The translations under genes were made by a program, and so were the position numbers. A stretch of DNA of 64,000 bases from a virus: positions 1-64,000 of IMG/VR virus record IMGVR_UViG_3300036766_000359; one strand, 5' to 3'. Below are positions 1 through 64,000 of this stretch, piece after piece (position 1 is the first letter of the stretch; the number at the start of each line of letters is the position of its first letter). The notes beneath the pieces were generated by a model that was not told where the DNA came from, did not search any database, and worked only from the letters and a program-made list of their open reading frames with translations.

Positions 1-57
1 TTCAACCACGGGTTCAACCACGGGTTCAACCACGGGTTCAACCACGGGTTCAACCAC
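1..57. repeat. 12-bp tandem repeat GGTTCAACCACG, at least 4.7 copies, encoding VVEP on the minus strand
   Basis: Read directly from positions 1-57; truncated by the window edge. Confidence 0.9.
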
Positions 58-270
58 TACAGATTGAGTAGTTGTCGGAACAGAGATGAGAGGATAAGAG
101 TGAGAAACCAAGTCTTCAATGGTTTCGATAACTTTACCTGGGATACCTTTGAAATGCATATTTCTTCCGTCTACAAAAGGTTGATGTTGATACTCAGAAA
201 CATGTTTCGCAACACTTGAAGTCGGAACAACACGTTCCGACTTACGTTTTGAAACTTTTCGATTCACCAC
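1..270 (-). CDS. Partial hypothetical protein (runs off left edge) containing (VVEP)n repeat
   Basis: Hand translation of the minus strand is open from 321 to position 1: ...VNRKVSKRKSERVVPTSSVAKHVSEYQHQPFVDGRNMHFKG...TTTQSVVVEPVVEPVVEP. GTG start at 270 or 267; co-oriented with the actin-like gene. Confidence 0.55.
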   Translation of the reverse strand, partial: MVNRKVSKRKSERVVPTSSVAKHVSEYQHQPFVDGRNMHFKGIPGKVIETIEDLVSHSYPLISVPTTTQSVVVEPVVEPVVEPVVEPVVE

Positions 271-321
271 ATGGGGTGTTTGCGCCGACCAGGCACCCGG
301 AATTTCCGGGGCGACGGTTAG

Positions 322-1338
322 TCAATCACCGTCGTCCATCTGCGAAAGTAGTAGTAGACCGGTAGCGACAGATGTCATTGGATTGGTGGCATGACGAATC
401 TCGGATATCTGAATTGGAAACTTAGGTTTATACAATTCAAATCTTTCTTTGAATTTATCCAAGAAACCAGTGGCAAGGGATGTTCCCCCGGAGACAATGA
501 TTGGGAGGGGTTTAGAAATGTGGATCTCCCCCTTTTTACGTTGAAACGTCTCGATAATTTTGTCGATCGTATAATCGATAAGATTTTGGATAAATAATGA
601 TATAGCTTCTACTTCACGAGAATCATTAACGAGGTTGATGTCAACCCCACTTTCTTTAATGGAGCAAATTCTAGCAGCGGTAGTTCCAACAGCTCTGGCG
701 GCACCTGCGTCAACCCAGTCGCCACCACGACCAAGAGAAAATTCAAAAGCTGACATTGCATTATAAGAAAGACAAACGTTCGTCATACCACTGCCGTATG
801 AGATACCAAGCCCAGAAAAGTTTTCCTTCACGCACTCAGAATATATAACAGCCATAGCTTCATTAGCTGGTTCAGGAGAATAACCAAGTTCCTGAAGAAC
901 TTTCCCGATAATGGCAGAGTGATATAGGGTATTAGACCCGGGGACATCTATTGCAGGGGCGGGAACGGAATAACAACACTTTTCATCCTTCAAAGAAGGA
1001 GGACCCAAAACTTCTTGCATGATAAGAGCTATGATGCGCTGAGCATCAAGTTCACCGGCAGAAATAACACCGCCAGCCATCGGTCGACGTGCATCTTTGT
1101 TCAGCAAATTTGCGGTCTCGAGGGCAGCATCGCCAACAACCACGAGCCTTCCGTCTAACTCCGCGAAGCTCGTGTTCGAGAGCTTCAGCATCCGTTTATG
1201 CTCGAGCGGAAGATCAATGAAAGCATCACGGACTCTTTTCGTGATGATCTGGCCGCTAGACGTACGACGTGCGCCTACTATGTTCATAGTACCGATATCA
1301 CAGCCGATACCGGCATTAACTTTTTCAGAACTTGTCAT
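322..1338 (-). CDS. Actin-like ATPase (MreB/MamK-like)
   Basis: All five actin-fold motifs in order: phosphate-1 GCDIGTMN, connect-1 PANEAMAVIY, phosphate-2 GISYGSGMTN, adenosine IIVSGGTSL, connect-2 SVATGL; 338 aa. Confidence 0.85.
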   Translation of the reverse strand: MTSSEKVNAGIGCDIGTMNIVGARRTSSGQIITKRVRDAFIDLPLEHKRMLKLSNTSFAELDGRLVVVGDAALETANLLNKDARRPMAGGVISAGELDAQRIIALIMQEVLGPPSLKDEKCCYSVPAPAIDVPGSNTLYHSAIIGKVLQELGYSPEPANEAMAVIYSECVKENFSGLGISYGSGMTNVCLSYNAMSAFEFSLGRGGDWVDAGAARAVGTTAARICSIKESGVDINLVNDSREVEAISLFIQNLIDYTIDKIIETFQRKKGEIHISKPLPIIVSGGTSLATGFLDKFKERFELYKPKFPIQISEIRHATNPMTSVATGLLLLSQMDDGD

Positions 1339-2008
1339 TTTGAGCCTCCATGCGAGAAACAGTACGATTTACATGGCACCAACAGCAAACAATCTCACAT
1401 TTGTGTATTTCCGAAACAATACGATTAAAGCTAGCCTGACAACCAACTAGATTGGAGACGTTGTCTAGTTTATCGATTACATGATCAAAATCCATCTTCC
1501 AGGGGTCATATTTGTTTAAGCAATCAACACAAGGCTTGTTTTTAAATTCACGAATCATTGCGAGACGTTTAGCCCGTAAACGTGAAAGACTAGTGTAATG
1601 GATGCATTTTTTACAACCGCTTACGTATTTTGGTCGATGAACAGGGCATGTTGTTACATATGGAAGAAGTCTAGAATTAGAGCGATCGCGATGGCAACCA
1701 ACACAAACTAAGTCACATTTAGTCAGTTCCGATTTTAATTTTTCTAAGCTAGCCGTCGGATGATTTACCAGTCGAAAAATGTTATATGACTTAACTTCAT
1801 TCTGTCTATGGTCAAACGTCATGGCTTCTTTGATATATGAATTACCACAGTCCATGCATGGACTGGATTTAATCATTTGAATATGTCTACGTTTTACAGA
1901 ACGACATACAAATCGAAGATCTCTTAAATAAGAAGCGTTTGTTTCTCTCCAAAGCTTATTCCGTAAAGCTTTCGTGCTGGTATTAGTGGAATGAAGCTCT
2001 GGAGTCAT
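1325..2008 (-). CDS. HNH endonuclease with two tandem HNH/Zn modules
   Basis: CMDC..MTFDHR..KCDLVCVGCH and CVDC..MDFDHV..KCEIVCCWCH. Confidence 0.75.
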   Translation of the reverse strand: MTPELHSTNTSTKALRNKLWRETNASYLRDLRFVCRSVKRRHIQMIKSSPCMDCGNSYIKEAMTFDHRQNEVKSYNIFRLVNHPTASLEKLKSELTKCDLVCVGCHRDRSNSRLLPYVTTCPVHRPKYVSGCKKCIHYTSLSRLRAKRLAMIREFKNKPCVDCLNKYDPWKMDFDHVIDKLDNVSNLVGCQASFNRIVSEIHKCEIVCCWCHVNRTVSRMEAQNDKF

Positions 2009-2058
2009 ATGAAAGGCGTGCCTCGGTGAAATTCACGAAAATGATACGCTGAACAAAA

Positions 2059-2676
2059 TCATTTTTTCTTTCGAGCAGCCTTTAAAGCAGAAAGAGAATC
2101 ATCAAAGCCCACGACTGATGACTTCTCTTCACTCGAATTAATATGGACATTAGCGTTTTTAGGAACGATACTAGAAGGAATGAAAATTGGGTCAGATGGC
2201 TGAGAAATGATCAGGTCATGAACAATACTAGAGTGGGAGCCAGTCGGAATCTGAGCATTATGGACACTTGCTTGAGCAGAATAAGTTCGAAGGGCTTCAA
2301 GAACCTCATCAAACCTAGAATTCATGAATCGAAGTTCGTTCTGAAGGGACGCAACGTCAGATGACATCGGTGGTGGGGGTGGGGGTGGGGGTGGTGGGGG
2401 TGGTGGGGGTGGGGGTGGGGGTGGTTGAGGCGTAGATAGTGGTACAACGGGAGAAGTGTGACTGGTTATACCAGAACGGATAGGGACGATAGAAATAGGG
2501 ACGATAGAGATAAGTTTTTTACGTAAAAGTTCCTTCAAACTCAAAGACATGTTGTACGAATCAGAGCTTATCGTACATACACTGTCATCACCACCACGAG
2601 CCTGAAGTGTGAATTTAAGGTCTTCTACTGTGAGGCTCGTGTGAAGAAGATTTGATACTTTATATGAAGTATTCAC
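2059..2676 (-). CDS. Hypothetical protein with 19 consecutive prolines followed by a coiled coil
   Basis: Pro codons at 2368-2424 (counted from the DNA), then DVASLQNELRFMNSRFDEVLEALR; basic C-terminus ARKKK. Confidence 0.75.
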   Translation of the reverse strand: MNTSYKVSNLLHTSLTVEDLKFTLQARGGDDSVCTISSDSYNMSLSLKELLRKKLISIVPISIVPIRSGITSHTSPVVPLSTPQPPPPPPPPPPPPPPPPPPPMSSDVASLQNELRFMNSRFDEVLEALRTYSAQASVHNAQIPTGSHSSIVHDLIISQPSDPIFIPSSIVPKNANVHINSSEEKSSVVGFDDSLSALKAARKKK

Positions 2677-3362
2677 ATGTTCCTAGAAAGTATCTTTTTG
2701 AGTTCGGGAACAAAGTTCTCATATATAATGTCCTGCAGACCGTCCAAGAATTTTTTCATCAAGCCTTCAAAGTCTTTTTCTGGATACTTGATTCCAGAAT
2801 TTGTAGTTTTCAACTTTCTCGTAAAGGAGATATTCAGTTTCCCTGATTTACCAACTTCCATAGATCTCGGTGCTCCGAGACTACGAGGTGCTGCCGCTGC
2901 TATTTTATGGTTAAACTCACGAGTGCTGGACCGAATTTGCGTGTCTCTTGATTTTTTCTTAGTATCCTGAGAACGTTTTTTCGTGTCGTGCGATTTATTG
3001 CGCGCATCGTGCATGCTTGATATTCGGTGAATTTTGTTATCTTTAGATAACCCGTATCTTCTAACAGTGGCTTCTTCAAATTTTTCGTCAATACTGTCCA
3101 TCGCAGTTTTTCTAGAATCCATGACTTGTTTAGATAAATCCGTTTCTTCTACTGAATCAACTGATAAAAGTATTTCATATACAATTTCATCATCGTTAAC
3201 AATTGCTTGCAATTCATAATCATCAAGAAACTCGGAATCGTCAAATCCAGCTTCACTAAGAACGGACTTCAAAAGTCTTAAACCGTCTTTAGCTATAGTG
3301 TCACGAATTGAGTCAACAGACCTTTGCAACTGAACCATCAAAGGTGTGGTAATATCAGTCAT
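2673..3362 (-). CDS. Hypothetical protein (possibly virion-associated)
   Basis: Long ORF; likely start MTDITTPL at 3362 overlaps the GIY-YIG stop (TAATG) and its stop overlaps the next start. Confidence 0.65.
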   Translation of the reverse strand: MTDITTPLMVQLQRSVDSIRDTIAKDGLRLLKSVLSEAGFDDSEFLDDYELQAIVNDDEIVYEILLSVDSVEETDLSKQVMDSRKTAMDSIDEKFEEATVRRYGLSKDNKIHRISSMHDARNKSHDTKKRSQDTKKKSRDTQIRSSTREFNHKIAAAAPRSLGAPRSMEVGKSGKLNISFTRKLKTTNSGIKYPEKDFEGLMKKFLDGLQDIIYENFVPELKKILSRNM

Positions 3363-4306
3363 TATACTAAAGTGTTGCAAGAAAAACGAGCAGCATTTCT
3401 TATTTTTTGACAAGCACGGCAGCCATGGACTCCTCTAAACTGATTCATATCATGTCCACGAATACAATAATCTTTTGAAAGCGTTGATGAAATTTTCAGC
3501 TTATGGTACGAGTCAAGATTTTTTCCTTTATTCCAAACTGTACGTCCAGATGAAGTCTTACGTTCATAGTTAGAAATCGTTCTTCGATTGACATTAAAAA
3601 TTTTTGAAATTTCTAATTGCGTATACCCGTCAAATCGCATAGCACGAATTCTATAAATATCAGAAACACTAAGTTTTGAACACTTGGCGCGATGATTCTT
3701 AATAGCTAAATCGGTTTTGAGAAAAGCGGCTACACCGCTTTTCTTCGAAGCTTCCGAGCGAATAGCCAGAGCGTGAAGTTTTTCATTTTCTGTAAAAGAA
3801 GCTTCACGAGTTAGTCTAGCAGCGTACGCTTTTCTTAACAAAGAAGAACGTTCCTCCGGACTCTTAGATGCATTCATAGCAGCAGTATTTGCGGAAACTT
3901 TTGCTCGCCACATCGGATCTGCAGCTCTATCACGAATTTTTTTAGTCATTTTTTCTCGATACTCAGAACAATCCCATGGATTCTTCTTTTCCGGATATAG
4001 TTGTGAACCACCACCTTTTGCGAGGTTAAATCCTTTTTTCGGATTTCGAGTGCCTTCTTGCTCGATTATTATAATTTCTGTTGCATTAGCCCCTTCAAGG
4101 TCCCAGCTCATCGCAAGAACTTCATGAGAGAATGCATCTTTGCCGTATTTATGAATCGCATTTGCGAAGTAAGATCTATTTCCTTTAATGTTTCGAGCCT
4201 GAATTATATGCTGTGACCAACGTCTCTCCATTGTGCGAGACGTTAAACCGATGTAACGACGACCCGATTCAATATGTTTATGACAGTATATAGTCCAGTA
4301 TTTCAC
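3362..4306 (-). CDS. Free-standing GIY-YIG homing endonuclease (copy 1)
   Basis: WTIYCH..GRRYIGLT..RW.QH..NAIHKYGKDAF..E; C-terminal HTH and CxxGH..CxxC. Confidence 0.85.
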   Translation of the reverse strand: MKYWTIYCHKHIESGRRYIGLTSRTMERRWSQHIIQARNIKGNRSYFANAIHKYGKDAFSHEVLAMSWDLEGANATEIIIIEQEGTRNPKKGFNLAKGGGSQLYPEKKNPWDCSEYREKMTKKIRDRAADPMWRAKVSANTAAMNASKSPEERSSLLRKAYAARLTREASFTENEKLHALAIRSEASKKSGVAAFLKTDLAIKNHRAKCSKLSVSDIYRIRAMRFDGYTQLEISKIFNVNRRTISNYERKTSSGRTVWNKGKNLDSYHKLKISSTLSKDYCIRGHDMNQFRGVHGCRACQKIRNAARFSCNTLV

Positions 4307-4329
4307 ACCATAATTGTTCCATGAAAGGT

Positions 4330-5646
4330 CTAAATGTTTTCAAAAACTACAGTATTCCCGCGAATTTCGCGTTCGTCAGGAAGGACTTCACGCTCTGTCA
4401 TCATCGGCGTAGAACCTCCTTTTCCTGGAACAATATGCCTAGTTTGCGGAGCAGATAAACGGGCTGCATCGATGACAGAAACTTTATACCTAACGTCTCC
4501 TTCATCGAGATGAGATATGGAAAAGAACTGTTGTAGTTGCATGCCTCTGTTAGAAGGTGACCTGACAGGCCCAACTCCGTATCTGTCACCATTAAGTTTT
4601 ACGATGAAATCACGTTGCGAAAGCTGAGGGCTTGGACTTGTCCAAGTGTCGTATGGGTGAGCAAGAGTCCTGCCACGGTTACTTTGTGTAATCGATTTTT
4701 CCCCATCGTCAGGGGCTAAAATGATGTCATACGGACCATCGTAACCACCAAGAACACCAGTTCCAAAACAGACAAGACAGTCATTTGATGGCTGTTTGTT
4801 TGATTCAGAATAACAACCGCACTTTGGACCAACGACTTTCCTAATGAATACTTTAACTCTTTCTCCTCCCTGAATGAGCAAAAAGCGATTTCGACGGACC
4901 GCTTCTCTCCATATCCAGTCAAGTTTTTCAATTTCGTTATTATTAGTCTGTGAAGCTCTGTCTAATGGAGTTTCGTGAAGTTGGCCGGTGCAACTATCCA
5001 TGGCAACTGTTGCAATTCGATAAAAAACACGAGATGCAAGAGAGGTAACAACCTCGTTAGCTGTGTAACGGTATGTTGCTAGTACGACATCGGATGATGA
5101 AGTTGGAAGAACAGGCGGAACAAATTTTTGAGATGCCACGTCGAAACTAGCATAGTTCCTGAGTTCAACTTCTCCAGTCGGAGAGTTAATGTGTTCAACG
5201 AAAGCAGGAACGCCATTCACAGTAACATAAACGTTTAGATTCGTTATCTCAGGAACACCAGGCGTCGAATGAATAACGATTGGTCGATTTTGAACGCAGA
5301 AGACCCATTTACCGTCAGGGTCGGTATCACCCCTTACAACAAATGACCGAGATACATCTTCCTGAAGAGCAAGAACTGTCCTCGTCTTGTCACGAAAGAA
5401 AGTAGACCCGATGGGGGTAGTATTAAGTCTGTAAAACGGACCAAATTCGGAGTCAAAACTTCGATAGATGTTCACACCAATTATATTAAACTTGGTGTTA
5501 GCAGATATATCCGAAGGTAGTGTCCACCTAATGTCGAGGGTTTGTTTCTCGAAACCAGAAGAACAAGACAAATTCAGCGGAGGGAGCGGAAGCTCCGGGC
5601 TGTTTTGTTCAAGTATATGTACTGGCCTGTCAGTAGGAGTTGGCAT
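4330..5646 (-). CDS. Probable head-closure/neck protein with FN3-like N-terminus and Cys motif
   Basis: N-terminal beta-rich LDIRWTLP..IGVNIYRS; CGC..CLVCFGTGVLGGY followed by a beta-barrel-like region; lies near the adaptor gene. Function inferred. Confidence 0.5.
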   Translation of the reverse strand: MPTPTDRPVHILEQNSPELPLPPLNLSCSSGFEKQTLDIRWTLPSDISANTKFNIIGVNIYRSFDSEFGPFYRLNTTPIGSTFFRDKTRTVLALQEDVSRSFVVRGDTDPDGKWVFCVQNRPIVIHSTPGVPEITNLNVYVTVNGVPAFVEHINSPTGEVELRNYASFDVASQKFVPPVLPTSSSDVVLATYRYTANEVVTSLASRVFYRIATVAMDSCTGQLHETPLDRASQTNNNEIEKLDWIWREAVRRNRFLLIQGGERVKVFIRKVVGPKCGCYSESNKQPSNDCLVCFGTGVLGGYDGPYDIILAPDDGEKSITQSNRGRTLAHPYDTWTSPSPQLSQRDFIVKLNGDRYGVGPVRSPSNRGMQLQQFFSISHLDEGDVRYKVSVIDAARLSAPQTRHIVPGKGGSTPMMTEREVLPDEREIRGNTVVFENI

Positions 5647-5678
5647 CCTTCCCTACCAAGGCAATTAGGGGCTTGTCG

Positions 5679-6023
5679 TTACTTCGGTTCGGAACTTTCC
5701 ATGCCCGTATTAGCAGGACCATCAGTCATTGGAGGGCTCGGTTTAATGAGAACATGCATCTCATCAGACCCGTCAGGACCTTTTCCAGACTTCATCTGAA
5801 CGATTTGCGCCGGATCAATACCCACTTCAGTCATCATCTTATCAAGAATACTCTGTCGACCCTGATAGAGAGAGTCAATATTCTCAAATAGAGACTTACG
5901 TTTAAGGTCCATCCGAACGAGTTCAGTGCTGAAATGAGCAATAGAGTTATCAAATCTATTGATCTGTTCAATCGTGTCAGGTTGCATGGGGATTCGGCGT
6001 TGTTCCATGACATACACTACCAA
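5679..6023 (-). CDS. Hypothetical coiled-coil protein
   Basis: 114-aa ORF with heptad-like N-half, co-oriented with neighbours. Confidence 0.6.
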   Translation of the reverse strand: MVVYVMEQRRIPMQPDTIEQINRFDNSIAHFSTELVRMDLKRKSLFENIDSLYQGRQSILDKMMTEVGIDPAQIVQMKSGKGPDGSDEMHVLIKPSPPMTDGPANTGMESSEPK

Positions 6024-6074
6024 GCAAGATAACGACTCGTTTAGATTCCAAACAGTTTAAGTGTAAATTAATAT

Positions 6075-6356
6075 GTGAAGCTAGAAGAAATCACTCGTCT
6101 TCGTGAAGCAAGTGGATCAGTCGATATTAACAGTCGTCTCATAAGCTTCCTTTATCAACTCATGCGAGATCATGTCCCTCCTGGAACAGTGGAAGCAATA
6201 GCTCTTGACTGCAATTACCAGGAAGTTAAGTATACAAATGGGTGGTTAGCCCGGTATGCAGAGGACATAGCCAAAAGGCTGTCAGACACATCACTAACGC
6301 CAGAGAAAATACCTAGGCCAATCCCAGGTCCAGGAAAAAAAGTCACAAGTTTATAA
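6075..6356 (+). CDS. Hypothetical protein
   Basis: 93-aa ORF filling the gap exactly; LISFLYQLMRDHVPPG..YTNGWLARYAEDIA looks globular. Confidence 0.65.
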   Translation: MKLEEITRLREASGSVDINSRLISFLYQLMRDHVPPGTVEAIALDCNYQEVKYTNGWLARYAEDIAKRLSDTSLTPEKIPRPIPGPGKKVTSL

Positions 6357-7610
6357 CTAAATCAAGAAATTTTCAATTCGAGAATCAAGTCCGAGAAAAT
6401 CCGGCCCGACAAGCTCATGTTCCCAAACAACCAAACACTTGAGTCCAGTCTCAAGCCACTGATCTATGGTATTCTGTGCATGAACAGAATTTGGTTCTCC
6501 CGTCTTAGCTTCGCCATGCCAATAATCTCCGAATACCTCAACTACATGCGTTACACTATTGAAAGACGGATTACCATCTGATTTCGGGTATACCGGAAAA
6601 CAAAAATCTGGGTTACGGTTCTTCTTAACTGATGGAATTAATTTCCAGTAACTTCCATTCCCAGAAAAGCAAAAGAACGGGTACAACGCGCTAAATTTGC
6701 GTTCGATAGAATTGGGACCAGCTCGACGAGAGTGTTCAAGATGTTTTCTGGCGTATGCATAATTCTTCATTGGATGTGTAGCGCCATAACGAACAAGACA
6801 TGTTTTCTGGTATAACTCTTCATTATGAGTTATACTATATAACTCTTTAGCCTCATCGGTTTTCATGAAAAGCCTTAGAGACGAGTTCATTGACTCGCGA
6901 GTTTTAGGGTTTTGAGTAGTCCATTCGACGCCATACCGTTCAAGATTAGTTTGTCGAATTTTTTCAAGAATTTCAGGAGACTGAGCAGCATCCGGAACCC
7001 CATAACGCCGGGTCATGGTTTTTATACCTTTTGCGCGAATTTCAGGAACTCGTAAACTCTGTTCATCCCCATGACGTTCAAGAGTTGTAGCTAGTTGCTT
7101 TGCGCGAATCTCAGGAACCTGAGTTCCGTTATCAACCCCATGATTAGTTTGCCAGTATTGACGTATCTTTTCTTTAATCTCAGGTCGAGCGAAGTTATCT
7201 TTCGGAAGATGAGCAGTGCGATCTTTCCCATCCCAGTGCGACTGAACCTGTTCGAATAAGGATGATTCACGAGCAAATGGATTCTCAGCTCCGTAACGCT
7301 CCTTCATTGTTGCAGCCTTCTTAGCACGCGCAGCAGGAACATGGATGGCGTTAGTAACACCATCTCCATATTTCTTCTGGAAAGTAACTGCGATACGTTC
7401 AGATGCAACAACGTTCTTATCTCGTGCCTTCCAAGCTTCGCACATCTGACGATGACGCTTCATCTGAGTCAGAGACGTACTCTCATGACCGCAGAGACAT
7501 ATGGGGGTGCCTCGGTCAGGATTAGCTGCTAAAAAGGCAGGACACTTCCTCAAATGACCAGAAGTAACAGGCTTTTCGAACTCGCGATTACAATATTCAC
7601 ACTGAAACAT
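6357..7610 (-). CDS. PD-(D/E)XK (Vsr/DUF559-like, EDxHD-type) endonuclease with Zn fingers and [KR]YG repeats
   Basis: N-terminal CEYC/CLCGH; repeated KKYG/ERYG/RRYG/VRYG units; C-terminal NPDF..VVEVFGDYWHG..CLVVWEHE. Confidence 0.75.
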   Translation of the reverse strand: MFQCEYCNREFEKPVTSGHLRKCPAFLAANPDRGTPICLCGHESTSLTQMKRHRQMCEAWKARDKNVVASERIAVTFQKKYGDGVTNAIHVPAARAKKAATMKERYGAENPFARESSLFEQVQSHWDGKDRTAHLPKDNFARPEIKEKIRQYWQTNHGVDNGTQVPEIRAKQLATTLERHGDEQSLRVPEIRAKGIKTMTRRYGVPDAAQSPEILEKIRQTNLERYGVEWTTQNPKTRESMNSSLRLFMKTDEAKELYSITHNEELYQKTCLVRYGATHPMKNYAYARKHLEHSRRAGPNSIERKFSALYPFFCFSGNGSYWKLIPSVKKNRNPDFCFPVYPKSDGNPSFNSVTHVVEVFGDYWHGEAKTGEPNSVHAQNTIDQWLETGLKCLVVWEHELVGPDFLGLDSRIENFLI

Positions 7611-7676
7611 CTAACCAGTATAGCACAATTTCGGACATAACGCAAGTAGTGGAAATAAAACTCCATATGTATCAAA

Positions 7677-8573
7677 CTAGATACCAAGAAATCTTCTAGG
7701 GGTAAGTGCGCCCCTACCCACGGAAGGACCGAATGACGAACGTATTCCGACACCATAACGTGACTGACGTAATCCTCTGATTACTTTGACAGTATCCTTT
7801 GCTTGCGTAACGAATTCTTGAAATCTAGTTTGAGCATCATTTGATATGCTCTGGTACTTAGACGACTTCTCAAGGTCAAGAGATACGCCACCAATTGAGT
7901 ACCCGAACTCTTCGAGAACCCAGTTTAACGAGATTGCATTAATGGCATGCACCATGGCTCCGGTAAGAAGGAGCGTTCGCCAGTTTCTATGCTGCAGCAT
8001 GAGCTGATCAAGCGTTTGGTAAAACGTCTGAGGCGGATACATGTTGATTGAATCATTCGACACGCGAAGAAATTCAAGAAGTTCGCAGTCTTCCCATATG
8101 TACCCAAATACACGAGTAAACTGGTTTACCGCTTCTTCTCCAGCAGGAGGAGCGAAGTGGTAGTTTCTGGCCGGGTTATTGTCTCGAAGCATAATGCGGA
8201 GACCATGTACAAGGTCAACTTCAATATTAGTGATTCCAGGAACTGATACAATTTGAGTCGAATCGGAGACTATGGCGAACTTCTGAACAACCTCCGCTAG
8301 AGGAGAATTCAGATACTCACGCATATACCAACGGATCCGATACTCACCGATATTTGCATCAATTGGGATTATGAAACTGGCGTAATATTCACCGGTAGCA
8401 GCATTTACTGGTACGCGATTAGCTGGAGGAAGTAAAACTTCATACCCAGTCGTGAAATCGTATATTGAGAAAAAAATTTCTGCAGCATTTTTAGGCCGAC
8501 CATCTGTCGATTTAGTGAAAATCGACAGCCCGGTTCTACCAAGTTCCTGACCTCTACGAAATGTAACAGACAT
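7677..8573 (-). CDS. Probable head-tail adaptor/neck protein with N-terminal Ig-like domain
   Basis: N-terminal GEYYA..GEYRIRW beta domain; helical C-half (LRIMLRD..DCELLEFL..YSIGGVSL) resembling adaptor proteins. Inferred. Confidence 0.55.
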   Translation of the reverse strand: MSVTFRRGQELGRTGLSIFTKSTDGRPKNAAEIFFSIYDFTTGYEVLLPPANRVPVNAATGEYYASFIIPIDANIGEYRIRWYMREYLNSPLAEVVQKFAIVSDSTQIVSVPGITNIEVDLVHGLRIMLRDNNPARNYHFAPPAGEEAVNQFTRVFGYIWEDCELLEFLRVSNDSINMYPPQTFYQTLDQLMLQHRNWRTLLLTGAMVHAINAISLNWVLEEFGYSIGGVSLDLEKSSKYQSISNDAQTRFQEFVTQAKDTVKVIRGLRQSRYGVGIRSSFGPSVGRGALTPRRFLGI

Positions 8574-8591
8574 GTAAAACCTTACCCGACC

Positions 8592-9401
8592 TTACCGATA
8601 AAGGTTTTCCATATCTTTCATGGTCTTGGATATCCACTCTGAAAGAATTTCTGGAATTTCCGTATCTTTAACTTTTTCAAATCGAGCCATAGCACGATTA
8701 CCAGACTTGTAGTGAGGTATACCAAGGTCAGGACCGCCTGAAACAGGGTTTCCGCCGAGAGTCCAAACCGCATCTTCGGTACTACCGTCCGATGCAATAT
8801 CTCCTTGACCGATAAGTTCCCCATATGGAGTTTCAGCGACAATGCGAAAACTTCCGTAGCTACGTTCATCACCTGGGTCCCACGTAAACTCTTTGATAGT
8901 AACATCATTACTAATGGCAGCTAGAACGCTGCGAATGTCAGAAACCACAAGATCCTTTACCGGAGAATCAGAGTTATCAATCTTACTAGCGATTTTCCGA
9001 AGCATAGCAGACATCTCAAATGGTTTCTTCATAGCCACATTCTCCTGTTGAGTTACTTGTTCTTGCATAGAGGCGTTACGCCATTGGAATTCTATGTCTG
9101 AACCTTCACGGTCTTCCAGTTTATCAGCCCATTTACGGGCTTCAGCGTCATTCTTGAACGTCTTGGTCTTCCAACTACTTTTACCTGGAGTACGATAAGC
9201 TACTTCCACCGGCAGATTTTCATCAAAGCTAGCAGTTGACTTTCGAGAAACTGGTTCATTCATTCCGGTGGGTGCATGCCATTGAGCTTCTTCGCCATAT
9301 TCTTCGGCTGCTTCTTTAGTATCAAATGACCCTATCGTTTCGCCATCATCAAACTTCACGTACCAATTGTTTTCTTCATAAACTATGTAAGTACGAAGCA
9401 T
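8592..9401 (-). CDS. Hypothetical multi-module protein carrying the shared LRxIASKID module
   Basis: MSAMLRKIASKIDNSDSPVKDLVVSDIRSVLAAI matches modules in 35663-36709 and 46496-47251. Confidence 0.7.
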   Translation of the reverse strand: MLRTYIVYEENNWYVKFDDGETIGSFDTKEAAEEYGEEAQWHAPTGMNEPVSRKSTASFDENLPVEVAYRTPGKSSWKTKTFKNDAEARKWADKLEDREGSDIEFQWRNASMQEQVTQQENVAMKKPFEMSAMLRKIASKIDNSDSPVKDLVVSDIRSVLAAISNDVTIKEFTWDPGDERSYGSFRIVAETPYGELIGQGDIASDGSTEDAVWTLGGNPVSGGPDLGIPHYKSGNRAMARFEKVKDTEIPEILSEWISKTMKDMENLYR

Positions 9402-9425
9402 AATCTTCTCTTCTTTAGTGTTGAC

Positions 9426-9932
9426 CTAGCGAACTTCCTGGAGCTTAGAAATTGGGCGAATCAATTCACGCCCATCTTCGGTCCGAATTAGAGCACTTGG
9501 ACGTCCTTCCCAATTTTCCAGTCCAATTTTGAGAACTACAGCCTCTTTGTTATCTCCGTCCGTGTCACTAAACATAACTCTTGAGTCAACTTTACATCCA
9601 TTTGTAATTGTTTTAGATACTGCGTCATGAGCTTCATCCATCGAAGTAGAAAAACTGGACGAACCCTTATGTTTAAAGTATTCAACCTGCTTGAGACGAT
9701 CCTTTGCTTCACTCTTAGAGGGAAAACAACCACCAGACCAATCTGGGTTACCCTCAGATTTGACGCAATAACCTCCAGGAGTCTTCCGAATAATACTCTC
9801 TTTTTCCTGACTGACAGTGTCCTGACATTCTTCTTGGGAAACCATCTGTCGAGTCCCATAATCCGGTCTCTCAGAAAGGGGCTGAGACATACTGGAAGCT
9901 ATACGAGCGGCTATGACCAAATGTGAACTCAT
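9426..9932 (-). CDS. Hypothetical protein (candidate internal head protein)
   Basis: Likely start MSSHLVIAARIASS at 9932 avoids overlap with the divergent ligase; contains YCVKSE..GGCFPSKSEAKDRLKQVEYFKH and an SH3-like C-terminus. Confidence 0.65.
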   Translation of the reverse strand: MSSHLVIAARIASSMSQPLSERPDYGTRQMVSQEECQDTVSQEKESIIRKTPGGYCVKSEGNPDWSGGCFPSKSEAKDRLKQVEYFKHKGSSSFSTSMDEAHDAVSKTITNGCKVDSRVMFSDTDGDNKEAVVLKIGLENWEGRPSALIRTEDGRELIRPISKLQEVR

Positions 9933-9992
9933 GTAATGAATGATGACAAAAGGTCCAGTCGTAAATCTTGACGGGTGGTGGGTAGGGGTAAT

Positions 9993-10622
9993 ATGAATCA
10001 AATCACCCAATCATCACCCAAGTGGCATATGTTTCCTTTTAAGCCAATTCGGGTAACTGAGTCAGTATTTTCGTTCATAGATACATCTGAATACATTATG
10101 GAAAAAAAGTATGACGGATTTAGGGCAATTCTAATTGTCGACCAAACTCAAGAGTTGTGGACTAGAGAACATCGAAAAATTGAAGTACCAGACAATCTTC
10201 GGACACAGTTGTTAGAATTGAACCTTCCAAAAGGAACAGTTTTGGACGGAGAAATCTGGACTCCGACTAAGAGAGGGTCATGGCGTCATAATCGAACAGT
10301 CCAGTGCCATCTGACATTTTGGGACGTGATCCGGTCCGGAACGCAAGACATGAGTCGAGATCCTCTTGAAAAGAGGTTCGAAGAACTCATTAAACTTGTA
10401 GCCGGAAGGGTCCCGGAAATTTCAACGGTAGAACGTTTTCAGGCTAGTCTTGATGGATATCGAAGAATAGTAGAAGAAGCAAAGGCATTCAAAGCATCGA
10501 CACGTTCACGTTCCGGATTTATTCACGGAGCCGTCCTGAAACGACGTAATTCTCCACGCAGAGATCATTCAACGAGGTGTATCGAGCACTCCGACTGGAT
10601 GAAACTAGTGGTAGAACTTTGA
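9993..10622 (+). CDS. ATP-dependent ligase-family nucleotidyltransferase, adenylation domain only
   Basis: Motif I EKKYDGFRA, III LDGEI, IIIa FWDV, IV IHGAVLK, V WMKL; no OB domain. Confidence 0.8.
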   Translation: MNQITQSSPKWHMFPFKPIRVTESVFSFIDTSEYIMEKKYDGFRAILIVDQTQELWTREHRKIEVPDNLRTQLLELNLPKGTVLDGEIWTPTKRGSWRHNRTVQCHLTFWDVIRSGTQDMSRDPLEKRFEELIKLVAGRVPEISTVERFQASLDGYRRIVEEAKAFKASTRSRSGFIHGAVLKRRNSPRRDHSTRCIEHSDWMKLVVEL

Positions 10623-10638
10623 TGGATTGGGTTCAGCC
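10617..10638 (+). promoter_or_regulatory. Conserved gene-junction motif CTTTGATGGATTGGGTTCAGCC
   Basis: 20/22 identical to 46480-46501; 15/16 to 58606-58621 (minus). Confidence 0.5.
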
Positions 10639-10676
10639 TAATTAATAATTGAATTTTAAATTCTATGGTTTGATCG

Positions 10677-11198
10677 ATGACAATATCAGAGATATGTTAT
10701 CGAATCCTGTGGATTTTATTATTCACGTTAGTGTCATTCATTATTTTTTCGGTATTTTTACATCCAAAATTCCCAAGAGGGAAACGAAAAATAATAGTTA
10801 ACAATGGTTGGACAACTCATATTATCGGCACTACGGAAGATGTACAATTCGCATGCCATAAAGCACATCTAGTAGTCATAGATGCGATCAGACAAAGCGC
10901 CATACCGAACCAACTTCAAGTATTGGATAAAATCTCTGAGGTATGTTTTTATTTCATACCAGAGAATAATAGCAAGAGCTACATGACTTGCATACCAACC
11001 AGATTTGGTTTCCGAATACCGCTAATAGTTATCAGAAAAAAAGTACACGACCAAATCACGAATGGCGCAACGCCAATAATGGGACTGATTCAAATTCTTG
11101 AGTCTGAAGGAAATAAAAAGTTATACTGGAAATTATACGGAGGGTCAGAATCGATACAAGCGAAAGCCGAAGAATCGTTCATCACTTACAAAGAATAG
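10677..11198 (+). CDS. Hypothetical protein with N-terminal transmembrane helix
   Basis: ILWILLFTLVSFIIFSVFL followed by a basic patch; 173 aa. Confidence 0.6.
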   Translation: MTISEICYRILWILLFTLVSFIIFSVFLHPKFPRGKRKIIVNNGWTTHIIGTTEDVQFACHKAHLVVIDAIRQSAIPNQLQVLDKISEVCFYFIPENNSKSYMTCIPTRFGFRIPLIVIRKKVHDQITNGATPIMGLIQILESEGNKKLYWKLYGGSESIQAKAEESFITYKE

Positions 11199-12312
11199 AG
11201 TCTTCTATAACAATCTCGAGACGTACGGCTGATTCTTTCCACGTCATACCCTTAGCAAACACTGATCCCCTGAGTCTCCATTCATCCTGAAAAGCTTTAT
11301 CAGACAAAGCTTTGACAACAAATCCGGTGAATTCATCAATGTGATGACGAGCTGGAGAATCCACCATGGGGACATGGCCACCAAAAATATCACCTAGAGC
11401 GTCGGCGTTCGTTAAAACAGGGATAGCTCCAGTACCGCATCCTTCAAGTGCTGTGACACAGAATGTTTCAGTATATTTAACCGGATCGCACGGATAACCA
11501 AGACATTCGGCTTCACCGAATTCTTGAGCCATTCGGGTTCTTGAAACGGCTTTGTAGTGCTCTACACCGTGAGAAGCCAGCCTGCGAACTGCTTCCTTTA
11601 TGTATAGAGCACGAAAATGGAGTTCTTTGAAATCCGGAACTCCGGGGTTGGCGTAGCGAACAGCTCCGATGTTTTCAGCCCAAGAATCAAAGTTATAAAA
11701 AATTCGGAGGGTTGCATGAGGAACCTCTTTACGAATTTTCGGCCACTGCTGTAAAAGCAAGTGCAGTCCTCGATCAGGCGAAGAGGCGTAGATAACTCTT
11801 CCAGGGACTTTTTCAACCTGTGGGAACATATCGGGGTCCCAACCATTCGGAACCATACGCCACTTTTCCGGACATGGCGTTTGCGGAGCCATCCAGTTCA
11901 TATGAGAGTCGCTCGGACTCGTGAATATGTCAACCAAATTCTCCCAGCCCGGTTGACAAAATCTAAAATCAGAAATTTGATGATTCTCAAGTCGGAGGAA
12001 CTTATCCGAAACACCACGGAAGACTTCAGGATCATTCCATGAGTATAAAACATCATGCTGAGTGATTTCAGATTGGAACGTGGAGAGAGGACGTACAAGA
12101 ACACCGTCCCAAACATGCATGTCTGGGGTGTTACGAACAGGAACATACAAAGTTGTCGGCCACCCGCGTTTAGCCATTTCACGGGCAATGTAAAAACACC
12201 CAACTTCAGAACCAGTTAATCCCTGAGTAGAACCAAGAAGATCGGTGAAATCAAAAGTCTTTGACCCAGACGCCCACGGACCGTAAATAAAAGCTATCCG
12301 AGACTTGTTCAA
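11182..12312 (-). CDS. GT-B (GT4-like) glycosyltransferase
   Basis: GLTGSE, NGWD, IYASSPDRGL, ETFCVTALEGC motifs. Confidence 0.85.
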   Translation of the reverse strand: MNKSRIAFIYGPWASGSKTFDFTDLLGSTQGLTGSEVGCFYIAREMAKRGWPTTLYVPVRNTPDMHVWDGVLVRPLSTFQSEITQHDVLYSWNDPEVFRGVSDKFLRLENHQISDFRFCQPGWENLVDIFTSPSDSHMNWMAPQTPCPEKWRMVPNGWDPDMFPQVEKVPGRVIYASSPDRGLHLLLQQWPKIRKEVPHATLRIFYNFDSWAENIGAVRYANPGVPDFKELHFRALYIKEAVRRLASHGVEHYKAVSRTRMAQEFGEAECLGYPCDPVKYTETFCVTALEGCGTGAIPVLTNADALGDIFGGHVPMVDSPARHHIDEFTGFVVKALSDKAFQDEWRLRGSVFAKGMTWKESAVRLEIVIEDSILCK

Positions 12313-15300
12313 AAAGCACCTCTATACTGAACTATGGGGGAACTCTGAACATCACTGATTGTTTGTCTAAGCATCGCGTCCCAATCTTTCGCAACTCCAT
12401 CCCATGAGAAGTTGTCATGCGCGAAAGACTGAAGAACATTTCTGTCTCCATCGTCTGGCTTATTCATGGCCTTAATAACTTCTTCGACGAATTTTGTCTG
12501 ATATCCAGCAGATAACCAGTCGCCATGAACCATAGCGCCACGGTTGCCAACGGTTTCGTTTAAAGCAGCAATAGGAGATGTTATCATTCGAAGTCCAGCA
12601 GCATGGGCTTCCATGGCGGATATGCAAGAAGTTTCACTAAACCAACTCGGATATGTCCAAACACCGCTCGCAAGATATTCACGAGCCAACGTAGCCTGAT
12701 CAACGCGACCATGAAAATAAACACCGTGTTTGGCGTTTTCAGAAATCATGTCTTTAAGATGTCGAATGAGAGCTTTTTGTCCGTCATCATGTTGAACGCA
12801 TGCTTCCCAAGTCTGAAAACCATAGTAAATATGCAACTCAGCGTCCGGGACTGCCTGACGTACTTGAGGCCAACAACGTAAAGCAGTTTCTAACCCACGG
12901 TCTGGACTTGAACTATAAACGGCTCTATGCGGATTCCTAGGAACTGAACGATTAAATCTTGACAAGTCAATCCCATTCCTCGTTACAGCAACTTGAGATG
13001 GGTGTAGAAAATCGTATTGAGAAAAAAAGAATCCTTTATGCCAATTAGATAAACAAAGAAATTTGTCTATTTTTAGGGCTCTTTCATGAGTAAGTTCTGA
13101 GCCACAATGGATGTCATGAACCCAACAAAGTGTAGCTTTTCGAGAAAGACCTGGAGCGTCAATAGCTTGCGGTCTACGAGAAACCACAAGAGCGTCACAA
13201 GATATATTTGAAAACTTCGAATAATGTAGATACTCAACACCAGAAAAAGTTCCTTCTAGACCATTACACTCTCCGTATAAACGAACTTTATTTCCACGCG
13301 CAGTAAGAAGTCGAGCCATTTCCATGGCAGCAGTCTCACTTCCACCTATTCCAGTTTTGGCAGCTATTTCAGGATTCCACGGCTCCGTATTCCAACCAAC
13401 GTATAAAACAATATCAAGTGGAGAACGTACATGATCAATCTTTGAAGGAAGACCACCACGGGTAAGTAAAGCAGCCTGGCCAGGAACATACCCGCTCGTG
13501 TGTTCCACAACGCGTGAATCGAAACCGTACATACCAGCGGAAGCGTAATCACGTTCAAGATCCGAAGGAATGGCAGCACGAATGTGTTCACGAAAGTATT
13601 CATCATTCCATAGATAATGACCAGGTCTGGTAACTCCTTGACCCCAAGAACCTCGCGGGGTGCTGATGAGAAGCTGTCCTCCTGGCTTTAGAATTTCTCG
13701 AACACGACAAAATGCTTTTACGGGGTCGTGTAAGTGTTCATAAACTTCATAAAGGACGACAATATCGTAATGACTCGGGAAGCCATCAGGAACAGGTGAG
13801 TCACTCATGAAATCATGAACTTCGTGAGTAGCCCCAGTTGAGAACTGAGTTGCCCGAGTCTTAGCCAAATTAACGGAGCTTACTCTGGTATCTATGCCCC
13901 AGACACTATGTCCGTTTTGTGCAATTCGATTCGTGAGCCAACCGTCTGCAGAACCAATATCAAGTATGTCAAGTTTCCTCCCTAAATCTGATTCACGTTC
14001 ATTTACAACTTCAAGAAGCCACTCCCATCGAGGAAGATGATCATGTCCTGCCGGGACTGGGCTCGGCATCGGTATCGTCTCGACAACTACCGGACCGGAC
14101 TCAGAAAATGAATAATGCCCTTTAAAAGCTTCTTCACTGTTGTGCGGAGCGAGAATAGCGTTAGTCTTCGCCCACATTTCAGCAATTTCTGGTGTATCTC
14201 TGATGGCCCATGGGACGGCCTGCATCAAATGCCTAGCAGCAAAAATTTCGTCATGAAGAAGAAGAGTTTTCCACAAACCCTGAAACATCGATAGTTGAGT
14301 TCCACGAGAAAAGTGTGGCGGATAATCGGTTACGAGTTGATTCTCGGGTAATTGAGGCTCAGAAGAATGAGAAGATTGGGTGATTTTCGGTTCGACTGAA
14401 TTAGTATGGATTATGCTCTTCACGGTCTCCAAGGCAGATGGAGAAAGACCATTATAACCTGACAATTCGTCAAGAGTGTTATCAATCTTCTGACGAATTA
14501 ACCATGACCCATATAGATTACGATTGGCCAGTAAACCTTCGTCGTACTTGACTTTAAGAGCGCAGTCAGAACTTTCTTTTGCGTCTTGAACAAGACCGAT
14601 AGAATTTAGAGCAACATTTAAATATTTGTGAATTTCGAACGAACGTTCAAGCGGATTAATAAATAGTGATGTTTTCGTCGGAGGGAAATTTAAGCCTACT
14701 CGAGAAAAATGAACACACCGTTCCCAATTTCTCCGGGTGTCTTTCCCATTTTGCGCGAGAAAATAAAAACACTTAGCCATTTCGAAATAAGCTTCACCCC
14801 AGTCTTCTCTAATCAAAATAGCACGTTGACACCATTCTATCGCTTTTTCATATTGAGCTCGATTTTTGTAGACTCCAATAATTAGCAAACAAGACATGTA
14901 CTGCTCATCCGGCCATCCAGAGAGTTCTACGTGTCGAGATAAATGTTTGATCCCTTCATCTTGAAAACCATTATTGATACATTCCATTCCAAGGTAGTAA
15001 AGAGTCCGTGTGTTAGTATCCCCGGAATTTTCATACATACGACGAAGAATACGTAAATTTCTACCAGATTCTGTTTTCTTTGTACTAAACTGACGTCTGT
15101 GGACAACTTTTACAGAATCTTCTTTACGGGTGACGGCTCCAAATTTTGCGCACAGAACTTCATGGACATCATCTCTCCATTCAAAGTCACGCCTATTCGA
15201 GATGAGTCTTTCTCTATAATGAACAAGAGTCTGGTTACCATGCTCATCATGAGCATATTCATATGGGAATTCGATAGAAACTGGGTACTTAGAAGCGTCT

Positions 15301-15632
15301 TCAGAGTACTTGGATATAATTTGCTGTAAATTTTCTAAGCCGAATACTTCGTCATCCCCATCGAACCAAACAGCCCATTGGTGACTGGCAAGGGAAAAAC
15401 TATGATTCCGAGCTTCAGCGAATGAATTAATTAGACCATCTGGTCCATTGCATGCGGTGTATACTTCAACCTTATCAGCATACCTGTTCGCAACATCAAG
15501 CGTTCCATCTTGAGAACCGGTATCTACGACAACAATTTCATCAACGTATGGCCGAACGGATCTTAGACAGGTCTCAAGTGTGGAAACGTCATCTTTTACG
15601 ATGAAACAGCACGATACGGGGATCTTATCCAT
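12309..15632 (-). CDS. Multidomain glycosyltransferase: GT2 + TPR + SAM methyltransferase + GT4
   Basis: CFIVKD..IVVVDTGSQDGT..FAEARN..WFDGDD (GT-A); TPR-like helices; ILDIGSADG..EVYEHLHDP..LKPGG (MTase); GIGGSE..YSSSPDRGL..ETSCISAMEA (GT-B). Confidence 0.9.
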   Translation of the reverse strand: MDKIPVSCCFIVKDDVSTLETCLRSVRPYVDEIVVVDTGSQDGTLDVANRYADKVEVYTACNGPDGLINSFAEARNHSFSLASHQWAVWFDGDDEVFGLENLQQIISKYSEDASKYPVSIEFPYEYAHDEHGNQTLVHYRERLISNRRDFEWRDDVHEVLCAKFGAVTRKEDSVKVVHRRQFSTKKTESGRNLRILRRMYENSGDTNTRTLYYLGMECINNGFQDEGIKHLSRHVELSGWPDEQYMSCLLIIGVYKNRAQYEKAIEWCQRAILIREDWGEAYFEMAKCFYFLAQNGKDTRRNWERCVHFSRVGLNFPPTKTSLFINPLERSFEIHKYLNVALNSIGLVQDAKESSDCALKVKYDEGLLANRNLYGSWLIRQKIDNTLDELSGYNGLSPSALETVKSIIHTNSVEPKITQSSHSSEPQLPENQLVTDYPPHFSRGTQLSMFQGLWKTLLLHDEIFAARHLMQAVPWAIRDTPEIAEMWAKTNAILAPHNSEEAFKGHYSFSESGPVVVETIPMPSPVPAGHDHLPRWEWLLEVVNERESDLGRKLDILDIGSADGWLTNRIAQNGHSVWGIDTRVSSVNLAKTRATQFSTGATHEVHDFMSDSPVPDGFPSHYDIVVLYEVYEHLHDPVKAFCRVREILKPGGQLLISTPRGSWGQGVTRPGHYLWNDEYFREHIRAAIPSDLERDYASAGMYGFDSRVVEHTSGYVPGQAALLTRGGLPSKIDHVRSPLDIVLYVGWNTEPWNPEIAAKTGIGGSETAAMEMARLLTARGNKVRLYGECNGLEGTFSGVEYLHYSKFSNISCDALVVSRRPQAIDAPGLSRKATLCWVHDIHCGSELTHERALKIDKFLCLSNWHKGFFFSQYDFLHPSQVAVTRNGIDLSRFNRSVPRNPHRAVYSSSPDRGLETALRCWPQVRQAVPDAELHIYYGFQTWEACVQHDDGQKALIRHLKDMISENAKHGVYFHGRVDQATLAREYLASGVWTYPSWFSETSCISAMEAHAAGLRMITSPIAALNETVGNRGAMVHGDWLSAGYQTKFVEEVIKAMNKPDDGDRNVLQSFAHDNFSWDGVAKDWDAMLRQTISDVQSSPIVQYRGAF

Positions 15633-15678
15633 GACCCAACTCTACACTCGATTAATCGAATGAAAGAATTGGATAGTA

Positions 15679-16551
15679 TTATAACGTGGTTACTGAGTTT
15701 CTAACTGCATCATTATAACCAAGTTCAATCATTTGGTCGATTGAGCTTCTGTCGAAATCAAGTGAATTTACACTCAATTCTGATCCAGGTCGAATAACAC
15801 GGACTTTCACTTTTCGATATTCAATACCGCCAAGAGCTTCAGACAGTCTATTTTTCAACGAACAAATCTTTAAGTCATTTTCCATTATTTCTGTGGACAT
15901 CAAATCCAAAGCACGAATTGCGTATCCTGGAATTGCAGCCTGACCAACTGTTGACCAAGCTGCAGGCTTATCTGGAGCCGTAACAATAACGTCAATTTCA
16001 GTGGCTCCGCGCCGAATGGCTTCCCCGAGTGGAGTGATGTCACGAAGACCGCCATCGGTCCATAACTTTCCGCCGATCTTCACAGGAGAAAGCAGCGCAG
16101 GATATGCAGCTGAGGCAAGCACCCAGCTTACAATATCATCTGAAGTCTGGTCTGCCACAACATACTCGCCAGTTTCCCAACAAACCGCACCAACAACGAG
16201 TTGACGTCCGCTCGCACGAATCAATTTCGGATTTAGTGTCTTGTGTGCCCAATCCGACAAAGGTGAGGAGTTATATACCGAAGGTTTCCAGACCGACGCC
16301 ACTGCGCCAAACACAGGCCAACTCTTGCGGACTTTTTCGGTCGTCACACCCTCCCAAAACTCTTCGAGCTTCTTGAGGGCCATGAACGGCTGCCCTAGCA
16401 TCGTGGTGGACAGCACAGAGCAGTTCAACGCCCCAACGCTGACCCCGCAGAGCATATCATAATCCCGGCGGTCTTCACTCATCCATTTGGTAAGAACGCC
16501 AACTTGATAAGCTCCCTTAGAACCACCACCACTCAAAACAAGTGCTCTCAT
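15679..16551 (-). CDS. Patatin-like phospholipase
   Basis: LVLSGGGSKGAY oxyanion loop, GVSVG nucleophile, DGG catalytic Asp. Confidence 0.9.
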   Translation of the reverse strand: MRALVLSGGGSKGAYQVGVLTKWMSEDRRDYDMLCGVSVGALNCSVLSTTMLGQPFMALKKLEEFWEGVTTEKVRKSWPVFGAVASVWKPSVYNSSPLSDWAHKTLNPKLIRASGRQLVVGAVCWETGEYVVADQTSDDIVSWVLASAAYPALLSPVKIGGKLWTDGGLRDITPLGEAIRRGATEIDVIVTAPDKPAAWSTVGQAAIPGYAIRALDLMSTEIMENDLKICSLKNRLSEALGGIEYRKVKVRVIRPGSELSVNSLDFDRSSIDQMIELGYNDAVRNSVTTL

Positions 16552-17687
16552 GTTGCGCTCCTAACCACACAATAGAACGTCGCGACGGTGAAGTCCCCGC
16601 CCATGGGCATGTCATCTTCCAGCTTCACCCGTAGCTCGATGCCATACGCAGACAGCAACCGTCTGATCGTTCCGTACCGGAACTCAACAACGTGTTGGGG
16701 TTGAGCAAGTCCACGTACAGTCCCGCCCGCAGCCGGGATTGCGGATGGAACGAAACCCGACGCCTCTGCGGTCAACTGAGCCAGGGTCTTGTACGTAGTT
16801 GTCTGAATCGGGATCTTGGTGCCTTCAGGCAATCCAAGCTGCGGAGCAAACACAGCCGCGTAGCCCCACACTTGAAACTGCACAGAGTCGTTCATCACGA
16901 AATTGGCAGACCAAGCCGCTTTGGCTTTTTCGATGTCTACGTCTGTATCCACGTCAGGCACGATGTAAAACGTGCTGCCGTTTTCGTACGAGTAGCTGAC
17001 CAGCACGGTGTTACCTGCCTGGCTTGCCGCGAACACGATCTTGCCGTCCCCGTAGGCCACGGTGTAATCACCGCCCGAAGGCGCGAAAGCAGCGCGTTGC
17101 GTTTTCAGCACACCGTTCACGTGCACCACCACGGCGTAGCCATGTGGCGAGCCCTGATTCGCGATCTGTTGATCTAGGATGTAGGCATCCTCGTCAAAAA
17201 TCTTGCCGTGCGTAAGATCGATAAGCATGCCGTTGGCCAAGCTCCAACTGAGCCCGTCGCCATCATCGGTTGCTGCCTCGTCTTCTACACGTACAGAATC
17301 TCCGAACCACGTTGTCGGGTCACAGTAGTTGTGCGTGGCATAAATCACCTCGGTGCCAATGCGCGGTTCGCTTGATATCAGGGGAAGCTGATCAGAGTTT
17401 CTAGGAGGTTGAAGTCGCAAGTTGAACTTCGACTTGTAGCCTCCCTCAAACTCAGCCAAATCTTGGTCATTCTGTTCTTGCGAGTAGCCTCCCGCAATTA
17501 CCCCTGATGGAACCTCTCCTCTCCAGATCGTGCAAAGATGCACCTCTGGGTAATCGTATCCCCAAACTGTGTATGTACCTGGCGCTTCATCGAACTGTGC
17601 CACCAAGCTACGAGAAGCCAACACAGGCAACCACGTCGTCCAGACGTACGTACGTTGAGTCAAGAACGGTGCTAATCCTACTGACAT
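16548..17687 (-). CDS. Probable virion structural protein
   Basis: Beta-rich ~380 aa; start MSVGLAPF at 17687 with GAGAGGG upstream; inside the fibre gene cluster. Confidence 0.55.
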   Translation of the reverse strand: MSVGLAPFLTQRTYVWTTWLPVLASRSLVAQFDEAPGTYTVWGYDYPEVHLCTIWRGEVPSGVIAGGYSQEQNDQDLAEFEGGYKSKFNLRLQPPRNSDQLPLISSEPRIGTEVIYATHNYCDPTTWFGDSVRVEDEAATDDGDGLSWSLANGMLIDLTHGKIFDEDAYILDQQIANQGSPHGYAVVVHVNGVLKTQRAAFAPSGGDYTVAYGDGKIVFAASQAGNTVLVSYSYENGSTFYIVPDVDTDVDIEKAKAAWSANFVMNDSVQFQVWGYAAVFAPQLGLPEGTKIPIQTTTYKTLAQLTAEASGFVPSAIPAAGGTVRGLAQPQHVVEFRYGTIRRLLSAYGIELRVKLEDDMPMGGDFTVATFYCVVRSAT

Positions 17688-17697
17688 CTTAGCCCTC

Positions 17698-19239
17698 TCA
17701 CAGATCGTAAAAATCGAAAGCGCCACGATAGGTAATCGTGTTACCGGATGAGGAGATAACGTACATAAGCAACCTAGCAGGCCCAATTATGGCTATCGGT
17801 GTTCCGTAGACTCTGGGAGTCATGGACGAAGTGCCACCTTGCGAAATGAAATCGCTAGCTTGAAGTTCTGGCGCGTTCGCTACAGTAAATGCGAACTTCT
17901 TGATCAAGAACATGCTCGGAGCGGTAATTGCCGTTGAACTACTCCCCACGTAGGTCGCAGTAATGTAGCAAGTCTTACCTAGCGGAACATAGTGATGAGC
18001 CCAGAACGTCTGGTTATCAGTAGCAGCTATGGTGCCTACAGTAGTTCCAGCGCCGCCTGCTCCGGTCTTTAGCGTTATGATGCCTACGTTGGACCCTGTA
18101 GATCCAACTGTGACCACTTCCATCTTCTCGATGTAGCAGTGATCTAGGTTGACTAGATTTACAGCAGTTACTCCATTTAGAGTGACGGTTTCAGTAAACG
18201 GGCCTGCGCCTGTGGCGGAGTAATACGTTATCTTTACTGTTCTGGCCCCGGTGCCTGCGGCAGCATCACTTGCACTTGCAGAGACTATAGATCCAGTAAA
18301 GTTAGCTGACTGCTCCGTGTACGTAGTTCTGCGCACAGCAGATATAACAGCCGAGGTTAGTACAACATCGCCTGTCGATATGCCGCCGACGCCGTTCGAT
18401 GGAGTCGAAACCACGGTAATTGGGCTGTTTGGAGAAAATGCTACTACAAGAGCCGGATCAGTAGACACAGCTGCGGTAGACGGCCCTTTGACCGCCACAG
18501 GACCGTTTGTGCCATCCGTTAGGGCAACAAACCCACTACGAGCAACGGCATCCATCGCAGGCAAGTAGTTGCCTGCGTTGTCGGTGATCCTCTGGGCGTT
18601 TCCGACATAAATGACGTTGTTGTTCAGCGATTGAACCACGCGAACCGTTGCCGTGCCGGTCATCACAGCGATGGCACGAACACGGATATTGGTGTAGCCC
18701 GCGACGTTGGCCCCGCCCGCGAAGTTGGCCGTGAATGACGCATTGATGACATCGGTTCCGGCCAAATGGATTCGGCGGAGGTACCAAGTGGTTCCGCCGT
18801 CCTGCGATATCTCGACCTGCAAGGTTCCGGTCCATGTGCCGGTGACTTGCACCTGAACAGTCTCAAGCGACGAGACAGTAAATGCAGCGGCACTGCCCGC
18901 TGTAGGAGCGCCAGTGATAATCGACTGACCATTCGCTCCTACGGCAGTTGCCGATACGAGATCCCTGGTAGTGATGTTCTGCGTCGCTGGGGATACGTCT
19001 GCCGTAATGGTTGTTGTGACAGGGTTGTTTGGAGACAGCGACACGACAAGCGATGGGTCAGTGGCCACCGCAGCGGTGCTTGGAGCTTTCACCGTGACGA
19101 ACCGCGAGTTGGCCCCGTCTGACCCGGCAATAAGCAGCCCTCTGGTTCCAACGGGGGTCGCCACGCCGTTTTCGACAGACATTTCAACGCCGTTGGCGTC
19201 AAAAAGAATAACACGTTTCTGTATGGTCTCAGCAGCCAT
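17698..19239 (-). CDS. Probable virion fibre/beta-sandwich protein
   Basis: Ala/Thr/Gly/Val-rich 513 aa with an internal duplication (VKAPSTAAVATDPSLVVSLSPNNP / VKGPSTAAVSTDPALVVAFSPNSP). Confidence 0.65.
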   Translation of the reverse strand: MAAETIQKRVILFDANGVEMSVENGVATPVGTRGLLIAGSDGANSRFVTVKAPSTAAVATDPSLVVSLSPNNPVTTTITADVSPATQNITTRDLVSATAVGANGQSIITGAPTAGSAAAFTVSSLETVQVQVTGTWTGTLQVEISQDGGTTWYLRRIHLAGTDVINASFTANFAGGANVAGYTNIRVRAIAVMTGTATVRVVQSLNNNVIYVGNAQRITDNAGNYLPAMDAVARSGFVALTDGTNGPVAVKGPSTAAVSTDPALVVAFSPNSPITVVSTPSNGVGGISTGDVVLTSAVISAVRRTTYTEQSANFTGSIVSASASDAAAGTGARTVKITYYSATGAGPFTETVTLNGVTAVNLVNLDHCYIEKMEVVTVGSTGSNVGIITLKTGAGGAGTTVGTIAATDNQTFWAHHYVPLGKTCYITATYVGSSSTAITAPSMFLIKKFAFTVANAPELQASDFISQGGTSSMTPRVYGTPIAIIGPARLLMYVISSSGNTITYRGAFDFYDL

Positions 19240-19565
19240 TACGTCACCTCACACCCAAACAGATTAAAGCTGACGTTAGCGGTATCCGTATGAACTCGAA
19301 TCACATCAGTGGCTGCTAAAGCTATACCAATAGTGGCGGTAAATGAGTCACTTTTCAAAACAACAACATCATAATAAATATATTGCTTAGTAGCAAGTGC
19401 AGCACCAGCCACTGCCACACTAATTCGAAACTTGATAGAAGCAGCAGTTTGATTACACACGATGATCGTAGAAGCAGCGATACTCGTAGAAGCTGGAACT
19501 GCATATAAATCAGTTGTTGTGTTAGCAGCCGGTGCGGCCTGTCCAAGTACTTTTAGCGCCTCCAT
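19239..19565 (-). CDS. Small beta-sandwich structural protein following the collagen fibre gene
   Basis: LKVLGQAAPAANTTTDLY..SFNLFGCEVT; TAATG-coupled to the next gene. Confidence 0.65.
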   Translation of the reverse strand: MEALKVLGQAAPAANTTTDLYAVPASTSIAASTIIVCNQTAASIKFRISVAVAGAALATKQYIYYDVVVLKSDSFTATIGIALAATDVIRVHTDTANVSFNLFGCEVT

Positions 19566-19571
19566 GTTAGT

Positions 19572-22118
19572 CTAACCTCCCATTAACAAAAAATGTCTAC
19601 GCCAAGCTAAATCTACGAGTACAGGACCAGTGGCACCCTGTGGTCCTGTTGCTCCTGTTACTCCAGCTGGGCCTGTAGGTCCTGTGGGACCTGTAGGTCC
19701 TATGGAACCTGTGGGGCCCTGAGGACCTGTTGCTCCTGTTACACCATCAACACCTGTTGGGCCGATAGGACCAGTGGCACCCGTGACGCCCTGTGGACCC
19801 GTTTGGCCTTGCGGTCCTGTGGCACCAGTAACACCATCGACGCCAGTGGCACCTCGAGGTCCTGTTGAACCAGTTACACCCTGTGGCCCTGTTGCGCCTT
19901 GTGGACCCGTCGCACCCGTAACACCATCAATGCCTGTAGCGCCTTGCGGACCAGTTGCGCCTGTTACACCATCAATGCCTGTAGGACCGATCGATCCCGT
20001 TGGCCCTTGAGGGCCTGTTGCGCCTGTGACTCCGTCCGCACCAGTTGGTCCAATTTGACCCGTTGGTCCTTGTGGACCTGTCGCCCCTGTTACGCCATCT
20101 ACGCCCGTGGCTCCACGTGGACCAGTTGGGCCAGTGGCACCTGTTATGCCATCAATTCCTGTGGCACCACGTGGGCCCGTTGCTCCAATTTGACCAGTCG
20201 CACCTGTGACTCCATCAATTCCAGTGGGACCTTGCGGACCCGTCGCACCAGTTACGCCATTTGGTCCGGTGGCACCAGTAACGCCATCTATTCCAGTAGC
20301 ACCCTGTGGTCCTGTGGCTCCTGTTACACCAGTAGAACCAGCACCACCAACAGTAAAGATGGAGAAGTTACCATCAATAAGTGTGAAATCAGCAGTTCCG
20401 CCAGGGCATCCGATAAGAGATGAAGAAACACGAATGTCAACAATGTCACCAGGACTAAGAGACTCGATGCTGGTGGTTATTGTAACGAAATCACTATTGA
20501 GCGTGTCCGCTTGCGAAACAGATGCGTCTTGTTCTAGAATGCCATTTATAAAGACTGCGAATTTCAGTGATGTTGATGTTGATGTCTTATATGACATCGA
20601 CACGGCGATGGCGTAAACGCCACCCATGATCGCCGTGATGTTTGAGTTAGCAACGCTTGGAATCGTGAAGCTTGATAAATCGGTCGTTGTCCATTGATTG
20701 ATGAGATAAAACGCGTTCGGAACGCTCATCGTAAAAAACGATGAGCCGTTATAAACATAGAGTTCGCCGTAAGCACTAAGAAGGCCTGCGGGTCCAGTAG
20801 GACCAAAAACACCAGTAGCTCCCTGAGGTCCGGTGAAGCCCGTGGCTCCACGTGGACCAGTTGGGCCAGTGGTACCTGTTACGCCGTCAATTCCTGTGGC
20901 ACCACGTGGGCCCGTGACGCCCTGAGGTCCAATAGATCCGGTTGGTCCCGTGACCCCCGTTACACCATCAATTCCTGTTGCGCCTCGTTGTCCAGTAGGT
21001 CCCTGTGGACCAGTCGATCCTGTGGATCCGACTGAACCGGTAGGACCCGTGACTCCTGTAACGCCTTGCGGTCCTGTAACGCCTTGCGAACCGGTAGGTC
21101 CTTGCGAACCGGTAGGTCCAGTCGCGCCTTGAACACCAGTCGCGCCTTGAACACCAGTCGCTCCTCGTTGACCAGTTGGTCCTTGTGAACCAGTGGGACC
21201 GGTGGGACCAGTTGCTCCCGTAACGCCCTGCGGGCCGGTTATACCAATTGAGCCAGTAGGTCCTTGAGATCCAACCGGACCGGTAGGGCCAGTAGCACCT
21301 GTAACACCCTGTGGACCAGTTACACCTATCGAACCTGTAGGTCCTTGTCCACCCTGAATACCAGTAGAACCCTTAGGACCGGGAGAACCTGTGGGTCCCG
21401 TTGGGCCGGTCGGGCCCTGCGGACCTGTTGGACCAGCCGGTCCTTGAGGTCCTGTAAAACCAGGACCTGTTGCTCCCTGAGGTCCAGTTGGGCCAGTTGT
21501 ACCTACAGGACCAGTTGGGCCAGTGGGACCCTGAGGACCAGTGAAACCAGGACCTGTTGCTCCCTGAGGTCCAGTTGGACCAGTAGATCCAGTTACGCCT
21601 TGGACACCAGTTGGACCAATAGAACCAGTCGGGCCAGTCGGGCCAGTAGTTCCTTGGGCACCCGTGGGCCCAGTAAAACCAGGGCCAGTTGAACCCCTGG
21701 GTCCAGTGGGGCCAGTTGTACCAACCGGTCCGGTGGGTCCGAGAGGCCCCGTTGGACCTATTTGTCCTGTAGGACCGACAGAACCTGTAGGACCGACAGA
21801 ACCTGTGGGACCCGTTACACCCGTTACACCCTGTGAACCGGTCACCCCCTGTGAACCGGTCACCCCCTGTGAACCGGTAGGTCCCTTAGGGCCAGTAGCA
21901 CCTTGAATGCCAGTAGCACCTTGAATGCCAGTAGCACCTTGTGGACCGGTCGAGCCTACAGGACCAGTAGACCCACGAGGACCGGTCGCACCCTGCGGAC
22001 CCGTAGCACCGGTTGAACCAACACCGGTTGGACCAGTCGGACCCATAGGTCCAGTAGGACCTGTTGGACCTGTAGGACCGAGTTTGCTACGTGAGCCACG
22101 AGGGTTCTCAATCGACAT
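19572..22118 (-). CDS. Collagen-like fibre protein (GXT repeats) with a central C1q/BclA-CTD-like globular domain
   Basis: Two long G-X-[TQ] tracts (GPT, GAT, GVT, GPQ) flanking a ~150-aa beta domain; ends in FLLMGG. Confidence 0.9.
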
Positions 22119-22122
22119 TGGT

Positions 22123-23331
22123 TCACGAAGTGGATGCCGTCAGGGTAATCCCAATAGTCCCAGGGGATCCTGGAACACCACCTTCTGCTGCAAGAAGTCT
22201 TACTGTGGTGGCTCCCCCAGGGACAGACACCTCAATCATGAAGCCCACAGGATTGCTGTTTGGTGGAACCGGACCATCTAACTCTTGTAAAAACAGGTTC
22301 TGATCCGAAAATTGGTTATTGGTAGTGAAATCAGCGTCAAGAAGCGTTTCCTGGGTTTCTTCAGTTCCATTGCCCCACATAATACGTAGTGATGCGTAAC
22401 CACCGGGAGCACCGTTAGAGTATGTGACATAGAACGTGATATGACGAACACGTTTTGGAATGATGTAATTCGATTGATTAGTGAAGTTTCCAAGTAACGG
22501 AAGAGATCCAGTCGGGATATGAATCGTTCGAGGGATCTCAAAACCACAGCATTCAGGGGCCGGAGCAGGAGATGGGCCAGGAACTGGACCCGGAAAAATT
22601 GGAGGGCAATTGTTCACGATAATCACCTCCGGATGACATCGAACAGGAGAACTCGAGCAACTGTTGTCGTAAATAAGAACGACATACGGCGAAGCGGGAC
22701 AGACGACACTGAATCGCATCTCTGCTGCTTGCACCGGAGAATTCGGGTCTTGTTGATACTCCCATAAAATTGTGTAGTCGCCAGATCCAACCATGACAGA
22801 CCACTGTGCATAGTATTCACCGACAGTAAAACGCGTTGCTGCTGATTTCGGAGATACAATTCTACCCGTAGCATCCAGGATAGTCCAGAACACGAACGCG
22901 TCTTTAGGATATCCAGACCCGTCTTTAAGAAATAACGGTAGACCACCACGACCGAGCGCAGACCCGGTGAGAAAAGTCCCGAAACCACTAACAGGGATGG
23001 CGTTACCGGACGGAGGCAAACATGTTGAATAACTAGAAGGATCAACGACAAAGAAACCTTCACAAGTTTGATCAACACGGCCCCCGGAAACTTCTTGAAT
23101 TTCCCAGGTGATTCGATAACTTCCGTTCCTAACATCTGTTTGCCATGGAGCGTAATACTCACCACAAAGTGCTCGAATCGCCGGTAGAGACTTACCAGAA
23201 ACTTGTTGCCCATTCGCTGCACGAACAGTCCATCGAACAGAAAAGGCATCTTGAGGATACCCATTCTGATTGCTAAGATAAAGTCTTAGTTCACCTCTAG
23301 TGAGTTGTTGACGAACAAGAAATGCAGCCAT
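22123..23331 (-). CDS. Structural protein with two tandem Ig-like domains and a C-terminal beta domain
   Basis: Two repeats with GYP[QK]DAF..GEYYA..G[SD]Y.I.WE, homologous to the N-terminus of 7677-8573; Pro/Cys-rich linker. Confidence 0.65.
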
Positions 23332-23404
23332 GCAACAACTCCCTCATATAAGCGAGTTATCAAGTTTTCTTTGCCTCAAACGGGATCCATGTCTTCCATA
23401 AAGA

Positions 23405-23815
23405 CTATGAATTGAATGATGCATTTAGTCCGTTAGCGGAAGAAGAGAGTCCTGAAGGCGAAACATCAAATTCTCTAATGACTTCCGCAGGGAGCGTTGG
23501 AACAGAATAAACAAGTTTCCAAAAACCTGTTCGGTCTGGGTAAAATCGAACCGAATAAAACCCAGGACTGCCGGGAATTTCGTTAAAATAAACGAAACCG
23601 CTTGATATGGACGAATCCGGAGTTGTTAACCCGTCCAAGACAGTCCAAGGAAGATAGACGTTATTGGAGAAAACCAGTACTGAAACATCAGCAGGCAGAA
23701 CCCCAACGGCCCTAACTATGCCCCCTGGAGGGTCATAAAGGTCTATCTGGTCATTGACTAAGGTTGCGGATGATACAGATCTTCCCATAACGTGAACCCA
23801 TGAATAGAAGTTCAC
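23405..23815 (-). CDS. Hypothetical beta-rich structural protein
   Basis: EIPGSPGFYSVRFYPDRTGFWKLVY resembles the neighbouring Ig-like domains; start uncertain. Confidence 0.55.
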   Translation of the reverse strand: MNFYSWVHVMGRSVSSATLVNDQIDLYDPPGGIVRAVGVLPADVSVLVFSNNVYLPWTVLDGLTTPDSSISSGFVYFNEIPGSPGFYSVRFYPDRTGFWKLVYSVPTLPAEVIREFDVSPSGLSSSANGLNASFNS

Positions 23816-23844
23816 GCATAAAATCCTATTTATTATGTAGTGGG

Positions 23845-24228
23845 ATGAGTCTTTTCAAAAAACTTCAAGCCATCAAATCGCAAATAGCGAAAGAGGCTCA
23901 AATAGTTATCGACGACTGGGAACAAGACGACGACGGGTTTGACGAAGAACTCGGTTCAGGGGGTATGTGCGATAAAGTTGCAGATACCATAACTGCAGTC
24001 ATAGGTCGAATGATACCGGAAGTAGAATTCACGGACGGGGGACACGAAGGTGATGACCACGCATTCATAATCGTCTACGACGATTTAGAAGCGTACGCAG
24101 TGGACATACCGCCCGGGGTTTATGAAATAGGGTCAGGATACTCTTGGAAGAAAATCCAAGGTGTGGAAATCACACCACAAGACATCGTCATAACAAGAGT
24201 TGACAGAGAACTAGTCGTGGATTGGTAA
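23845..24228 (+). CDS. Hypothetical acidic protein
   Basis: Start MSLFKK at 23845; stop abuts the phosphatase stop. Confidence 0.6.
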   Translation: MSLFKKLQAIKSQIAKEAQIVIDDWEQDDDGFDEELGSGGMCDKVADTITAVIGRMIPEVEFTDGGHEGDDHAFIIVYDDLEAYAVDIPPGVYEIGSGYSWKKIQGVEITPQDIVITRVDRELVVDW

Positions 24229-24738
24229 TTATACTAGTTGAAGGGCGTATTCCACAGACACTAGATAATTTTGTTGTTGTTCTCGAGTTCCATATTCTCC
24301 ACCTATCGCATTTGAAAGTAGTGAACCTTTCCCGAGGCGGATCGCTGATAACGCGTCTTCAACACTGTAGCGATATACGAATCTAAGGATCGCATAGGCA
24401 ATGGACGGACTCCGTGAATTACCGAGCGCACAGTGGACGTATATTCGCCCATAGTTGAAGTGCAATTGTGCGAATGACACAGCATTTCGAATCAAATCTT
24501 CAGAAATATGTGAACCATTATCTATGAAAGGCACCTGACATAACATCGGAATGCCTTTTCCAGAATCATCACTATCATTATCCATATTTATTACGGATGC
24601 TATAGCTAGTGCATCGCGTAAATGAAACCAGTCGTCCGCATCATTGATGCGTCCACCTATGATAATGTTATCATGACATGTCCAACGTTGAGTGAGATGA
24701 CCAGCCGGACGAACAAAATAGTCTTCAAGTATTGTCAT
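24229..24738 (-). CDS. Dual-specificity/tyrosine phosphatase (CX5R)
   Basis: IYVHCALGNSRS active-site loop; upstream VPFID general-acid loop. Confidence 0.9.
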   Translation of the reverse strand: MTILEDYFVRPAGHLTQRWTCHDNIIIGGRINDADDWFHLRDALAIASVINMDNDSDDSGKGIPMLCQVPFIDNGSHISEDLIRNAVSFAQLHFNYGRIYVHCALGNSRSPSIAYAILRFVYRYSVEDALSAIRLGKGSLLSNAIGGEYGTREQQQNYLVSVEYALQLV

Positions 24739-24764
24739 ATAACACGGCTTCAGTCAAAGAAGCG

Positions 24765-24792
24765 CGACGACGTTCATGACATGCGCGGACAG
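24765..24792 (-). repeat. 28-bp direct repeat, copy 1
   Basis: CGACGACGTTCATGACATGCGCGGACAG (plus strand); 27/28 identical to 25021-25048; 26 nt upstream of the phosphatase ATG. Confidence 0.85.
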
Positions 24793-24799
24793 GGTCACA

Positions 24800-24991
24800 T
24801 TATATCATACCAAGCTCTCGATGAGCCTGCGTGACAAGAGATCGATCTTCGTCTGTACTCTGACCGTCAGCCGGGGTACTTAGTATGGTCTGCTTATCCC
24901 CGAAGCAAAGTGTCAACAATAGTCTACCGGGAACTGATTCTTTATCAACTTTAACAACACGAAGATTCTGTTCCGAATTAATGTTATCCAT
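24800..24991 (-). CDS. Small hypothetical protein
   Basis: 63 aa; AAGAAGGA Shine-Dalgarno upstream of ATG 24991. Confidence 0.55.
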   Translation of the reverse strand: MDNINSEQNLRVVKVDKESVPGRLLLTLCFGDKQTILSTPADGQSTDEDRSLVTQAHRELGMI

Positions 24992-25020
24992 TATTTCCTT
25001 CTTTCACGCACACTTCTATC

Positions 25021-25048
25021 CGACGACGTTCATGATATGCGCGGACAG
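25021..25048 (-). repeat. 28-bp direct repeat, copy 2
   Basis: CGACGACGTTCATGATATGCGCGGACAG; 29 nt upstream of ATG 24991. Confidence 0.85.
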
Positions 25049-25102
25049 AAGCAGCGATAAATACTAGCACACCCGCTCATTGATAACAATCTCAAATTTA
25101 TG

Positions 25103-25333
25103 TCAAAAACAAAGCTGCTTGAATGCCATTATCTCTTGTGCAAATTGGTGCGGTGATACTCGAGCTGAACCCTGATAATATTGTTCACGAAGTTCACTGA
25201 TAGAAACAGCCGGGTTAATGAAAATAAAGAACACCCTTGGACCCTGACGTCGCTGCCTGAAAGAACACCCACAAATTTTCAGGTATGCAGCTAGGTAAAT
25301 ATCGTGTGTTTCATACTCCGAGTCTTGCGCCAT
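25103..25333 (-). CDS. Small protein, DUF5659-like
   Basis: ETHDIYLAAYLKICG..RVFFIF pattern recalled as DUF5659; not searched. Confidence 0.6.
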   Translation of the reverse strand: MAQDSEYETHDIYLAAYLKICGCSFRQRRQGPRVFFIFINPAVSISELREQYYQGSARVSPHQFAQEIMAFKQLCF

Positions 25334-25377
25334 TTGAAATCTATACTCCGTTTAGGTATACGTTACTTTCCCACACT

Positions 25378-25527
25378 TTACTTACCCACTATACTACTTG
25401 ATTTTTCAACCGAAATTTTTGAAACTCGCATATTTAAAAAAGAATAACATGACGCCGCCGTGATAATTAAAATGAACGCGATAATCATAATATTGGCAGT
25501 TTTATCATTGCGTTCATTTGATTCCAC
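25378..25527 (-). CDS. 49-aa single-pass membrane peptide (below the ORF-track cutoff)
   Basis: Hand translation from GTG 25527: MESNERNDKTANIMIIAFILIITAASCYSFLNMRVSKISVEKSSSIVGK*. Confidence 0.4.
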   Translation of the reverse strand: MESNERNDKTANIMIIAFILIITAASCYSFLNMRVSKISVEKSSSIVGK

Positions 25528-25565
25528 AATTCATTTTTTCGTTTAGTTCAGCATTTTAGATACGA

Positions 25566-25599
25566 CTAAGGCCGCGAGAGGAAACTCTCGCGGCCTTAG
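25566..25599. terminator. Perfect 15-bp stem with 4-nt loop downstream of GIY-YIG copy 2
   Basis: CTAAGGCCGCGAGAG-GAAA-CTCTCGCGGCCTTAG; no clear U-tract on either strand, so terminator function is uncertain. Confidence 0.55.
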
Positions 25600-25607
25600 A
25601 CTCAGAT

Positions 25608-26519
25608 TCATATGCTGACAGGAACCTGTTTTTTTCGAGCCCGTGCAGCTCGCATGTCTATTTTCCCACGTTCCCGAGCACAAATCCTACAAACTCTGCT
25701 ACCACTTTTAGTTATATATGTGTTCTCAGAAGAGTATTCATGACCGTTGTTGCAATGAGTCTTACTTGAGTTCAAAGCAGCTCCGCGAACAAGACCAGAC
25801 TGACATTGACTACGAAAACGCGGGTCATTCCAAAGATTAGCATTTTTTGCTCGAAAAGTTTCTGACCGCCAAAGTTCTCGAGAAGCTTCAACTTGTCTCT
25901 TCTTTATTTCCGGACGAGCTTTAATAATCCTTTGTGATTCAGATTGATTAATTCTTAAAAATGGATCAGACCAGGCCTTCTTAGAAGATTTCGTAACTTT
26001 AGCAGAATACTCAGGGTCGGACCATAAATTCTTCGCATTTTGCGAACGCTGTTGTGTAGTTAAACTAGCATTCGCCTTGGCAAGATTGGTAAGTCCCTTC
26101 TCACGAAATTCAGGACAGTCCCAGGGATTCTTGACGGGATGCGGTATGTGGGAGCCACCAAGGGCGAGATTAAACCCAAACTCTGGGTTCCGAGTATCCC
26201 ATTGTTCAACAATAATGCGTTCAGTTGCGTTAGCACCCTCGAGATCCCAGCTCATCGCTAAAATCTCATGCAAAAACGCATCCTTGCCGTATTTGCGAAT
26301 GGCATTCCAAAAATGACGGCAGCCTTTGCCACGCTTGGACTGAGCGTTGTATACGTGCTCATTCCAACGTTGAAGCATACGCTTCTTTGTCAAACCAACA
26401 TATCTGCGACCCGTAACAATGTGAGTGTGACAGTAAATGGTCCACTTATCAGAATACGACGAAGCCCCCTGACCTTTCGGTTCGGAGGCTTCGTTTTGCG
26501 ACTGTTCGCTTGAGTTCAT
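25608..26519 (-). CDS. Free-standing GIY-YIG homing endonuclease (copy 2)
   Basis: WTIYCH..GRRYVGLT..NAIRKYGKDAF..SWDLEGANATE; C-terminal THCNNGH..CRIC. Confidence 0.85.
   Translation of the reverse strand: MNSSEQSQNEASEPKGQGASSYSDKWTIYCHTHIVTGRRYVGLTKKRMLQRWNEHVYNAQSKRGKGCRHFWNAIRKYGKDAFLHEILAMSWDLEGANATERIIVEQWDTRNPEFGFNLALGGSHIPHPVKNPWDCPEFREKGLTNLAKANASLTTQQRSQNAKNLWSDPEYSAKVTKSSKKAWSDPFLRINQSESQRIIKARPEIKKRQVEASRELWRSETFRAKNANLWNDPRFRSQCQSGLVRGAALNSSKTHCNNGHEYSSENTYITKSGSRVCRICARERGKIDMRAARARKKQVPVSI
26461..26492 (-). terminator. Terminator-like hairpin inside the 5' end of GIY-YIG copy 2
   Basis: Minus strand GAAGCCTCCGAACC-GAAA-GGTCAGGGGGCTTC. Confidence 0.5.
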
Positions 26520-26566
26520 GAAGAAAGTCTAGCAGATTGTTGATCTGCTAACAATCTTCGTGGGCG

Positions 26567-27613
26567 CTAAATCGTATATGGCGTACTACCATCGTTTCCG
26601 ACGCAGGCAACCGCAGCACCGGCCGGAAGACCGATTCGTGCACCACCAGGCTGATATGACGAGCTCGTAAGCTTCGAGAGCTTACCGTAAACGAACGAAA
26701 GAAGAACCGGGCCCGTCTCAACCAGTGAGGGTGCAATGACGTTAGCAATTGCTGCGTCGAGGGCAGACTTCTGAGCGGTCGTCAGAAGTGAGAAGCTCGA
26801 AAGCGCATTGATTGTGGCAACAGAGACGTCAACCGACATGTTAGCGTACTCGGTCCACGTGAGAGCGGCGTCCGGAGAAACGGCATCTTCGTTGGCAACC
26901 TTAACCGATGTTGCCGAGATGAAGTCGTTAATGCGGAACGTTCCGTTGTTAGCAGGGTTAGCCGAACCCGAGAACGTGATGACCTTGCCGACGTCAGAAG
27001 CCTGCATGCCCGTAAGGCCACCAATGGTCGCCTCGGTGCCATCAAAAGCCGTAACGGTTGCCGCAACGCCAGTTTGGCCAGCAACAGCATTCAAGCCGAC
27101 GTACACAGCCTTGATCAAAAGGGAGACCGTAAGGCCCGATAGAGCGCCAATCGTCAAACCCAGAACGGTTGCCAGGGCGGCAGCCGTGGTACCCATCTGA
27201 ATGTACGCAGCAGGCCCACCAATCGTCGAATCGATAGCAACGTTGGCTCCACTAACTCTGGCCCGGAACGGAAGACCGGCATTCGTGAAACCAAGGTTCA
27301 GGTCAACTACGATCTGAGCCGCCGTGACCGCAGCACCAGAGGTCACGGTGATTGAGGTATACGCCGCAGCGGCTGAAGCCTTAATCTTGAGAATCGTTCC
27401 GTCCGCAATGGTGGTATCGAACGGCGATGCATTGCTTCCAACGCGTGTCACAAAAGCATAGCTCTTGAGGACGGCTGCAAGTTCCGCGTCCGTTGGGCTA
27501 TGAATATAACGACTCTGCCCAGCAGGCTCCGAGGAGAAATTCCTCTGAGAGGAGTTTTCAATGTCATCAAGATAAAGGTGGCCGATGTCGGTACGAAGGG
27601 CTGCAACACGCAT
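26567..27613 (-). CDS. Probable virion structural protein (Ala/Gly/Thr-rich)
   Basis: 348 aa, GC-rich codons like the capsid genes, AGGAG Shine-Dalgarno. Confidence 0.65.
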   Translation of the reverse strand: MRVAALRTDIGHLYLDDIENSSQRNFSSEPAGQSRYIHSPTDAELAAVLKSYAFVTRVGSNASPFDTTIADGTILKIKASAAAAYTSITVTSGAAVTAAQIVVDLNLGFTNAGLPFRARVSGANVAIDSTIGGPAAYIQMGTTAAALATVLGLTIGALSGLTVSLLIKAVYVGLNAVAGQTGVAATVTAFDGTEATIGGLTGMQASDVGKVITFSGSANPANNGTFRINDFISATSVKVANEDAVSPDAALTWTEYANMSVDVSVATINALSSFSLLTTAQKSALDAAIANVIAPSLVETGPVLLSFVYGKLSKLTSSSYQPGGARIGLPAGAAVACVGNDGSTPYTI

Positions 27614-27710
27614 TTTTAGATCTCCTGAATAGCTGGCCTATCAAAATGACAGGATTAAAGTGCCAAAAGTACCTGGGGTAACGCGGGTATACTCATAAGT
27701 GAAAAATTTA

Positions 27711-28607
27711 TCAAAGAGCCAAAACTCTACGCCTTGCATTCGAAGCTTTAGCAGATGCGGAGATTTTGGCGCGGGATTCAATACTCAAAACAATAAACCG
27801 CCCATCAGCTTTACGCTTTGCAGCGGATATCAGTGCGGACAAACCGATCTTTTTTCGAGTCTCAGCACTCAAAATCCTACCTCTTTGTCCGATAGATATA
27901 TTATTCCGGTGTTCGTCGGTGAATATAACACCCTTCATCCTCTCAGATATTCGTGCACGGTATTCAGGATTACTTGCAATAACTTTTGATCTTTCAGAAA
28001 TTTGCGAACGATGTTCCAGGCTGCGTTTCTTACCGGTATTAGAAGCAGCACTTTTAGCTATGTGTTCAGGACTTAATTTCTTACCGCGTTGAGTGAGAGA
28101 AACTTTTAAACGAAATTGCGGATCCTGCCATAGTTGCTTTGAGATTTGTGAACGCTTCTGTGGAGTTAAAGAGGCATTCGTTTTCGTTAAATTTGCAAGC
28201 CCCTTCGAACGAAATTCTGGTCGGTCCCAAGGGTTGGTGATTTGGTGCGGACGATGGTCTCCTCCGGATTTGAAGTTAAACCCCTTCTTAGGGTCCGTAG
28301 TTTCAAAATGAGCAATCCATTTCTTCTCAGAAGCGTTTGCAGATTCTAAATTATGACAAATTTCAAGAACTTCGTGGGTAAATGCGTTTTTGCCGTACTT
28401 ACGTATAGCATTCGCAAAGTGTGACCACCCATTTTTCTCGCCCAAAGCAGTATAAACATGTTGATTCCATCGTTTACGCCATGTTTTCTTGGTTTGCCCA
28501 ATATAACGACGACCAGATTCGGTATGGATATGACAATAAATTGTAAATACATCTGAGGCCGCTCCAGGATTGGTAACGGCCTCAGACAGTTCAGTTTTTG
28601 TTTCCAT
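27711..28607 (-). CDS. Free-standing GIY-YIG homing endonuclease (copy 3) with NUMOD3-like repeats
   Basis: FTIYCH..GRRYIGQT..NAIRKYGK; repeated S.EH[RI]..IS motifs. Confidence 0.85.
   Translation of the reverse strand: METKTELSEAVTNPGAASDVFTIYCHIHTESGRRYIGQTKKTWRKRWNQHVYTALGEKNGWSHFANAIRKYGKNAFTHEVLEICHNLESANASEKKWIAHFETTDPKKGFNFKSGGDHRPHQITNPWDRPEFRSKGLANLTKTNASLTPQKRSQISKQLWQDPQFRLKVSLTQRGKKLSPEHIAKSAASNTGKKRSLEHRSQISERSKVIASNPEYRARISERMKGVIFTDEHRNNISIGQRGRILSAETRKKIGLSALISAAKRKADGRFIVLSIESRAKISASAKASNARRRVLAL
28552..28586 (-). terminator. Hairpin inside the 5' end of GIY-YIG copy 3
   Basis: TCTGAGGCCG-15 nt-CGGCCTCAGA perfect 10-bp inverted repeat. Confidence 0.45.
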
Positions 28608-28655
28608 GATTTGAGATTAACATGTCCTCTTCAGGCTGTCAATCTCAAATCGGTT

Positions 28656-29231
28656 CTAAAGTGTGAAAGAAGCGGTACTCTTGGAATTAGCCTTTATAAC
28701 AACCTTCCAACCAACGCCCGGGGTACCAATTGTCACAAGGGCGTCATCAATTTCAATCTGGACAGCCGAAATGCTGGACGGAGGACCGGCCAGGATAAGA
28801 GCAGAGTCCGTAATGACTTGAGACAGACCACCTGGAGTGGTAAGAGTTACATATGTAACATCAGGAGACAAACTAAGGAAGTGTGTTCCAACAATGGTTG
28901 TTACGCCAAGTGCGTTGACGGCCGATGTAATCGTCGGCGCTGCAGTCAACGTCGAATTAAACAAGGTTGTCGAGACCATGCCTCGAGCAGCCAGTCCAGC
29001 CAGGACACCCTTGGTAGCAAGTGCAAGGAGAACTTCGTCCGTCGGAACCATATCAATATAACCCTTGACGGCTGTGTCAAGAGGGTTGGAGTATGGGACG
29101 TAGACCTTCTGCTTCCCCGATTGGGCGTGACTGAGTCCAGTTTCGAACTGGCCGGAGCTCCTATCAACTTTGTCAATAAGAATTGACCGACGTATCTGCT
29201 GCTGATTAACGACTCTAACAAGTGTAGGCAT
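28656..29231 (-). CDS. Probable virion structural protein
   Basis: 191 aa, AGGAG Shine-Dalgarno, C-terminal Ig/IPT-like strand pattern (APTITSAV). Confidence 0.6.
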   Translation of the reverse strand: MPTLVRVVNQQQIRRSILIDKVDRSSGQFETGLSHAQSGKQKVYVPYSNPLDTAVKGYIDMVPTDEVLLALATKGVLAGLAARGMVSTTLFNSTLTAAPTITSAVNALGVTTIVGTHFLSLSPDVTYVTLTTPGGLSQVITDSALILAGPPSSISAVQIEIDDALVTIGTPGVGWKVVIKANSKSTASFTL

Positions 29232-29283
29232 TCCGGGTCTCCTGATTTAGTAGGGACGATAAAAGTTTCACAGATTCAGTCTA

Positions 29284-29925
29284 CTACTGAGCGGGGCTAG
29301 AGATAGCCCTCATTGATGCGCTAAACGTAGTGGCACCACCATTGCCACGTACGAATAGCTGGTAAAAAGAATCGTAAACTTTGCTGTACTCAGTAAACTC
29401 ATTCTGAAGGGATGGAACCCTCTGTTCATATCCACCGGGTTCAAAAGCTATGAGTAGATCAGTCGTGCCATCAGTCTGAACCCGAAGGCTATTGCACTGC
29501 ATTGGGAGCTGAAGCTCCAATGAGTCAGCTATAGTCGTTCCTGTCGGGGCTCCACCAGATAAGGCGACCGTTCTGTTAGGCTGTGAACTATATGGAAGGA
29601 CCAGGTGCATGGCTTCAGCCGGTCCAACCACTCCAGCTAAAGAAACTTGCTTGATTTGAACCCAGAAAGGTTTGATATCGTCGATTGAGTAGTCGGTTGG
29701 GTTAAACAAAAACCTGGTTTGTCCCCTATAATTACTATCAGCATAACCGGTTTGGGCTACGGTAGCCGAGGCTTTACCGCTTGCCGGGATAGTATCAAAC
29801 AAGGTGAATGCTACATCAAAGTTAATCGATTTGTAAAACTGGTATGACCCTATCCCAGGACGAGTCTGGAGTGACAAGTCAACCAAGTTTAACCTGCGTC
29901 TAAGGAGGGATAGTGATCTAGACAT
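29284..29925 (-). CDS. Probable virion structural protein
   Basis: 213 aa, beta-rich, co-oriented in the structural cluster. Confidence 0.55.
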   Translation of the reverse strand: MSRSLSLLRRRLNLVDLSLQTRPGIGSYQFYKSINFDVAFTLFDTIPASGKASATVAQTGYADSNYRGQTRFLFNPTDYSIDDIKPFWVQIKQVSLAGVVGPAEAMHLVLPYSSQPNRTVALSGGAPTGTTIADSLELQLPMQCNSLRVQTDGTTDLLIAFEPGGYEQRVPSLQNEFTEYSKVYDSFYQLFVRGNGGATTFSASMRAISSPAQ

Positions 29926-29993
29926 TTCAAAAAGTCACGAGACAAAAAGCGGAAGCAAAAGCTGCCAAACAGTTGTCAAGTGGACTGCCCGTA

Positions 29994-30395
29994 TCATTTA
30001 ACAAATTTTTCGTCTTGGACTTTAGAGTTATATGTTTTGGCGCTGTTTTCGCCCAATTCTTTTCTGGCAAATTCTTGTGCTTCGCGCCAGGTTCCAGTCT
30101 CTTTCCCTTGAAAGTTCGGAATAGAGTCTCGTTTAATATGATCGTAACGATCCCTGCTCCGTCGACTGGCAGATTCGGAAGCCTTTGCTCGCTGTTTTTT
30201 AATCCGTTCGCCCTTCGACGGCCAAGAACCGCTAGGTCCGTCGAGTAGTGCAACGTGCACAACCGTGGGAGTGAATGTGTATTTACACTTTTTCCCACAT
30301 TTAACACACTTCGGTGTGAATTCTTTGAATCCGTTTACAGAATGATTTTCTTCCTGAGTATTTGAACAACCAACACAAATATAATCGTATTGCAC
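29994..30395 (-). CDS. FmdB-family zinc-ribbon protein
   Basis: MQYDYICVGC..PKCVKCG; GTG start. Confidence 0.75.
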   Translation of the reverse strand: MQYDYICVGCSNTQEENHSVNGFKEFTPKCVKCGKKCKYTFTPTVVHVALLDGPSGSWPSKGERIKKQRAKASESASRRSRDRYDHIKRDSIPNFQGKETGTWREAQEFARKELGENSAKTYNSKVQDEKFVK

Positions 30396-31166
30396 GCTAA
30401 CTCCTTTATTAATTCTATGATTATGAATGCAAAGTGTTATGGATGCGGCGATCCAACTAATAGGCGACCATCAGAAGGGAAACGCGGGGTTTTATGTAGA
30501 AAGTGCCAATCCATACGAGCTAAGTTACACTACCAGAAAAGAAAAACAGAAATCATTTCGATTGCTGCAAAATGGAATAAAGAAAACTCAGATCGAAGAA
30601 ACATACGGTTGAGAGAAAGATATTTGGAACTAAAACGCCAGTCAGTACGAGCATATGGAGGTGAGTGCCAAAACTGTAAAGAGAACGAATTGGCATTTCT
30701 GACAATTGATCATATTAATGGTGGGGGGAGGAAACACAGCACAAAATTCAAAAAGAAAACTGCTCATATTCATTTATGGCTCAAGAATAATGGATATCCA
30801 GAAGGCTTCCAAATACTATGTGCAAATTGCAACTACGAAAAAGAAATGCTCCGAAGACAAGATAAAGTATCTCATGGACACCAGCTTCGTGCACAAGTAT
30901 TGCGTGAATTCGGGGCATACTGCAGATGTTGCAACGAGAAGAGTTTAAATAAACTGGTGATTGATCATGTAAATGGAGGTGGAAATCAACATCGCAAAAC
31001 AGTTAGCAATATTTATTTATTTATGAAAAAGAACGGAATTGATAGAATATCATATCAAATTTTATGTCAAAATTGCAATTTAGCCAAGTATACGCAAAAA
31101 GTATGCCCGCATCATTCTGGTTCCTCCTCTGATTCCAACGCTTCAGAATCTTCAGAAGCTTCATAG
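30390..31166 (+). CDS. HNH endonuclease with two tandem HNH modules, inserted antisense to its neighbours
   Basis: CQNC..LTIDHINGGG..FQILCANCN and CRCC..LVIDHVNGGG..YQILCQNCN. Confidence 0.8.
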   Translation: MHANSFINSMIMNAKCYGCGDPTNRRPSEGKRGVLCRKCQSIRAKLHYQKRKTEIISIAAKWNKENSDRRNIRLRERYLELKRQSVRAYGGECQNCKENELAFLTIDHINGGGRKHSTKFKKKTAHIHLWLKNNGYPEGFQILCANCNYEKEMLRRQDKVSHGHQLRAQVLREFGAYCRCCNEKSLNKLVIDHVNGGGNQHRKTVSNIYLFMKKNGIDRISYQILCQNCNLAKYTQKVCPHHSGSSSDSNASESSEAS

Positions 31167-32473
31167 TCGCCCTGATCCTCAGGCTCTGCTAAAGATTCAT
31201 AGTCATCTTCGGGCTCCTCATCTTCTTCGGGCTCTTCGGGCTCCTCAGGAGATTCATAATCAATTTGTTCATCCTCCGGAACTTCTTCCGGAACTTCATA
31301 ATCTAACTGGTCTTCATCATCATAAGAATGATCTTCAGCAACGGGTTCATCAAAATCAGACGTGTCAACGTCGTAATTTAAGGACTCGTCCTCGTCCTCG
31401 TCCTCTTCTTCAGGATGTGATTCATGCGCGTCAGGTATGAGACCTTCAGGTTCAGCATCCCAATCAACTTCAATGTCGATGTCATCTTCGGAAAAGTCAT
31501 CTTCAGGAACCTGAACAACTCCTTCGAGACGATCCCATTGTTCATCAATCTTCTCTACGATCTCGTTTTCATCGAGATCCAAATTTTCTTCAGAGATTTC
31601 TTGAACAAAATAGTCTAAACGCTTCAAGACAGCGGCGGCATGTTTACAGAGCCAGTATTTTCTATCAGGATCGCGAATGTTAGGTGGAGAAGCCGTTCCA
31701 TACGGCTGTCCAAGCATGAATGAATTTTCAGATGCATGAAATTCTGGACCATTATATCGCCAGAATTTGCAATTGCATGATAAAGAAACTTCGTCAATGT
31801 CAGAAAGCGAAGCTTTTACGTCCTTCGGTCCATTCCCAGAATTAACAGCAAACGTGAAAACCCGAGTTTTCTTATCATATGATGTTAGAGAAACATTGCA
31901 TTTCTTTGAGTTCTTCTCAATCTTGTCAGGAATTTTTGATTTTAGTTCACCGGGACTTAAAGCAAGACGAAGTTTAAGGATTATCGGAATCGGTGTTTTT
32001 ACGGAAGAATGACGTGGTTTTTCTTTTGACCTGTACGGATAATCAGTATACTGAGTCGTGTCGATATCCGACATGTAGCTCGTATCGATCGGAGCTTGAA
32101 TGTTTTCATCAAAATTATATTCTTGATGATGCGTTAAATTATCAGCGTTCTCTATGTCGAAAATAGAACCCGAGTCTACTCCGAGTTCAGTCGGTTCATT
32201 ATCATAATTGACGAGCGTCTGGTAACTAAATAGGTCTCCTTCTGGCGTATCACCGGTTGGAGTTGAAAAAACGTGATTTGACGCAATTTTTGCAGCAACA
32301 GAAGCAGTAATACTGCTTTCAAGTTGGACAGGAATTAAAAATAACTGTTTAAGGTTATCAGGTATTGCAGCCGCGAAGCTGATGATATCAGGAAAAACTT
32401 CCTGACACCTAAATGAATACATGGCTGCGCTCGAAAGAACGAATCCTTCCTGAACGTTTTTCGGATCAGACAT
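31112..32473 (-). CDS. SWIM-like zinc-finger protein with very acidic C-terminus
   Basis: LSCNCKFW...WLCKHAAAV; D/E-rich tail of ~150 aa; likely start MSDPK at 32473. Confidence 0.65.
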   Translation of the reverse strand: MSDPKNVQEGFVLSSAAMYSFRCQEVFPDIISFAAAIPDNLKQLFLIPVQLESSITASVAAKIASNHVFSTPTGDTPEGDLFSYQTLVNYDNEPTELGVDSGSIFDIENADNLTHHQEYNFDENIQAPIDTSYMSDIDTTQYTDYPYRSKEKPRHSSVKTPIPIILKLRLALSPGELKSKIPDKIEKNSKKCNVSLTSYDKKTRVFTFAVNSGNGPKDVKASLSDIDEVSLSCNCKFWRYNGPEFHASENSFMLGQPYGTASPPNIRDPDRKYWLCKHAAAVLKRLDYFVQEISEENLDLDENEIVEKIDEQWDRLEGVVQVPEDDFSEDDIDIEVDWDAEPEGLIPDAHESHPEEEDEDEDESLNYDVDTSDFDEPVAEDHSYDDEDQLDYEVPEEVPEDEQIDYESPEEPEEPEEDEEPEDDYESLAEPEDQGDYEASEDSEALESEEEPE

Positions 32474-33002
32474 GTTGTGTAACTCTCGCCCGTACGTATT
32501 CAATAAAACTGAAATTAGGATTTTTCGAAAGACGAGTCACATTTTTGTACGCTCTACGAACAGTAGGACGACATGAAAAACAAAATTTAGATCCGATGCG
32601 ATCGTCATATGGTTCTCCACACACTAAGCAATTCATATGCGCCATTAATGATATAGTATTACTAGCAACATCAACTTGTTTATATCTAGATTGGTTTCGT
32701 GATTTATGATAAAAAACTAGACAAGTTTCACAGTGTTTAGCGTTGTTACGGCTAAGACTTTTTTGACAAGTAACACAGTTTTTGTTTACATAAAGATTTC
32801 GCGTTTTATATGAAAAACTTTCAGTTACATACGGACGAACAATATCCAGTATAGTGAGGGCGTTGTGCGCTGTAAAATTCAAAACAGGGTATTTCTTTTC
32901 TTTAAGACTTACAAATCCACGTACAGAATAAACATCACATAGTTTGTCTTTTATGAATTCTACATCTTCATGTTTAAAACCGTTTGTATAAAACTTAATC
33001 AT
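32466..33002 (-). CDS. C-terminal part of a split LAGLIDADG endonuclease plus two Zn ribbons
   Basis: IKFYTNGFKHEDVEFIKDKL continues LAGLIDADG domain 2; CVTC..CETC and CLVC..CFSC. Confidence 0.65.
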   Translation of the reverse strand: MIKFYTNGFKHEDVEFIKDKLCDVYSVRGFVSLKEKKYPVLNFTAHNALTILDIVRPYVTESFSYKTRNLYVNKNCVTCQKSLSRNNAKHCETCLVFYHKSRNQSRYKQVDVASNTISLMAHMNCLVCGEPYDDRIGSKFCFSCRPTVRRAYKNVTRLSKNPNFSFIEYVRARVTQHV

Positions 33003-33505
33003 TAATTTATTTTATTTTCTTTATTTTTGACAAGACTTCCATCACCCATATACCACTGAGCAATGGATATTGGAGAAATATCAACGTCCTTCGGAATTAT
33101 CTTCACCCCATTCGGGTACCAACGATTTCTTTCGGAAAAAAGATTCCGGTACATTGGAGTACGAATACTCACGTGATGCCCACTATTTATTTGTCTATCG
33201 TTGATGAATCTAGCTCTAGGTTTTATAAAATCAATAGTTGATTTTATACCATTGGAATCAAAAATTGTCTTAATGTGATCAACCCAATCCACGTTGTCTA
33301 CATGGATTTCCATTCTAAGACAAGCGGATATCATGGAACGAGATGCTAAACTAGCATCACCAAGTAATAGACCATCAAATACGGACTGGATGGTTTCGTT
33401 CATGACGAACGTGTTACCAAGTCCGTGTTTATTATACTTTTGATTATCTACCAGTACGGCGTGGCATTCTGATGCGGACGTCTTCAAGCACTCGTTCGAG
33501 TTCAT
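33002..33505 (-). CDS. N-terminal part of a split LAGLIDADG endonuclease
   Basis: FDGLLLGDAS and IAQWYMGDGS motifs; TAA stop 9 codons after motif 2 overlaps the next ATG. Confidence 0.7.
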   Translation of the reverse strand: MNSNECLKTSASECHAVLVDNQKYNKHGLGNTFVMNETIQSVFDGLLLGDASLASRSMISACLRMEIHVDNVDWVDHIKTIFDSNGIKSTIDFIKPRARFINDRQINSGHHVSIRTPMYRNLFSERNRWYPNGVKIIPKDVDISPISIAQWYMGDGSLVKNKENKIN

Positions 33506-33785
33506 CTACTTTTTCTGGTCGTATCAAAGCTCTAGTTTCTTCATAGTCAATCTTGTTGACAGCCATGGAAACCGCACCAAGAGCTTTCTCCAACTTCAAA
33601 AGGGTCTCTGGTACGGCGTGTATGATATCTCCAGCAACAGCGTAGAAATGGTCTTTTTGAGGAGAATTGTGGACTAAGTCCAAAACTCGAACAATATAAT
33701 TCTTAAGCTCATCGCAACGCAAACGGGCGTCACTGAGTTCCTCTTGAATGTAAACAGTGGCACCAGCAGTCTTAGGACTTCCCAT
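33444..33785 (-). CDS. Hypothetical helical protein
   Basis: 113 aa, amphipathic helices. Confidence 0.65.
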   Translation of the reverse strand: MGSPKTAGATVYIQEELSDARLRCDELKNYIVRVLDLVHNSPQKDHFYAVAGDIIHAVPETLLKLEKALGAVSMAVNKIDYEETRALIRPEKVDELERVLEDVRIRMPRRTGR

Positions 33786-33858
33786 ACTATTTCGGCACCA
33801 TCAAAGTTTGAGACTTATCGGTGCCGGATAGGTACTACTATTTATAATGCTAGTGAGT

Positions 33859-34911
33859 TTACTGACCGAATTGCTTCGGATAAGTTTTCTCAAGTAGTTT
33901 CCGCATTTGATCACCCTCGGCCGAATAGAGAGCCTCGAGGAATTCGGGGGTGACCCCGTGCTTCTTCGCGGCATCTAGACGTTCAACAAGACGTCCGGTA
34001 AAAGACCAGTCAGAGGGGAAAGACGGGTCAATGCGACGAGCAGCACGAATTCTTGGAGAAAGACTTGTGTTGATTGCTTGAGAAGAAGAGGCCTTCGACG
34101 GAGTGGCCTTTGATACCGCCGTCTTGTTACGGATATTACTAGTATCGCGGACATCAATACCATCAGTAGATGACTTTGAATGTCGAACACTTCCGACAAC
34201 AGAGTCGCCGTCATCATGGTCAATTTGGACGCTTCGATCTAAATTACCAACATTTGTCCTAACTTTTACGCCCTCACGTTCAACGGTGTTGTAGATTTCA
34301 GGACGACCGAGACCGCGATTTTCAATGTCGTTAATAATACCACTTGAGCGGTCATCGAGAATATTTTTTACCACTACCTTAGCAGGAGAACGAACTCTTC
34401 CAACCGTAACGGCGTCTTGGTTTTCGTGCGGGCCATTCTCAACACGCATTCCAGCAGTTGACGCTCTTCGGTTGTTTTCTGGTTTTAAAACCTGAGGAGT
34501 GGCTCTCGGGTTTTTAGAAGCATCCCGACGATCTGAAACGTTAAGAACAGTTTCTTCGTCCAGTGAGTCTGTGTCAATCGGGCCATTACTGCCTCGTTGA
34601 ACTCTAGACAGGTCACGATTGACGGTTTGAGCTTTAGCAATGCTACGATTAGGCTGTACTGCGGCGACACGCCCGCCAGTATCATCCGGTGCTTCAAAAG
34701 TTGCCCAACCATTCTTGATAGCCCCGCGAAGCTGAGGAGAATGAATTTCTGACCCGGCATACTTCAGTAACTGACCATCATATTCAAACTCATCCCCTTC
34801 TTGAATATCAATAGGGATCGATTTCGGGTCAGCCGCACCAACCCTGATTTTCATTAGAGCGTAAAACTTGTGAAAAACGCCACGTTGCCACTTAATATTT
34901 GAAATATCCAT
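33859..34911 (-). CDS. Hypothetical protein (folded termini, low-complexity middle)
   Basis: 350 aa; AAGGAG Shine-Dalgarno. Confidence 0.7.
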   Translation of the reverse strand: MDISNIKWQRGVFHKFYALMKIRVGAADPKSIPIDIQEGDEFEYDGQLLKYAGSEIHSPQLRGAIKNGWATFEAPDDTGGRVAAVQPNRSIAKAQTVNRDLSRVQRGSNGPIDTDSLDEETVLNVSDRRDASKNPRATPQVLKPENNRRASTAGMRVENGPHENQDAVTVGRVRSPAKVVVKNILDDRSSGIINDIENRGLGRPEIYNTVEREGVKVRTNVGNLDRSVQIDHDDGDSVVGSVRHSKSSTDGIDVRDTSNIRNKTAVSKATPSKASSSQAINTSLSPRIRAARRIDPSFPSDWSFTGRLVERLDAAKKHGVTPEFLEALYSAEGDQMRKLLEKTYPKQFGQ

Positions 34912-35009
34912 GGTTGGACTCCTTGCCCAACCCTACCTTTGAGACGAAATTTTTGTTATTAAAAGATCAACACGGAATACACATTGAGTTTTTGGTATAG
35001 TATAGAGAT

Positions 35010-35507
35010 ATGGCGTTTATCGGAATTAAAGTACCGCAAGAAGTGGCAGAAAAACTATCAACGATAGAAGTTCCTGGAGAACGTTCTGATCCCGACGAGA
35101 TGCATATTACTCTCCTATATTTAGGAGAAACATCGCTAGCAAATATCATCAAAGCAGTTGCAGTAGTTGCTGCTATGGCTCAGAAAACAAAGCCATTCCT
35201 CATCGGGTGTGCTTTCAAAACGTGCTTCCCCGAGAATCCAGATGACGGAGTCCCCATTATTGCCCGTGTTCAGTCACCGACGATAATGGGGCTCCAAGAA
35301 GAACTAAAGAAACTCATGAAAGAATCAGGCGTTGAATATAAGGACAAATACCCTGATTTTAAACCGCACGTGACGTTATCCTATTCAAATGAACCTTGCG
35401 ACGGTTTAGGGTTCGAACCGGTTGTGTGGACTGTCGAATCCATAAATGTCTGGGGAGGAAAAGAAATGGATGACATGATGGTGACATCAATAGAACTTAA
35501 CGGATGA
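35010..35507 (+). CDS. 2H phosphoesterase (LigT/ThpR/Acb1-like)
   Basis: Two HxT motifs, MHITLLYLG and PHVTLSY; 165 aa. Confidence 0.9.
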   Translation: MAFIGIKVPQEVAEKLSTIEVPGERSDPDEMHITLLYLGETSLANIIKAVAVVAAMAQKTKPFLIGCAFKTCFPENPDDGVPIIARVQSPTIMGLQEELKKLMKESGVEYKDKYPDFKPHVTLSYSNEPCDGLGFEPVVWTVESINVWGGKEMDDMMVTSIELNG

Positions 35508-35662
35508 TCATTGTGGAAAGTACGATTAGAAATAGTGAAAGTTTTTTCATAAGTGTAGTTACTCTCGGTTCAAGAAGATTTACGAATAGGTCGGAATGCC
35601 CGTTAACTGCATTTAGTTTCGTAACCCTTTGATGTATAACTGATGATGGAGTTAAAGATAAA

Positions 35663-36709
35663 ATGACCACGATGAGCACAATAGCATCAAGAGTTGCAGG
35701 TCGCATCATTGCAATGGAACAAAAAACTGCCCTTGACCTGGCAAATCTTATTCAAAGTGTCATAAGTAGTAGTAGTGGTATAAACTGGGGATGGGATATA
35801 CGTACTACAGAAGAACTTCCAAGTTTCGGGTTCCATGAAAAGAAATTTTCATTTCCAGGAAGACCTGGAATTTTCGATGCCGAAGGTCTTCTCGGAGGCA
35901 TTCATGTAGAAGGTAAACTTTCAGGTGATCCAGCACCAAATACTTCCGTAACTGCCAACTTAACGGGAGCATACTACAACAAAAATAAACATGGAGGAGG
36001 AGATTTATCTAGACATCAAAATATGGGGACGTTTGAAATAGAATTCGATCAAAACGGAATGCCTTCGTTTACTAAAGGGCAGGACACAACAAAAATAAAC
36101 AGCACTTTACAGTCAATAATAAATGGTGTAGTATCTAGTCCACCAGACAATGCTAAGTCTACTTCAAAAATAGTCCTCAAACGATTAGATAAACAAAAAC
36201 AATTAAATGAGATGAACACGAGAGAAGAGGAGAAGAGAAGAGGGATCCAGGATGAAAATATCGATACACACGGAACTATCGAACATTTCGTTGAACATAT
36301 AAAGTCAGAAAATGATGGCGTTTTTGGTCCTCGTGACCTGAATAGACTTAGTGAAATTTTGAATTTGACACAAAAGATAAAGCCAAACAAGAAAACGCTA
36401 CAAGAAGAACTACGCAAAGTAGATCTGGTTTATAATCCAGATAAAATGACGGTCTCTTCTAAACCTTCTGATATTGCAAACGATATTCGTCTTGTTGCTC
36501 TTAGAATCGATTCGTCAACACGACCATCAAGGTCCAAGATAGCTGCCGAAATTCGAGGCATAATAGCCTCCATAAAAGGCCCCCAAACTAGTCCGGAAGA
36601 TGAATTCTCCGATGACGAGGAATACATCCGTGAGCAACAAGAAAACGAGATGATGGGAGACTACGATGATCGCAATCAAAGCGATGATCCTCCCGTACGT
36701 CCATACTGA
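35663..36709 (+). CDS. Hypothetical protein with N-terminal IASRVA motif and C-terminal RIDSS module
   Basis: MSTIASRVAGRIIAMEQKTA; DIANDIRLVALRIDSSTRPSRSKIAAEIRGIIASI; acidic tail. Confidence 0.7.
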   Translation: MTTMSTIASRVAGRIIAMEQKTALDLANLIQSVISSSSGINWGWDIRTTEELPSFGFHEKKFSFPGRPGIFDAEGLLGGIHVEGKLSGDPAPNTSVTANLTGAYYNKNKHGGGDLSRHQNMGTFEIEFDQNGMPSFTKGQDTTKINSTLQSIINGVVSSPPDNAKSTSKIVLKRLDKQKQLNEMNTREEEKRRGIQDENIDTHGTIEHFVEHIKSENDGVFGPRDLNRLSEILNLTQKIKPNKKTLQEELRKVDLVYNPDKMTVSSKPSDIANDIRLVALRIDSSTRPSRSKIAAEIRGIIASIKGPQTSPEDEFSDDEEYIREQQENEMMGDYDDRNQSDDPPVRPY

Positions 36710-36712
36710 AGT

Positions 36713-36997
36713 CTAATCCGTCATTATTGAATCAATCACTACGTAATTTTTGATATCATTTAGAATAAGCAGAAATGCTTCGGAATGAAGCAAATTTATA
36801 AGCTGGAGCGTGGTTGGCACGGGGTGTGAATCATCATTCATGTCTATGACACCATTGCGTACAAATCCAATCCTGTGGTAACTCAGCTTATGTTTGCCAT
36901 GTCGGAAACCAACTAAAATACTGTATAAACCATAGTTGAGTTTCCTTACACCGACCACAAGGCCACTGTCGGTGTTGCATTTATACGAAAATTCCAT
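36713..36997 (-). CDS. Hypothetical protein
   Basis: 94-aa ORF filling the gap; GAGAGAG upstream. Confidence 0.5.
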   Translation of the reverse strand: MEFSYKCNTDSGLVVGVRKLNYGLYSILVGFRHGKHKLSYHRIGFVRNGVIDMNDDSHPVPTTLQLINLLHSEAFLLILNDIKNYVVIDSIMTD

Positions 36998-37142
36998 ACT
37001 CTCTCATGAATACAACACAAAGACAAATATTTACGAGATAATGTAATACGGTGTAAGATAACCAGTGCTAGTAAGATGCACGCATTTCAAGTGTATTCTC
37101 ATTCTACCCATAGTCATTAGTCAGTAGTCAATAGGAGAGTCC

Positions 37143-37541
37143 ATGCCGCCCAGGCACCAACCAATCAATAGTAAACCGGCGCGAGAAACTTCAACAGATA
37201 AGGAATGGTTAGACGTCCCATATCTTAGGTTCAGAAGTCCTCAACCGATTCGCTCTCGTCGAGAATTCTTGAAACACCTCGTCATGGAGACTAAGACTCG
37301 TTCAAGTGCGGGCGGTTCTATCGCCAACTTTGTTGCTATAAATGCTAAAGGATTGTGGGATGGTGATCCCGAGAAGCTTGTCGTAGCAGCTGAATCCGTA
37401 GCGTTAGATTTTTTCGCCAGTCATCCAAACTGTCCAGATTCAGGGGCAATGGAATGGAAAAAAGCTCTTGTTGGCAGGCTTTCAAAAGTGTGGTTCCGTG
37501 ATGGATTGAGCGCACACGGTAAACCAAATCTTAGAAATTAG
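37143..37541 (+). CDS. Hypothetical protein
   Basis: 132 aa; AGGAGAG Shine-Dalgarno. Confidence 0.65.
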   Translation: MPPRHQPINSKPARETSTDKEWLDVPYLRFRSPQPIRSRREFLKHLVMETKTRSSAGGSIANFVAINAKGLWDGDPEKLVVAAESVALDFFASHPNCPDSGAMEWKKALVGRLSKVWFRDGLSAHGKPNLRN

Positions 37542-37543
37542 TG

Positions 37544-38251
37544 CTATCTATTTTTACCAACCCCGATACGGGGACATGATTTTCCAATAGGGCATCCCGA
37601 ACACTTCGGTGAGATAGGAGTACAATGAACTCTGCCGAAAGCAATGAGGATACCGTTAATAGGTATCCACCATTTCTTCGGAAGAACGGTCATTAGGGCA
37701 CGCTCAGTCTCTTCAGGCTTCCCAGTACGAACAAATCCGAGTCTGTTACTGAGTCGATGGACATGCGTGTCGCAGCATATTGCCTGTTTCCCGAATCCAA
37801 GTGTCAAAATGAGATTCGCACTTTTGCGTCCGATACCTTTGAAGGAAAGTAATTCTTCGATGGTGTGTGGAACAGTCCCATCATGCTTTTCCATAATATC
37901 TCGGGCTATGCCGCGAAGATGACGAGCTTTAGTATTGCGAAAACTGGTCTGTCGAATGAGATGAACTATGCGTTCTTGAGATAAACTGGCAAGAGTCTCC
38001 GGGTCAGGGGCCTCGGAGAGAAGGGCGGGAGTTACAATTTGAGTAGTCTCATCTCGAGCCCTTAAAGACAGGATAGTAGATACGAGAACAGCGTATGGAT
38101 CGTGTCTCCGGGAAGCTATAGTGACGGCAAGATCGTCAGGACTAGAACCAACAAAGTTCGAAATCTTCTCAAGAACCCGTGAAATTTGGTGGCGGTTTTG
38201 CATAAAGTATCCGTTCTCAAACACGCTAAATTGAAAGAGTGACCCAAGCAT
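37544..38251 (-). CDS. nth: Endonuclease III (HhH-GPD DNA glycosylase/AP lyase, 4Fe-4S)
   Basis: LVSTILS, HhH FKGIGRKSAN, DTHVHR, C-X6-C-X2-C-X5-C (CTPISPKCSGCPIGKSC). Start may be 38203. Confidence 0.95.
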   Translation of the reverse strand: MLGSLFQFSVFENGYFMQNRHQISRVLEKISNFVGSSPDDLAVTIASRRHDPYAVLVSTILSLRARDETTQIVTPALLSEAPDPETLASLSQERIVHLIRQTSFRNTKARHLRGIARDIMEKHDGTVPHTIEELLSFKGIGRKSANLILTLGFGKQAICCDTHVHRLSNRLGFVRTGKPEETERALMTVLPKKWWIPINGILIAFGRVHCTPISPKCSGCPIGKSCPRIGVGKNR

Positions 38252-38253
38252 GA

Positions 38254-39840
38254 CTAATGTTGAAATACGACAACCGACTGACCGGAGGTCTTCCCATATC
38301 GATATTCGGCCACTTTCTCAAATCCAGCAGTCATGAAGGCAGTCATGATGGTGGTTAATACCGGCATATTTCGACGATCCTGACCATGTAACGCCACGTG
38401 ACCACCGGATTTGACGACACGCAACGCACCGCGCACCAATGGCTGGACGATCTGTTCTGACCAGGAACGAACATCGGGGTGCCCTTTCACTCCGTAGTCT
38501 TCAGTCGCCATGAAGGGTGGACTCGTCATCAACAAATCGAAACGACGTTCGGTATTTTGTAAATATGTCGCGAAATCTTGATTCAGAAACTCCGAATCTA
38601 CCATACGGATTTTTGCGTAGTCATCCACCAAACGACGACATCCATCAATCGAATCCGGTTGAAGGTCGGTACCGCAAATTGACATTGCCCCGCCACACAG
38701 AGCTCCGAGCGTTCGACCACCCCACCCGAGAAATGGATCAATCACATCCCCACCAGAAGCATACTTCTTCACAAGAGCTGTGGCAGCGGATGGGAAGAAA
38801 TGAGACGGAGCCTTATTTAAAAAAGCCGCATTTCTGTAAAAGAGGCTCTTTGATATAAGTCTACCTGAACTGATAATATAAGCAGCAATCTTCAAGAGAA
38901 ATTTATCATCGGAATAAGCGTCAGAAAGTGAACGCTTCCCGGAAGCGTTAGAACTAAACCGATTAGTGAAAATGTTATCCAAAAGGCCAAGACCAATCGG
39001 TAACTGAGGGAGGGAATTATTGGAAGGTATGCACATTCCCAATTCACGTAAAACAGAGTCTAATTGTTCAGGCTCCGATCCAAGAGGCCATGAACGAATC
39101 TTCGTAGTTAACTCAGTCCATGTAGAACAACCATCAAACAAATGATGACGATCCCCATCTCCGAAATTTTGAGACAAAGATAAGGGCCTAAGGTTGTCTA
39201 AAGCCCAACACAGTCTGAATTCTTCGTCCTGAATAGAAGTAAACTGGAACATTGATTGAGGGATAATATGATCTACACTAAAACTTTTTGAGATTTCCCA
39301 ACTCATGCCTGGAGTGAACTGAGATTCAAGATGAAATTTGAGTTCTTCAAGAGAGTAATCGAGAGCTTTAAGAATAGAGGAGTTTTTACTACCTCCATTC
39401 AGTTTCAGCGCTTCCCAAACGCGTGATCTAATATTGCCACGCAATCGAAATGATGGATCTGCATAATATTTTCTTTTAAATTCAGCGCGCTTACTATCTC
39501 GTTCTATGACATAACGGTCTCGCCAAAGTTTATTTCTACGGGCTTTATTTTCCGGACGTTTCTTATACGCAATGGATTTGGCTATAATTTGAACTGAATT
39601 AGCAAGATATTTTTCACGACTTCTTTGTTTAACCAGAACTTTTCGATCGGGTTTAGAAGAATAAGCCTTGTTTTGTGCCTTGATAACTGCTTGAGTAGAT
39701 AAGTCGTGATATTGACGTTTCCTATTCTCTCGAGCGTCTTTACGTTCACATTCAATGCATTTAGGAGGGTAGTATTTACCCTTCATGAGTCGGAATTTTG
39801 AAAGGTCCGACTGTCCACATCCAGGACACGGTTTCTTCAT
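38254..39840 (-). CDS. Fusion of Zn ribbon/HNH-type nuclease and amino (N6A/N4C) DNA methyltransferase
   Basis: N-half CPGC..CIEC, LKFHLESQFTPGMSWE..VDHIIP..CWALDNLRPL; C-half IDPFLGWGGR (motif I) and TSPPF (motif IV). Likely start MKKPC at 39840. Confidence 0.8.
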   Translation of the reverse strand: MKKPCPGCGQSDLSKFRLMKGKYYPPKCIECERKDARENRKRQYHDLSTQAVIKAQNKAYSSKPDRKVLVKQRSREKYLANSVQIIAKSIAYKKRPENKARRNKLWRDRYVIERDSKRAEFKRKYYADPSFRLRGNIRSRVWEALKLNGGSKNSSILKALDYSLEELKFHLESQFTPGMSWEISKSFSVDHIIPQSMFQFTSIQDEEFRLCWALDNLRPLSLSQNFGDGDRHHLFDGCSTWTELTTKIRSWPLGSEPEQLDSVLRELGMCIPSNNSLPQLPIGLGLLDNIFTNRFSSNASGKRSLSDAYSDDKFLLKIAAYIISSGRLISKSLFYRNAAFLNKAPSHFFPSAATALVKKYASGGDVIDPFLGWGGRTLGALCGGAMSICGTDLQPDSIDGCRRLVDDYAKIRMVDSEFLNQDFATYLQNTERRFDLLMTSPPFMATEDYGVKGHPDVRSWSEQIVQPLVRGALRVVKSGGHVALHGQDRRNMPVLTTIMTAFMTAGFEKVAEYRYGKTSGQSVVVFQH

Positions 39841-39869
39841 GTCTGAAAATACATTCAAACAGTGAATAC

Positions 39870-39910
39870 TTTTCGACCCCGGCCACCACAAGGGCAACCA
39901 GGGTCGAAAA
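39870..39910 (-). terminator. Stem-loop immediately downstream of the major capsid gene
   Basis: TTTTCGACCC...GGGTCGAAAA 10-bp inverted repeat extended by G-U pairs; no U-tract after the stem. Confidence 0.5.
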
Positions 39911-39931
39911 GGAACGAAACGTTAGTTAAGT

Positions 39932-40819
39932 TCAACGCGACACGATGAGACGAACCAGGCCGCGTGGGTTGTACGCGCCGATACCGAGATTTTCGAACAT
40001 CGAGAATCCAATCGTACGTTCCTCGGGGTTGTCAGCCGACAATACAGTCAATTCCGTACGGACCGGAATACGACCGAAGTGCTCGGGCTCGCAGCAGCAG
40101 TAGACAACGCCCTTCGGGACGAGACGGCTAACGATGAACTGAGCATTCCAGCCCGTGCTCATCATGCCGGTCTTCCACAGCGTCGCCTGCGACTCGATGT
40201 CCAGCACGTCACGACCGAACTTGCGGATGTCCGCGTAGTCCGTCGCATTCATGTAGACGCGAGCAACTCGGAGGTCGTGCGCTTCAATCTCAGCAAACGC
40301 GTCCGCGAGGACGGCAGGCGAGATGGGAGCTACCACCGGGATGTCAGGGTTCGTTCCGCCCGGAAGCGAATCGAATCCGTTCACCGCGATTGCGTCCATG
40401 ATTGAGAAAACGCGATCGTCTTCTGCAGCCTGAACCTGCGCCTTACCAAGGTCCTGCATACGCTTCAGGAGGTCGTAACGACGCTCCTTAATCTGCGTCA
40501 GCGGGGCCTTTGGCAGAGCCGCGATCTCGAAGAGCGGGAAAATCACGCGACGCGGCTTTGAAACCGCCGTGATCGACTCGCCTTCTTCACCGATGACGTA
40601 CGCAACGACATCGGGGTCCTTATCATAAATCGGAATCGCGCCATCAGGCAGCTGCTCGACCAAGAAGGTCTTACGACCAACGGACGAGTAGTCCCTGCGT
40701 TCGCGAAGCGACTGGATCATCGATGAAGCAAGACGACGACGGCCTGCGCCGGAACCGAGATACTTATCAACGATCTGTTCCTTGATCGAATTATCAACAA
40801 CTTTAACTCCAAAGCTCAT
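39932..40819 (-). CDS. Major capsid protein (HK97 fold)
   Basis: 295 aa, last gene of the portal-protease-scaffold-decoration block; LVEQLPDGAIPIYDKD, RVYMNATDYADIRK, GAYNPRGLVRL are typical of HK97-type MCPs; strong codon bias; AAAGGA Shine-Dalgarno. Confidence 0.85.
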   Translation of the reverse strand: MSFGVKVVDNSIKEQIVDKYLGSGAGRRRLASSMIQSLRERRDYSSVGRKTFLVEQLPDGAIPIYDKDPDVVAYVIGEEGESITAVSKPRRVIFPLFEIAALPKAPLTQIKERRYDLLKRMQDLGKAQVQAAEDDRVFSIMDAIAVNGFDSLPGGTNPDIPVVAPISPAVLADAFAEIEAHDLRVARVYMNATDYADIRKFGRDVLDIESQATLWKTGMMSTGWNAQFIVSRLVPKGVVYCCCEPEHFGRIPVRTELTVLSADNPEERTIGFSMFENLGIGAYNPRGLVRLIVSR

Positions 40820-40842
40820 GACTTTATCCTTTCTGTTCCTGC

Positions 40843-41508
40843 TCAGAAACTGAGAGCAAGGAACATCTCCGCGCTTGTCGCGTCTGGGGTTGAAAGGATA
40901 GTGCCCATGCGGGTCACGTCCGGCTCGATAGCAACGCCAGCAGCGCCACTACCCAAAGCAAACAGATTGATCCACTGTGCTTCGTACGAATCCTGCCAGC
41001 GATTGGTCAGAAGACCATTTGCCGACGCGTACAACAGATCACCGTTCTCGTAAACGAGAGCTGTTCCGACTACGCCGCCACCAACGGTGGTCTGGACCTG
41101 TGTTTCGTAAAGCTTGACGCCCACCGAACCACCGCGTAGGAACGGACCCTTGCCTGAAGCCACGCCAGGCGTGTTTTCAAACGCGTTGCCCAGGGCGTCA
41201 TTGATGAAGAGTCCGAGGGGACGGGTCTTCTTCACGAACGCCGAGCTAACAAGCGCTGCGCCGCCAGCCGTGTTCGGCCCGACGTCCGGGCGAGTGAAAG
41301 CAACCGAACCACCGAGAACGCCCTTCTTGACGTTCACAGGGATTGTGGTGCTCTTTGCCGAGGGCGTCGTAACGACACTCGGGTTGCTCTGCGTAAATCC
41401 ATCGGAGGCCAAGCTCGGAATCGAGTCCTTAACCAGCGAGTATAGGATACGCAGGGCAGAAGTACTCAAGCGAAAATCGCCCGAGGCCTGACCATTGATA
41501 TTTCCCAT
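40843..41508 (-). CDS. Probable capsid decoration/cement protein
   Basis: Directly upstream of the MCP with the same codon bias; RPLGLFINDA..GDLLYASANGLLT beta-rich pattern. Confidence 0.6.
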   Translation of the reverse strand: MGNINGQASGDFRLSTSALRILYSLVKDSIPSLASDGFTQSNPSVVTTPSAKSTTIPVNVKKGVLGGSVAFTRPDVGPNTAGGAALVSSAFVKKTRPLGLFINDALGNAFENTPGVASGKGPFLRGGSVGVKLYETQVQTTVGGGVVGTALVYENGDLLYASANGLLTNRWQDSYEAQWINLFALGSGAAGVAIEPDVTRMGTILSTPDATSAEMFLALSF

Positions 41509-41716
41509 TTACTGTTCCTTCCGCCGTAAATCTAACGTCTAACGTATCATCCAGTCCGTTTTCAGTTGCAGCTTCAGTTCAGTTGCCTGCGAAGCTATCC
41601 AACTTCATCTTTCTTTCAGAGCGCCTTGTTTTAGTATTTACGAGATAGTGCCTGTATGCGTATATTTATATATATTGATTATTAGGTAAAACCCTTACGG
41701 TATCAAACCTAATGAA

Positions 41717-42967
41717 TCAGGGTCTTTCCCAAAGGTTTTCAAGAACCTGGTCAACGCTCGGCTTGGCCGCCTTCTGCACAGAACCAAGCTTCTTGGCTCC
41801 GTTCTTCGTCGAAGCGACGTGACCGGTGAAACCACTTTCACGGTTGCGGGCTTCAAGCTGAGAAGACTGAATTTCACGTTGTGCGTGAACTTCCGGGTCG
41901 TCAGCAAAAAGGTCGTCAAGATCAGACGAAAGAACCGGCACACCCGATTCGTCATCGTCGTCGTCACTGAACGAAATGTCAGAGCCAGTGCCAGGAGCAC
42001 CGCCAGGAGCAGCAGAGAAAAGAGCCGAAAGGTCATCGGCTGGTGCTGCTGCACCTGGTGCTGCTGGTGCTGCTGGTGCTGCTGCTGCACCGGGCGCACA
42101 TTGATCACCAAGCATGGATTGAAGCATCTGCATCTCTTCAGGAGAGAGGTCATGCGCCTCTTGTTCCTGTTGAGAAGTGATTTCTTCTGCTTCCTCTGCT
42201 TCCTCTGCTTCCTCTTCCTGTTCTTGAGAGGTCTTACCCTCCTGCTCTTCCTGCTCTTCCTGTTCTTGAGAGGTCTTACCCTCCTGCTCTTCCTGCTCCT
42301 CTTCCTGCTCTTCTTCCTGAGCGACACGGGAAGCGGCAACAGTCTGAACAATAGCCTTGAGTGTCGGGTCGTCAATCGACATCATGACCGAACCCAGTTT
42401 CTCAACGTTCTTTGCATTTGCGCCGTCACCAAGCAAACGGGCAGCAAGCTTTGTGCATGCAAGCGCACGCTTAAACTTTGACTGTTCCGAAAGAGCATTG
42501 GGAGAAACGGAGTCGAGACGCTTCAACATAGCGATGATCGACTTGTTCGGGAGTGCCATAAAATCAGTGGCCGCACCCTCAATCAGATTCGTGTTTGAGG
42601 TGCGAAGAGTCGCACGAGCCAAACGCTCACAAGCCATGGCCTTACGTTCAGCCGAAACCTTGGCGTTGTCGTACTTACCCTTACCACCCCATTGGTCCGA
42701 GTCCTTGTGCTTCCATGTGTCATCACGGAATTCACCGAACCCGACGTCATTCCGTTTGACGGCATCGCCGTCATACTCATCCTTAACGGACATCTTTTCC
42801 GCCGGGACAGGGGTCTCCGCCCAGGAATCCGGGTTACCACTCTCATACTCAGTAGGAGATGGTTGGGGATGGTCCTGATTCATTGTATAGACATCAGACT
42901 TACGCGAAGTCGCCGCCTGACGCGGGGTCTCGCTTTTATTACTTTGCCAGGTGGATCGAGCTCGCAT
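41717..42967 (-). CDS. Probable capsid scaffolding protein
   Basis: Between protease and capsid genes; helical with an E/Q-rich tract and APAAPG linker. Confidence 0.65.
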   Translation of the reverse strand: MRARSTWQSNKSETPRQAATSRKSDVYTMNQDHPQPSPTEYESGNPDSWAETPVPAEKMSVKDEYDGDAVKRNDVGFGEFRDDTWKHKDSDQWGGKGKYDNAKVSAERKAMACERLARATLRTSNTNLIEGAATDFMALPNKSIIAMLKRLDSVSPNALSEQSKFKRALACTKLAARLLGDGANAKNVEKLGSVMMSIDDPTLKAIVQTVAASRVAQEEEQEEEQEEQEGKTSQEQEEQEEQEGKTSQEQEEEAEEAEEAEEITSQQEQEAHDLSPEEMQMLQSMLGDQCAPGAAAAPAAPAAPGAAAPADDLSALFSAAPGGAPGTGSDISFSDDDDDESGVPVLSSDLDDLFADDPEVHAQREIQSSQLEARNRESGFTGHVASTKNGAKKLGSVQKAAKPSVDQVLENLWERP

Positions 42968-43008
42968 ATTATAAAATGCCTCCTGAAGAACAACGGTTAA
43001 TGAGAAAC

Positions 43009-45759
43009 CTAAAAATTCGAGGCGGAGGCTATCCGCCCTTTCCAGATGAGGAATTTTTCCTCACCAACCGAGAGATCCCGTCCAAGCTTCATTTTGCAAC
43101 TGGCAAGAAACGAGGTTTTACTCGGGAAATTAGATATCGACCCAGTCTTCATTGCAGTTTTATAAAGATTGGGAGAGTAACTGTGTCCCCGAACGCGATC
43201 TTCGATCCATGAAAGGACTATCAAATCTTTCGAGGTCATCTTGGATGCTCGAACTGCCTTCGAACCGCCTTCATGAACTATGCGATAGTGTTTTGAGGCC
43301 CACTTGTGAATGTTTGGAGACTTAGGAAATGTCTTTCTAACACGACGGTCAAATTCATTCGATGAACGAACTATGTTATCGTTTCCACGCTCCAGAGAAG
43401 GAGCGACAATAGAACCAACGTCTTCAGGTTTAGGCTCGAGCTTCTCGCCTAGTTTATCAACCAAAATTGACAAAAGTTGTTCTTGGACCTTATCAAGCAT
43501 CTCGTCAAGTTTATCAGGCTTAGGTTGACCAGAATCTTGACCACCACCCTGATCCGCGCCCTGATCCTGATCCGCGCCCTGATCCGCGCCCTGATCCTGA
43601 TCCTGACCACCGCCCTGATCCTGACCCTCGCCCTGATCAAATAAACTGTCAAGATCCTGATCATCTTGATCTTCGCCTTGAGCAATTCGCGAAGCAGCCT
43701 TCTTCATGCCCTTCGGGAGAGGCTTTTCCGAACGAAGACTGTAAATTTTACGAGCTTCGTCGATGTTGGAAGCAACCTGAGTGCTGTCAGGATTAAGAAT
43801 GTTTCGACGAACTGCACCACGGAAAGCAGGATTACGAACCCACGATGCTTCGATAAATTGATTTGAATTCGGAACTGATGCATGGCCGATAAGTTCGGCC
43901 ACAGGATGTTCAATACCCTGTTCGTCTGCAAATTTTGTCCCTTTGCCAAGATAAAGGACACACGGACAGAGTTGAGCATCGTCTGATGCTACGTTCCCGC
44001 ATCTTGTACAAACAGTGAAAAGGGATATGCAATTAGAAACCCCAACACCATTCGCCACATATGAATGATCTTGATCAACCTGAAGGTCATACACAAACCC
44101 TGCATAGTCAGATCGATCAATTTTCTTAACTTCAGAATAAATATATTTATCGGTAATCCACCGGTTATTACGCCCAGCTTTGGTGGACCGAATTCCGCCG
44201 ATAGCCGAACGAACCTTCAAGGACGGAACTCGAACAACATCTGAGTTCCGGAGCTTGATTTGGTAATCAATCCCAGCGGCCTCAGGCAGCATTTTCGTGC
44301 CACTGCGTTCTGCAACTGAGAAAGTGGGAATGATGCCACATCGAGCTGCAATCTGCATGTATTGATGCGCGAGCTTTAAATTCCTAGTGCTAAGAAAAAC
44401 ATTCTTAGTCCCGCGCTTACTGGTCGAAACACACCCGTCCGAGTCTATAAGACCGGAAAGGAATGCCATTTGGTGGTCTTTCGGCCACGACATCACCGAT
44501 TTCCCGATGAGCTTATCAGATAATGTCCTTCCAGAAGTATGACGATCCACGATCGCCCGGAAGGAACGAGAGGTATTCATGAGGTATGACGCCCCACGTC
44601 TATTAGACACGGAAGTGCTCTGAGGCCGAGGAGCGTTACCTCCCATGGCAACATGGAGCTCTCGGTTCACCCAAGCAACTTGGTCTAACGCTTGAATCGC
44701 TTCCCGAACGATTTCGGGGTGAGACTCATCTAGGCAAAATCCAACACCAACCGTGGAGTCATGGTTGTTCTCGAACTTCCATCCATCTCCGATCCAAAGA
44801 CCAAGCAGACGAGCCTCTGATAGAGTTACATCAGACTGGACTTCGTCCTGTGAAATGGGGAAAGCGAGGAAGTCACCTTCCCGAATGGTCCGGGCTTCTG
44901 CATAGTCAAATGGATAATCCTTCTCCACGACATGGAGTTTAGAATTCTTTCCTCCACGACCTCGGGTCTTTTCCACAGTCTCGCAACGAATTATGTAATA
45001 GTTGTGATTGTCTGTTGAGGTAATGGGTGGAAGACCGACTGATTTAATGGTCCGGACTTTCCATCTATTTTCACGAATTTGAAGATTTTCGACCCGACAG
45101 GAGTTTCCCTTCTGAGTCAGAACCTCCATATTTGGACGAACATCTTCAATACCGATCGGACTACCGTCGGAGAGATACACCTGCGTTCCAGGAAGATGGC
45201 AGCCCATGCTCATTGCCGAAATGTCACCAGCAACAATGTCTGTTACAAGTTGCTGATGTTTACGATCTGTAGCAACAAGAATATCGATATAAGCTGATTT
45301 CCCAAGGTCACGAGCTATTGCATCAACAATAAAGCCTTTCGACAAGGCAGGAAGTTGAATATGCTCGAGATAATTGTGGGCTCCGATGAATGTCCGGTAG
45401 GTAGAAAGAAGAAGTGAGCGTTCCCAGGCATCCGAATTGTTGTTGATTATGTCGTGACATTCCGGCTTAATACGGAAGTCAGGCCAACGGACGTCGATTT
45501 GAACGCCCTGAACCATATTACGACCAATTTTGGCGTTCTTCGGGGCGTAGGTGTCAACAGACGCTACAATCGTGGCGTGCGACAAGAGATACTGCTTCGG
45601 ATCACATTTCCGAAGAACAGTTTTAGCAACGCGGTGAACATGGTCTCGGGGGACAGCACCCTCGTTTTGACCACGAAGTGTCTCCATCCACTCGTCAAAC
45701 TCAACGCCAGGTCGAGATACAATAGCGTTTGCGGTGCGTCGAAATCCCATTGCGTACAC
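43009..45759 (-). CDS. Prohead (maturation) protease with intein; spliced product ~526 aa
   Basis: AHNYLEH (His) and AMSMG|C (Ser nucleophile motif), then CTRC..CPC and FIEASWV..PAF, typical of HK97/assemblin-fold proteases; position between portal and scaffold. Confidence 0.8.
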   Translation of the reverse strand: MYAMGFRRTANAIVSRPGVEFDEWMETLRGQNEGAVPRDHVHRVAKTVLRKCDPKQYLLSHATIVASVDTYAPKNAKIGRNMVQGVQIDVRWPDFRIKPECHDIINNNSDAWERSLLLSTYRTFIGAHNYLEHIQLPALSKGFIVDAIARDLGKSAYIDILVATDRKHQQLVTDIVAGDISAMSMGCHLPGTQVYLSDGSPIGIEDVRPNMEVLTQKGNSCRVENLQIRENRWKVRTIKSVGLPPITSTDNHNYYIIRCETVEKTRGRGGKNSKLHVVEKDYPFDYAEARTIREGDFLAFPISQDEVQSDVTLSEARLLGLWIGDGWKFENNHDSTVGVGFCLDESHPEIVREAIQALDQVAWVNRELHVAMGGNAPRPQSTSVSNRRGASYLMNTSRSFRAIVDRHTSGRTLSDKLIGKSVMSWPKDHQMAFLSGLIDSDGCVSTSKRGTKNVFLSTRNLKLAHQYMQIAARCGIIPTFSVAERSGTKMLPEAAGIDYQIKLRNSDVVRVPSLKVRSAIGGIRSTKAGRNNRWITDKYIYSEVKKIDRSDYAGFVYDLQVDQDHSYVANGVGVSNCISLFTVCTRCGNVASDDAQLCPCVLYLGKGTKFADEQGIEHPVAELIGHASVPNSNQFIEASWVRNPAFRGAVRRNILNPDSTQVASNIDEARKIYSLRSEKPLPKGMKKAASRIAQGEDQDDQDLDSLFDQGEGQDQGGGQDQDQGADQGADQDQGADQGGGQDSGQPKPDKLDEMLDKVQEQLLSILVDKLGEKLEPKPEDVGSIVAPSLERGNDNIVRSSNEFDRRVRKTFPKSPNIHKWASKHYRIVHEGGSKAVRASKMTSKDLIVLSWIEDRVRGHSYSPNLYKTAMKTGSISNFPSKTSFLASCKMKLGRDLSVGEEKFLIWKGRIASASNF
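44032..45201 (-). mobile_element. Intein (390 aa) with LAGLIDADG endonuclease in the prohead protease
   Basis: Begins CHLPGT, ends DLQVDQDHSYVANGVGVSN followed by Cys; LLGLWIGDG and FLSGLIDSDG. Confidence 0.9.
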
Positions 45760-45814
45760 AACGGTCTAAAATAACTCTAAGAGAAGTAGGTAAACTCGGT
45801 GTAAATTTGGAGGG

Positions 45815-46477
45815 TTGAAGAGTATATGGTATATGCCCAATATCACAGAGTTTGGCTTAGAAGCCAGCGTTATCAAGGTCAAAATTATGAGTGACCCAGT
45901 AGAAGACGCAATACGGAATATCCGGGTTTCAGTAAAGATTATTCTATCAAAGTCTAGGGTTACTCCCAAAAACCCGGCGTCTGGACTATGGCCGAGAATA
46001 ACTCTGGAAAGTGTAGGGAAATCTCGTACAATCTCGTTAATGAATTATGAACACCCACTATCCTCTTCAGTCAAGGTAATCCGCGCACCTTCGCGGACCG
46101 CACCTTCGCGGACCCAGATGACATATCAGGATTTTACTGATATCCTTACTAAGGAAATCCTGGTCTTAACCAGCGGAAGTTCTAAAACAAGTCTGCGTTA
46201 TGGACGCGGAAATGCACTTGCACAAATAGTTATCAAAATCCGGAGAGCCGTATCTGGAGCCGTATCACGAGCCACCCGGTCAAAGAGTTCGGTGGCTAAG
46301 AGACGTGCGGCGGCAGTTCGGAAAAACAGGAAAGAAGAGTTCCTAGAAAAATTCCGGAAATTCTGTGATGATCATGGTCAAAAAGTTGAGTATGAAGACC
46401 TACGACCGTCAGATCTAGGAAAAGTCTGGGATGATGTCAGGCGAATGCGTGTTGCAGAAAAGATCATGGAATCTTAG
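45815..46477 (+). CDS. Hypothetical basic protein on the opposite strand
   Basis: 220 aa, K/R-rich; fills the gap between two minus-strand genes. Confidence 0.55.
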   Translation: MKSIWYMPNITEFGLEASVIKVKIMSDPVEDAIRNIRVSVKIILSKSRVTPKNPASGLWPRITLESVGKSRTISLMNYEHPLSSSVKVIRAPSRTAPSRTQMTYQDFTDILTKEILVLTSGSSKTSLRYGRGNALAQIVIKIRRAVSGAVSRATRSKSSVAKRRAAAVRKNRKEEFLEKFRKFCDDHGQKVEYEDLRPSDLGKVWDDVRRMRVAEKIMES

Positions 46478-46479
46478 AG

Positions 46480-46501
46480 CTTTTATGGATTGGGTTTAGC
46501 C
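46480..46501 (+). promoter_or_regulatory. Conserved gene-junction motif CTTTTATGGATTGGGTTTAGCC
   Basis: Second copy of the motif at 10617-10638. Confidence 0.5.
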
Positions 46502-47251
46502 TTCCGGGAAACCTACTGAAGCGATAATCCGATTCAAATCTCTCGCCACAAGATCTCGGTCGGGATTCTTTGAAGAATCAATCTTCGAAGCAATACGACG
46601 AAGTTGACTTGCGAGTTGTGACGGCTTCATATGAAGCACACTGGCTAATTTGGCCTTGATTTCTGAAGGCGCTTTCTTATTACGGGCTAACTCCTTACGA
46701 ACTTCTGCACTATCATCATCTGCTAATTTAGCCAAGATCTCTGGAGGCGTACTCGGATTACGGGCTACACGAGAACGAACACCCTCATCATCATCATCTG
46801 CTAGTTTAGCCAAGATCTCTGGAGGCGTACTCTCCGTACGGGCGACTTCGTAACGAACGAGCTTTTCGTCATCATCTGCTAGTTTAGCCAAGATCTTCGG
46901 GGGCGTATTCGGATTACGGGCGACATCGCAACGAATTGTTAATTCATCATCATCTGCTAATTTAGCCAAGATCTCTGGAGATGTATCCGGATCCCGGGCT
47001 TGTAGCGTTTTCTCGTGGAGGGCGTCCGAATCATCGTCAAGTTTTTTATTGTTGTCGTACTCCTTCTTCTTATTTTTCATCCAGTCAATGGGACCGGCGG
47101 TATTACCATTGGATTGTCCCTGGTCTTCCGGATCCATGGCCAACAAAACTCGACGTATATCCTTAATGACAAGACCTCGATCAGGATTCCGTGATGAATC
47201 GATCGCAGCAGCGATGCGACGAAGTTGACCGGCGAGTTGTGATGGTTTCAT
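46496..47251 (-). CDS. LRV/HEAT-like repeat protein flanked by duplicated MKPSQLA..IDSS modules
   Basis: 26-aa repeats (..TPPEILAKLADDD..VR..VA); N- and C-terminal ~38-aa direct repeats. Confidence 0.85.
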   Translation of the reverse strand: MKPSQLAGQLRRIAAAIDSSRNPDRGLVIKDIRRVLLAMDPEDQGQSNGNTAGPIDWMKNKKKEYDNNKKLDDDSDALHEKTLQARDPDTSPEILAKLADDDELTIRCDVARNPNTPPKILAKLADDDEKLVRYEVARTESTPPEILAKLADDDDEGVRSRVARNPSTPPEILAKLADDDSAEVRKELARNKKAPSEIKAKLASVLHMKPSQLASQLRRIASKIDSSKNPDRDLVARDLNRIIASVGFPEG

Positions 47252-47308
47252 AGATGCCTTCCATTCTCTGTCGAGACTAGGAGCCCCAGTCTTGGTAGAA
47301 GCAGAGTG

Positions 47309-47776
47309 TTACTTCCCGACCGTTGCGGCAAGTTCCTTGATGTGTTTTAACGCCGCTGATTCATCTTCATTTTCCAAATCTTCTGTAATCATACCTACAT
47401 AATTTTGGATGGTAACCATATTATTAACAGCCATTTTCAGGGCTGCAGCATTGAGTTGACGACTGAGTCGCGGATTACTACTAGCAATCCGTTTGGCAAT
47501 CTTAACCAGTTCTGCGGCGTGTTCACGATGGATGTTGGACATTGTAGCTTTCTTTATTTGAGTTGCACTGGCTCGACGATCAGAAAGAAAACGAGCTTTT
47601 GCTTTTTCTGGAGTGGATTGTGGCCTACCAGTAAAGTCCCATTCTGATTTTGGATCTTCACTATTCTCTACCACACCCATCCAATATGGGTCTTCACCAT
47701 CTTTTTCATCAATCTGCACCACTACAACGCCGTCCATTACACGACGTTCAACGACATAATTTTGGAGATCGGACAT
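47309..47776 (-). CDS. Hypothetical protein (candidate internal head protein)
   Basis: 155 aa; ELVKIAKRIASSNPRLS motif. Confidence 0.7.
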   Translation of the reverse strand: MSDLQNYVVERRVMDGVVVVQIDEKDGEDPYWMGVVENSEDPKSEWDFTGRPQSTPEKAKARFLSDRRASATQIKKATMSNIHREHAAELVKIAKRIASSNPRLSRQLNAAALKMAVNNMVTIQNYVGMITEDLENEDESAALKHIKELAATVGK

Positions 47777-47800
47777 CTAAGTCATCCTTAACTCGACTCA

Positions 47801-48493
47801 TTATTTTAAATCTGAAGGATGTATAACAAAACTGCAGTTTTGACACTGCAAAACGCGCTTACCTTGACGATATGTACGAGGTTTGAGCATGCCCTTACAA
47901 CGTGGACAAACTACTTTCCCAGAAGATTTCTCCTTCTGGGTTACTTTGTAACGACGCTTATTGTTTTTCCAATAAATGGAAAGACGACGACCGTGCTCGT
48001 ACAAATTAGATACTGTCAGTCGGACAGCTTCTTGACCATATTCTTTACCAAAGACAGAAGCCATCCGAAAATAAGTCTCAATCTCATCCATTTCGCAATG
48101 CCACGCTTCACAAGCCGCTCTCCAAAGGGGGAGAGTCAAGTCTTCGTAAGCGTCAACAACACGTGATGAGAGCTTCTTCCGAAACTTCTGATCAGCTTTC
48201 TGAGCGGCGTCCGAGCCATCATTTCTCGCGCCTTCCCAGGTTGAATAACTCTGGTCAGCTTGAGTGATAGCAAAAAACCCAGATGTGTCCCGAATTAGTT
48301 CAGATGCAGTCTCAAGCTCTGCACCCCACGGCCATTGCACCTGAATCTTCCCAGTGTCTACGTTCGAATAGATGACGCGACCGATATACGGACTTAAAAC
48401 AAAGTCACGCAAACCAGCTTTGCGCACAACATCGCCAGTATTGAAATCCCTGGCAATCAGCTGGTCATCAACGAACGCTATTCGTGCAGTCAT
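47801..48493 (-). CDS. Hypothetical protein with SH3-like N-terminus and C-terminal Zn ribbon
   Basis: FNTGDVVRK..GRVIY; CPRC..CQNC. Confidence 0.7.
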   Translation of the reverse strand: MTARIAFVDDQLIARDFNTGDVVRKAGLRDFVLSPYIGRVIYSNVDTGKIQVQWPWGAELETASELIRDTSGFFAITQADQSYSTWEGARNDGSDAAQKADQKFRKKLSSRVVDAYEDLTLPLWRAACEAWHCEMDEIETYFRMASVFGKEYGQEAVRLTVSNLYEHGRRLSIYWKNNKRRYKVTQKEKSSGKVVCPRCKGMLKPRTYRQGKRVLQCQNCSFVIHPSDLK

Positions 48494-48553
48494 ACGGCCT
48501 TCTCGAGTGCGGCCAATATTATTGGCGTTAGCTCAAATCCGAGACGCCGTAGA

Positions 48554-49099
48554 TCAGGGAGCCCAGGTCTTGGTAGAAGCAGCGCGGGGAGATGATCCCT
48601 GCTTCGTGCTATTACCAGCCGGACCCTTCGCCCATGAAGGCTGTTGCTTAGTGGGTTCAGACCACTCCGACAAGTCACGAATCTTATGTTCCTTACGATC
48701 AGTCACAGTGGTGGTGCGGTCCTGATCGTAGTTATTGATCGCATCGGAGTTGAAAGACTTATCCGTCCTGTGCATGTACGGTTCGTCAGAGTCCGATTGG
48801 ATAACCTTATTCGGGTTATCGAAGGTATTCATGTATGGTTCATCAGAATCCTTCTGAAGGACCTTCGCGACCTTTTCCGAGTGACGCTTCAGGGAACCCG
48901 GTCCGAATGCTGCAACCTGGAAACGGTCAGCAAACGTATCGATATCCCTCACGAGAGAAGAAGCGACCTTCGGGTCAATCTTGCCCGCTTTAACAAGGGA
49001 ATCAATTTTGTTAGCGGTCTCGTCAAGATTTGCGAGAACTCTGTTTGCAACATTCTTCTGAATCATAATTTCTCCGGGCTTGTTCTTTGAAACAAACAT
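48554..49099 (-). CDS. Hypothetical head-region protein
   Basis: Internal repeat DSDEPYM x2; codon usage like the capsid genes. Confidence 0.7.
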   Translation of the reverse strand: MFVSKNKPGEIMIQKNVANRVLANLDETANKIDSLVKAGKIDPKVASSLVRDIDTFADRFQVAAFGPGSLKRHSEKVAKVLQKDSDEPYMNTFDNPNKVIQSDSDEPYMHRTDKSFNSDAINNYDQDRTTTVTDRKEHKIRDLSEWSEPTKQQPSWAKGPAGNSTKQGSSPRAASTKTWAP

Positions 49100-49106
49100 G
49101 AAAGGT

Positions 49107-50573
49107 TCACCACGTCATATCATTGACTGAAATAGATGTCGAGGCCTTTTTCTTCCCGAATGGAGGGGCCTTCTTCCCACCGAATGGGGCCTTCTTACCC
49201 TTACCCTTACCCTTACCCTTACCCTTACCCTCGTCTTCTTCGTCCTTCTTCTTAGACTTGTTGGAAGTCTTCTTCGGCTTTGTCTTCTTTTTCTTAGCAG
49301 CCAAAATGGGAAGAAGAACAGAACGAGTTTCTGGAATCTCTTGAGCGAGGCGTACCAAAGTGCTCATTTTGATGCGGACCGAACTCGTAGTAACTTTCTT
49401 GGCTGCGTCTTCAGCTTTTGAGAAAACGTTGTCAAGAGCTTTCATGAAACCCTCAATGTCATCACTTTCAAGGAGTTTTTGAGCTTTCTTAGCGTCACCG
49501 CTTAAAGAATTCAAAAGTGCCTTACCATCCTCCTCAGATAATTCATTAATGGCATCAAGTATACTCTCAAGTTTAGCCCCACCAATACCGGCAGCAACCC
49601 TAGAAGCACTTTTCTTCTTCTTAAGGGTTTCCGTCATGCTCTCCAATGCCTTGAGGAAAGCTTCAATATCTTCCGCTTGAGTAAGTTCATTCGTCTCGGC
49701 TTTAAGCGCTTCGAGATCGACAATACCTTCTTCTACTGATTCAGACATGTTCTTGTCGAACATAGACCCAGACTGCTGTTCCTGCTGTTCCTGTTGGCCC
49801 CGCTGCTCCTGCTGCTCTTCCTGGGCTGTTCGGATTGAACGAACAACTTTGACGATCTCAAGGGCAGATCGCGGATCTGATTGCCTCAGTTCAGTAGCGA
49901 TACGAAGAAGATCATTTACATTCACATTTTTCATAACTGAAGCATTCCTATTGGATTTGTGTTTTTCAGGAATAACGGTCTCGGAAAACTGATCGTGATC
50001 CCAACCTGCAAGTCTGTTCAAAAGCAGGTCATAGGTCTCTGCATCAATCTTAGACTGATAAAGACTCGAGTCAGCCGAATTAATGGCCAAATCAAGAGCT
50101 GCCCGGAATGGTGCATCATCGGAACCACCATCCCACCCATACTTTAACCAGTCATCTTTCATCAAATCTTTAGCGGTTGCTACAATAGAGTCGTAGTGCT
50201 CTTTCCCAAAATACCGCTTATCGTATGATTTATATCCAGTGTCAGTCGGACCGGATGGGTGACCCTGTCCAATAACTCCATGGAACGAAGAAGTTTTAGA
50301 TGAAAACATGGTTTCATACAGTCCAGTTCCATAAGAAGCTGCTGTACTAATAGCATCTATTATACTACCGGCAATAGATGCTAGAGACATGTCGGAGTCA
50401 AAAGACTCCATATCGGAATCTGTCTCTTTCATTCTTCGTCTTCTGTTATCGTGCTTTGGACCCTTCTTATTATCCGTCTTCCTAGACGGAGGGGTCTCTT
50501 TGTTGATCAGACGCTCTACTTGTCGTTCTTCTACTTCAGAAGGACTCAAGGAGCTATCAGAGATATGAAGCAT
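49107..50573 (-). CDS. Hypothetical head-region protein (acidic linkers, KG-repeat basic tail)
   Basis: Directly downstream of the portal; RTAQEEQQE, LVRLAQEIPETRSVLLP, (KG)n and KKAPFGGKKAPPF. Confidence 0.75.
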   Translation of the reverse strand: MLHISDSSLSPSEVEERQVERLINKETPPSRKTDNKKGPKHDNRRRRMKETDSDMESFDSDMSLASIAGSIIDAISTAASYGTGLYETMFSSKTSSFHGVIGQGHPSGPTDTGYKSYDKRYFGKEHYDSIVATAKDLMKDDWLKYGWDGGSDDAPFRAALDLAINSADSSLYQSKIDAETYDLLLNRLAGWDHDQFSETVIPEKHKSNRNASVMKNVNVNDLLRIATELRQSDPRSALEIVKVVRSIRTAQEEQQEQRGQQEQQEQQSGSMFDKNMSESVEEGIVDLEALKAETNELTQAEDIEAFLKALESMTETLKKKKSASRVAAGIGGAKLESILDAINELSEEDGKALLNSLSGDAKKAQKLLESDDIEGFMKALDNVFSKAEDAAKKVTTSSVRIKMSTLVRLAQEIPETRSVLLPILAAKKKKTKPKKTSNKSKKKDEEDEGKGKGKGKGKGKKAPFGGKKAPPFGKKKASTSISVNDMTW

Positions 50574-50603
50574 ACAAATATGCTAAACAAGATTATTAAA
50601 AAG

Positions 50604-53600
50604 TTACTCGTCCCCTTCTTCCTTACCAAACCTATCACTTTTCTTCTTGGTATATTTGAGTCCAGCGCCTTTGGCAAGTCTTTCAAGAACATCCGTTTCA
50701 TCGATAGCTTTATCGCCAGCCTTCTGAAGTAATGACTTGAGAAATTCATTGAACGTCGAGTCATTGGGTGTGAACATGTCAAGTTTGAGTTGTTCAAGCG
50801 TCTCGTCAGAGTCGATGTTCAAAAGTTCCAATATGAAAGATATCGGCAAAGAACCCTTTTGATATAGGTTGAACATGTAGTCTTGGAGTTCAGAGTTATC
50901 CCTGAGTGCGAGACGGGTAAACTGAAGCTTCGGGTATATGTACGTCTTATTGCCAGACTCGTCGATCTCAAAAAACCCTTTTTTCTCAGCAACCGGCTCA
51001 AAAAGTAACTCTTCAACAAATTGAGCTATACTTTCTCGGTATAGAAGATACATAGTATTCATGACGTCAAGATGAATACGTTCTCCGGAATAAGTCGATT
51101 CACCAGTCAACATGGATTCGGTAATACGTAGCCCAACAAACAATAACTTGTTGGTTATCTCATACTCAGTCCCGAGGTCAAGAAGACGGTCACGTGAACC
51201 GATTTCATCCCAGTGAACCTCAAAGTTTGTAACGATGGTGAAATCAGGGTCAATGATAGCCTGATCGATCTGATCACGAAGAGCGTCAACGTCTGGTTCC
51301 GACATCTTGTCGGCCCAAATAATACGTTTCGGTGTCATGGCCCGAGACGCAATCGAGGTTTGTGCCTGTCTTAACTTGTCTTGATAGACTAGCGTTCGAA
51401 GGCAATTCGCTTGCCAAATTCTATTAGCATAGAAAGAATGATCCTCATCAACATTCAAGCTATAAACTGGACCTTCATACGGAAACTTGTCGACGGATTT
51501 CACGCGATAATAAAGGAGCCCATCATAGAAACGATGTTTCCGACCCCAACCGAGCTTCTCTGGGATACGAATATCGACACTCTTTGCCAAAAATCCAGAG
51601 TCCATGACTCGAGCAACAGCTTCACTATCAGAGAAGGCCGCTTGCCAAAGGGGTTTACAATCTTTCGTAATTGTCCCATCTGGCATACGAACATCACGAG
51701 ATTTGTGTAAATGCATTGAAGGAGAAAGTCCGAGAGACTGCATGAGAAGAATTATCTGATCCATTAGTGGCTTCGTCGACATGGCCAACTGAACAGTCAC
51801 AGTTCCAGTTTTTTTCACCGTAACACAGCCATCAGAGTCTACTAGACCACGAATGAGACCGATCAAGAACTCTTTAGGAGCATCAAACACCCAACTAGGA
51901 ATATGTTTATCATCTTTTGTATGCCCAAAATTCGCAGCTAACCAGCGAGTGAATACATCATTATACCCAAGAATATTCTTAATGCTGCTCGGAGCAGCGT
52001 GTTCAGTTTCGAACCATTTAACTCCGAGTCGATCCAGAATTGGTTTCACATGCTCGGCAGACGCACAAGAGCGAGGAGACTTTGAACTATAACATACTCC
52101 AAATTGACCATAGTCAAGAGTTGAAGAGTTTTTGCGAATCCATCCATCTCCAAGCCAGTATCCAATCAAATACCCAGAGTCGCCATCCAATGGTAGGACC
52201 TTCTGAAAGGTTTTTAAAGAATTCCTAGATCTGTCTACATCTCTTCGGTTCAAAAGAGGATGGAAAGTAGTTAAATAACGTTTTCCAACCCGGACGACTT
52301 TAGATGAAACACCAAGCTCGGCCAGATGAGATCTAATTTTTGTTTTATCTGATGGATAAAAACCGAACTTTTCTAAGAATTCAGATCCAGAAACCGTGAT
52401 AGGTTCAGTTATGTTTTCAAGCCAGTCAAGAACGAATGAAATTTTATCCGCGTATGATACTTTCCTCGGGTCAGTCTCGGTCTTTGAATATTGAACAGTG
52501 AACGTTTCTGCTGTTTCATCAATAATTTCAATTGAGAGAGCAACAACCTCTCCAGACTTACGAGCAGTGTATTGAGTGGGTATCTGGGAACGAACAAAAG
52601 AGGCCAAGTTAACCAGTGAAGTGGACTCAGTCAGTTCAACTTGACTAGTTTGAACATAATCACCGGGTAACACATTTCCTGCCAAAACTTCCACTCGAGT
52701 CTCGTCCCGGAAAACTACCATCTTATGATCCGATGTTAAACGAATCGGGTCAAGAACTTTTTCAATCCTAAGTTCCGTTATTACTTCTGAAATGGGTCTC
52801 GTCCCATGGTCAAATTTTCTCCATTTACCAGATCCACCTAGAACTTCATCTATCTCCGGGTCTAAATGCTCAATTGGTATCTGTAAAATCTGTCCGTCAC
52901 GATGAGCAGTTACCTCAGTACCGGGAAGATGACAACGTTCAAGAAGAGAAATACCACGGTCGTCATATGCCGACTTCTTATGCGAAAGATGGTAACAAAA
53001 TGATGAACATAAAAAGGCATCATATGGACTTGAGTTGAGTGGAATAGGCTGACCAGATATTAGACTATCACGGATCTGATCCGGGATGTCATCAGCAATT
53101 CGCATTGACTCTTCGTCTTGTTGCTCCGAAGCCTTCATTACGAGAAGTCTATCCTTCTCGGAAGGAATGAGTTCGATCTTTGTCTTATTCGTATACTGGA
53201 ATACTTCTAGTTTAACTTGTTCAGGCGGAAGTATTTGAAGTTTTTCCCACCCGGTGTAATTCTTAGCAACGTACTCGCGAATCGTTTTATCACGCTCGTC
53301 ATCGGGTTTTGGAGAACGTTTATCTTCTTTTTTCGTTTTTGTCCGACCAGCGTAGTCAACTTCAAACGACTCTTCATCAGAATCTCCTTCTTCCGAAGGA
53401 TTAAGAAGCATATCTTCACTAATTTCAGAAGTCAGATCATGATCTTCGCAGAAAATAAAACAATTGCCATGTAACCAATATTCGTGGGTAGCATCGTAAA
53501 GAGTCTGAAATAGACGAATCTTTTTACACATCCGTTCATAAAAATGAAGAATGTTTTTATTTTGAACTTTATCTTTTCCTTTCGGAAGAGATAAACGAAT

Positions 53601-55109
53601 TTTGCTCATCGGAACATCAGTGTGAAAATCTATGGCCGATCCGACAATAGGGTGTGTATTATGAGTTGAAAGACTGTGAGCTATGTAACTTTTCCGATCA
53701 CCATCACCATATACTTCGAGGTTATAGACAATTCCTTTGTACGGGATCGACTCAAGCTTTTCGATTCGGTGTAAATACCCGAAATCGGTGTCAACTAGGT
53801 ATACACGGGTGGAGCGAGCATCATATACACCATCAACAAAATTTGCGTATTTACCAAATTCCGTTTGGTAACGACCAGGGAACGAAATATAATGGACGGT
53901 CCCAGGTGGAAAGACTTGACCATCTTTCATTGTTCTGGATGGACGATCATATTTTGAATGATAAGCTGGAAATCCTGCACGACGTGCAAGTTGGAACACC
54001 TGCGAAGCCAGATTAGAACTCATCGTATCAGCAGTATAAGAGTTATCAGTGAAACAACCGTCACCATTCCAATAAGCACCGAGGAAGTTAAGGATCAACT
54101 CAACCGGAGCATTCACAACGGCTTCACTCAAACATTTTTCATGTGAACCATTCCCGCCATTGCGAAGGCAGAAATCCAAGAATTCCATTGAGTCACACAC
54201 AACTTTAGTCGTGTTACGAGAAGAGTCCGTGTAAATACGAGCTTTCTTCCCAAATGTAGCAAGACATAGATTTGATATTTCAACCGCGATAGTGGAAGCT
54301 TCATCAATATTAAGAGAAAATTCAACTCCTCTATGGACGCCAGCCGATCTGTAGGCAGGAGAACCCTCGGATACATAGTATCCAAGAAGTCTCATAAGAT
54401 TAGAATCAAATTCGGTCGAATTCGACCCGATCATTTTCGGAGAGACAATAAAGTCTCCGACACAAAGGTCTTTCGCGTATATAAATTCAGGAGAACCAAA
54501 ATCTTTACCAGAACATTTGGTCCGACGACAGATAGCATTTACACCACTCTTACATATTCCGGATGAATCAGTATATTTACAAGAAACCTGATTTTCTTTA
54601 TACACCAGAAATGGATGATTTCCGGTGGCTTTTATAGATGACTGAATCCCACGAACCGACATTCTGACAATATTGTCATCAATGTCATTATGGAATAGTT
54701 CTTTTACGGTAGTTAACTCACCAAGCCCATTCGGAATCTTGTCTCCGATTTTGATATTCTCAATCGGACGAGTGGTCCCGTCAGACATGAGAATAGGGGT
54801 ACCAGGAGGGAAACATGTGTACCAAAATCTAAAAAGTTCACGCTTCTCGCGTTCAGACTGAGGAAGTTCAAGAAAGTCGGTTGATAATTGAGGACTGTAA
54901 AAAGCGGAGTCCGCGTTTGATATGGATTGTGAACCGGAATTACCAAAATCGCCAGCAAAAGAAGCCACACGAATTGACTGGGAAGCTTCACGCCTAGCCA
55001 TCTTCTCGAGTTTCGTAAGTTTGGACTTGGTAGCAGTCTGCTCCACTGCTTCCGTAACCGGAAAATTCGGTTTTGAGGATTTAACTCTTATTTTAGGTTT
55101 TTTAGGCAT
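50604..55109 (-). CDS. Portal protein with two inteins; spliced product ~605 aa
   Basis: Extein FRFWY|THPIVGSAIDFHTDVPMS.. and ISLLER|CLRTLVYQDKLRQAQ; coiled-coil and IFVGL-type C-region; position downstream of TerL. Confidence 0.8.
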   Translation of the reverse strand: MPKKPKIRVKSSKPNFPVTEAVEQTATKSKLTKLEKMARREASQSIRVASFAGDFGNSGSQSISNADSAFYSPQLSTDFLELPQSEREKRELFRFWYTCFPPGTPILMSDGTTRPIENIKIGDKIPNGLGELTTVKELFHNDIDDNIVRMSVRGIQSSIKATGNHPFLVYKENQVSCKYTDSSGICKSGVNAICRRTKCSGKDFGSPEFIYAKDLCVGDFIVSPKMIGSNSTEFDSNLMRLLGYYVSEGSPAYRSAGVHRGVEFSLNIDEASTIAVEISNLCLATFGKKARIYTDSSRNTTKVVCDSMEFLDFCLRNGGNGSHEKCLSEAVVNAPVELILNFLGAYWNGDGCFTDNSYTADTMSSNLASQVFQLARRAGFPAYHSKYDRPSRTMKDGQVFPPGTVHYISFPGRYQTEFGKYANFVDGVYDARSTRVYLVDTDFGYLHRIEKLESIPYKGIVYNLEVYGDGDRKSYIAHSLSTHNTHPIVGSAIDFHTDVPMSKIRLSLPKGKDKVQNKNILHFYERMCKKIRLFQTLYDATHEYWLHGNCFIFCEDHDLTSEISEDMLLNPSEEGDSDEESFEVDYAGRTKTKKEDKRSPKPDDERDKTIREYVAKNYTGWEKLQILPPEQVKLEVFQYTNKTKIELIPSEKDRLLVMKASEQQDEESMRIADDIPDQIRDSLISGQPIPLNSSPYDAFLCSSFCYHLSHKKSAYDDRGISLLERCHLPGTEVTAHRDGQILQIPIEHLDPEIDEVLGGSGKWRKFDHGTRPISEVITELRIEKVLDPIRLTSDHKMVVFRDETRVEVLAGNVLPGDYVQTSQVELTESTSLVNLASFVRSQIPTQYTARKSGEVVALSIEIIDETAETFTVQYSKTETDPRKVSYADKISFVLDWLENITEPITVSGSEFLEKFGFYPSDKTKIRSHLAELGVSSKVVRVGKRYLTTFHPLLNRRDVDRSRNSLKTFQKVLPLDGDSGYLIGYWLGDGWIRKNSSTLDYGQFGVCYSSKSPRSCASAEHVKPILDRLGVKWFETEHAAPSSIKNILGYNDVFTRWLAANFGHTKDDKHIPSWVFDAPKEFLIGLIRGLVDSDGCVTVKKTGTVTVQLAMSTKPLMDQIILLMQSLGLSPSMHLHKSRDVRMPDGTITKDCKPLWQAAFSDSEAVARVMDSGFLAKSVDIRIPEKLGWGRKHRFYDGLLYYRVKSVDKFPYEGPVYSLNVDEDHSFYANRIWQANCLRTLVYQDKLRQAQTSIASRAMTPKRIIWADKMSEPDVDALRDQIDQAIIDPDFTIVTNFEVHWDEIGSRDRLLDLGTEYEITNKLLFVGLRITESMLTGESTYSGERIHLDVMNTMYLLYRESIAQFVEELLFEPVAEKKGFFEIDESGNKTYIYPKLQFTRLALRDNSELQDYMFNLYQKGSLPISFILELLNIDSDETLEQLKLDMFTPNDSTFNEFLKSLLQKAGDKAIDETDVLERLAKGAGLKYTKKKSDRFGKEEGDE
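51405..52934 (-). mobile_element. Portal intein 2 (510 aa, LAGLIDADG)
   Basis: CHLPGT...VYSLNVDEDHSFYANRIWQAN followed by Cys; LIGYWLGDG and LIRGLVDSDG. Confidence 0.9.
53658..54815 (-). mobile_element. Portal intein 1 (386 aa, LAGLIDADG)
   Basis: CFPPGT...VYNLEV..SYIAHSLSTHN followed by Thr; LLGYYVSEG and FLGAYWNGDG. Confidence 0.9.
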
Positions 55110-55127
55110 GTTTATAACGAGATCACA

Positions 55128-55487
55128 TCATCGAAGAAGTTCCGGGTCCCGTATAACTTCTTCAAGCTCATTCCTTTTAGACTGTCGAGTCTTCCCAACA
55201 AATTTAGAAATGGTTGAAACTTTAAGTTTTGTACCCCTGATATCGCGGATCAATGGCTGGATAGACAGTCGACGCGAAACCATAGCTGCTCTTAGCACCG
55301 GGTTTCTTTCACACATTTTATGAAGTCGGTCAGCATCCTCGAGAATAGCCTCAATGATAGGGGATATATTGTCGAGACGAGACGCGACAGATCCGAAAAG
55401 ATTCAAAGCTTTTTCCAAATCATCCGTACGTTCATGGATCTCAACATCACTCAGAGTCCGGGTGCCGTGTTTTTGGGTATTCGCCAC
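55128..55487 (-). CDS. Hypothetical helical protein
   Basis: 119 aa, co-oriented between TerL and portal. Confidence 0.6.
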   Translation of the reverse strand: MANTQKHGTRTLSDVEIHERTDDLEKALNLFGSVASRLDNISPIIEAILEDADRLHKMCERNPVLRAAMVSRRLSIQPLIRDIRGTKLKVSTISKFVGKTRQSKRNELEEVIRDPELLR

Positions 55488-55490
55488 GCT

Positions 55491-55781
55491 TCACCATACT
55501 ACGGACACGGGTTTAGAAGCTATAATAACAGCAATTTTCCCATCACCACGGGACTTCACAAGATGTTCAATGGCATCTTCAATTATTTTTACTGACCTCA
55601 TATCCCCGTCCATAAGACGTTGCCAAGAACCTCCACGACGTAGAAAGTCGTGGTATAACCCCACAAAGTCTTTATTTGACATTTCTTCGTCATCGCCATA
55701 TATATGGTCCATGATTTGACGAGAAATCAAATAGGCTGTCGTGTCTTTGACACCGGCCCTACCTTTTGATTCAGTATTCAC
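55491..55781 (-). CDS. Hypothetical protein
   Basis: 96 aa, co-oriented between TerL and portal. Confidence 0.6.
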   Translation of the reverse strand: MNTESKGRAGVKDTTAYLISRQIMDHIYGDDEEMSNKDFVGLYHDFLRRGGSWQRLMDGDMRSVKIIEDAIEHLVKSRGDGKIAVIIASKPVSVVW

Positions 55782-55804
55782 GAGTTAAAAAGTGTACGAA
55801 AGGG

Positions 55805-57754
55805 CTAGGAAATTCTTTTTGCTTGCCTAGAAACAGAACGGGAGCTAACCCCGTGTAGTCTAGCACGTTGTCGATGAAACTGACCATAACCGCCAATAGA
55901 ACGCCCGGTGGGACCAGTATTTGAAACTTGACGAATTGACGAATCAAGGACCCCTGGGTTATCACGAACATATTCCATCGCCAGCATAATCGAACGAGCA
56001 AGGGAGTCTGACATATCATCATGTTTCCCGGAAATTTTTGGTGCTTCAACCACTATAATATTTTTACCACTAGATGAAGACTGAAGTTCCAATAACTCAG
56101 TTACCAATGGAGAATGACGAATGCTTTGATTTTCTGCCGAGGCTTGTTCTGGTATCGGCCAATCATATATACCGATCTGACGGTGTAACATGGCCATTTT
56201 AAATGTCTGCCACATTTGAGATGTATCAGATGGGAAGAAATTTCGCATCTCAAATTGCTTCAAATTTTTCTTATGAAGAACTTGTTCAAAAACCGGACCA
56301 GCCCACTGATCGAAAACACCGCGATAGATGTAAAACTTACGAGATAAAGCAAAAAACCAGTTTGCAATTTCGTCAAGATCAAGGCGCGGTTGGTCCTGAA
56401 GAGTCATGGCGTAAGGAACTATCGGGATATCAAGGTGCGGATTTGACTCTCTCCAACTTTTACGTGGATACCAGACCTCATGGTATATGAGTTCTATCCT
56501 TCCACCAGACAGGTGAGTGATGGCAATGGCAGTACCATCATTTGAAATACCGAAGTCGACACCAGCCCAGTGTACTTCTCTGGGGTATCCACTAAGGGAA
56601 GGACGAAGAGAAGGAATAATGCAATCCTGAAGGTCTTTCGAGTCTTCAATAAAACCACGGACACGATCAGAAAATTCAGCCCCGTACTCCGTCATGAACG
56701 ATTTCGGGTCTTTCGCGTATTCGACGCGATAGTCCTCTGAAGATAGTGTCGGGTTCACTTCCCAAGTAGGGGCCTGGATTATGAGAGTATTTGACGACTC
56801 AACACCTCCGGACATCGCTTGCTTACAAAGTTTGTAGAAAAATCCTTCTTTTGAATTCGGTGAAGAAATTAGAACCATTCGACCATCGGTCGGACCGATC
56901 GGGTTGTGTTTGTTTTTCGGGTCTTTCGGAGTAAATTGTTTGAGAGATGGAGAAAGACCTCGATATACCTGTTCTGCCGAAGAATTACCATCGTCAATAA
57001 AGAAAGCAATTTCGTCTAGGATGGCACATATTACACCACGTCCACGAAGTCCTTTAGCAATTGAACTTTTGAAAGTTGCAGTAATCGTCGCTTTCCCGTC
57101 AGGACCAAAGCGTTTCTTATCGCTTTCGGTACGAAATTTTACGTATGTTTGGGTGTCGTGAGCGACGTTATTTTTAAAGTAGTCAACGGCCTGAATATGA
57201 GCCTGGATGTCACTGTATACGATGGAAGCTTGCTCTTTGTCATTAGCTATGTCTAGTACACGAATTTCAGTACCATGAGGAAGTCCATAGTGAGCTTGCG
57301 GAGACCCACGTTTCAGTAGTTTATAAAGTTCATAGGCGGCGAACACGGCGGCCATCGAACTCTTACCTGAACGTCGTCCGAGGATAAGTATTAGTTCTCT
57401 ACGTGTTTTACCATCTTGTTCCTTTACATTACATCTTCCTTGATCATATAAGTATCTAAGGTATTCAAGTTCAGTGAATTCATGAACTACACGTTCACCA
57501 AACTTATCTTTAACAAGGATTACTTTATGGACGTCATCAAGGGGAATGTTATAGTATAATTTGACAATGAATTTCTGAGTTGGGAACAAACCATGTGGAA
57601 AAAGTTTAAATTTTTCAATAAATTCAACGATAGTGAGAAAATTTTCGTCTCCATCTTCTCCGTCTTCTCCACGTCTATCACGACGTTTCCTATCGAGGAA
57701 GTCTGAAACTTCTCCGGTTAGTTGACTCTGAAATTTAGGTTCTTTAATTGGCAC
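55805..57754 (-). CDS. terL: Terminase large subunit
   Basis: Walker A ILGRRSGKS, Walker B ILDEIAF, motif III LISSP, RNase H-like GVDFG and HDDMSDS. Confidence 0.95.
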   Translation of the reverse strand: MPIKEPKFQSQLTGEVSDFLDRKRRDRRGEDGEDGDENFLTIVEFIEKFKLFPHGLFPTQKFIVKLYYNIPLDDVHKVILVKDKFGERVVHEFTELEYLRYLYDQGRCNVKEQDGKTRRELILILGRRSGKSSMAAVFAAYELYKLLKRGSPQAHYGLPHGTEIRVLDIANDKEQASIVYSDIQAHIQAVDYFKNNVAHDTQTYVKFRTESDKKRFGPDGKATITATFKSSIAKGLRGRGVICAILDEIAFFIDDGNSSAEQVYRGLSPSLKQFTPKDPKNKHNPIGPTDGRMVLISSPNSKEGFFYKLCKQAMSGGVESSNTLIIQAPTWEVNPTLSSEDYRVEYAKDPKSFMTEYGAEFSDRVRGFIEDSKDLQDCIIPSLRPSLSGYPREVHWAGVDFGISNDGTAIAITHLSGGRIELIYHEVWYPRKSWRESNPHLDIPIVPYAMTLQDQPRLDLDEIANWFFALSRKFYIYRGVFDQWAGPVFEQVLHKKNLKQFEMRNFFPSDTSQMWQTFKMAMLHRQIGIYDWPIPEQASAENQSIRHSPLVTELLELQSSSSGKNIIVVEAPKISGKHDDMSDSLARSIMLAMEYVRDNPGVLDSSIRQVSNTGPTGRSIGGYGQFHRQRARLHGVSSRSVSRQAKRIS

Positions 57755-57757
57755 AAA

Positions 57758-58600
57758 CTAAACCGCGATGGACTTAGCACGTTTTTCTTTAAATTTTTTG
57801 GTGTAAAAACGACGGCATCGACGACACTCATAATAAACAATACCATTACGAGTCAAAGAAAAACATTCTTCTAAAGAAACCTGTCCATGCTTTTTACATA
57901 ATTTGTGAGTTTGTGTTTGGGTTGGTCTAGGCATTGCGTGCCTCATTCTTATTCCAGTCATACGTTCATCAGCTTTCTGCCTCTGAATAATGGACATTCT
58001 AATCTTCGATTCTTCAGTATGTCTTCGACCTGTTAACTTCTGTGAAATCTTTTTACGTGTTTCTAAACTAACAGTCTTGTATTTAAGTGCTTCAGAAATT
58101 TTTCTGCATGTCTCTTCGGACATTACATGACCTCTCAACGCAGAAGATAACTTCGAGCGGACATCCGAAGACTTCTTATGTCCAAGCATACGACATGATA
58201 TTGCAGAACGAACTTCTGCACTTAAAACTCGGCCTGTATTAATTAAAGACATCTTTGATCTAAAATCTTGACTGGAAAAAATGGCTGAATTAATACGTGA
58301 ACCTCCACCTTTCATAATGTTGAATCCTATTTTTGGATCTCGTGTTCCTTCTTGTTCAATTATTGCAAATTCGGTGGCGTTAGCTCCTTCAAGATCCCAG
58401 CTCATTGCAAGAACTTGATGTTCAAACGCATCTTTCCCATATAGACGGATCGCGTTTGCAAAATGAGATCTACTGTCCTTAACATGCTTGGACTGTGAGC
58501 AATGTTGGTTCCAACGATGCATCATCGTATACTGAGTCAAGCCAATATAACGACGTCCGGTATCAATATGGGTATGACAGTAAATGGTCCAGTATTTCAT
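57758..58600 (-). CDS. Free-standing GIY-YIG homing endonuclease (copy 4) with NUMOD3-like repeats, directly upstream of terL
   Basis: WTIYCH..GRRYIGLT..SWDLEGANATE; repeated GH..S.E.R.KIS. Confidence 0.85.
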   Translation of the reverse strand: MKYWTIYCHTHIDTGRRYIGLTQYTMMHRWNQHCSQSKHVKDSRSHFANAIRLYGKDAFEHQVLAMSWDLEGANATEFAIIEQEGTRDPKIGFNIMKGGGSRINSAIFSSQDFRSKMSLINTGRVLSAEVRSAISCRMLGHKKSSDVRSKLSSALRGHVMSEETCRKISEALKYKTVSLETRKKISQKLTGRRHTEESKIRMSIIQRQKADERMTGIRMRHAMPRPTQTQTHKLCKKHGQVSLEECFSLTRNGIVYYECRRCRRFYTKKFKEKRAKSIAV

Positions 58601-58605
58601 ATCAG

Positions 58606-58621
58606 ACCCAATCCATTAAAG
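58606..58621 (-). promoter_or_regulatory. Conserved motif CTTTAATGGATTGGGT just upstream of GIY-YIG copy 4
   Basis: Third copy; a shorter CTTTCATGGA (4318-4327, minus) precedes GIY-YIG copy 1. Confidence 0.5.
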
Positions 58622-59194
58622 TTCTAGCCTCTTCTCCCAGTCCTCCATGTCAGCTTCCATTTGTTTAAAAACAACATCAATAGTAGACTCTGGAAGGTCT
58701 GATTTTGACATCGAACTGTAAACAAATTCCATCCACACATGGAGAATTTGTTTAAATTTTGGACTTTTCAAATCAAATCTATCAGACCTAAAGTTTTCTT
58801 GTCGTTTATTAAGTATGTCGGCAAGTTGACGAAGAGAGGCTATTCTGGATATTGTATAGTTAGCAGTGTTTTTTCCCTCTTCAGTAGCTTTTCGTCGTTC
58901 ATACTTTAAATGGGATAATTCTTCAGTTATCTCTTCTAAGACAACATCGATTACATCCGATATTGAAGCTTTTTCGGCAACAACACGAACAAGCTTCTGG
59001 GAAGACACGAAATTTTCCCGTTTACGGATTTCCCGTTCAATGGATTTCGGGTCTATGAGTTCTGGTATTGATACATCAGAACCTTGACCAACTATATAGT
59101 CAGCACCGACTTCCCCGGCGTCAACCTTTTTACCGCCAGGAAATGTAATTACCTGACCGTTCTTTCCCTTATCCTCGTCTTTATCGTCACTCAT
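58616..59194 (-). CDS. Helical protein, candidate terminase small subunit
   Basis: 192 aa helical/coiled-coil, upstream of terL; positional inference only. Confidence 0.4.
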   Translation of the reverse strand: MSDDKDEDKGKNGQVITFPGGKKVDAGEVGADYIVGQGSDVSIPELIDPKSIEREIRKRENFVSSQKLVRVVAEKASISDVIDVVLEEITEELSHLKYERRKATEEGKNTANYTISRIASLRQLADILNKRQENFRSDRFDLKSPKFKQILHVWMEFVYSSMSKSDLPESTIDVVFKQMEADMEDWEKRLEL

Positions 59195-59264
59195 TTACTG
59201 ACAATACGCGCTGTCAGGAAAAGTTGTGCTTAACTAGACAGACCTGCGGTCAGACAGATTTAGC

Positions 59265-61226
59265 CTAACAAACTCCACCAGGGATAAAGAAATCAGGTCC
59301 CTTTGACCTTACTCCCCCAAAGTCAACGGATAACTCACTTGAGAGCTCATACTTCTCAACGGGGTTCTCAACAGCAATACGTGGCTGGATTACAGGCAGT
59401 TTCCGGGAAGCAGCGACGTGCTCCCGAACTTGCGCAGGAACCTGCCTGATAATGCCTTTTGCGTACTTGGAACACCATCCCGGTGCCGTCTGAAGGGTGC
59501 ACCCGGTACATTGACCAGCTGCGAGAACGTACGGGGCTCCTTGCTTACGGAAGTGCTTCGCTCCGCTTGTACAACCCTTACCATAGTCATGGTATGCAGT
59601 AGGGTCAATGAAATAGGTACCCTGGATACCATCATCTAAAGAGGCCCGACGACCAATCTCAGGAACCTGGCGAAGGTCATCCGTCGAATAACGGTTGAGG
59701 AGTGACTCTTGAAGAGAGCGGCCGGAAAGACCGGTATTCATCATATGAGATAACGTCTTGCGAACTTCTTCTGGATCCATATCAGAAGCGACGTTCACAT
59801 CACTACGACCAGGATCCCCGTAATGAGCAGAGGAGCGCGAACCACCGTATTCAGTCGGTTTGGTAGAAACTGGAGACTCGTAAAGGTTAGCTTGAGAAAC
59901 AAGCTTCACCCAAGAAGAATTCTCAGAAACACCAGCAAGGGCCAAAGATGCCTGGTCAGAAGCAACCCGACCTTGAGCGACAGCCCTTCCGATAGCTAGT
60001 TCAAAAGCTTCTCGCCCGACATCTGACTTCGAAGCCATGATACTACAACAAGACCTGATTGCAGCACAAGCACCGTCAGAGGCACCGTTGCAAATGGAAC
60101 AAGATGCAGAACGACGAACAGCGTAATCGGGAGAAAACCCACGTTTATTTATCAAGGACAAAGTATTGCGACATCCACCAAGAGCGTCAATGTCGAAATA
60201 CGTATGACCAAGAATGCCATATTCGCTTGCAAGCGCACGAAGACTCGGGTCCGTTGATGCCACCAAAGCATTACGGTCATCAGCACCTTGCATCATTCGA
60301 CGAGCGTACTTAACCCAAGACGAGGAAGGAGCACTATCACGTTTCGGGGCCTGAACAGAATTCGCAGCGATGAAACTAGACACATCATCACTGGTAATGC
60401 GCTGTTTCGTGGCAGCAGGCTGATAATGAGAAGTCTGAGTCTCACTATCTCGAAGAGCTATCGGAGACTTCAAGAAAGCAGACCGAAGACGATCTTTCCA
60501 CTCACGACCAGAAATTGTGCTACCGTCTACAGATAAAGGTCGTTTTTCTGCAGCCAACCGAGGGGCATAATGGGAGGCAACACTCGCACTCCATGGAACT
60601 TCACTAACAACCTTTTTACCACCGAAGGTTGAGCATGTTCCGGTGTTATGACAGTTACATCCATTTCTACCGCCACACCCTCCGATAACGAAGATTGCAT
60701 TTTTCCCGAAAGTCGTAGCGTATTTACGTTCTTTCGGGTCGCGGTGAGCATTCGGGAAATGACTAGCGTCAATATAAACGTTTCCAAGGACGCCGCGCTC
60801 GAGCATGACTTCACGGATGGCATCCGAAGCAAATCTAATATCCGCTGGAGCGAATTCAAGACGGACTCGTTTTTCGATGTCTGAAGAAGAAAGACCAGCC
60901 ATTACGAGTTTGGCAACACGATTTCGAATCGGAACAGTTTGGTCCGCGTCAGATATCTTCGGCGTAATCGGGTTCTGGTTTACGATCGTGTGCGGTCGCA
61001 ACGGGATGACATGGGGTACCCCGTCATCCTTTGGGTCAACAACAAGAGCTTTTTGGAGCTCGGGAATTATGTCCAGATTCTGACGTGGCAACGCTTCAAG
61101 AGATCTATACTCTTCTTCATCAACTGACAGCCAAGAAAGATCAGAAATCCCCTGATTGTGAATCAGTGTCGAAATGTCACCAAGACCACGCTCGGTATAA
61201 GTATCTTTTTTATCTGCCATCACCAA
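59265..61226 (-). CDS. Hypothetical protein with three internal Cys-rich repeats
   Basis: Three G[IV]xGxx[YF][IF]D...CxxC...GxC modules. Confidence 0.75.
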   Translation of the reverse strand: MVMADKKDTYTERGLGDISTLIHNQGISDLSWLSVDEEEYRSLEALPRQNLDIIPELQKALVVDPKDDGVPHVIPLRPHTIVNQNPITPKISDADQTVPIRNRVAKLVMAGLSSSDIEKRVRLEFAPADIRFASDAIREVMLERGVLGNVYIDASHFPNAHRDPKERKYATTFGKNAIFVIGGCGGRNGCNCHNTGTCSTFGGKKVVSEVPWSASVASHYAPRLAAEKRPLSVDGSTISGREWKDRLRSAFLKSPIALRDSETQTSHYQPAATKQRITSDDVSSFIAANSVQAPKRDSAPSSSWVKYARRMMQGADDRNALVASTDPSLRALASEYGILGHTYFDIDALGGCRNTLSLINKRGFSPDYAVRRSASCSICNGASDGACAAIRSCCSIMASKSDVGREAFELAIGRAVAQGRVASDQASLALAGVSENSSWVKLVSQANLYESPVSTKPTEYGGSRSSAHYGDPGRSDVNVASDMDPEEVRKTLSHMMNTGLSGRSLQESLLNRYSTDDLRQVPEIGRRASLDDGIQGTYFIDPTAYHDYGKGCTSGAKHFRKQGAPYVLAAGQCTGCTLQTAPGWCSKYAKGIIRQVPAQVREHVAASRKLPVIQPRIAVENPVEKYELSSELSVDFGGVRSKGPDFFIPGGVC

Positions 61227-61632
61227 CCTCTAACATTTTCAAATCCGCAATTACGCTCGAAAGGCTCGCAACGCAGTGTTTAAGTTTAGAAGATGTTTCG
61301 GGGATGGTAGCACTCGTCTCCAATTTGATAAGCTCACCAAGAATTGAAGATATGGATACCATACCATCCGAGGCCGTCTTAGCAATGGGAAATTCGTCAA
61401 GAACATCTTTCACGAATACCGAGTGGCGAAGTTTTAGGCACCGGATAATATCCGATGCTAAAAATTGTGGTTGATTAAGATTTGACAAGAACGCCATAAC
61501 ATGTCGTCGAGTTAATTCCTTCTTCCCAAACTTCTTCATGAAGTCTTGGGTTAAATCTGATACTAATAGTATATTAGTTGCTCGACGTTTTTCCATATGA
61601 TCAGTCTCCATCACAAAGTTATTAACTAACAA
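61210..61632 (-). CDS. Hypothetical protein
   Basis: 140 aa; overlaps both neighbours by a few codons. Confidence 0.65.
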   Translation of the reverse strand: MLVNNFVMETDHMEKRRATNILLVSDLTQDFMKKFGKKELTRRHVMAFLSNLNQPQFLASDIIRCLKLRHSVFVKDVLDEFPIAKTASDGMVSISSILGELIKLETSATIPETSSKLKHCVASLSSVIADLKMLEVGDGR

Positions 61633-64000
61633 GATGAATATTACTCAATAAATCGAGCGCGGATGAAATCCGGTCAGAAAATGTGGTAGCTAGATTCAAA
61701 CGTTTTTTTGCTGCTTCACGAGCATACCAAAAACTATCATTAACTAGTTTAGTCAAGACCTCTTGAGACGTACTCGGATTCCCGGCCACATTAGTGCGAA
61801 CTATGTCATTTTCATCTTCGGATAATTTAGTCAAGATCTTTTGAGACGTATTTGGATTCTTGGCTAAACTCTGACGAACAGCATAACTCTCGTCATTAGC
61901 TAGTTTATTCAAAATTTCTACAGGCGTATTCGGATTCCCGGCCACACCCTCACGAACACGATTACTTTCATCGTCAGATAACTTAATCAACACCTCTGGT
62001 GGTGCATGCTTTACATAAGCTATACTCGAACGAATATCATTATCCCAATGATTATTACCATTATTATTATTAGCTAACTCAATCAACACTTCTGGAGGCG
62101 TATTCGGATTTTCAATTACAAGAACACGTTGACCCGTTTCATAACTAGCTAGTTCACTTAATATTTCTGGTGATGTCTTTGGACTCTTGGCTAAGTATTT
62201 AAAAATTTTGCCATCTTTCTTAGCCATTTTTTTCAAGATATCTTGAGACATATTCGGATTACTGATCGCACCATCACGAACCTCCCAACGTTCATCATTA
62301 ACTAACTTAGCCAAGGTTTCTGGGGGCGTTCTATGATTATAAGAAATACCCTGACGAACAGTATAGAATTTGTCATCATGTAGTTTAGTCAAGATTTTTA
62401 GATTAACATTTGGATTCCTGACTACGTACGAACGAACCTCCCAGTGTTCATCATCAGATAGTTTATCTAGTGTCTCTGATGACGTCATCGGATTATTGGC
62501 TACACCTGAACGAACAATGTAATCCCGATCGTTAGCTAATTTATCCAAAGTATCCGCAGGTAATTTTGAATTCTTTGATAAGGAAAAACGAATCCTTGAA
62601 TCCTCATCGTTAGCTAGTTTAACAAGTGCTTCTGGAGGCGCACTAGAATTATTAGACACATAACTACGGACGCCATAATTTGCATCATCAGATAACTTAG
62701 TCAACACCTCTGGAGGTGTATTACGATTCTTAGCAATCTCAAAACGAATTGAAATATTTTCATCGTCAGATAATATTACTAAAACTTCCACTGGAACGTT
62801 ACGATTCTTTAACAAAAACAAACGAACTACATAATCAACGTCATTAGATAACTTAATCAACACCTCTGGAGGTGTGTTAGGATTCTTGGCTATGTTCTGA
62901 CGAACAGGGTTATTTTCGTCATTAGATAACTTAGTCAACACTTCTGGAGGTGCATTCTCATTACCGGATATTTCCTTACGAACACGTATATTCGAGTTAT
63001 TAGATAACCCATCAAAGAATTCAGGAGGAGCATAACTTATACCTCTTCCTGACTGTAAACCATTTTTCTCAATCCACTTCCATACATACAAACGATATTT
63101 TTTCGATGGTTCTGAGTTCTTCTTTCCTTTTACTTGTTCAATTTCGCCATCATCGGTAAGTTCGATTGTTATATGTGGTTTGTTATCGGAGTCACGAAGG
63201 CTGAATATCTTGGTGCCATTTTCAACTTGATCTTTGTATGAACCAACGCAATGACCCATTAAAGTACCTTCAGCGTCTAGGTCCTCTACGGGAACGAGAA
63301 CCATCGTGTATCCATCACCAAAGTCATAGTCTACATCATTTGTTTTGTAAGAAACACTTTCATCCGATTCAACAAAACTTTCATGCCATTCGTCTGATAA
63401 CTCTTTAGCTTCTTCAAAATCGAGTTTTTCAAGATCTGGTTCTTGATCTCTAATCCAATCAGATATGTTGGTTAACTCTTCCGATTCTGGAGGTTCTAAA
63501 CCATTCTCGATTTTGGTCGCTAACCACTTAGCAGTGTTTTTTTCTTTAATCTTATAATCTTCAATGATTTGAATAGTTTCAGCACTAAATAGTGGCCCAG
63601 ATTTTGCCAATTCTTGCAAACGTTCATAGTATGAACGAGCATCTTCTGATTTGTCTCGTTTATTTGTCTTCTGAAGTTTTTTTAAATTTAGATCAACCAA
63701 ATAATCTAAACTATTAGCAAGATGAATGTTATCAAGTATATCGAGCACGGACGAAATTCGATCAGAAAATGCCAAATAATCCGTTGATACGACAATACTA
63801 CCACCATCTTGAAGGTCACTTCTATCATAGTCAACATTCTCAAGAAAATCTTCGGATGGGTGACCACTCGGTCCAGATATGTCCTCTGTTTCATGACCAG
63901 ACCAGAAATTGCCGAGAGAATTCAAGAAGTTATCCATCGTGACTTCGTTCTTCGTGACTCCGGGAAGGCTGTCCGACTCTTCAGAAGAATATGAACCGGA
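61622..64000 (-). CDS. PcfJ-like domain + long LRV/HEAT-like repeat array; 5'-truncated by the window edge
   Basis: EGTLMGHCVGSY..IFSLRD..KPHITIE (PcfJ-like); many 26-aa NPNTPPEVL.KL..D repeats. The frame is open for all 21 codons upstream of ATG 63937 to position 64000, so the true start is probably outside the window. Confidence 0.85.
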   Translation of the reverse strand, partial: SGSYSSEESDSLPGVTKNEVTMDNFLNSLGNFWSGHETEDISGPSGHPSEDFLENVDYDRSDLQDGGSIVVSTDYLAFSDRISSVLDILDNIHLANSLDYLVDLNLKKLQKTNKRDKSEDARSYYERLQELAKSGPLFSAETIQIIEDYKIKEKNTAKWLATKIENGLEPPESEELTNISDWIRDQEPDLEKLDFEEAKELSDEWHESFVESDESVSYKTNDVDYDFGDGYTMVLVPVEDLDAEGTLMGHCVGSYKDQVENGTKIFSLRDSDNKPHITIELTDDGEIEQVKGKKNSEPSKKYRLYVWKWIEKNGLQSGRGISYAPPEFFDGLSNNSNIRVRKEISGNENAPPEVLTKLSNDENNPVRQNIAKNPNTPPEVLIKLSNDVDYVVRLFLLKNRNVPVEVLVILSDDENISIRFEIAKNRNTPPEVLTKLSDDANYGVRSYVSNNSSAPPEALVKLANDEDSRIRFSLSKNSKLPADTLDKLANDRDYIVRSGVANNPMTSSETLDKLSDDEHWEVRSYVVRNPNVNLKILTKLHDDKFYTVRQGISYNHRTPPETLAKLVNDERWEVRDGAISNPNMSQDILKKMAKKDGKIFKYLAKSPKTSPEILSELASYETGQRVLVIENPNTPPEVLIELANNNNGNNHWDNDIRSSIAYVKHAPPEVLIKLSDDESNRVREGVAGNPNTPVEILNKLANDESYAVRQSLAKNPNTSQKILTKLSEDENDIVRTNVAGNPSTSQEVLTKLVNDSFWYAREAAKKRLNLATTFSDRISSALDLLSNIHLVS

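Follow-up and report, generated by a model that had tools for sequence, protein, structure and literature searches.

Why does one viral genome place the same short peptide in proteins that otherwise have nothing in common, and what does the peptide do for them? The window analyzed here is the 64,000-nucleotide stretch at positions 1 to 64,000 of a 192,972-bp contig. A first inspection of its letters (the sequence-only reading) had reported four copies of the peptide module in three ORFs and proposed that it directs its bearers into the capsid. All four peptide strings were located in the ORFs to which they had been assigned, and the non-module parts of the three proteins are indeed mutually unrelated: one has a weak DUF2188-like N-terminus, one LRV repeats, and one matches no family. 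The genes and module copies are as follows.

8592..9401, minus strand: gene with a weak DUF2188-like N-terminus (Pfam, weak match), the module and an unrelated C-terminal domain
8907..9029, minus strand: internal module copy of the 269-aa protein encoded by this gene (profile E 5e-20)
35663..36709, plus strand: gene for a 348-aa member of a module-bearing family of ~330 aa, with an N-terminal ASRVA motif and orthologues in relatives
36458..36580, plus strand: divergent module copy close to the C-terminal end of the 348-aa protein, with an acidic tail after it (profile E 7e-18 to 8e-12)
46496..47251, minus strand: gene for a 251-aa LRV-repeat protein that carries a module at both ends (PF01816, E 3.6e-22)
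46508..46630, minus strand: C-terminal module copy of the LRV-repeat protein, with its own Met and followed by only five residues (profile E ~5e-23)
47129..47251, minus strand: N-terminal module copy of the LRV-repeat protein (profile E ~1e-22; AlphaFold2 helices 3-19 and 25-39)

A profile made from the module copies was used to scan the whole contig, which has 3,510 six-frame ORFs. It gave six matches in five ORFs (E 1e-11 to 1e-23), including two further copies beyond the window, at genome positions 119751-119873(-) and 120286-120408(-). The best non-member was ORF 47309-47776 at E = 0.34, and this gap places the module signal far above chance. A related helix had also been suggested for this ORF and for 49107-50573; the strings are literally present in both, but homology was not established, as the former reaches only the value just given and the latter has no profile match. 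Half of the six copies are internal or C-terminal in their proteins. They share 43-66% DNA identity with one another, and about half of the conserved module residues are encoded by differing codons across them. Relative P0030 has the architecture of the 269-aa protein minus a 66-residue insert.

AlphaFold2 models the module as a basic helix-turn-helix hairpin of ~40 residues, with a helix at 3-19, a turn at S20-P23 and a second helix at 25-39 (pLDDT 70-83). Its median pI is 10.9, and conserved Arg or Lys residues occupy positions 11, 12, 21, 25, 33 and 34. Conservation falls to the background level past position 39, the residue frequency at positions 40-70 never exceeding 0.19, and no prohead-protease cleavage motif was found in these columns directly after the module. 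Helix 1 contains R-I-A-[SA], which resembles candidate sites in scaffold and protease and is a lead only. No relatives of the module were found in Pfam, PHROG or the PDB. A PDB sequence search with the module gave no significant match; the best one (E 0.15) was the de novo antiparallel coiled-coil bundle sc-apCC-4, whose designed heptad EIAKQLKKIA is resembled by QLAsqLRrIA in helix 1. This resemblance is one of heptad pattern and not of homology. A Foldseek search with a two-module model gave no match at E ≤ 0.001, VIA-align returned generic helical bundles only (best Z 7.0, rmsd 2.6 over 62 residues), and the ESM Atlas yielded no usable match for two bearers.

Modeling supports pairing of the module with itself, a possibility that the sequence-only reading had not raised. 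The homodimer model had an ipSAE of 0.54, compared with 0.00 for the best control. Of 30 proteins whose solved structure is a pair of one chain, 20 reached this mark, as did 1 of 23 whose solved structure is a single chain, counts that are only approximate for the module because a custom alignment was used; the tool's own caution is that the mark may be attained by as many as 19 in 100 single chains. Three runs agreed in 100% of the contacts, with a partner pLDDT of at least 83, and the modeled dimer has a symmetric antiparallel interface in which helix 1 packs on helix 1' and helix 2 on helix 2'. Positions in the predicted interface are better conserved than the rest (3.2 vs 2.3 bits, Mann-Whitney p = 0.0012). 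The interface list spans 23 of the 41 module positions and includes nine of the 11 positions above 3.8 bits (P3, L10, R11, I13, A14, I17, S20, P23 and V28). Short amphipathic hairpins, on the other hand, pair easily in silico, and the core residues of a hairpin would stay conserved without any dimer. Outside the predicted interface, conservation is high as well at the polar residues K2, K21, N22 and D31, a hint that the module has a further partner.

The module belongs to a large family. A profile search returned 957 protein clusters at E ≤ 1e-3, 261 of them at E ≤ 1e-10, and all 957 originate from metagenomes. None of the 185,579 species genomes of bacteria and archaea in GTDB gave a match, and tblastn found no module in phage records, including LR745208.1, whose capsid protein is 74% identical to that of the window. 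The same search recovers all six copies in the window's own genome and is thus sensitive enough for the negatives in phage records. Among the best 150 relatives, the module is N-terminal only in 121 and has extra or other positions in 29. In a typical bearer it forms the first 40 residues of a protein of 90-200 residues, of which the remainder is acidic and mostly unrelated to other bearers. BLAST sorts the 135 non-module parts (cargo) into 102 groups, including 86 singletons; the median pI of these parts is 4.4, against 10.9 for the module. Some proteins of 88-103 aa consist of a module, an Ala/Pro linker and a second module and nothing else; one of these was modeled as four helices (pTM 0.60). 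Module genes also occur in arrays, with five in succession in locus L008 and five in L013. A single Pfam match to Mu-like_Pro (E 7e-5) among 149 relatives was not traced to a protein and was not used. No systematic link of the module to a C-terminal helix tag was seen; only 2 of 150 module proteins end in the tag. A two-box promoter motif was absent upstream of every module gene and head gene checked.

How the module travels is apparent at the LRV locus, which lies in the head-gene block:

39932..40819, minus strand: major capsid protein gene, the anchor of the positional analysis (phrog_2522, E 1.3e-44)
43009..45759, minus strand: prohead protease gene, interrupted by an intein (intein domains) and bounding the module slot; matches the annotated head maturation protease in Tunturi_5 and phage G gp19
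47252..47311, minus strand: leader of 19 codons in frame (HSASTKTG..REWKAS), with a ribosome-binding site and the single TAA that ends the upstream gene (read from the sequence)
47309..47776, minus strand: head-block gene, 155 aa, in the same frame as the LRV gene (marginal related helix, as above)

The capsid protein has 36% identity to that of Bacillus phage G. Its RRLAxS segment was considered as a mimic of module helix 1 or as a clade-specific cleavage site co-occurring with the module; this was rejected because the segment is kept in all clades, including Tunturi_5 and phage G. ORF 49107-50573 has the phyletic pattern nearest to that of the module, being found in 19 of 19 near-clade and 1 of 8 far-clade loci. 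For the 155-aa gene only two homologues were found.

The LRV gene fills a variable slot between a Zn-ribbon gene and the prohead protease gene, and in L040 the same slot is occupied by a different module gene. Its cargo consists of four PF01816 repeats (77.6 bits vs a gathering cutoff of 21.6). In 19 near-clade loci checked, the LRV part had no match and only its modules did. Strains that are 97-100% identical over the head block nevertheless differ here. In L006, the DNA diverges from that of the window from codon 13-14 of the C-terminal module copy onward, after which a different domain of ~95 residues follows. In L031 and L006, the leader is translated as a linker that joins the upstream gene to a module, and sister strains have the 155-aa gene in fusion with a module and one further domain. 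Elsewhere, three loci (L012, L021 and L025) share a 380-residue N-terminal domain and the module, followed by three different C-terminal domains. These comparisons show that near-identical strains exchange cassettes with the crossover inside the module. The claim that a portable helix-turn-helix is carried by unrelated proteins was thereby sustained, by the hairpin model, the cargo groups and a crossover that swaps the downstream domain.

With a probability of roughly 0.5, we read the module as a portable, self-pairing dimerization or docking handle on small, mostly acidic proteins that are shuffled by recombination within a single clade of uncultivated huge phages whose capsid protein is of the phage G type. 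Two copies of the module would come together as an antiparallel four-helix bundle. Since the residues of the predicted interface hardly vary among the paralogues of one genome, we infer that different bearers can probably pair; through the handle, a single assembly would then collect diverse domains. Given the linkage to head genes, the prohead is the foremost candidate for the place of assembly.

Known systems offer partial precedents for such a handle. The dimerization/docking domains of PKA RII-alpha and DPY-30 are helix-turn-helix units of ~40 residues, mostly N-terminal, that pair into a four-helix bundle, and their dimer binds an amphipathic helix from a partner. The module is similar in length and in its mostly N-terminal position, and two hairpins form a four-helix bundle in the model. 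Unlike for these domains, its fold search yields generic helical bundles only, and no Pfam RIIa or Dpy-30 match was found in module proteins (E ≤ 1 for window proteins, E ≤ 1e-3 for 149 relatives). Polymorphic toxin systems and MuF-type phage-head toxins combine a constant N-terminus with C-terminal domains diversified by recombination, in cassettes and tandem arrays (PMC3482391, PMC12226406). The constant module, the exchange of C-terminal domains seen in the in-module crossover, the three alternative C-termini and the many cargo groups, and the tandem arrays follow the same pattern. In contrast to those toxins, the constant part has only 40 residues, the cargo is small and acidic, and no MuF domain and no toxin or immunity family was recognized by Pfam among 149 bearers, which shows little since Pfam matches almost nothing in these proteins.

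A more specific function is the one first proposed, i.e., that the module is a capsid-loading tag that targets its bearer to the prohead interior through scaffold, capsid protein, portal or a module-bearing anchor, so that the variable domains are packaged and injected as T4 internal proteins are. We consider this possible, although clearly less probable than the general handle. The LRV cassette lies between portal and protease genes, in the slot that L040 fills with another module gene, and the in-frame fusion ties a head-block gene to the module. In 10 of 12 large module-positive records a module gene lies within 13 kb of the capsid gene, and 16 of 59 copies are near it compared with ~9% expected, most of them just downstream on the same strand, counts that are not independent because the genomes are related. 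Some 70% of copies, however, are distant from head genes and have small unknown genes around them. The family represented by 35663..36709 is conserved, and in relatives it lies in the neighborhood of the capsid gene. Its orthologues in L038 (74%), L075/L076 (32%) and L063 (29%) carry the module C-terminally, and in the L085 orthologue the domain order is swapped. The [AS]SR[VI]A-type motif at the start of this family recurs at conserved sites of the scaffold and protease orthologues and is a candidate protease site; R-I-A-[SA] lies inside the module itself. The occurrence of the module only in phage or metagenome DNA also agrees with capsid loading. We regard the enrichment near the capsid gene, the head-block slot and the fusion as circumstantial support.

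The comparison with T4 and P22 cuts both ways. The T4 capsid targeting sequence has ~10 residues, ends in a prohead-protease site and is removed, and T4 IPII and IPIII are basic proteins located within the DNA. The C-terminal coat-binding helix-turn-helix of the P22 scaffolding protein is a small basic two-helix hairpin that acts in head assembly. The module resembles the P22 element in being a basic helix-turn-helix, whereas the latter is C-terminal on one dedicated scaffolding protein and has no sequence relation to it. T-even internal proteins are a diverse set with only a conserved targeting sequence in common (PMC3012670), and a passage of the same source, citing Repoila et al. (1994), describes their genes as polymorphic between related phages. 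Like T4 internal proteins (IPI, IPII, IPIII and Alt), the module proteins combine a conserved, mostly N-terminal leader with diverse small phage proteins and polymorphic genes, and some bearers lie in or beside the head block. On the other hand, the module is modeled as a folded, self-pairing hairpin of 40 residues, no conserved motif follows it, it also occurs internally and C-terminally, two-module proteins have no cargo, and the cargo is strongly acidic, unlike IPII and IPIII. A targeting sequence of the T4 type fits poorly with the missing cleavage motif, the internal and C-terminal copies and the cargo-less proteins.

Capsid loading and self-pairing are compatible if one head-resident bearer recruits the others. 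A "dock and load" scheme along these lines is tentative, and we rate it somewhat below capsid loading as such. The resident bearer would be the ~330-aa family near the capsid gene or the head-block protein fused to a module, and it would recruit other bearers by module pairing. An assemblin-like prohead protease, cutting after R-[VIT]-A, would next cleave helix 1 between A and S of R-I-A-S, and a changing repertoire of small acidic proteins would be freed and injected with the DNA. In a wilder variant, the module dimer may read C-terminal helix tags of ~40 other small proteins of the same phage.

Less probable again, and in our view rather unlikely, is that the module itself is the active part. 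As a basic dimer of hairpins, it would bind nucleic acid or a single conserved protein of host or phage, and the variable acidic domains would modulate it or add functions. The high pI, the conserved Arg and Lys residues and the polar positions conserved outside the predicted interface agree with this, and proteins consisting of modules only are understandable if the module is active by itself. The module has no likeness to a known DNA- or RNA-binding fold or family, however, no candidate target was identified, and the linkage to head genes would be left unexplained.

Purifying selection acts on the module peptide itself: 47 distinct DNA copies, compared in 1,081 pairs, gave a median pS of 0.64, a pN of 0.17 and a dN/dS of ~0.18. 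The idea that the shared 5' sequence has no function at the protein level and reflects recent duplication, gene conversion or an mRNA or DNA signal (a translation or recombination site) is therefore largely refuted and very improbable, for even though recombination does happen inside the module and the leader with its ribosome-binding site was duplicated along with it in L031, synonymous sites are almost saturated and yet the peptide is retained, the copies of this genome are far from identical in DNA, and internal and C-terminal copies are conserved too. The module is an undescribed domain under strong selection.

Small ORFs without a known function account for most genes of huge phages, and the module ties at least 957 clusters of such proteins together. 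If the handle gathers its bearers, especially in the capsid, they would form a large exchangeable set of candidate injected megaphage proteins, and if capsid loading is correct, the module would provide a short tag with which foreign proteins could be loaded into large capsids. Were it no more than a dimerization domain, it would still be a new, compact and widely reused protein part that merits a family entry.

The four module peptides singled out by the sequence-only reading are all present, at 8907-9029, 47129-47251 and 46508-46630 on the minus strand and at 36458-36580 on the plus strand. A profile built from the copies and run over the ORFs of the full contig gave six matches in five ORFs (E 1e-11 to 1e-23), namely the four copies of the window and two beyond it, which start neighbouring small genes at contig positions 119.8 and 120.3 kb. 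No contig ORF beyond these five matched better than E = 0.34. That match is the first of two "related helix" strings also reported from sequence: both are literally present, in 47309-47776 and 49107-50573, but their kinship to the module is unproven, the former reaching only E = 0.34 and the latter going undetected by the profile. Only two homologues were found for the 155-aa protein encoded by 47309-47776.

AlphaFold2 models of the LRV protein (251 aa, PF01816 repeats, a module at each end) and of a two-module mini-protein show a hairpin with helices at residues 3-19 and 25-39 and a turn at S20-K-N-P23 (pLDDT 70-83). Across 168 module copies, P3, A14 and P23 show little or no variation, L10, R11, I13, I17, S20 and V28 are each conserved in at least 90%, and conservation stops sharply at position 39. 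The module is very basic (median pI 10.9). It matched no family in Pfam and PHROG searches and nothing in a PDB sequence search, and fold searches returned generic helical bundles only.

The best-supported mechanism, to which we assign a probability of about one half, is that the module pairs with a second copy of itself and would thereby act as a docking handle. Proteins of 88-103 residues consisting of two modules and an Ala/Pro linker exist, and one of them models as four helices (pTM 0.60). A homodimer of two module copies, predicted with a custom alignment of 41 copies, scored ipSAE 0.54 against 0.00 for the best control; the calibration of the mark (reached by 20 of 30 solved same-chain pairs and 1 of 23 solved single chains) is rough here because of the custom alignment. 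Three runs shared 100% of contacts, with partner pLDDT of at least 83. The model supports, without showing, module-module binding. The predicted interface is symmetric and antiparallel, with helix 1 on helix 1' around L10/A14 and helix 2 on helix 2' around L32/L36. Of the eleven best-conserved columns, nine lie in it, and its columns carry 3.2 bits of information, compared with 2.3 elsewhere in the module (p = 0.0012), so that pairing would explain most of the module's conservation without a further partner. Because paralogues within one genome keep the interface residues, pairing between different module-carrying proteins (bearers) also appears plausible.

The source contig, whose initial 64 kb make up the window, is viral, 192,972 bp long and about 45% complete according to CheckV. 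Its major capsid protein shares 74% identity with its counterpart in the uncultured 485-kb phage LR745208.1, 45% with the one in Tunturiibacter phage Tunturi_5 and 36% with the one in Bacillus phage G. The head genes form a block on the minus strand, which runs in the following order.

Head-gene block, from terminase to capsid
55805-57754, minus strand: large terminase
50604-55109, minus strand: portal, with two inteins
47309-50573, minus strand: four small or coiled-coil genes
46496-47251, minus strand: LRV gene
43009-45759, minus strand: prohead protease, with intein
41717-42967, minus strand: scaffold-like gene, acidic
40843-41508, minus strand: decoration-like gene
39932-40819, minus strand: major capsid protein gene

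Two GC islands (16001-24000 and 40001-44000; 0.52-0.54 against 0.41-0.46 in the rest of the window) were observed, the second taking in the scaffold-like gene and some of the protease gene. The gene adjoining the portal (49107-50573, minus strand) encodes a 488-aa coiled-coil protein with an extremely basic, Lys/Gly-rich tail. It was detected in 19 of 19 near-clade loci and in 1 of the 8 far-clade ones, which makes its phyletic pattern the one most like that of the module.

The sequence-only reading had taken the module for a tag that loads its bearers into the capsid. This is a live hypothesis that could hold alongside self-pairing, although we consider it unlikely. A variable module slot lies inside the head block, where modules are also fused to a head-block gene. 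In 10 of 12 large module-positive records the capsid gene has a module gene no more than 13 kb away, and 16 of 59 copies are this close against about 9% expected, most of them just downstream on the same strand, but the relatedness of the genomes makes these counts non-independent. About 70% of copies are far from head genes. The product of 35663-36709 is a member of a conserved ~330-residue family encoded near the capsid gene, with the module C-terminal (the domain order is swapped in the related locus L085). The family opens with an ASRVA-type motif. Orthologues of the scaffold and the protease have similar R-[VIT]-A-[SQ] strings at conserved places, and R-I-A-[SA] occurs within the module. 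Herpesvirus assemblin cuts at Ala-Ser sites, which the strings of the family, scaffold and protease resemble; column conservation of the copies revealed no cleavage motif after the module. Precedent comes from the many non-structural proteins in phage G virions, found by particle proteomics (bioRxiv 10.1101/2024.12.16.628780), and from T-even internal proteins, which are diverse except for a conserved targeting sequence (PMC3012670). Against loading, modules occur at any position in a protein, two-module proteins have no cargo, and cargo is acidic where present (median pI 4.4; 88% below pI 6). A capsid RRLAxS motif, considered as the clade-specific counterpart of helix 1, was rejected as it is kept in all clades including phage G.

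Strings of the types [AS]SR[VI]A and G-R-[TI]-A-S recur at conserved positions in 41717-42967, 43009-45759, 49107-50573, 35663-36709 and 9426-10010 and in related loci (L037-L116), and by sequence look like an assemblin-type cleavage code. In the scaffold-like protein one precedes an acidic run, and ..GRTAS..GAKKLG lies near the C-terminus in almost all orthologues; the protease ends in WKGRIAS. An opposite-strand ORF between the protease and LRV genes (45815-46477, plus strand), with homologues at the same place in three related loci (L038, L040, L055), ends in ..VAEKIMES, the window's only convincing VMES-like C-terminal tag, inside the head block. The two kinds of tag can occur together: two metagenome proteins (P0032, P0034) carry a module and end in a VMES-like tag (..EVNALMVHTS). 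A module protein of L021 ends in ..NVLKTMIS, a near-match outside the tag pattern.

Selection acts on the peptide. The module copies of this genome share 43-66% DNA identity and differ in codon at about half of the conserved residues, and 47 distinct DNA copies gave a median pS of 0.64, a pN of 0.17 and a dN/dS of about 0.18, which indicates purifying selection. Neither an RNA signal nor recent gene conversion accounts for these values and the differing codons.

When 1.84 billion cluster representatives were searched with a profile, 957 proteins matched at E <= 1e-3, of which 261 reached E <= 1e-10. The matches looked up came from metagenome assemblies and had uninformative names; one oomycete protein was a spurious low-complexity repeat match. 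A search of 185,579 species genomes of bacteria and archaea gave no copy. Among the best 150 matches (median length 135 residues), the module is confined to the first 40 residues in 121 and stands at each end in ten, the remainder being internal, C-terminal or other two-copy layouts. With modules masked, 135 proteins fell into 102 BLAST groups, 86 of them singletons, which bears out the claim that the module is grafted onto unrelated proteins; LRV or HEAT repeats were the only recognised domains that recurred. Tandem arrays occur on metagenomic contigs, with five consecutive module genes in L008 and likewise in L013. Free-standing module-only ORFs of 46 residues (L003 4522-4662 and L004 8346-8486) sit between genes homologous to 27711-28607 and 26567-27613 of the window. 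Among large relatives, all those whose capsid protein is at least 87% identical contain the module, with 3 to 8 copies per genome in the five complete ones (360-436 kb) and 10 in a record that is 72% complete. In the clade whose capsid proteins are about 75% identical, matches are weak or absent.

Two related loci, L006 and L031, match the window at 97-100% across the head block, yet their LRV loci are different. The window has the 155-aa gene and the LRV gene in a common frame, with one TAA and a 19-codon leader (47252-47311, minus strand) bearing the ribosome-binding site between them. In L031 the 155-aa gene lacks the stop and continues through the leader into a module and a further domain; in L006 it likewise lacks the stop, with an extension of 302 aa. 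The 19 intergenic codons are translated as a linker in sister strains, and stop-codon readthrough in the window strain is conceivable. The L006 LRV protein has an additional domain of about 95 residues after the second module, and L006 DNA is identical to the window as far as codon 13-14 of the module, beyond which it diverges. Elsewhere, an N-terminal domain of about 380 residues is followed by the module and three different C-termini (L012, L021, L025), and in L040 another module gene fills the slot between the Zn-ribbon and protease genes. From these differences we infer that the module is the constant region at which cargo is swapped. The ~380-residue region (also in L003) has weak ParB-like matches (PHROG E 0.005-0.01) and a TASRVAAKYL motif, and a KKKKAS linker joins it to the module, ahead of the varied C-terminal domains. 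A GIY-YIG homing-endonuclease gene (L006 3408-4436; 39% identity to window 3362-4306) directly follows the enlarged LRV gene, and endonuclease-driven repair might help to move cassettes.

The original finding is real and more general than first seen: the module is a new, widespread and strongly selected hairpin domain, which, within one clade of huge phages, is the mark of a family of small acidic proteins shuffled by recombination.
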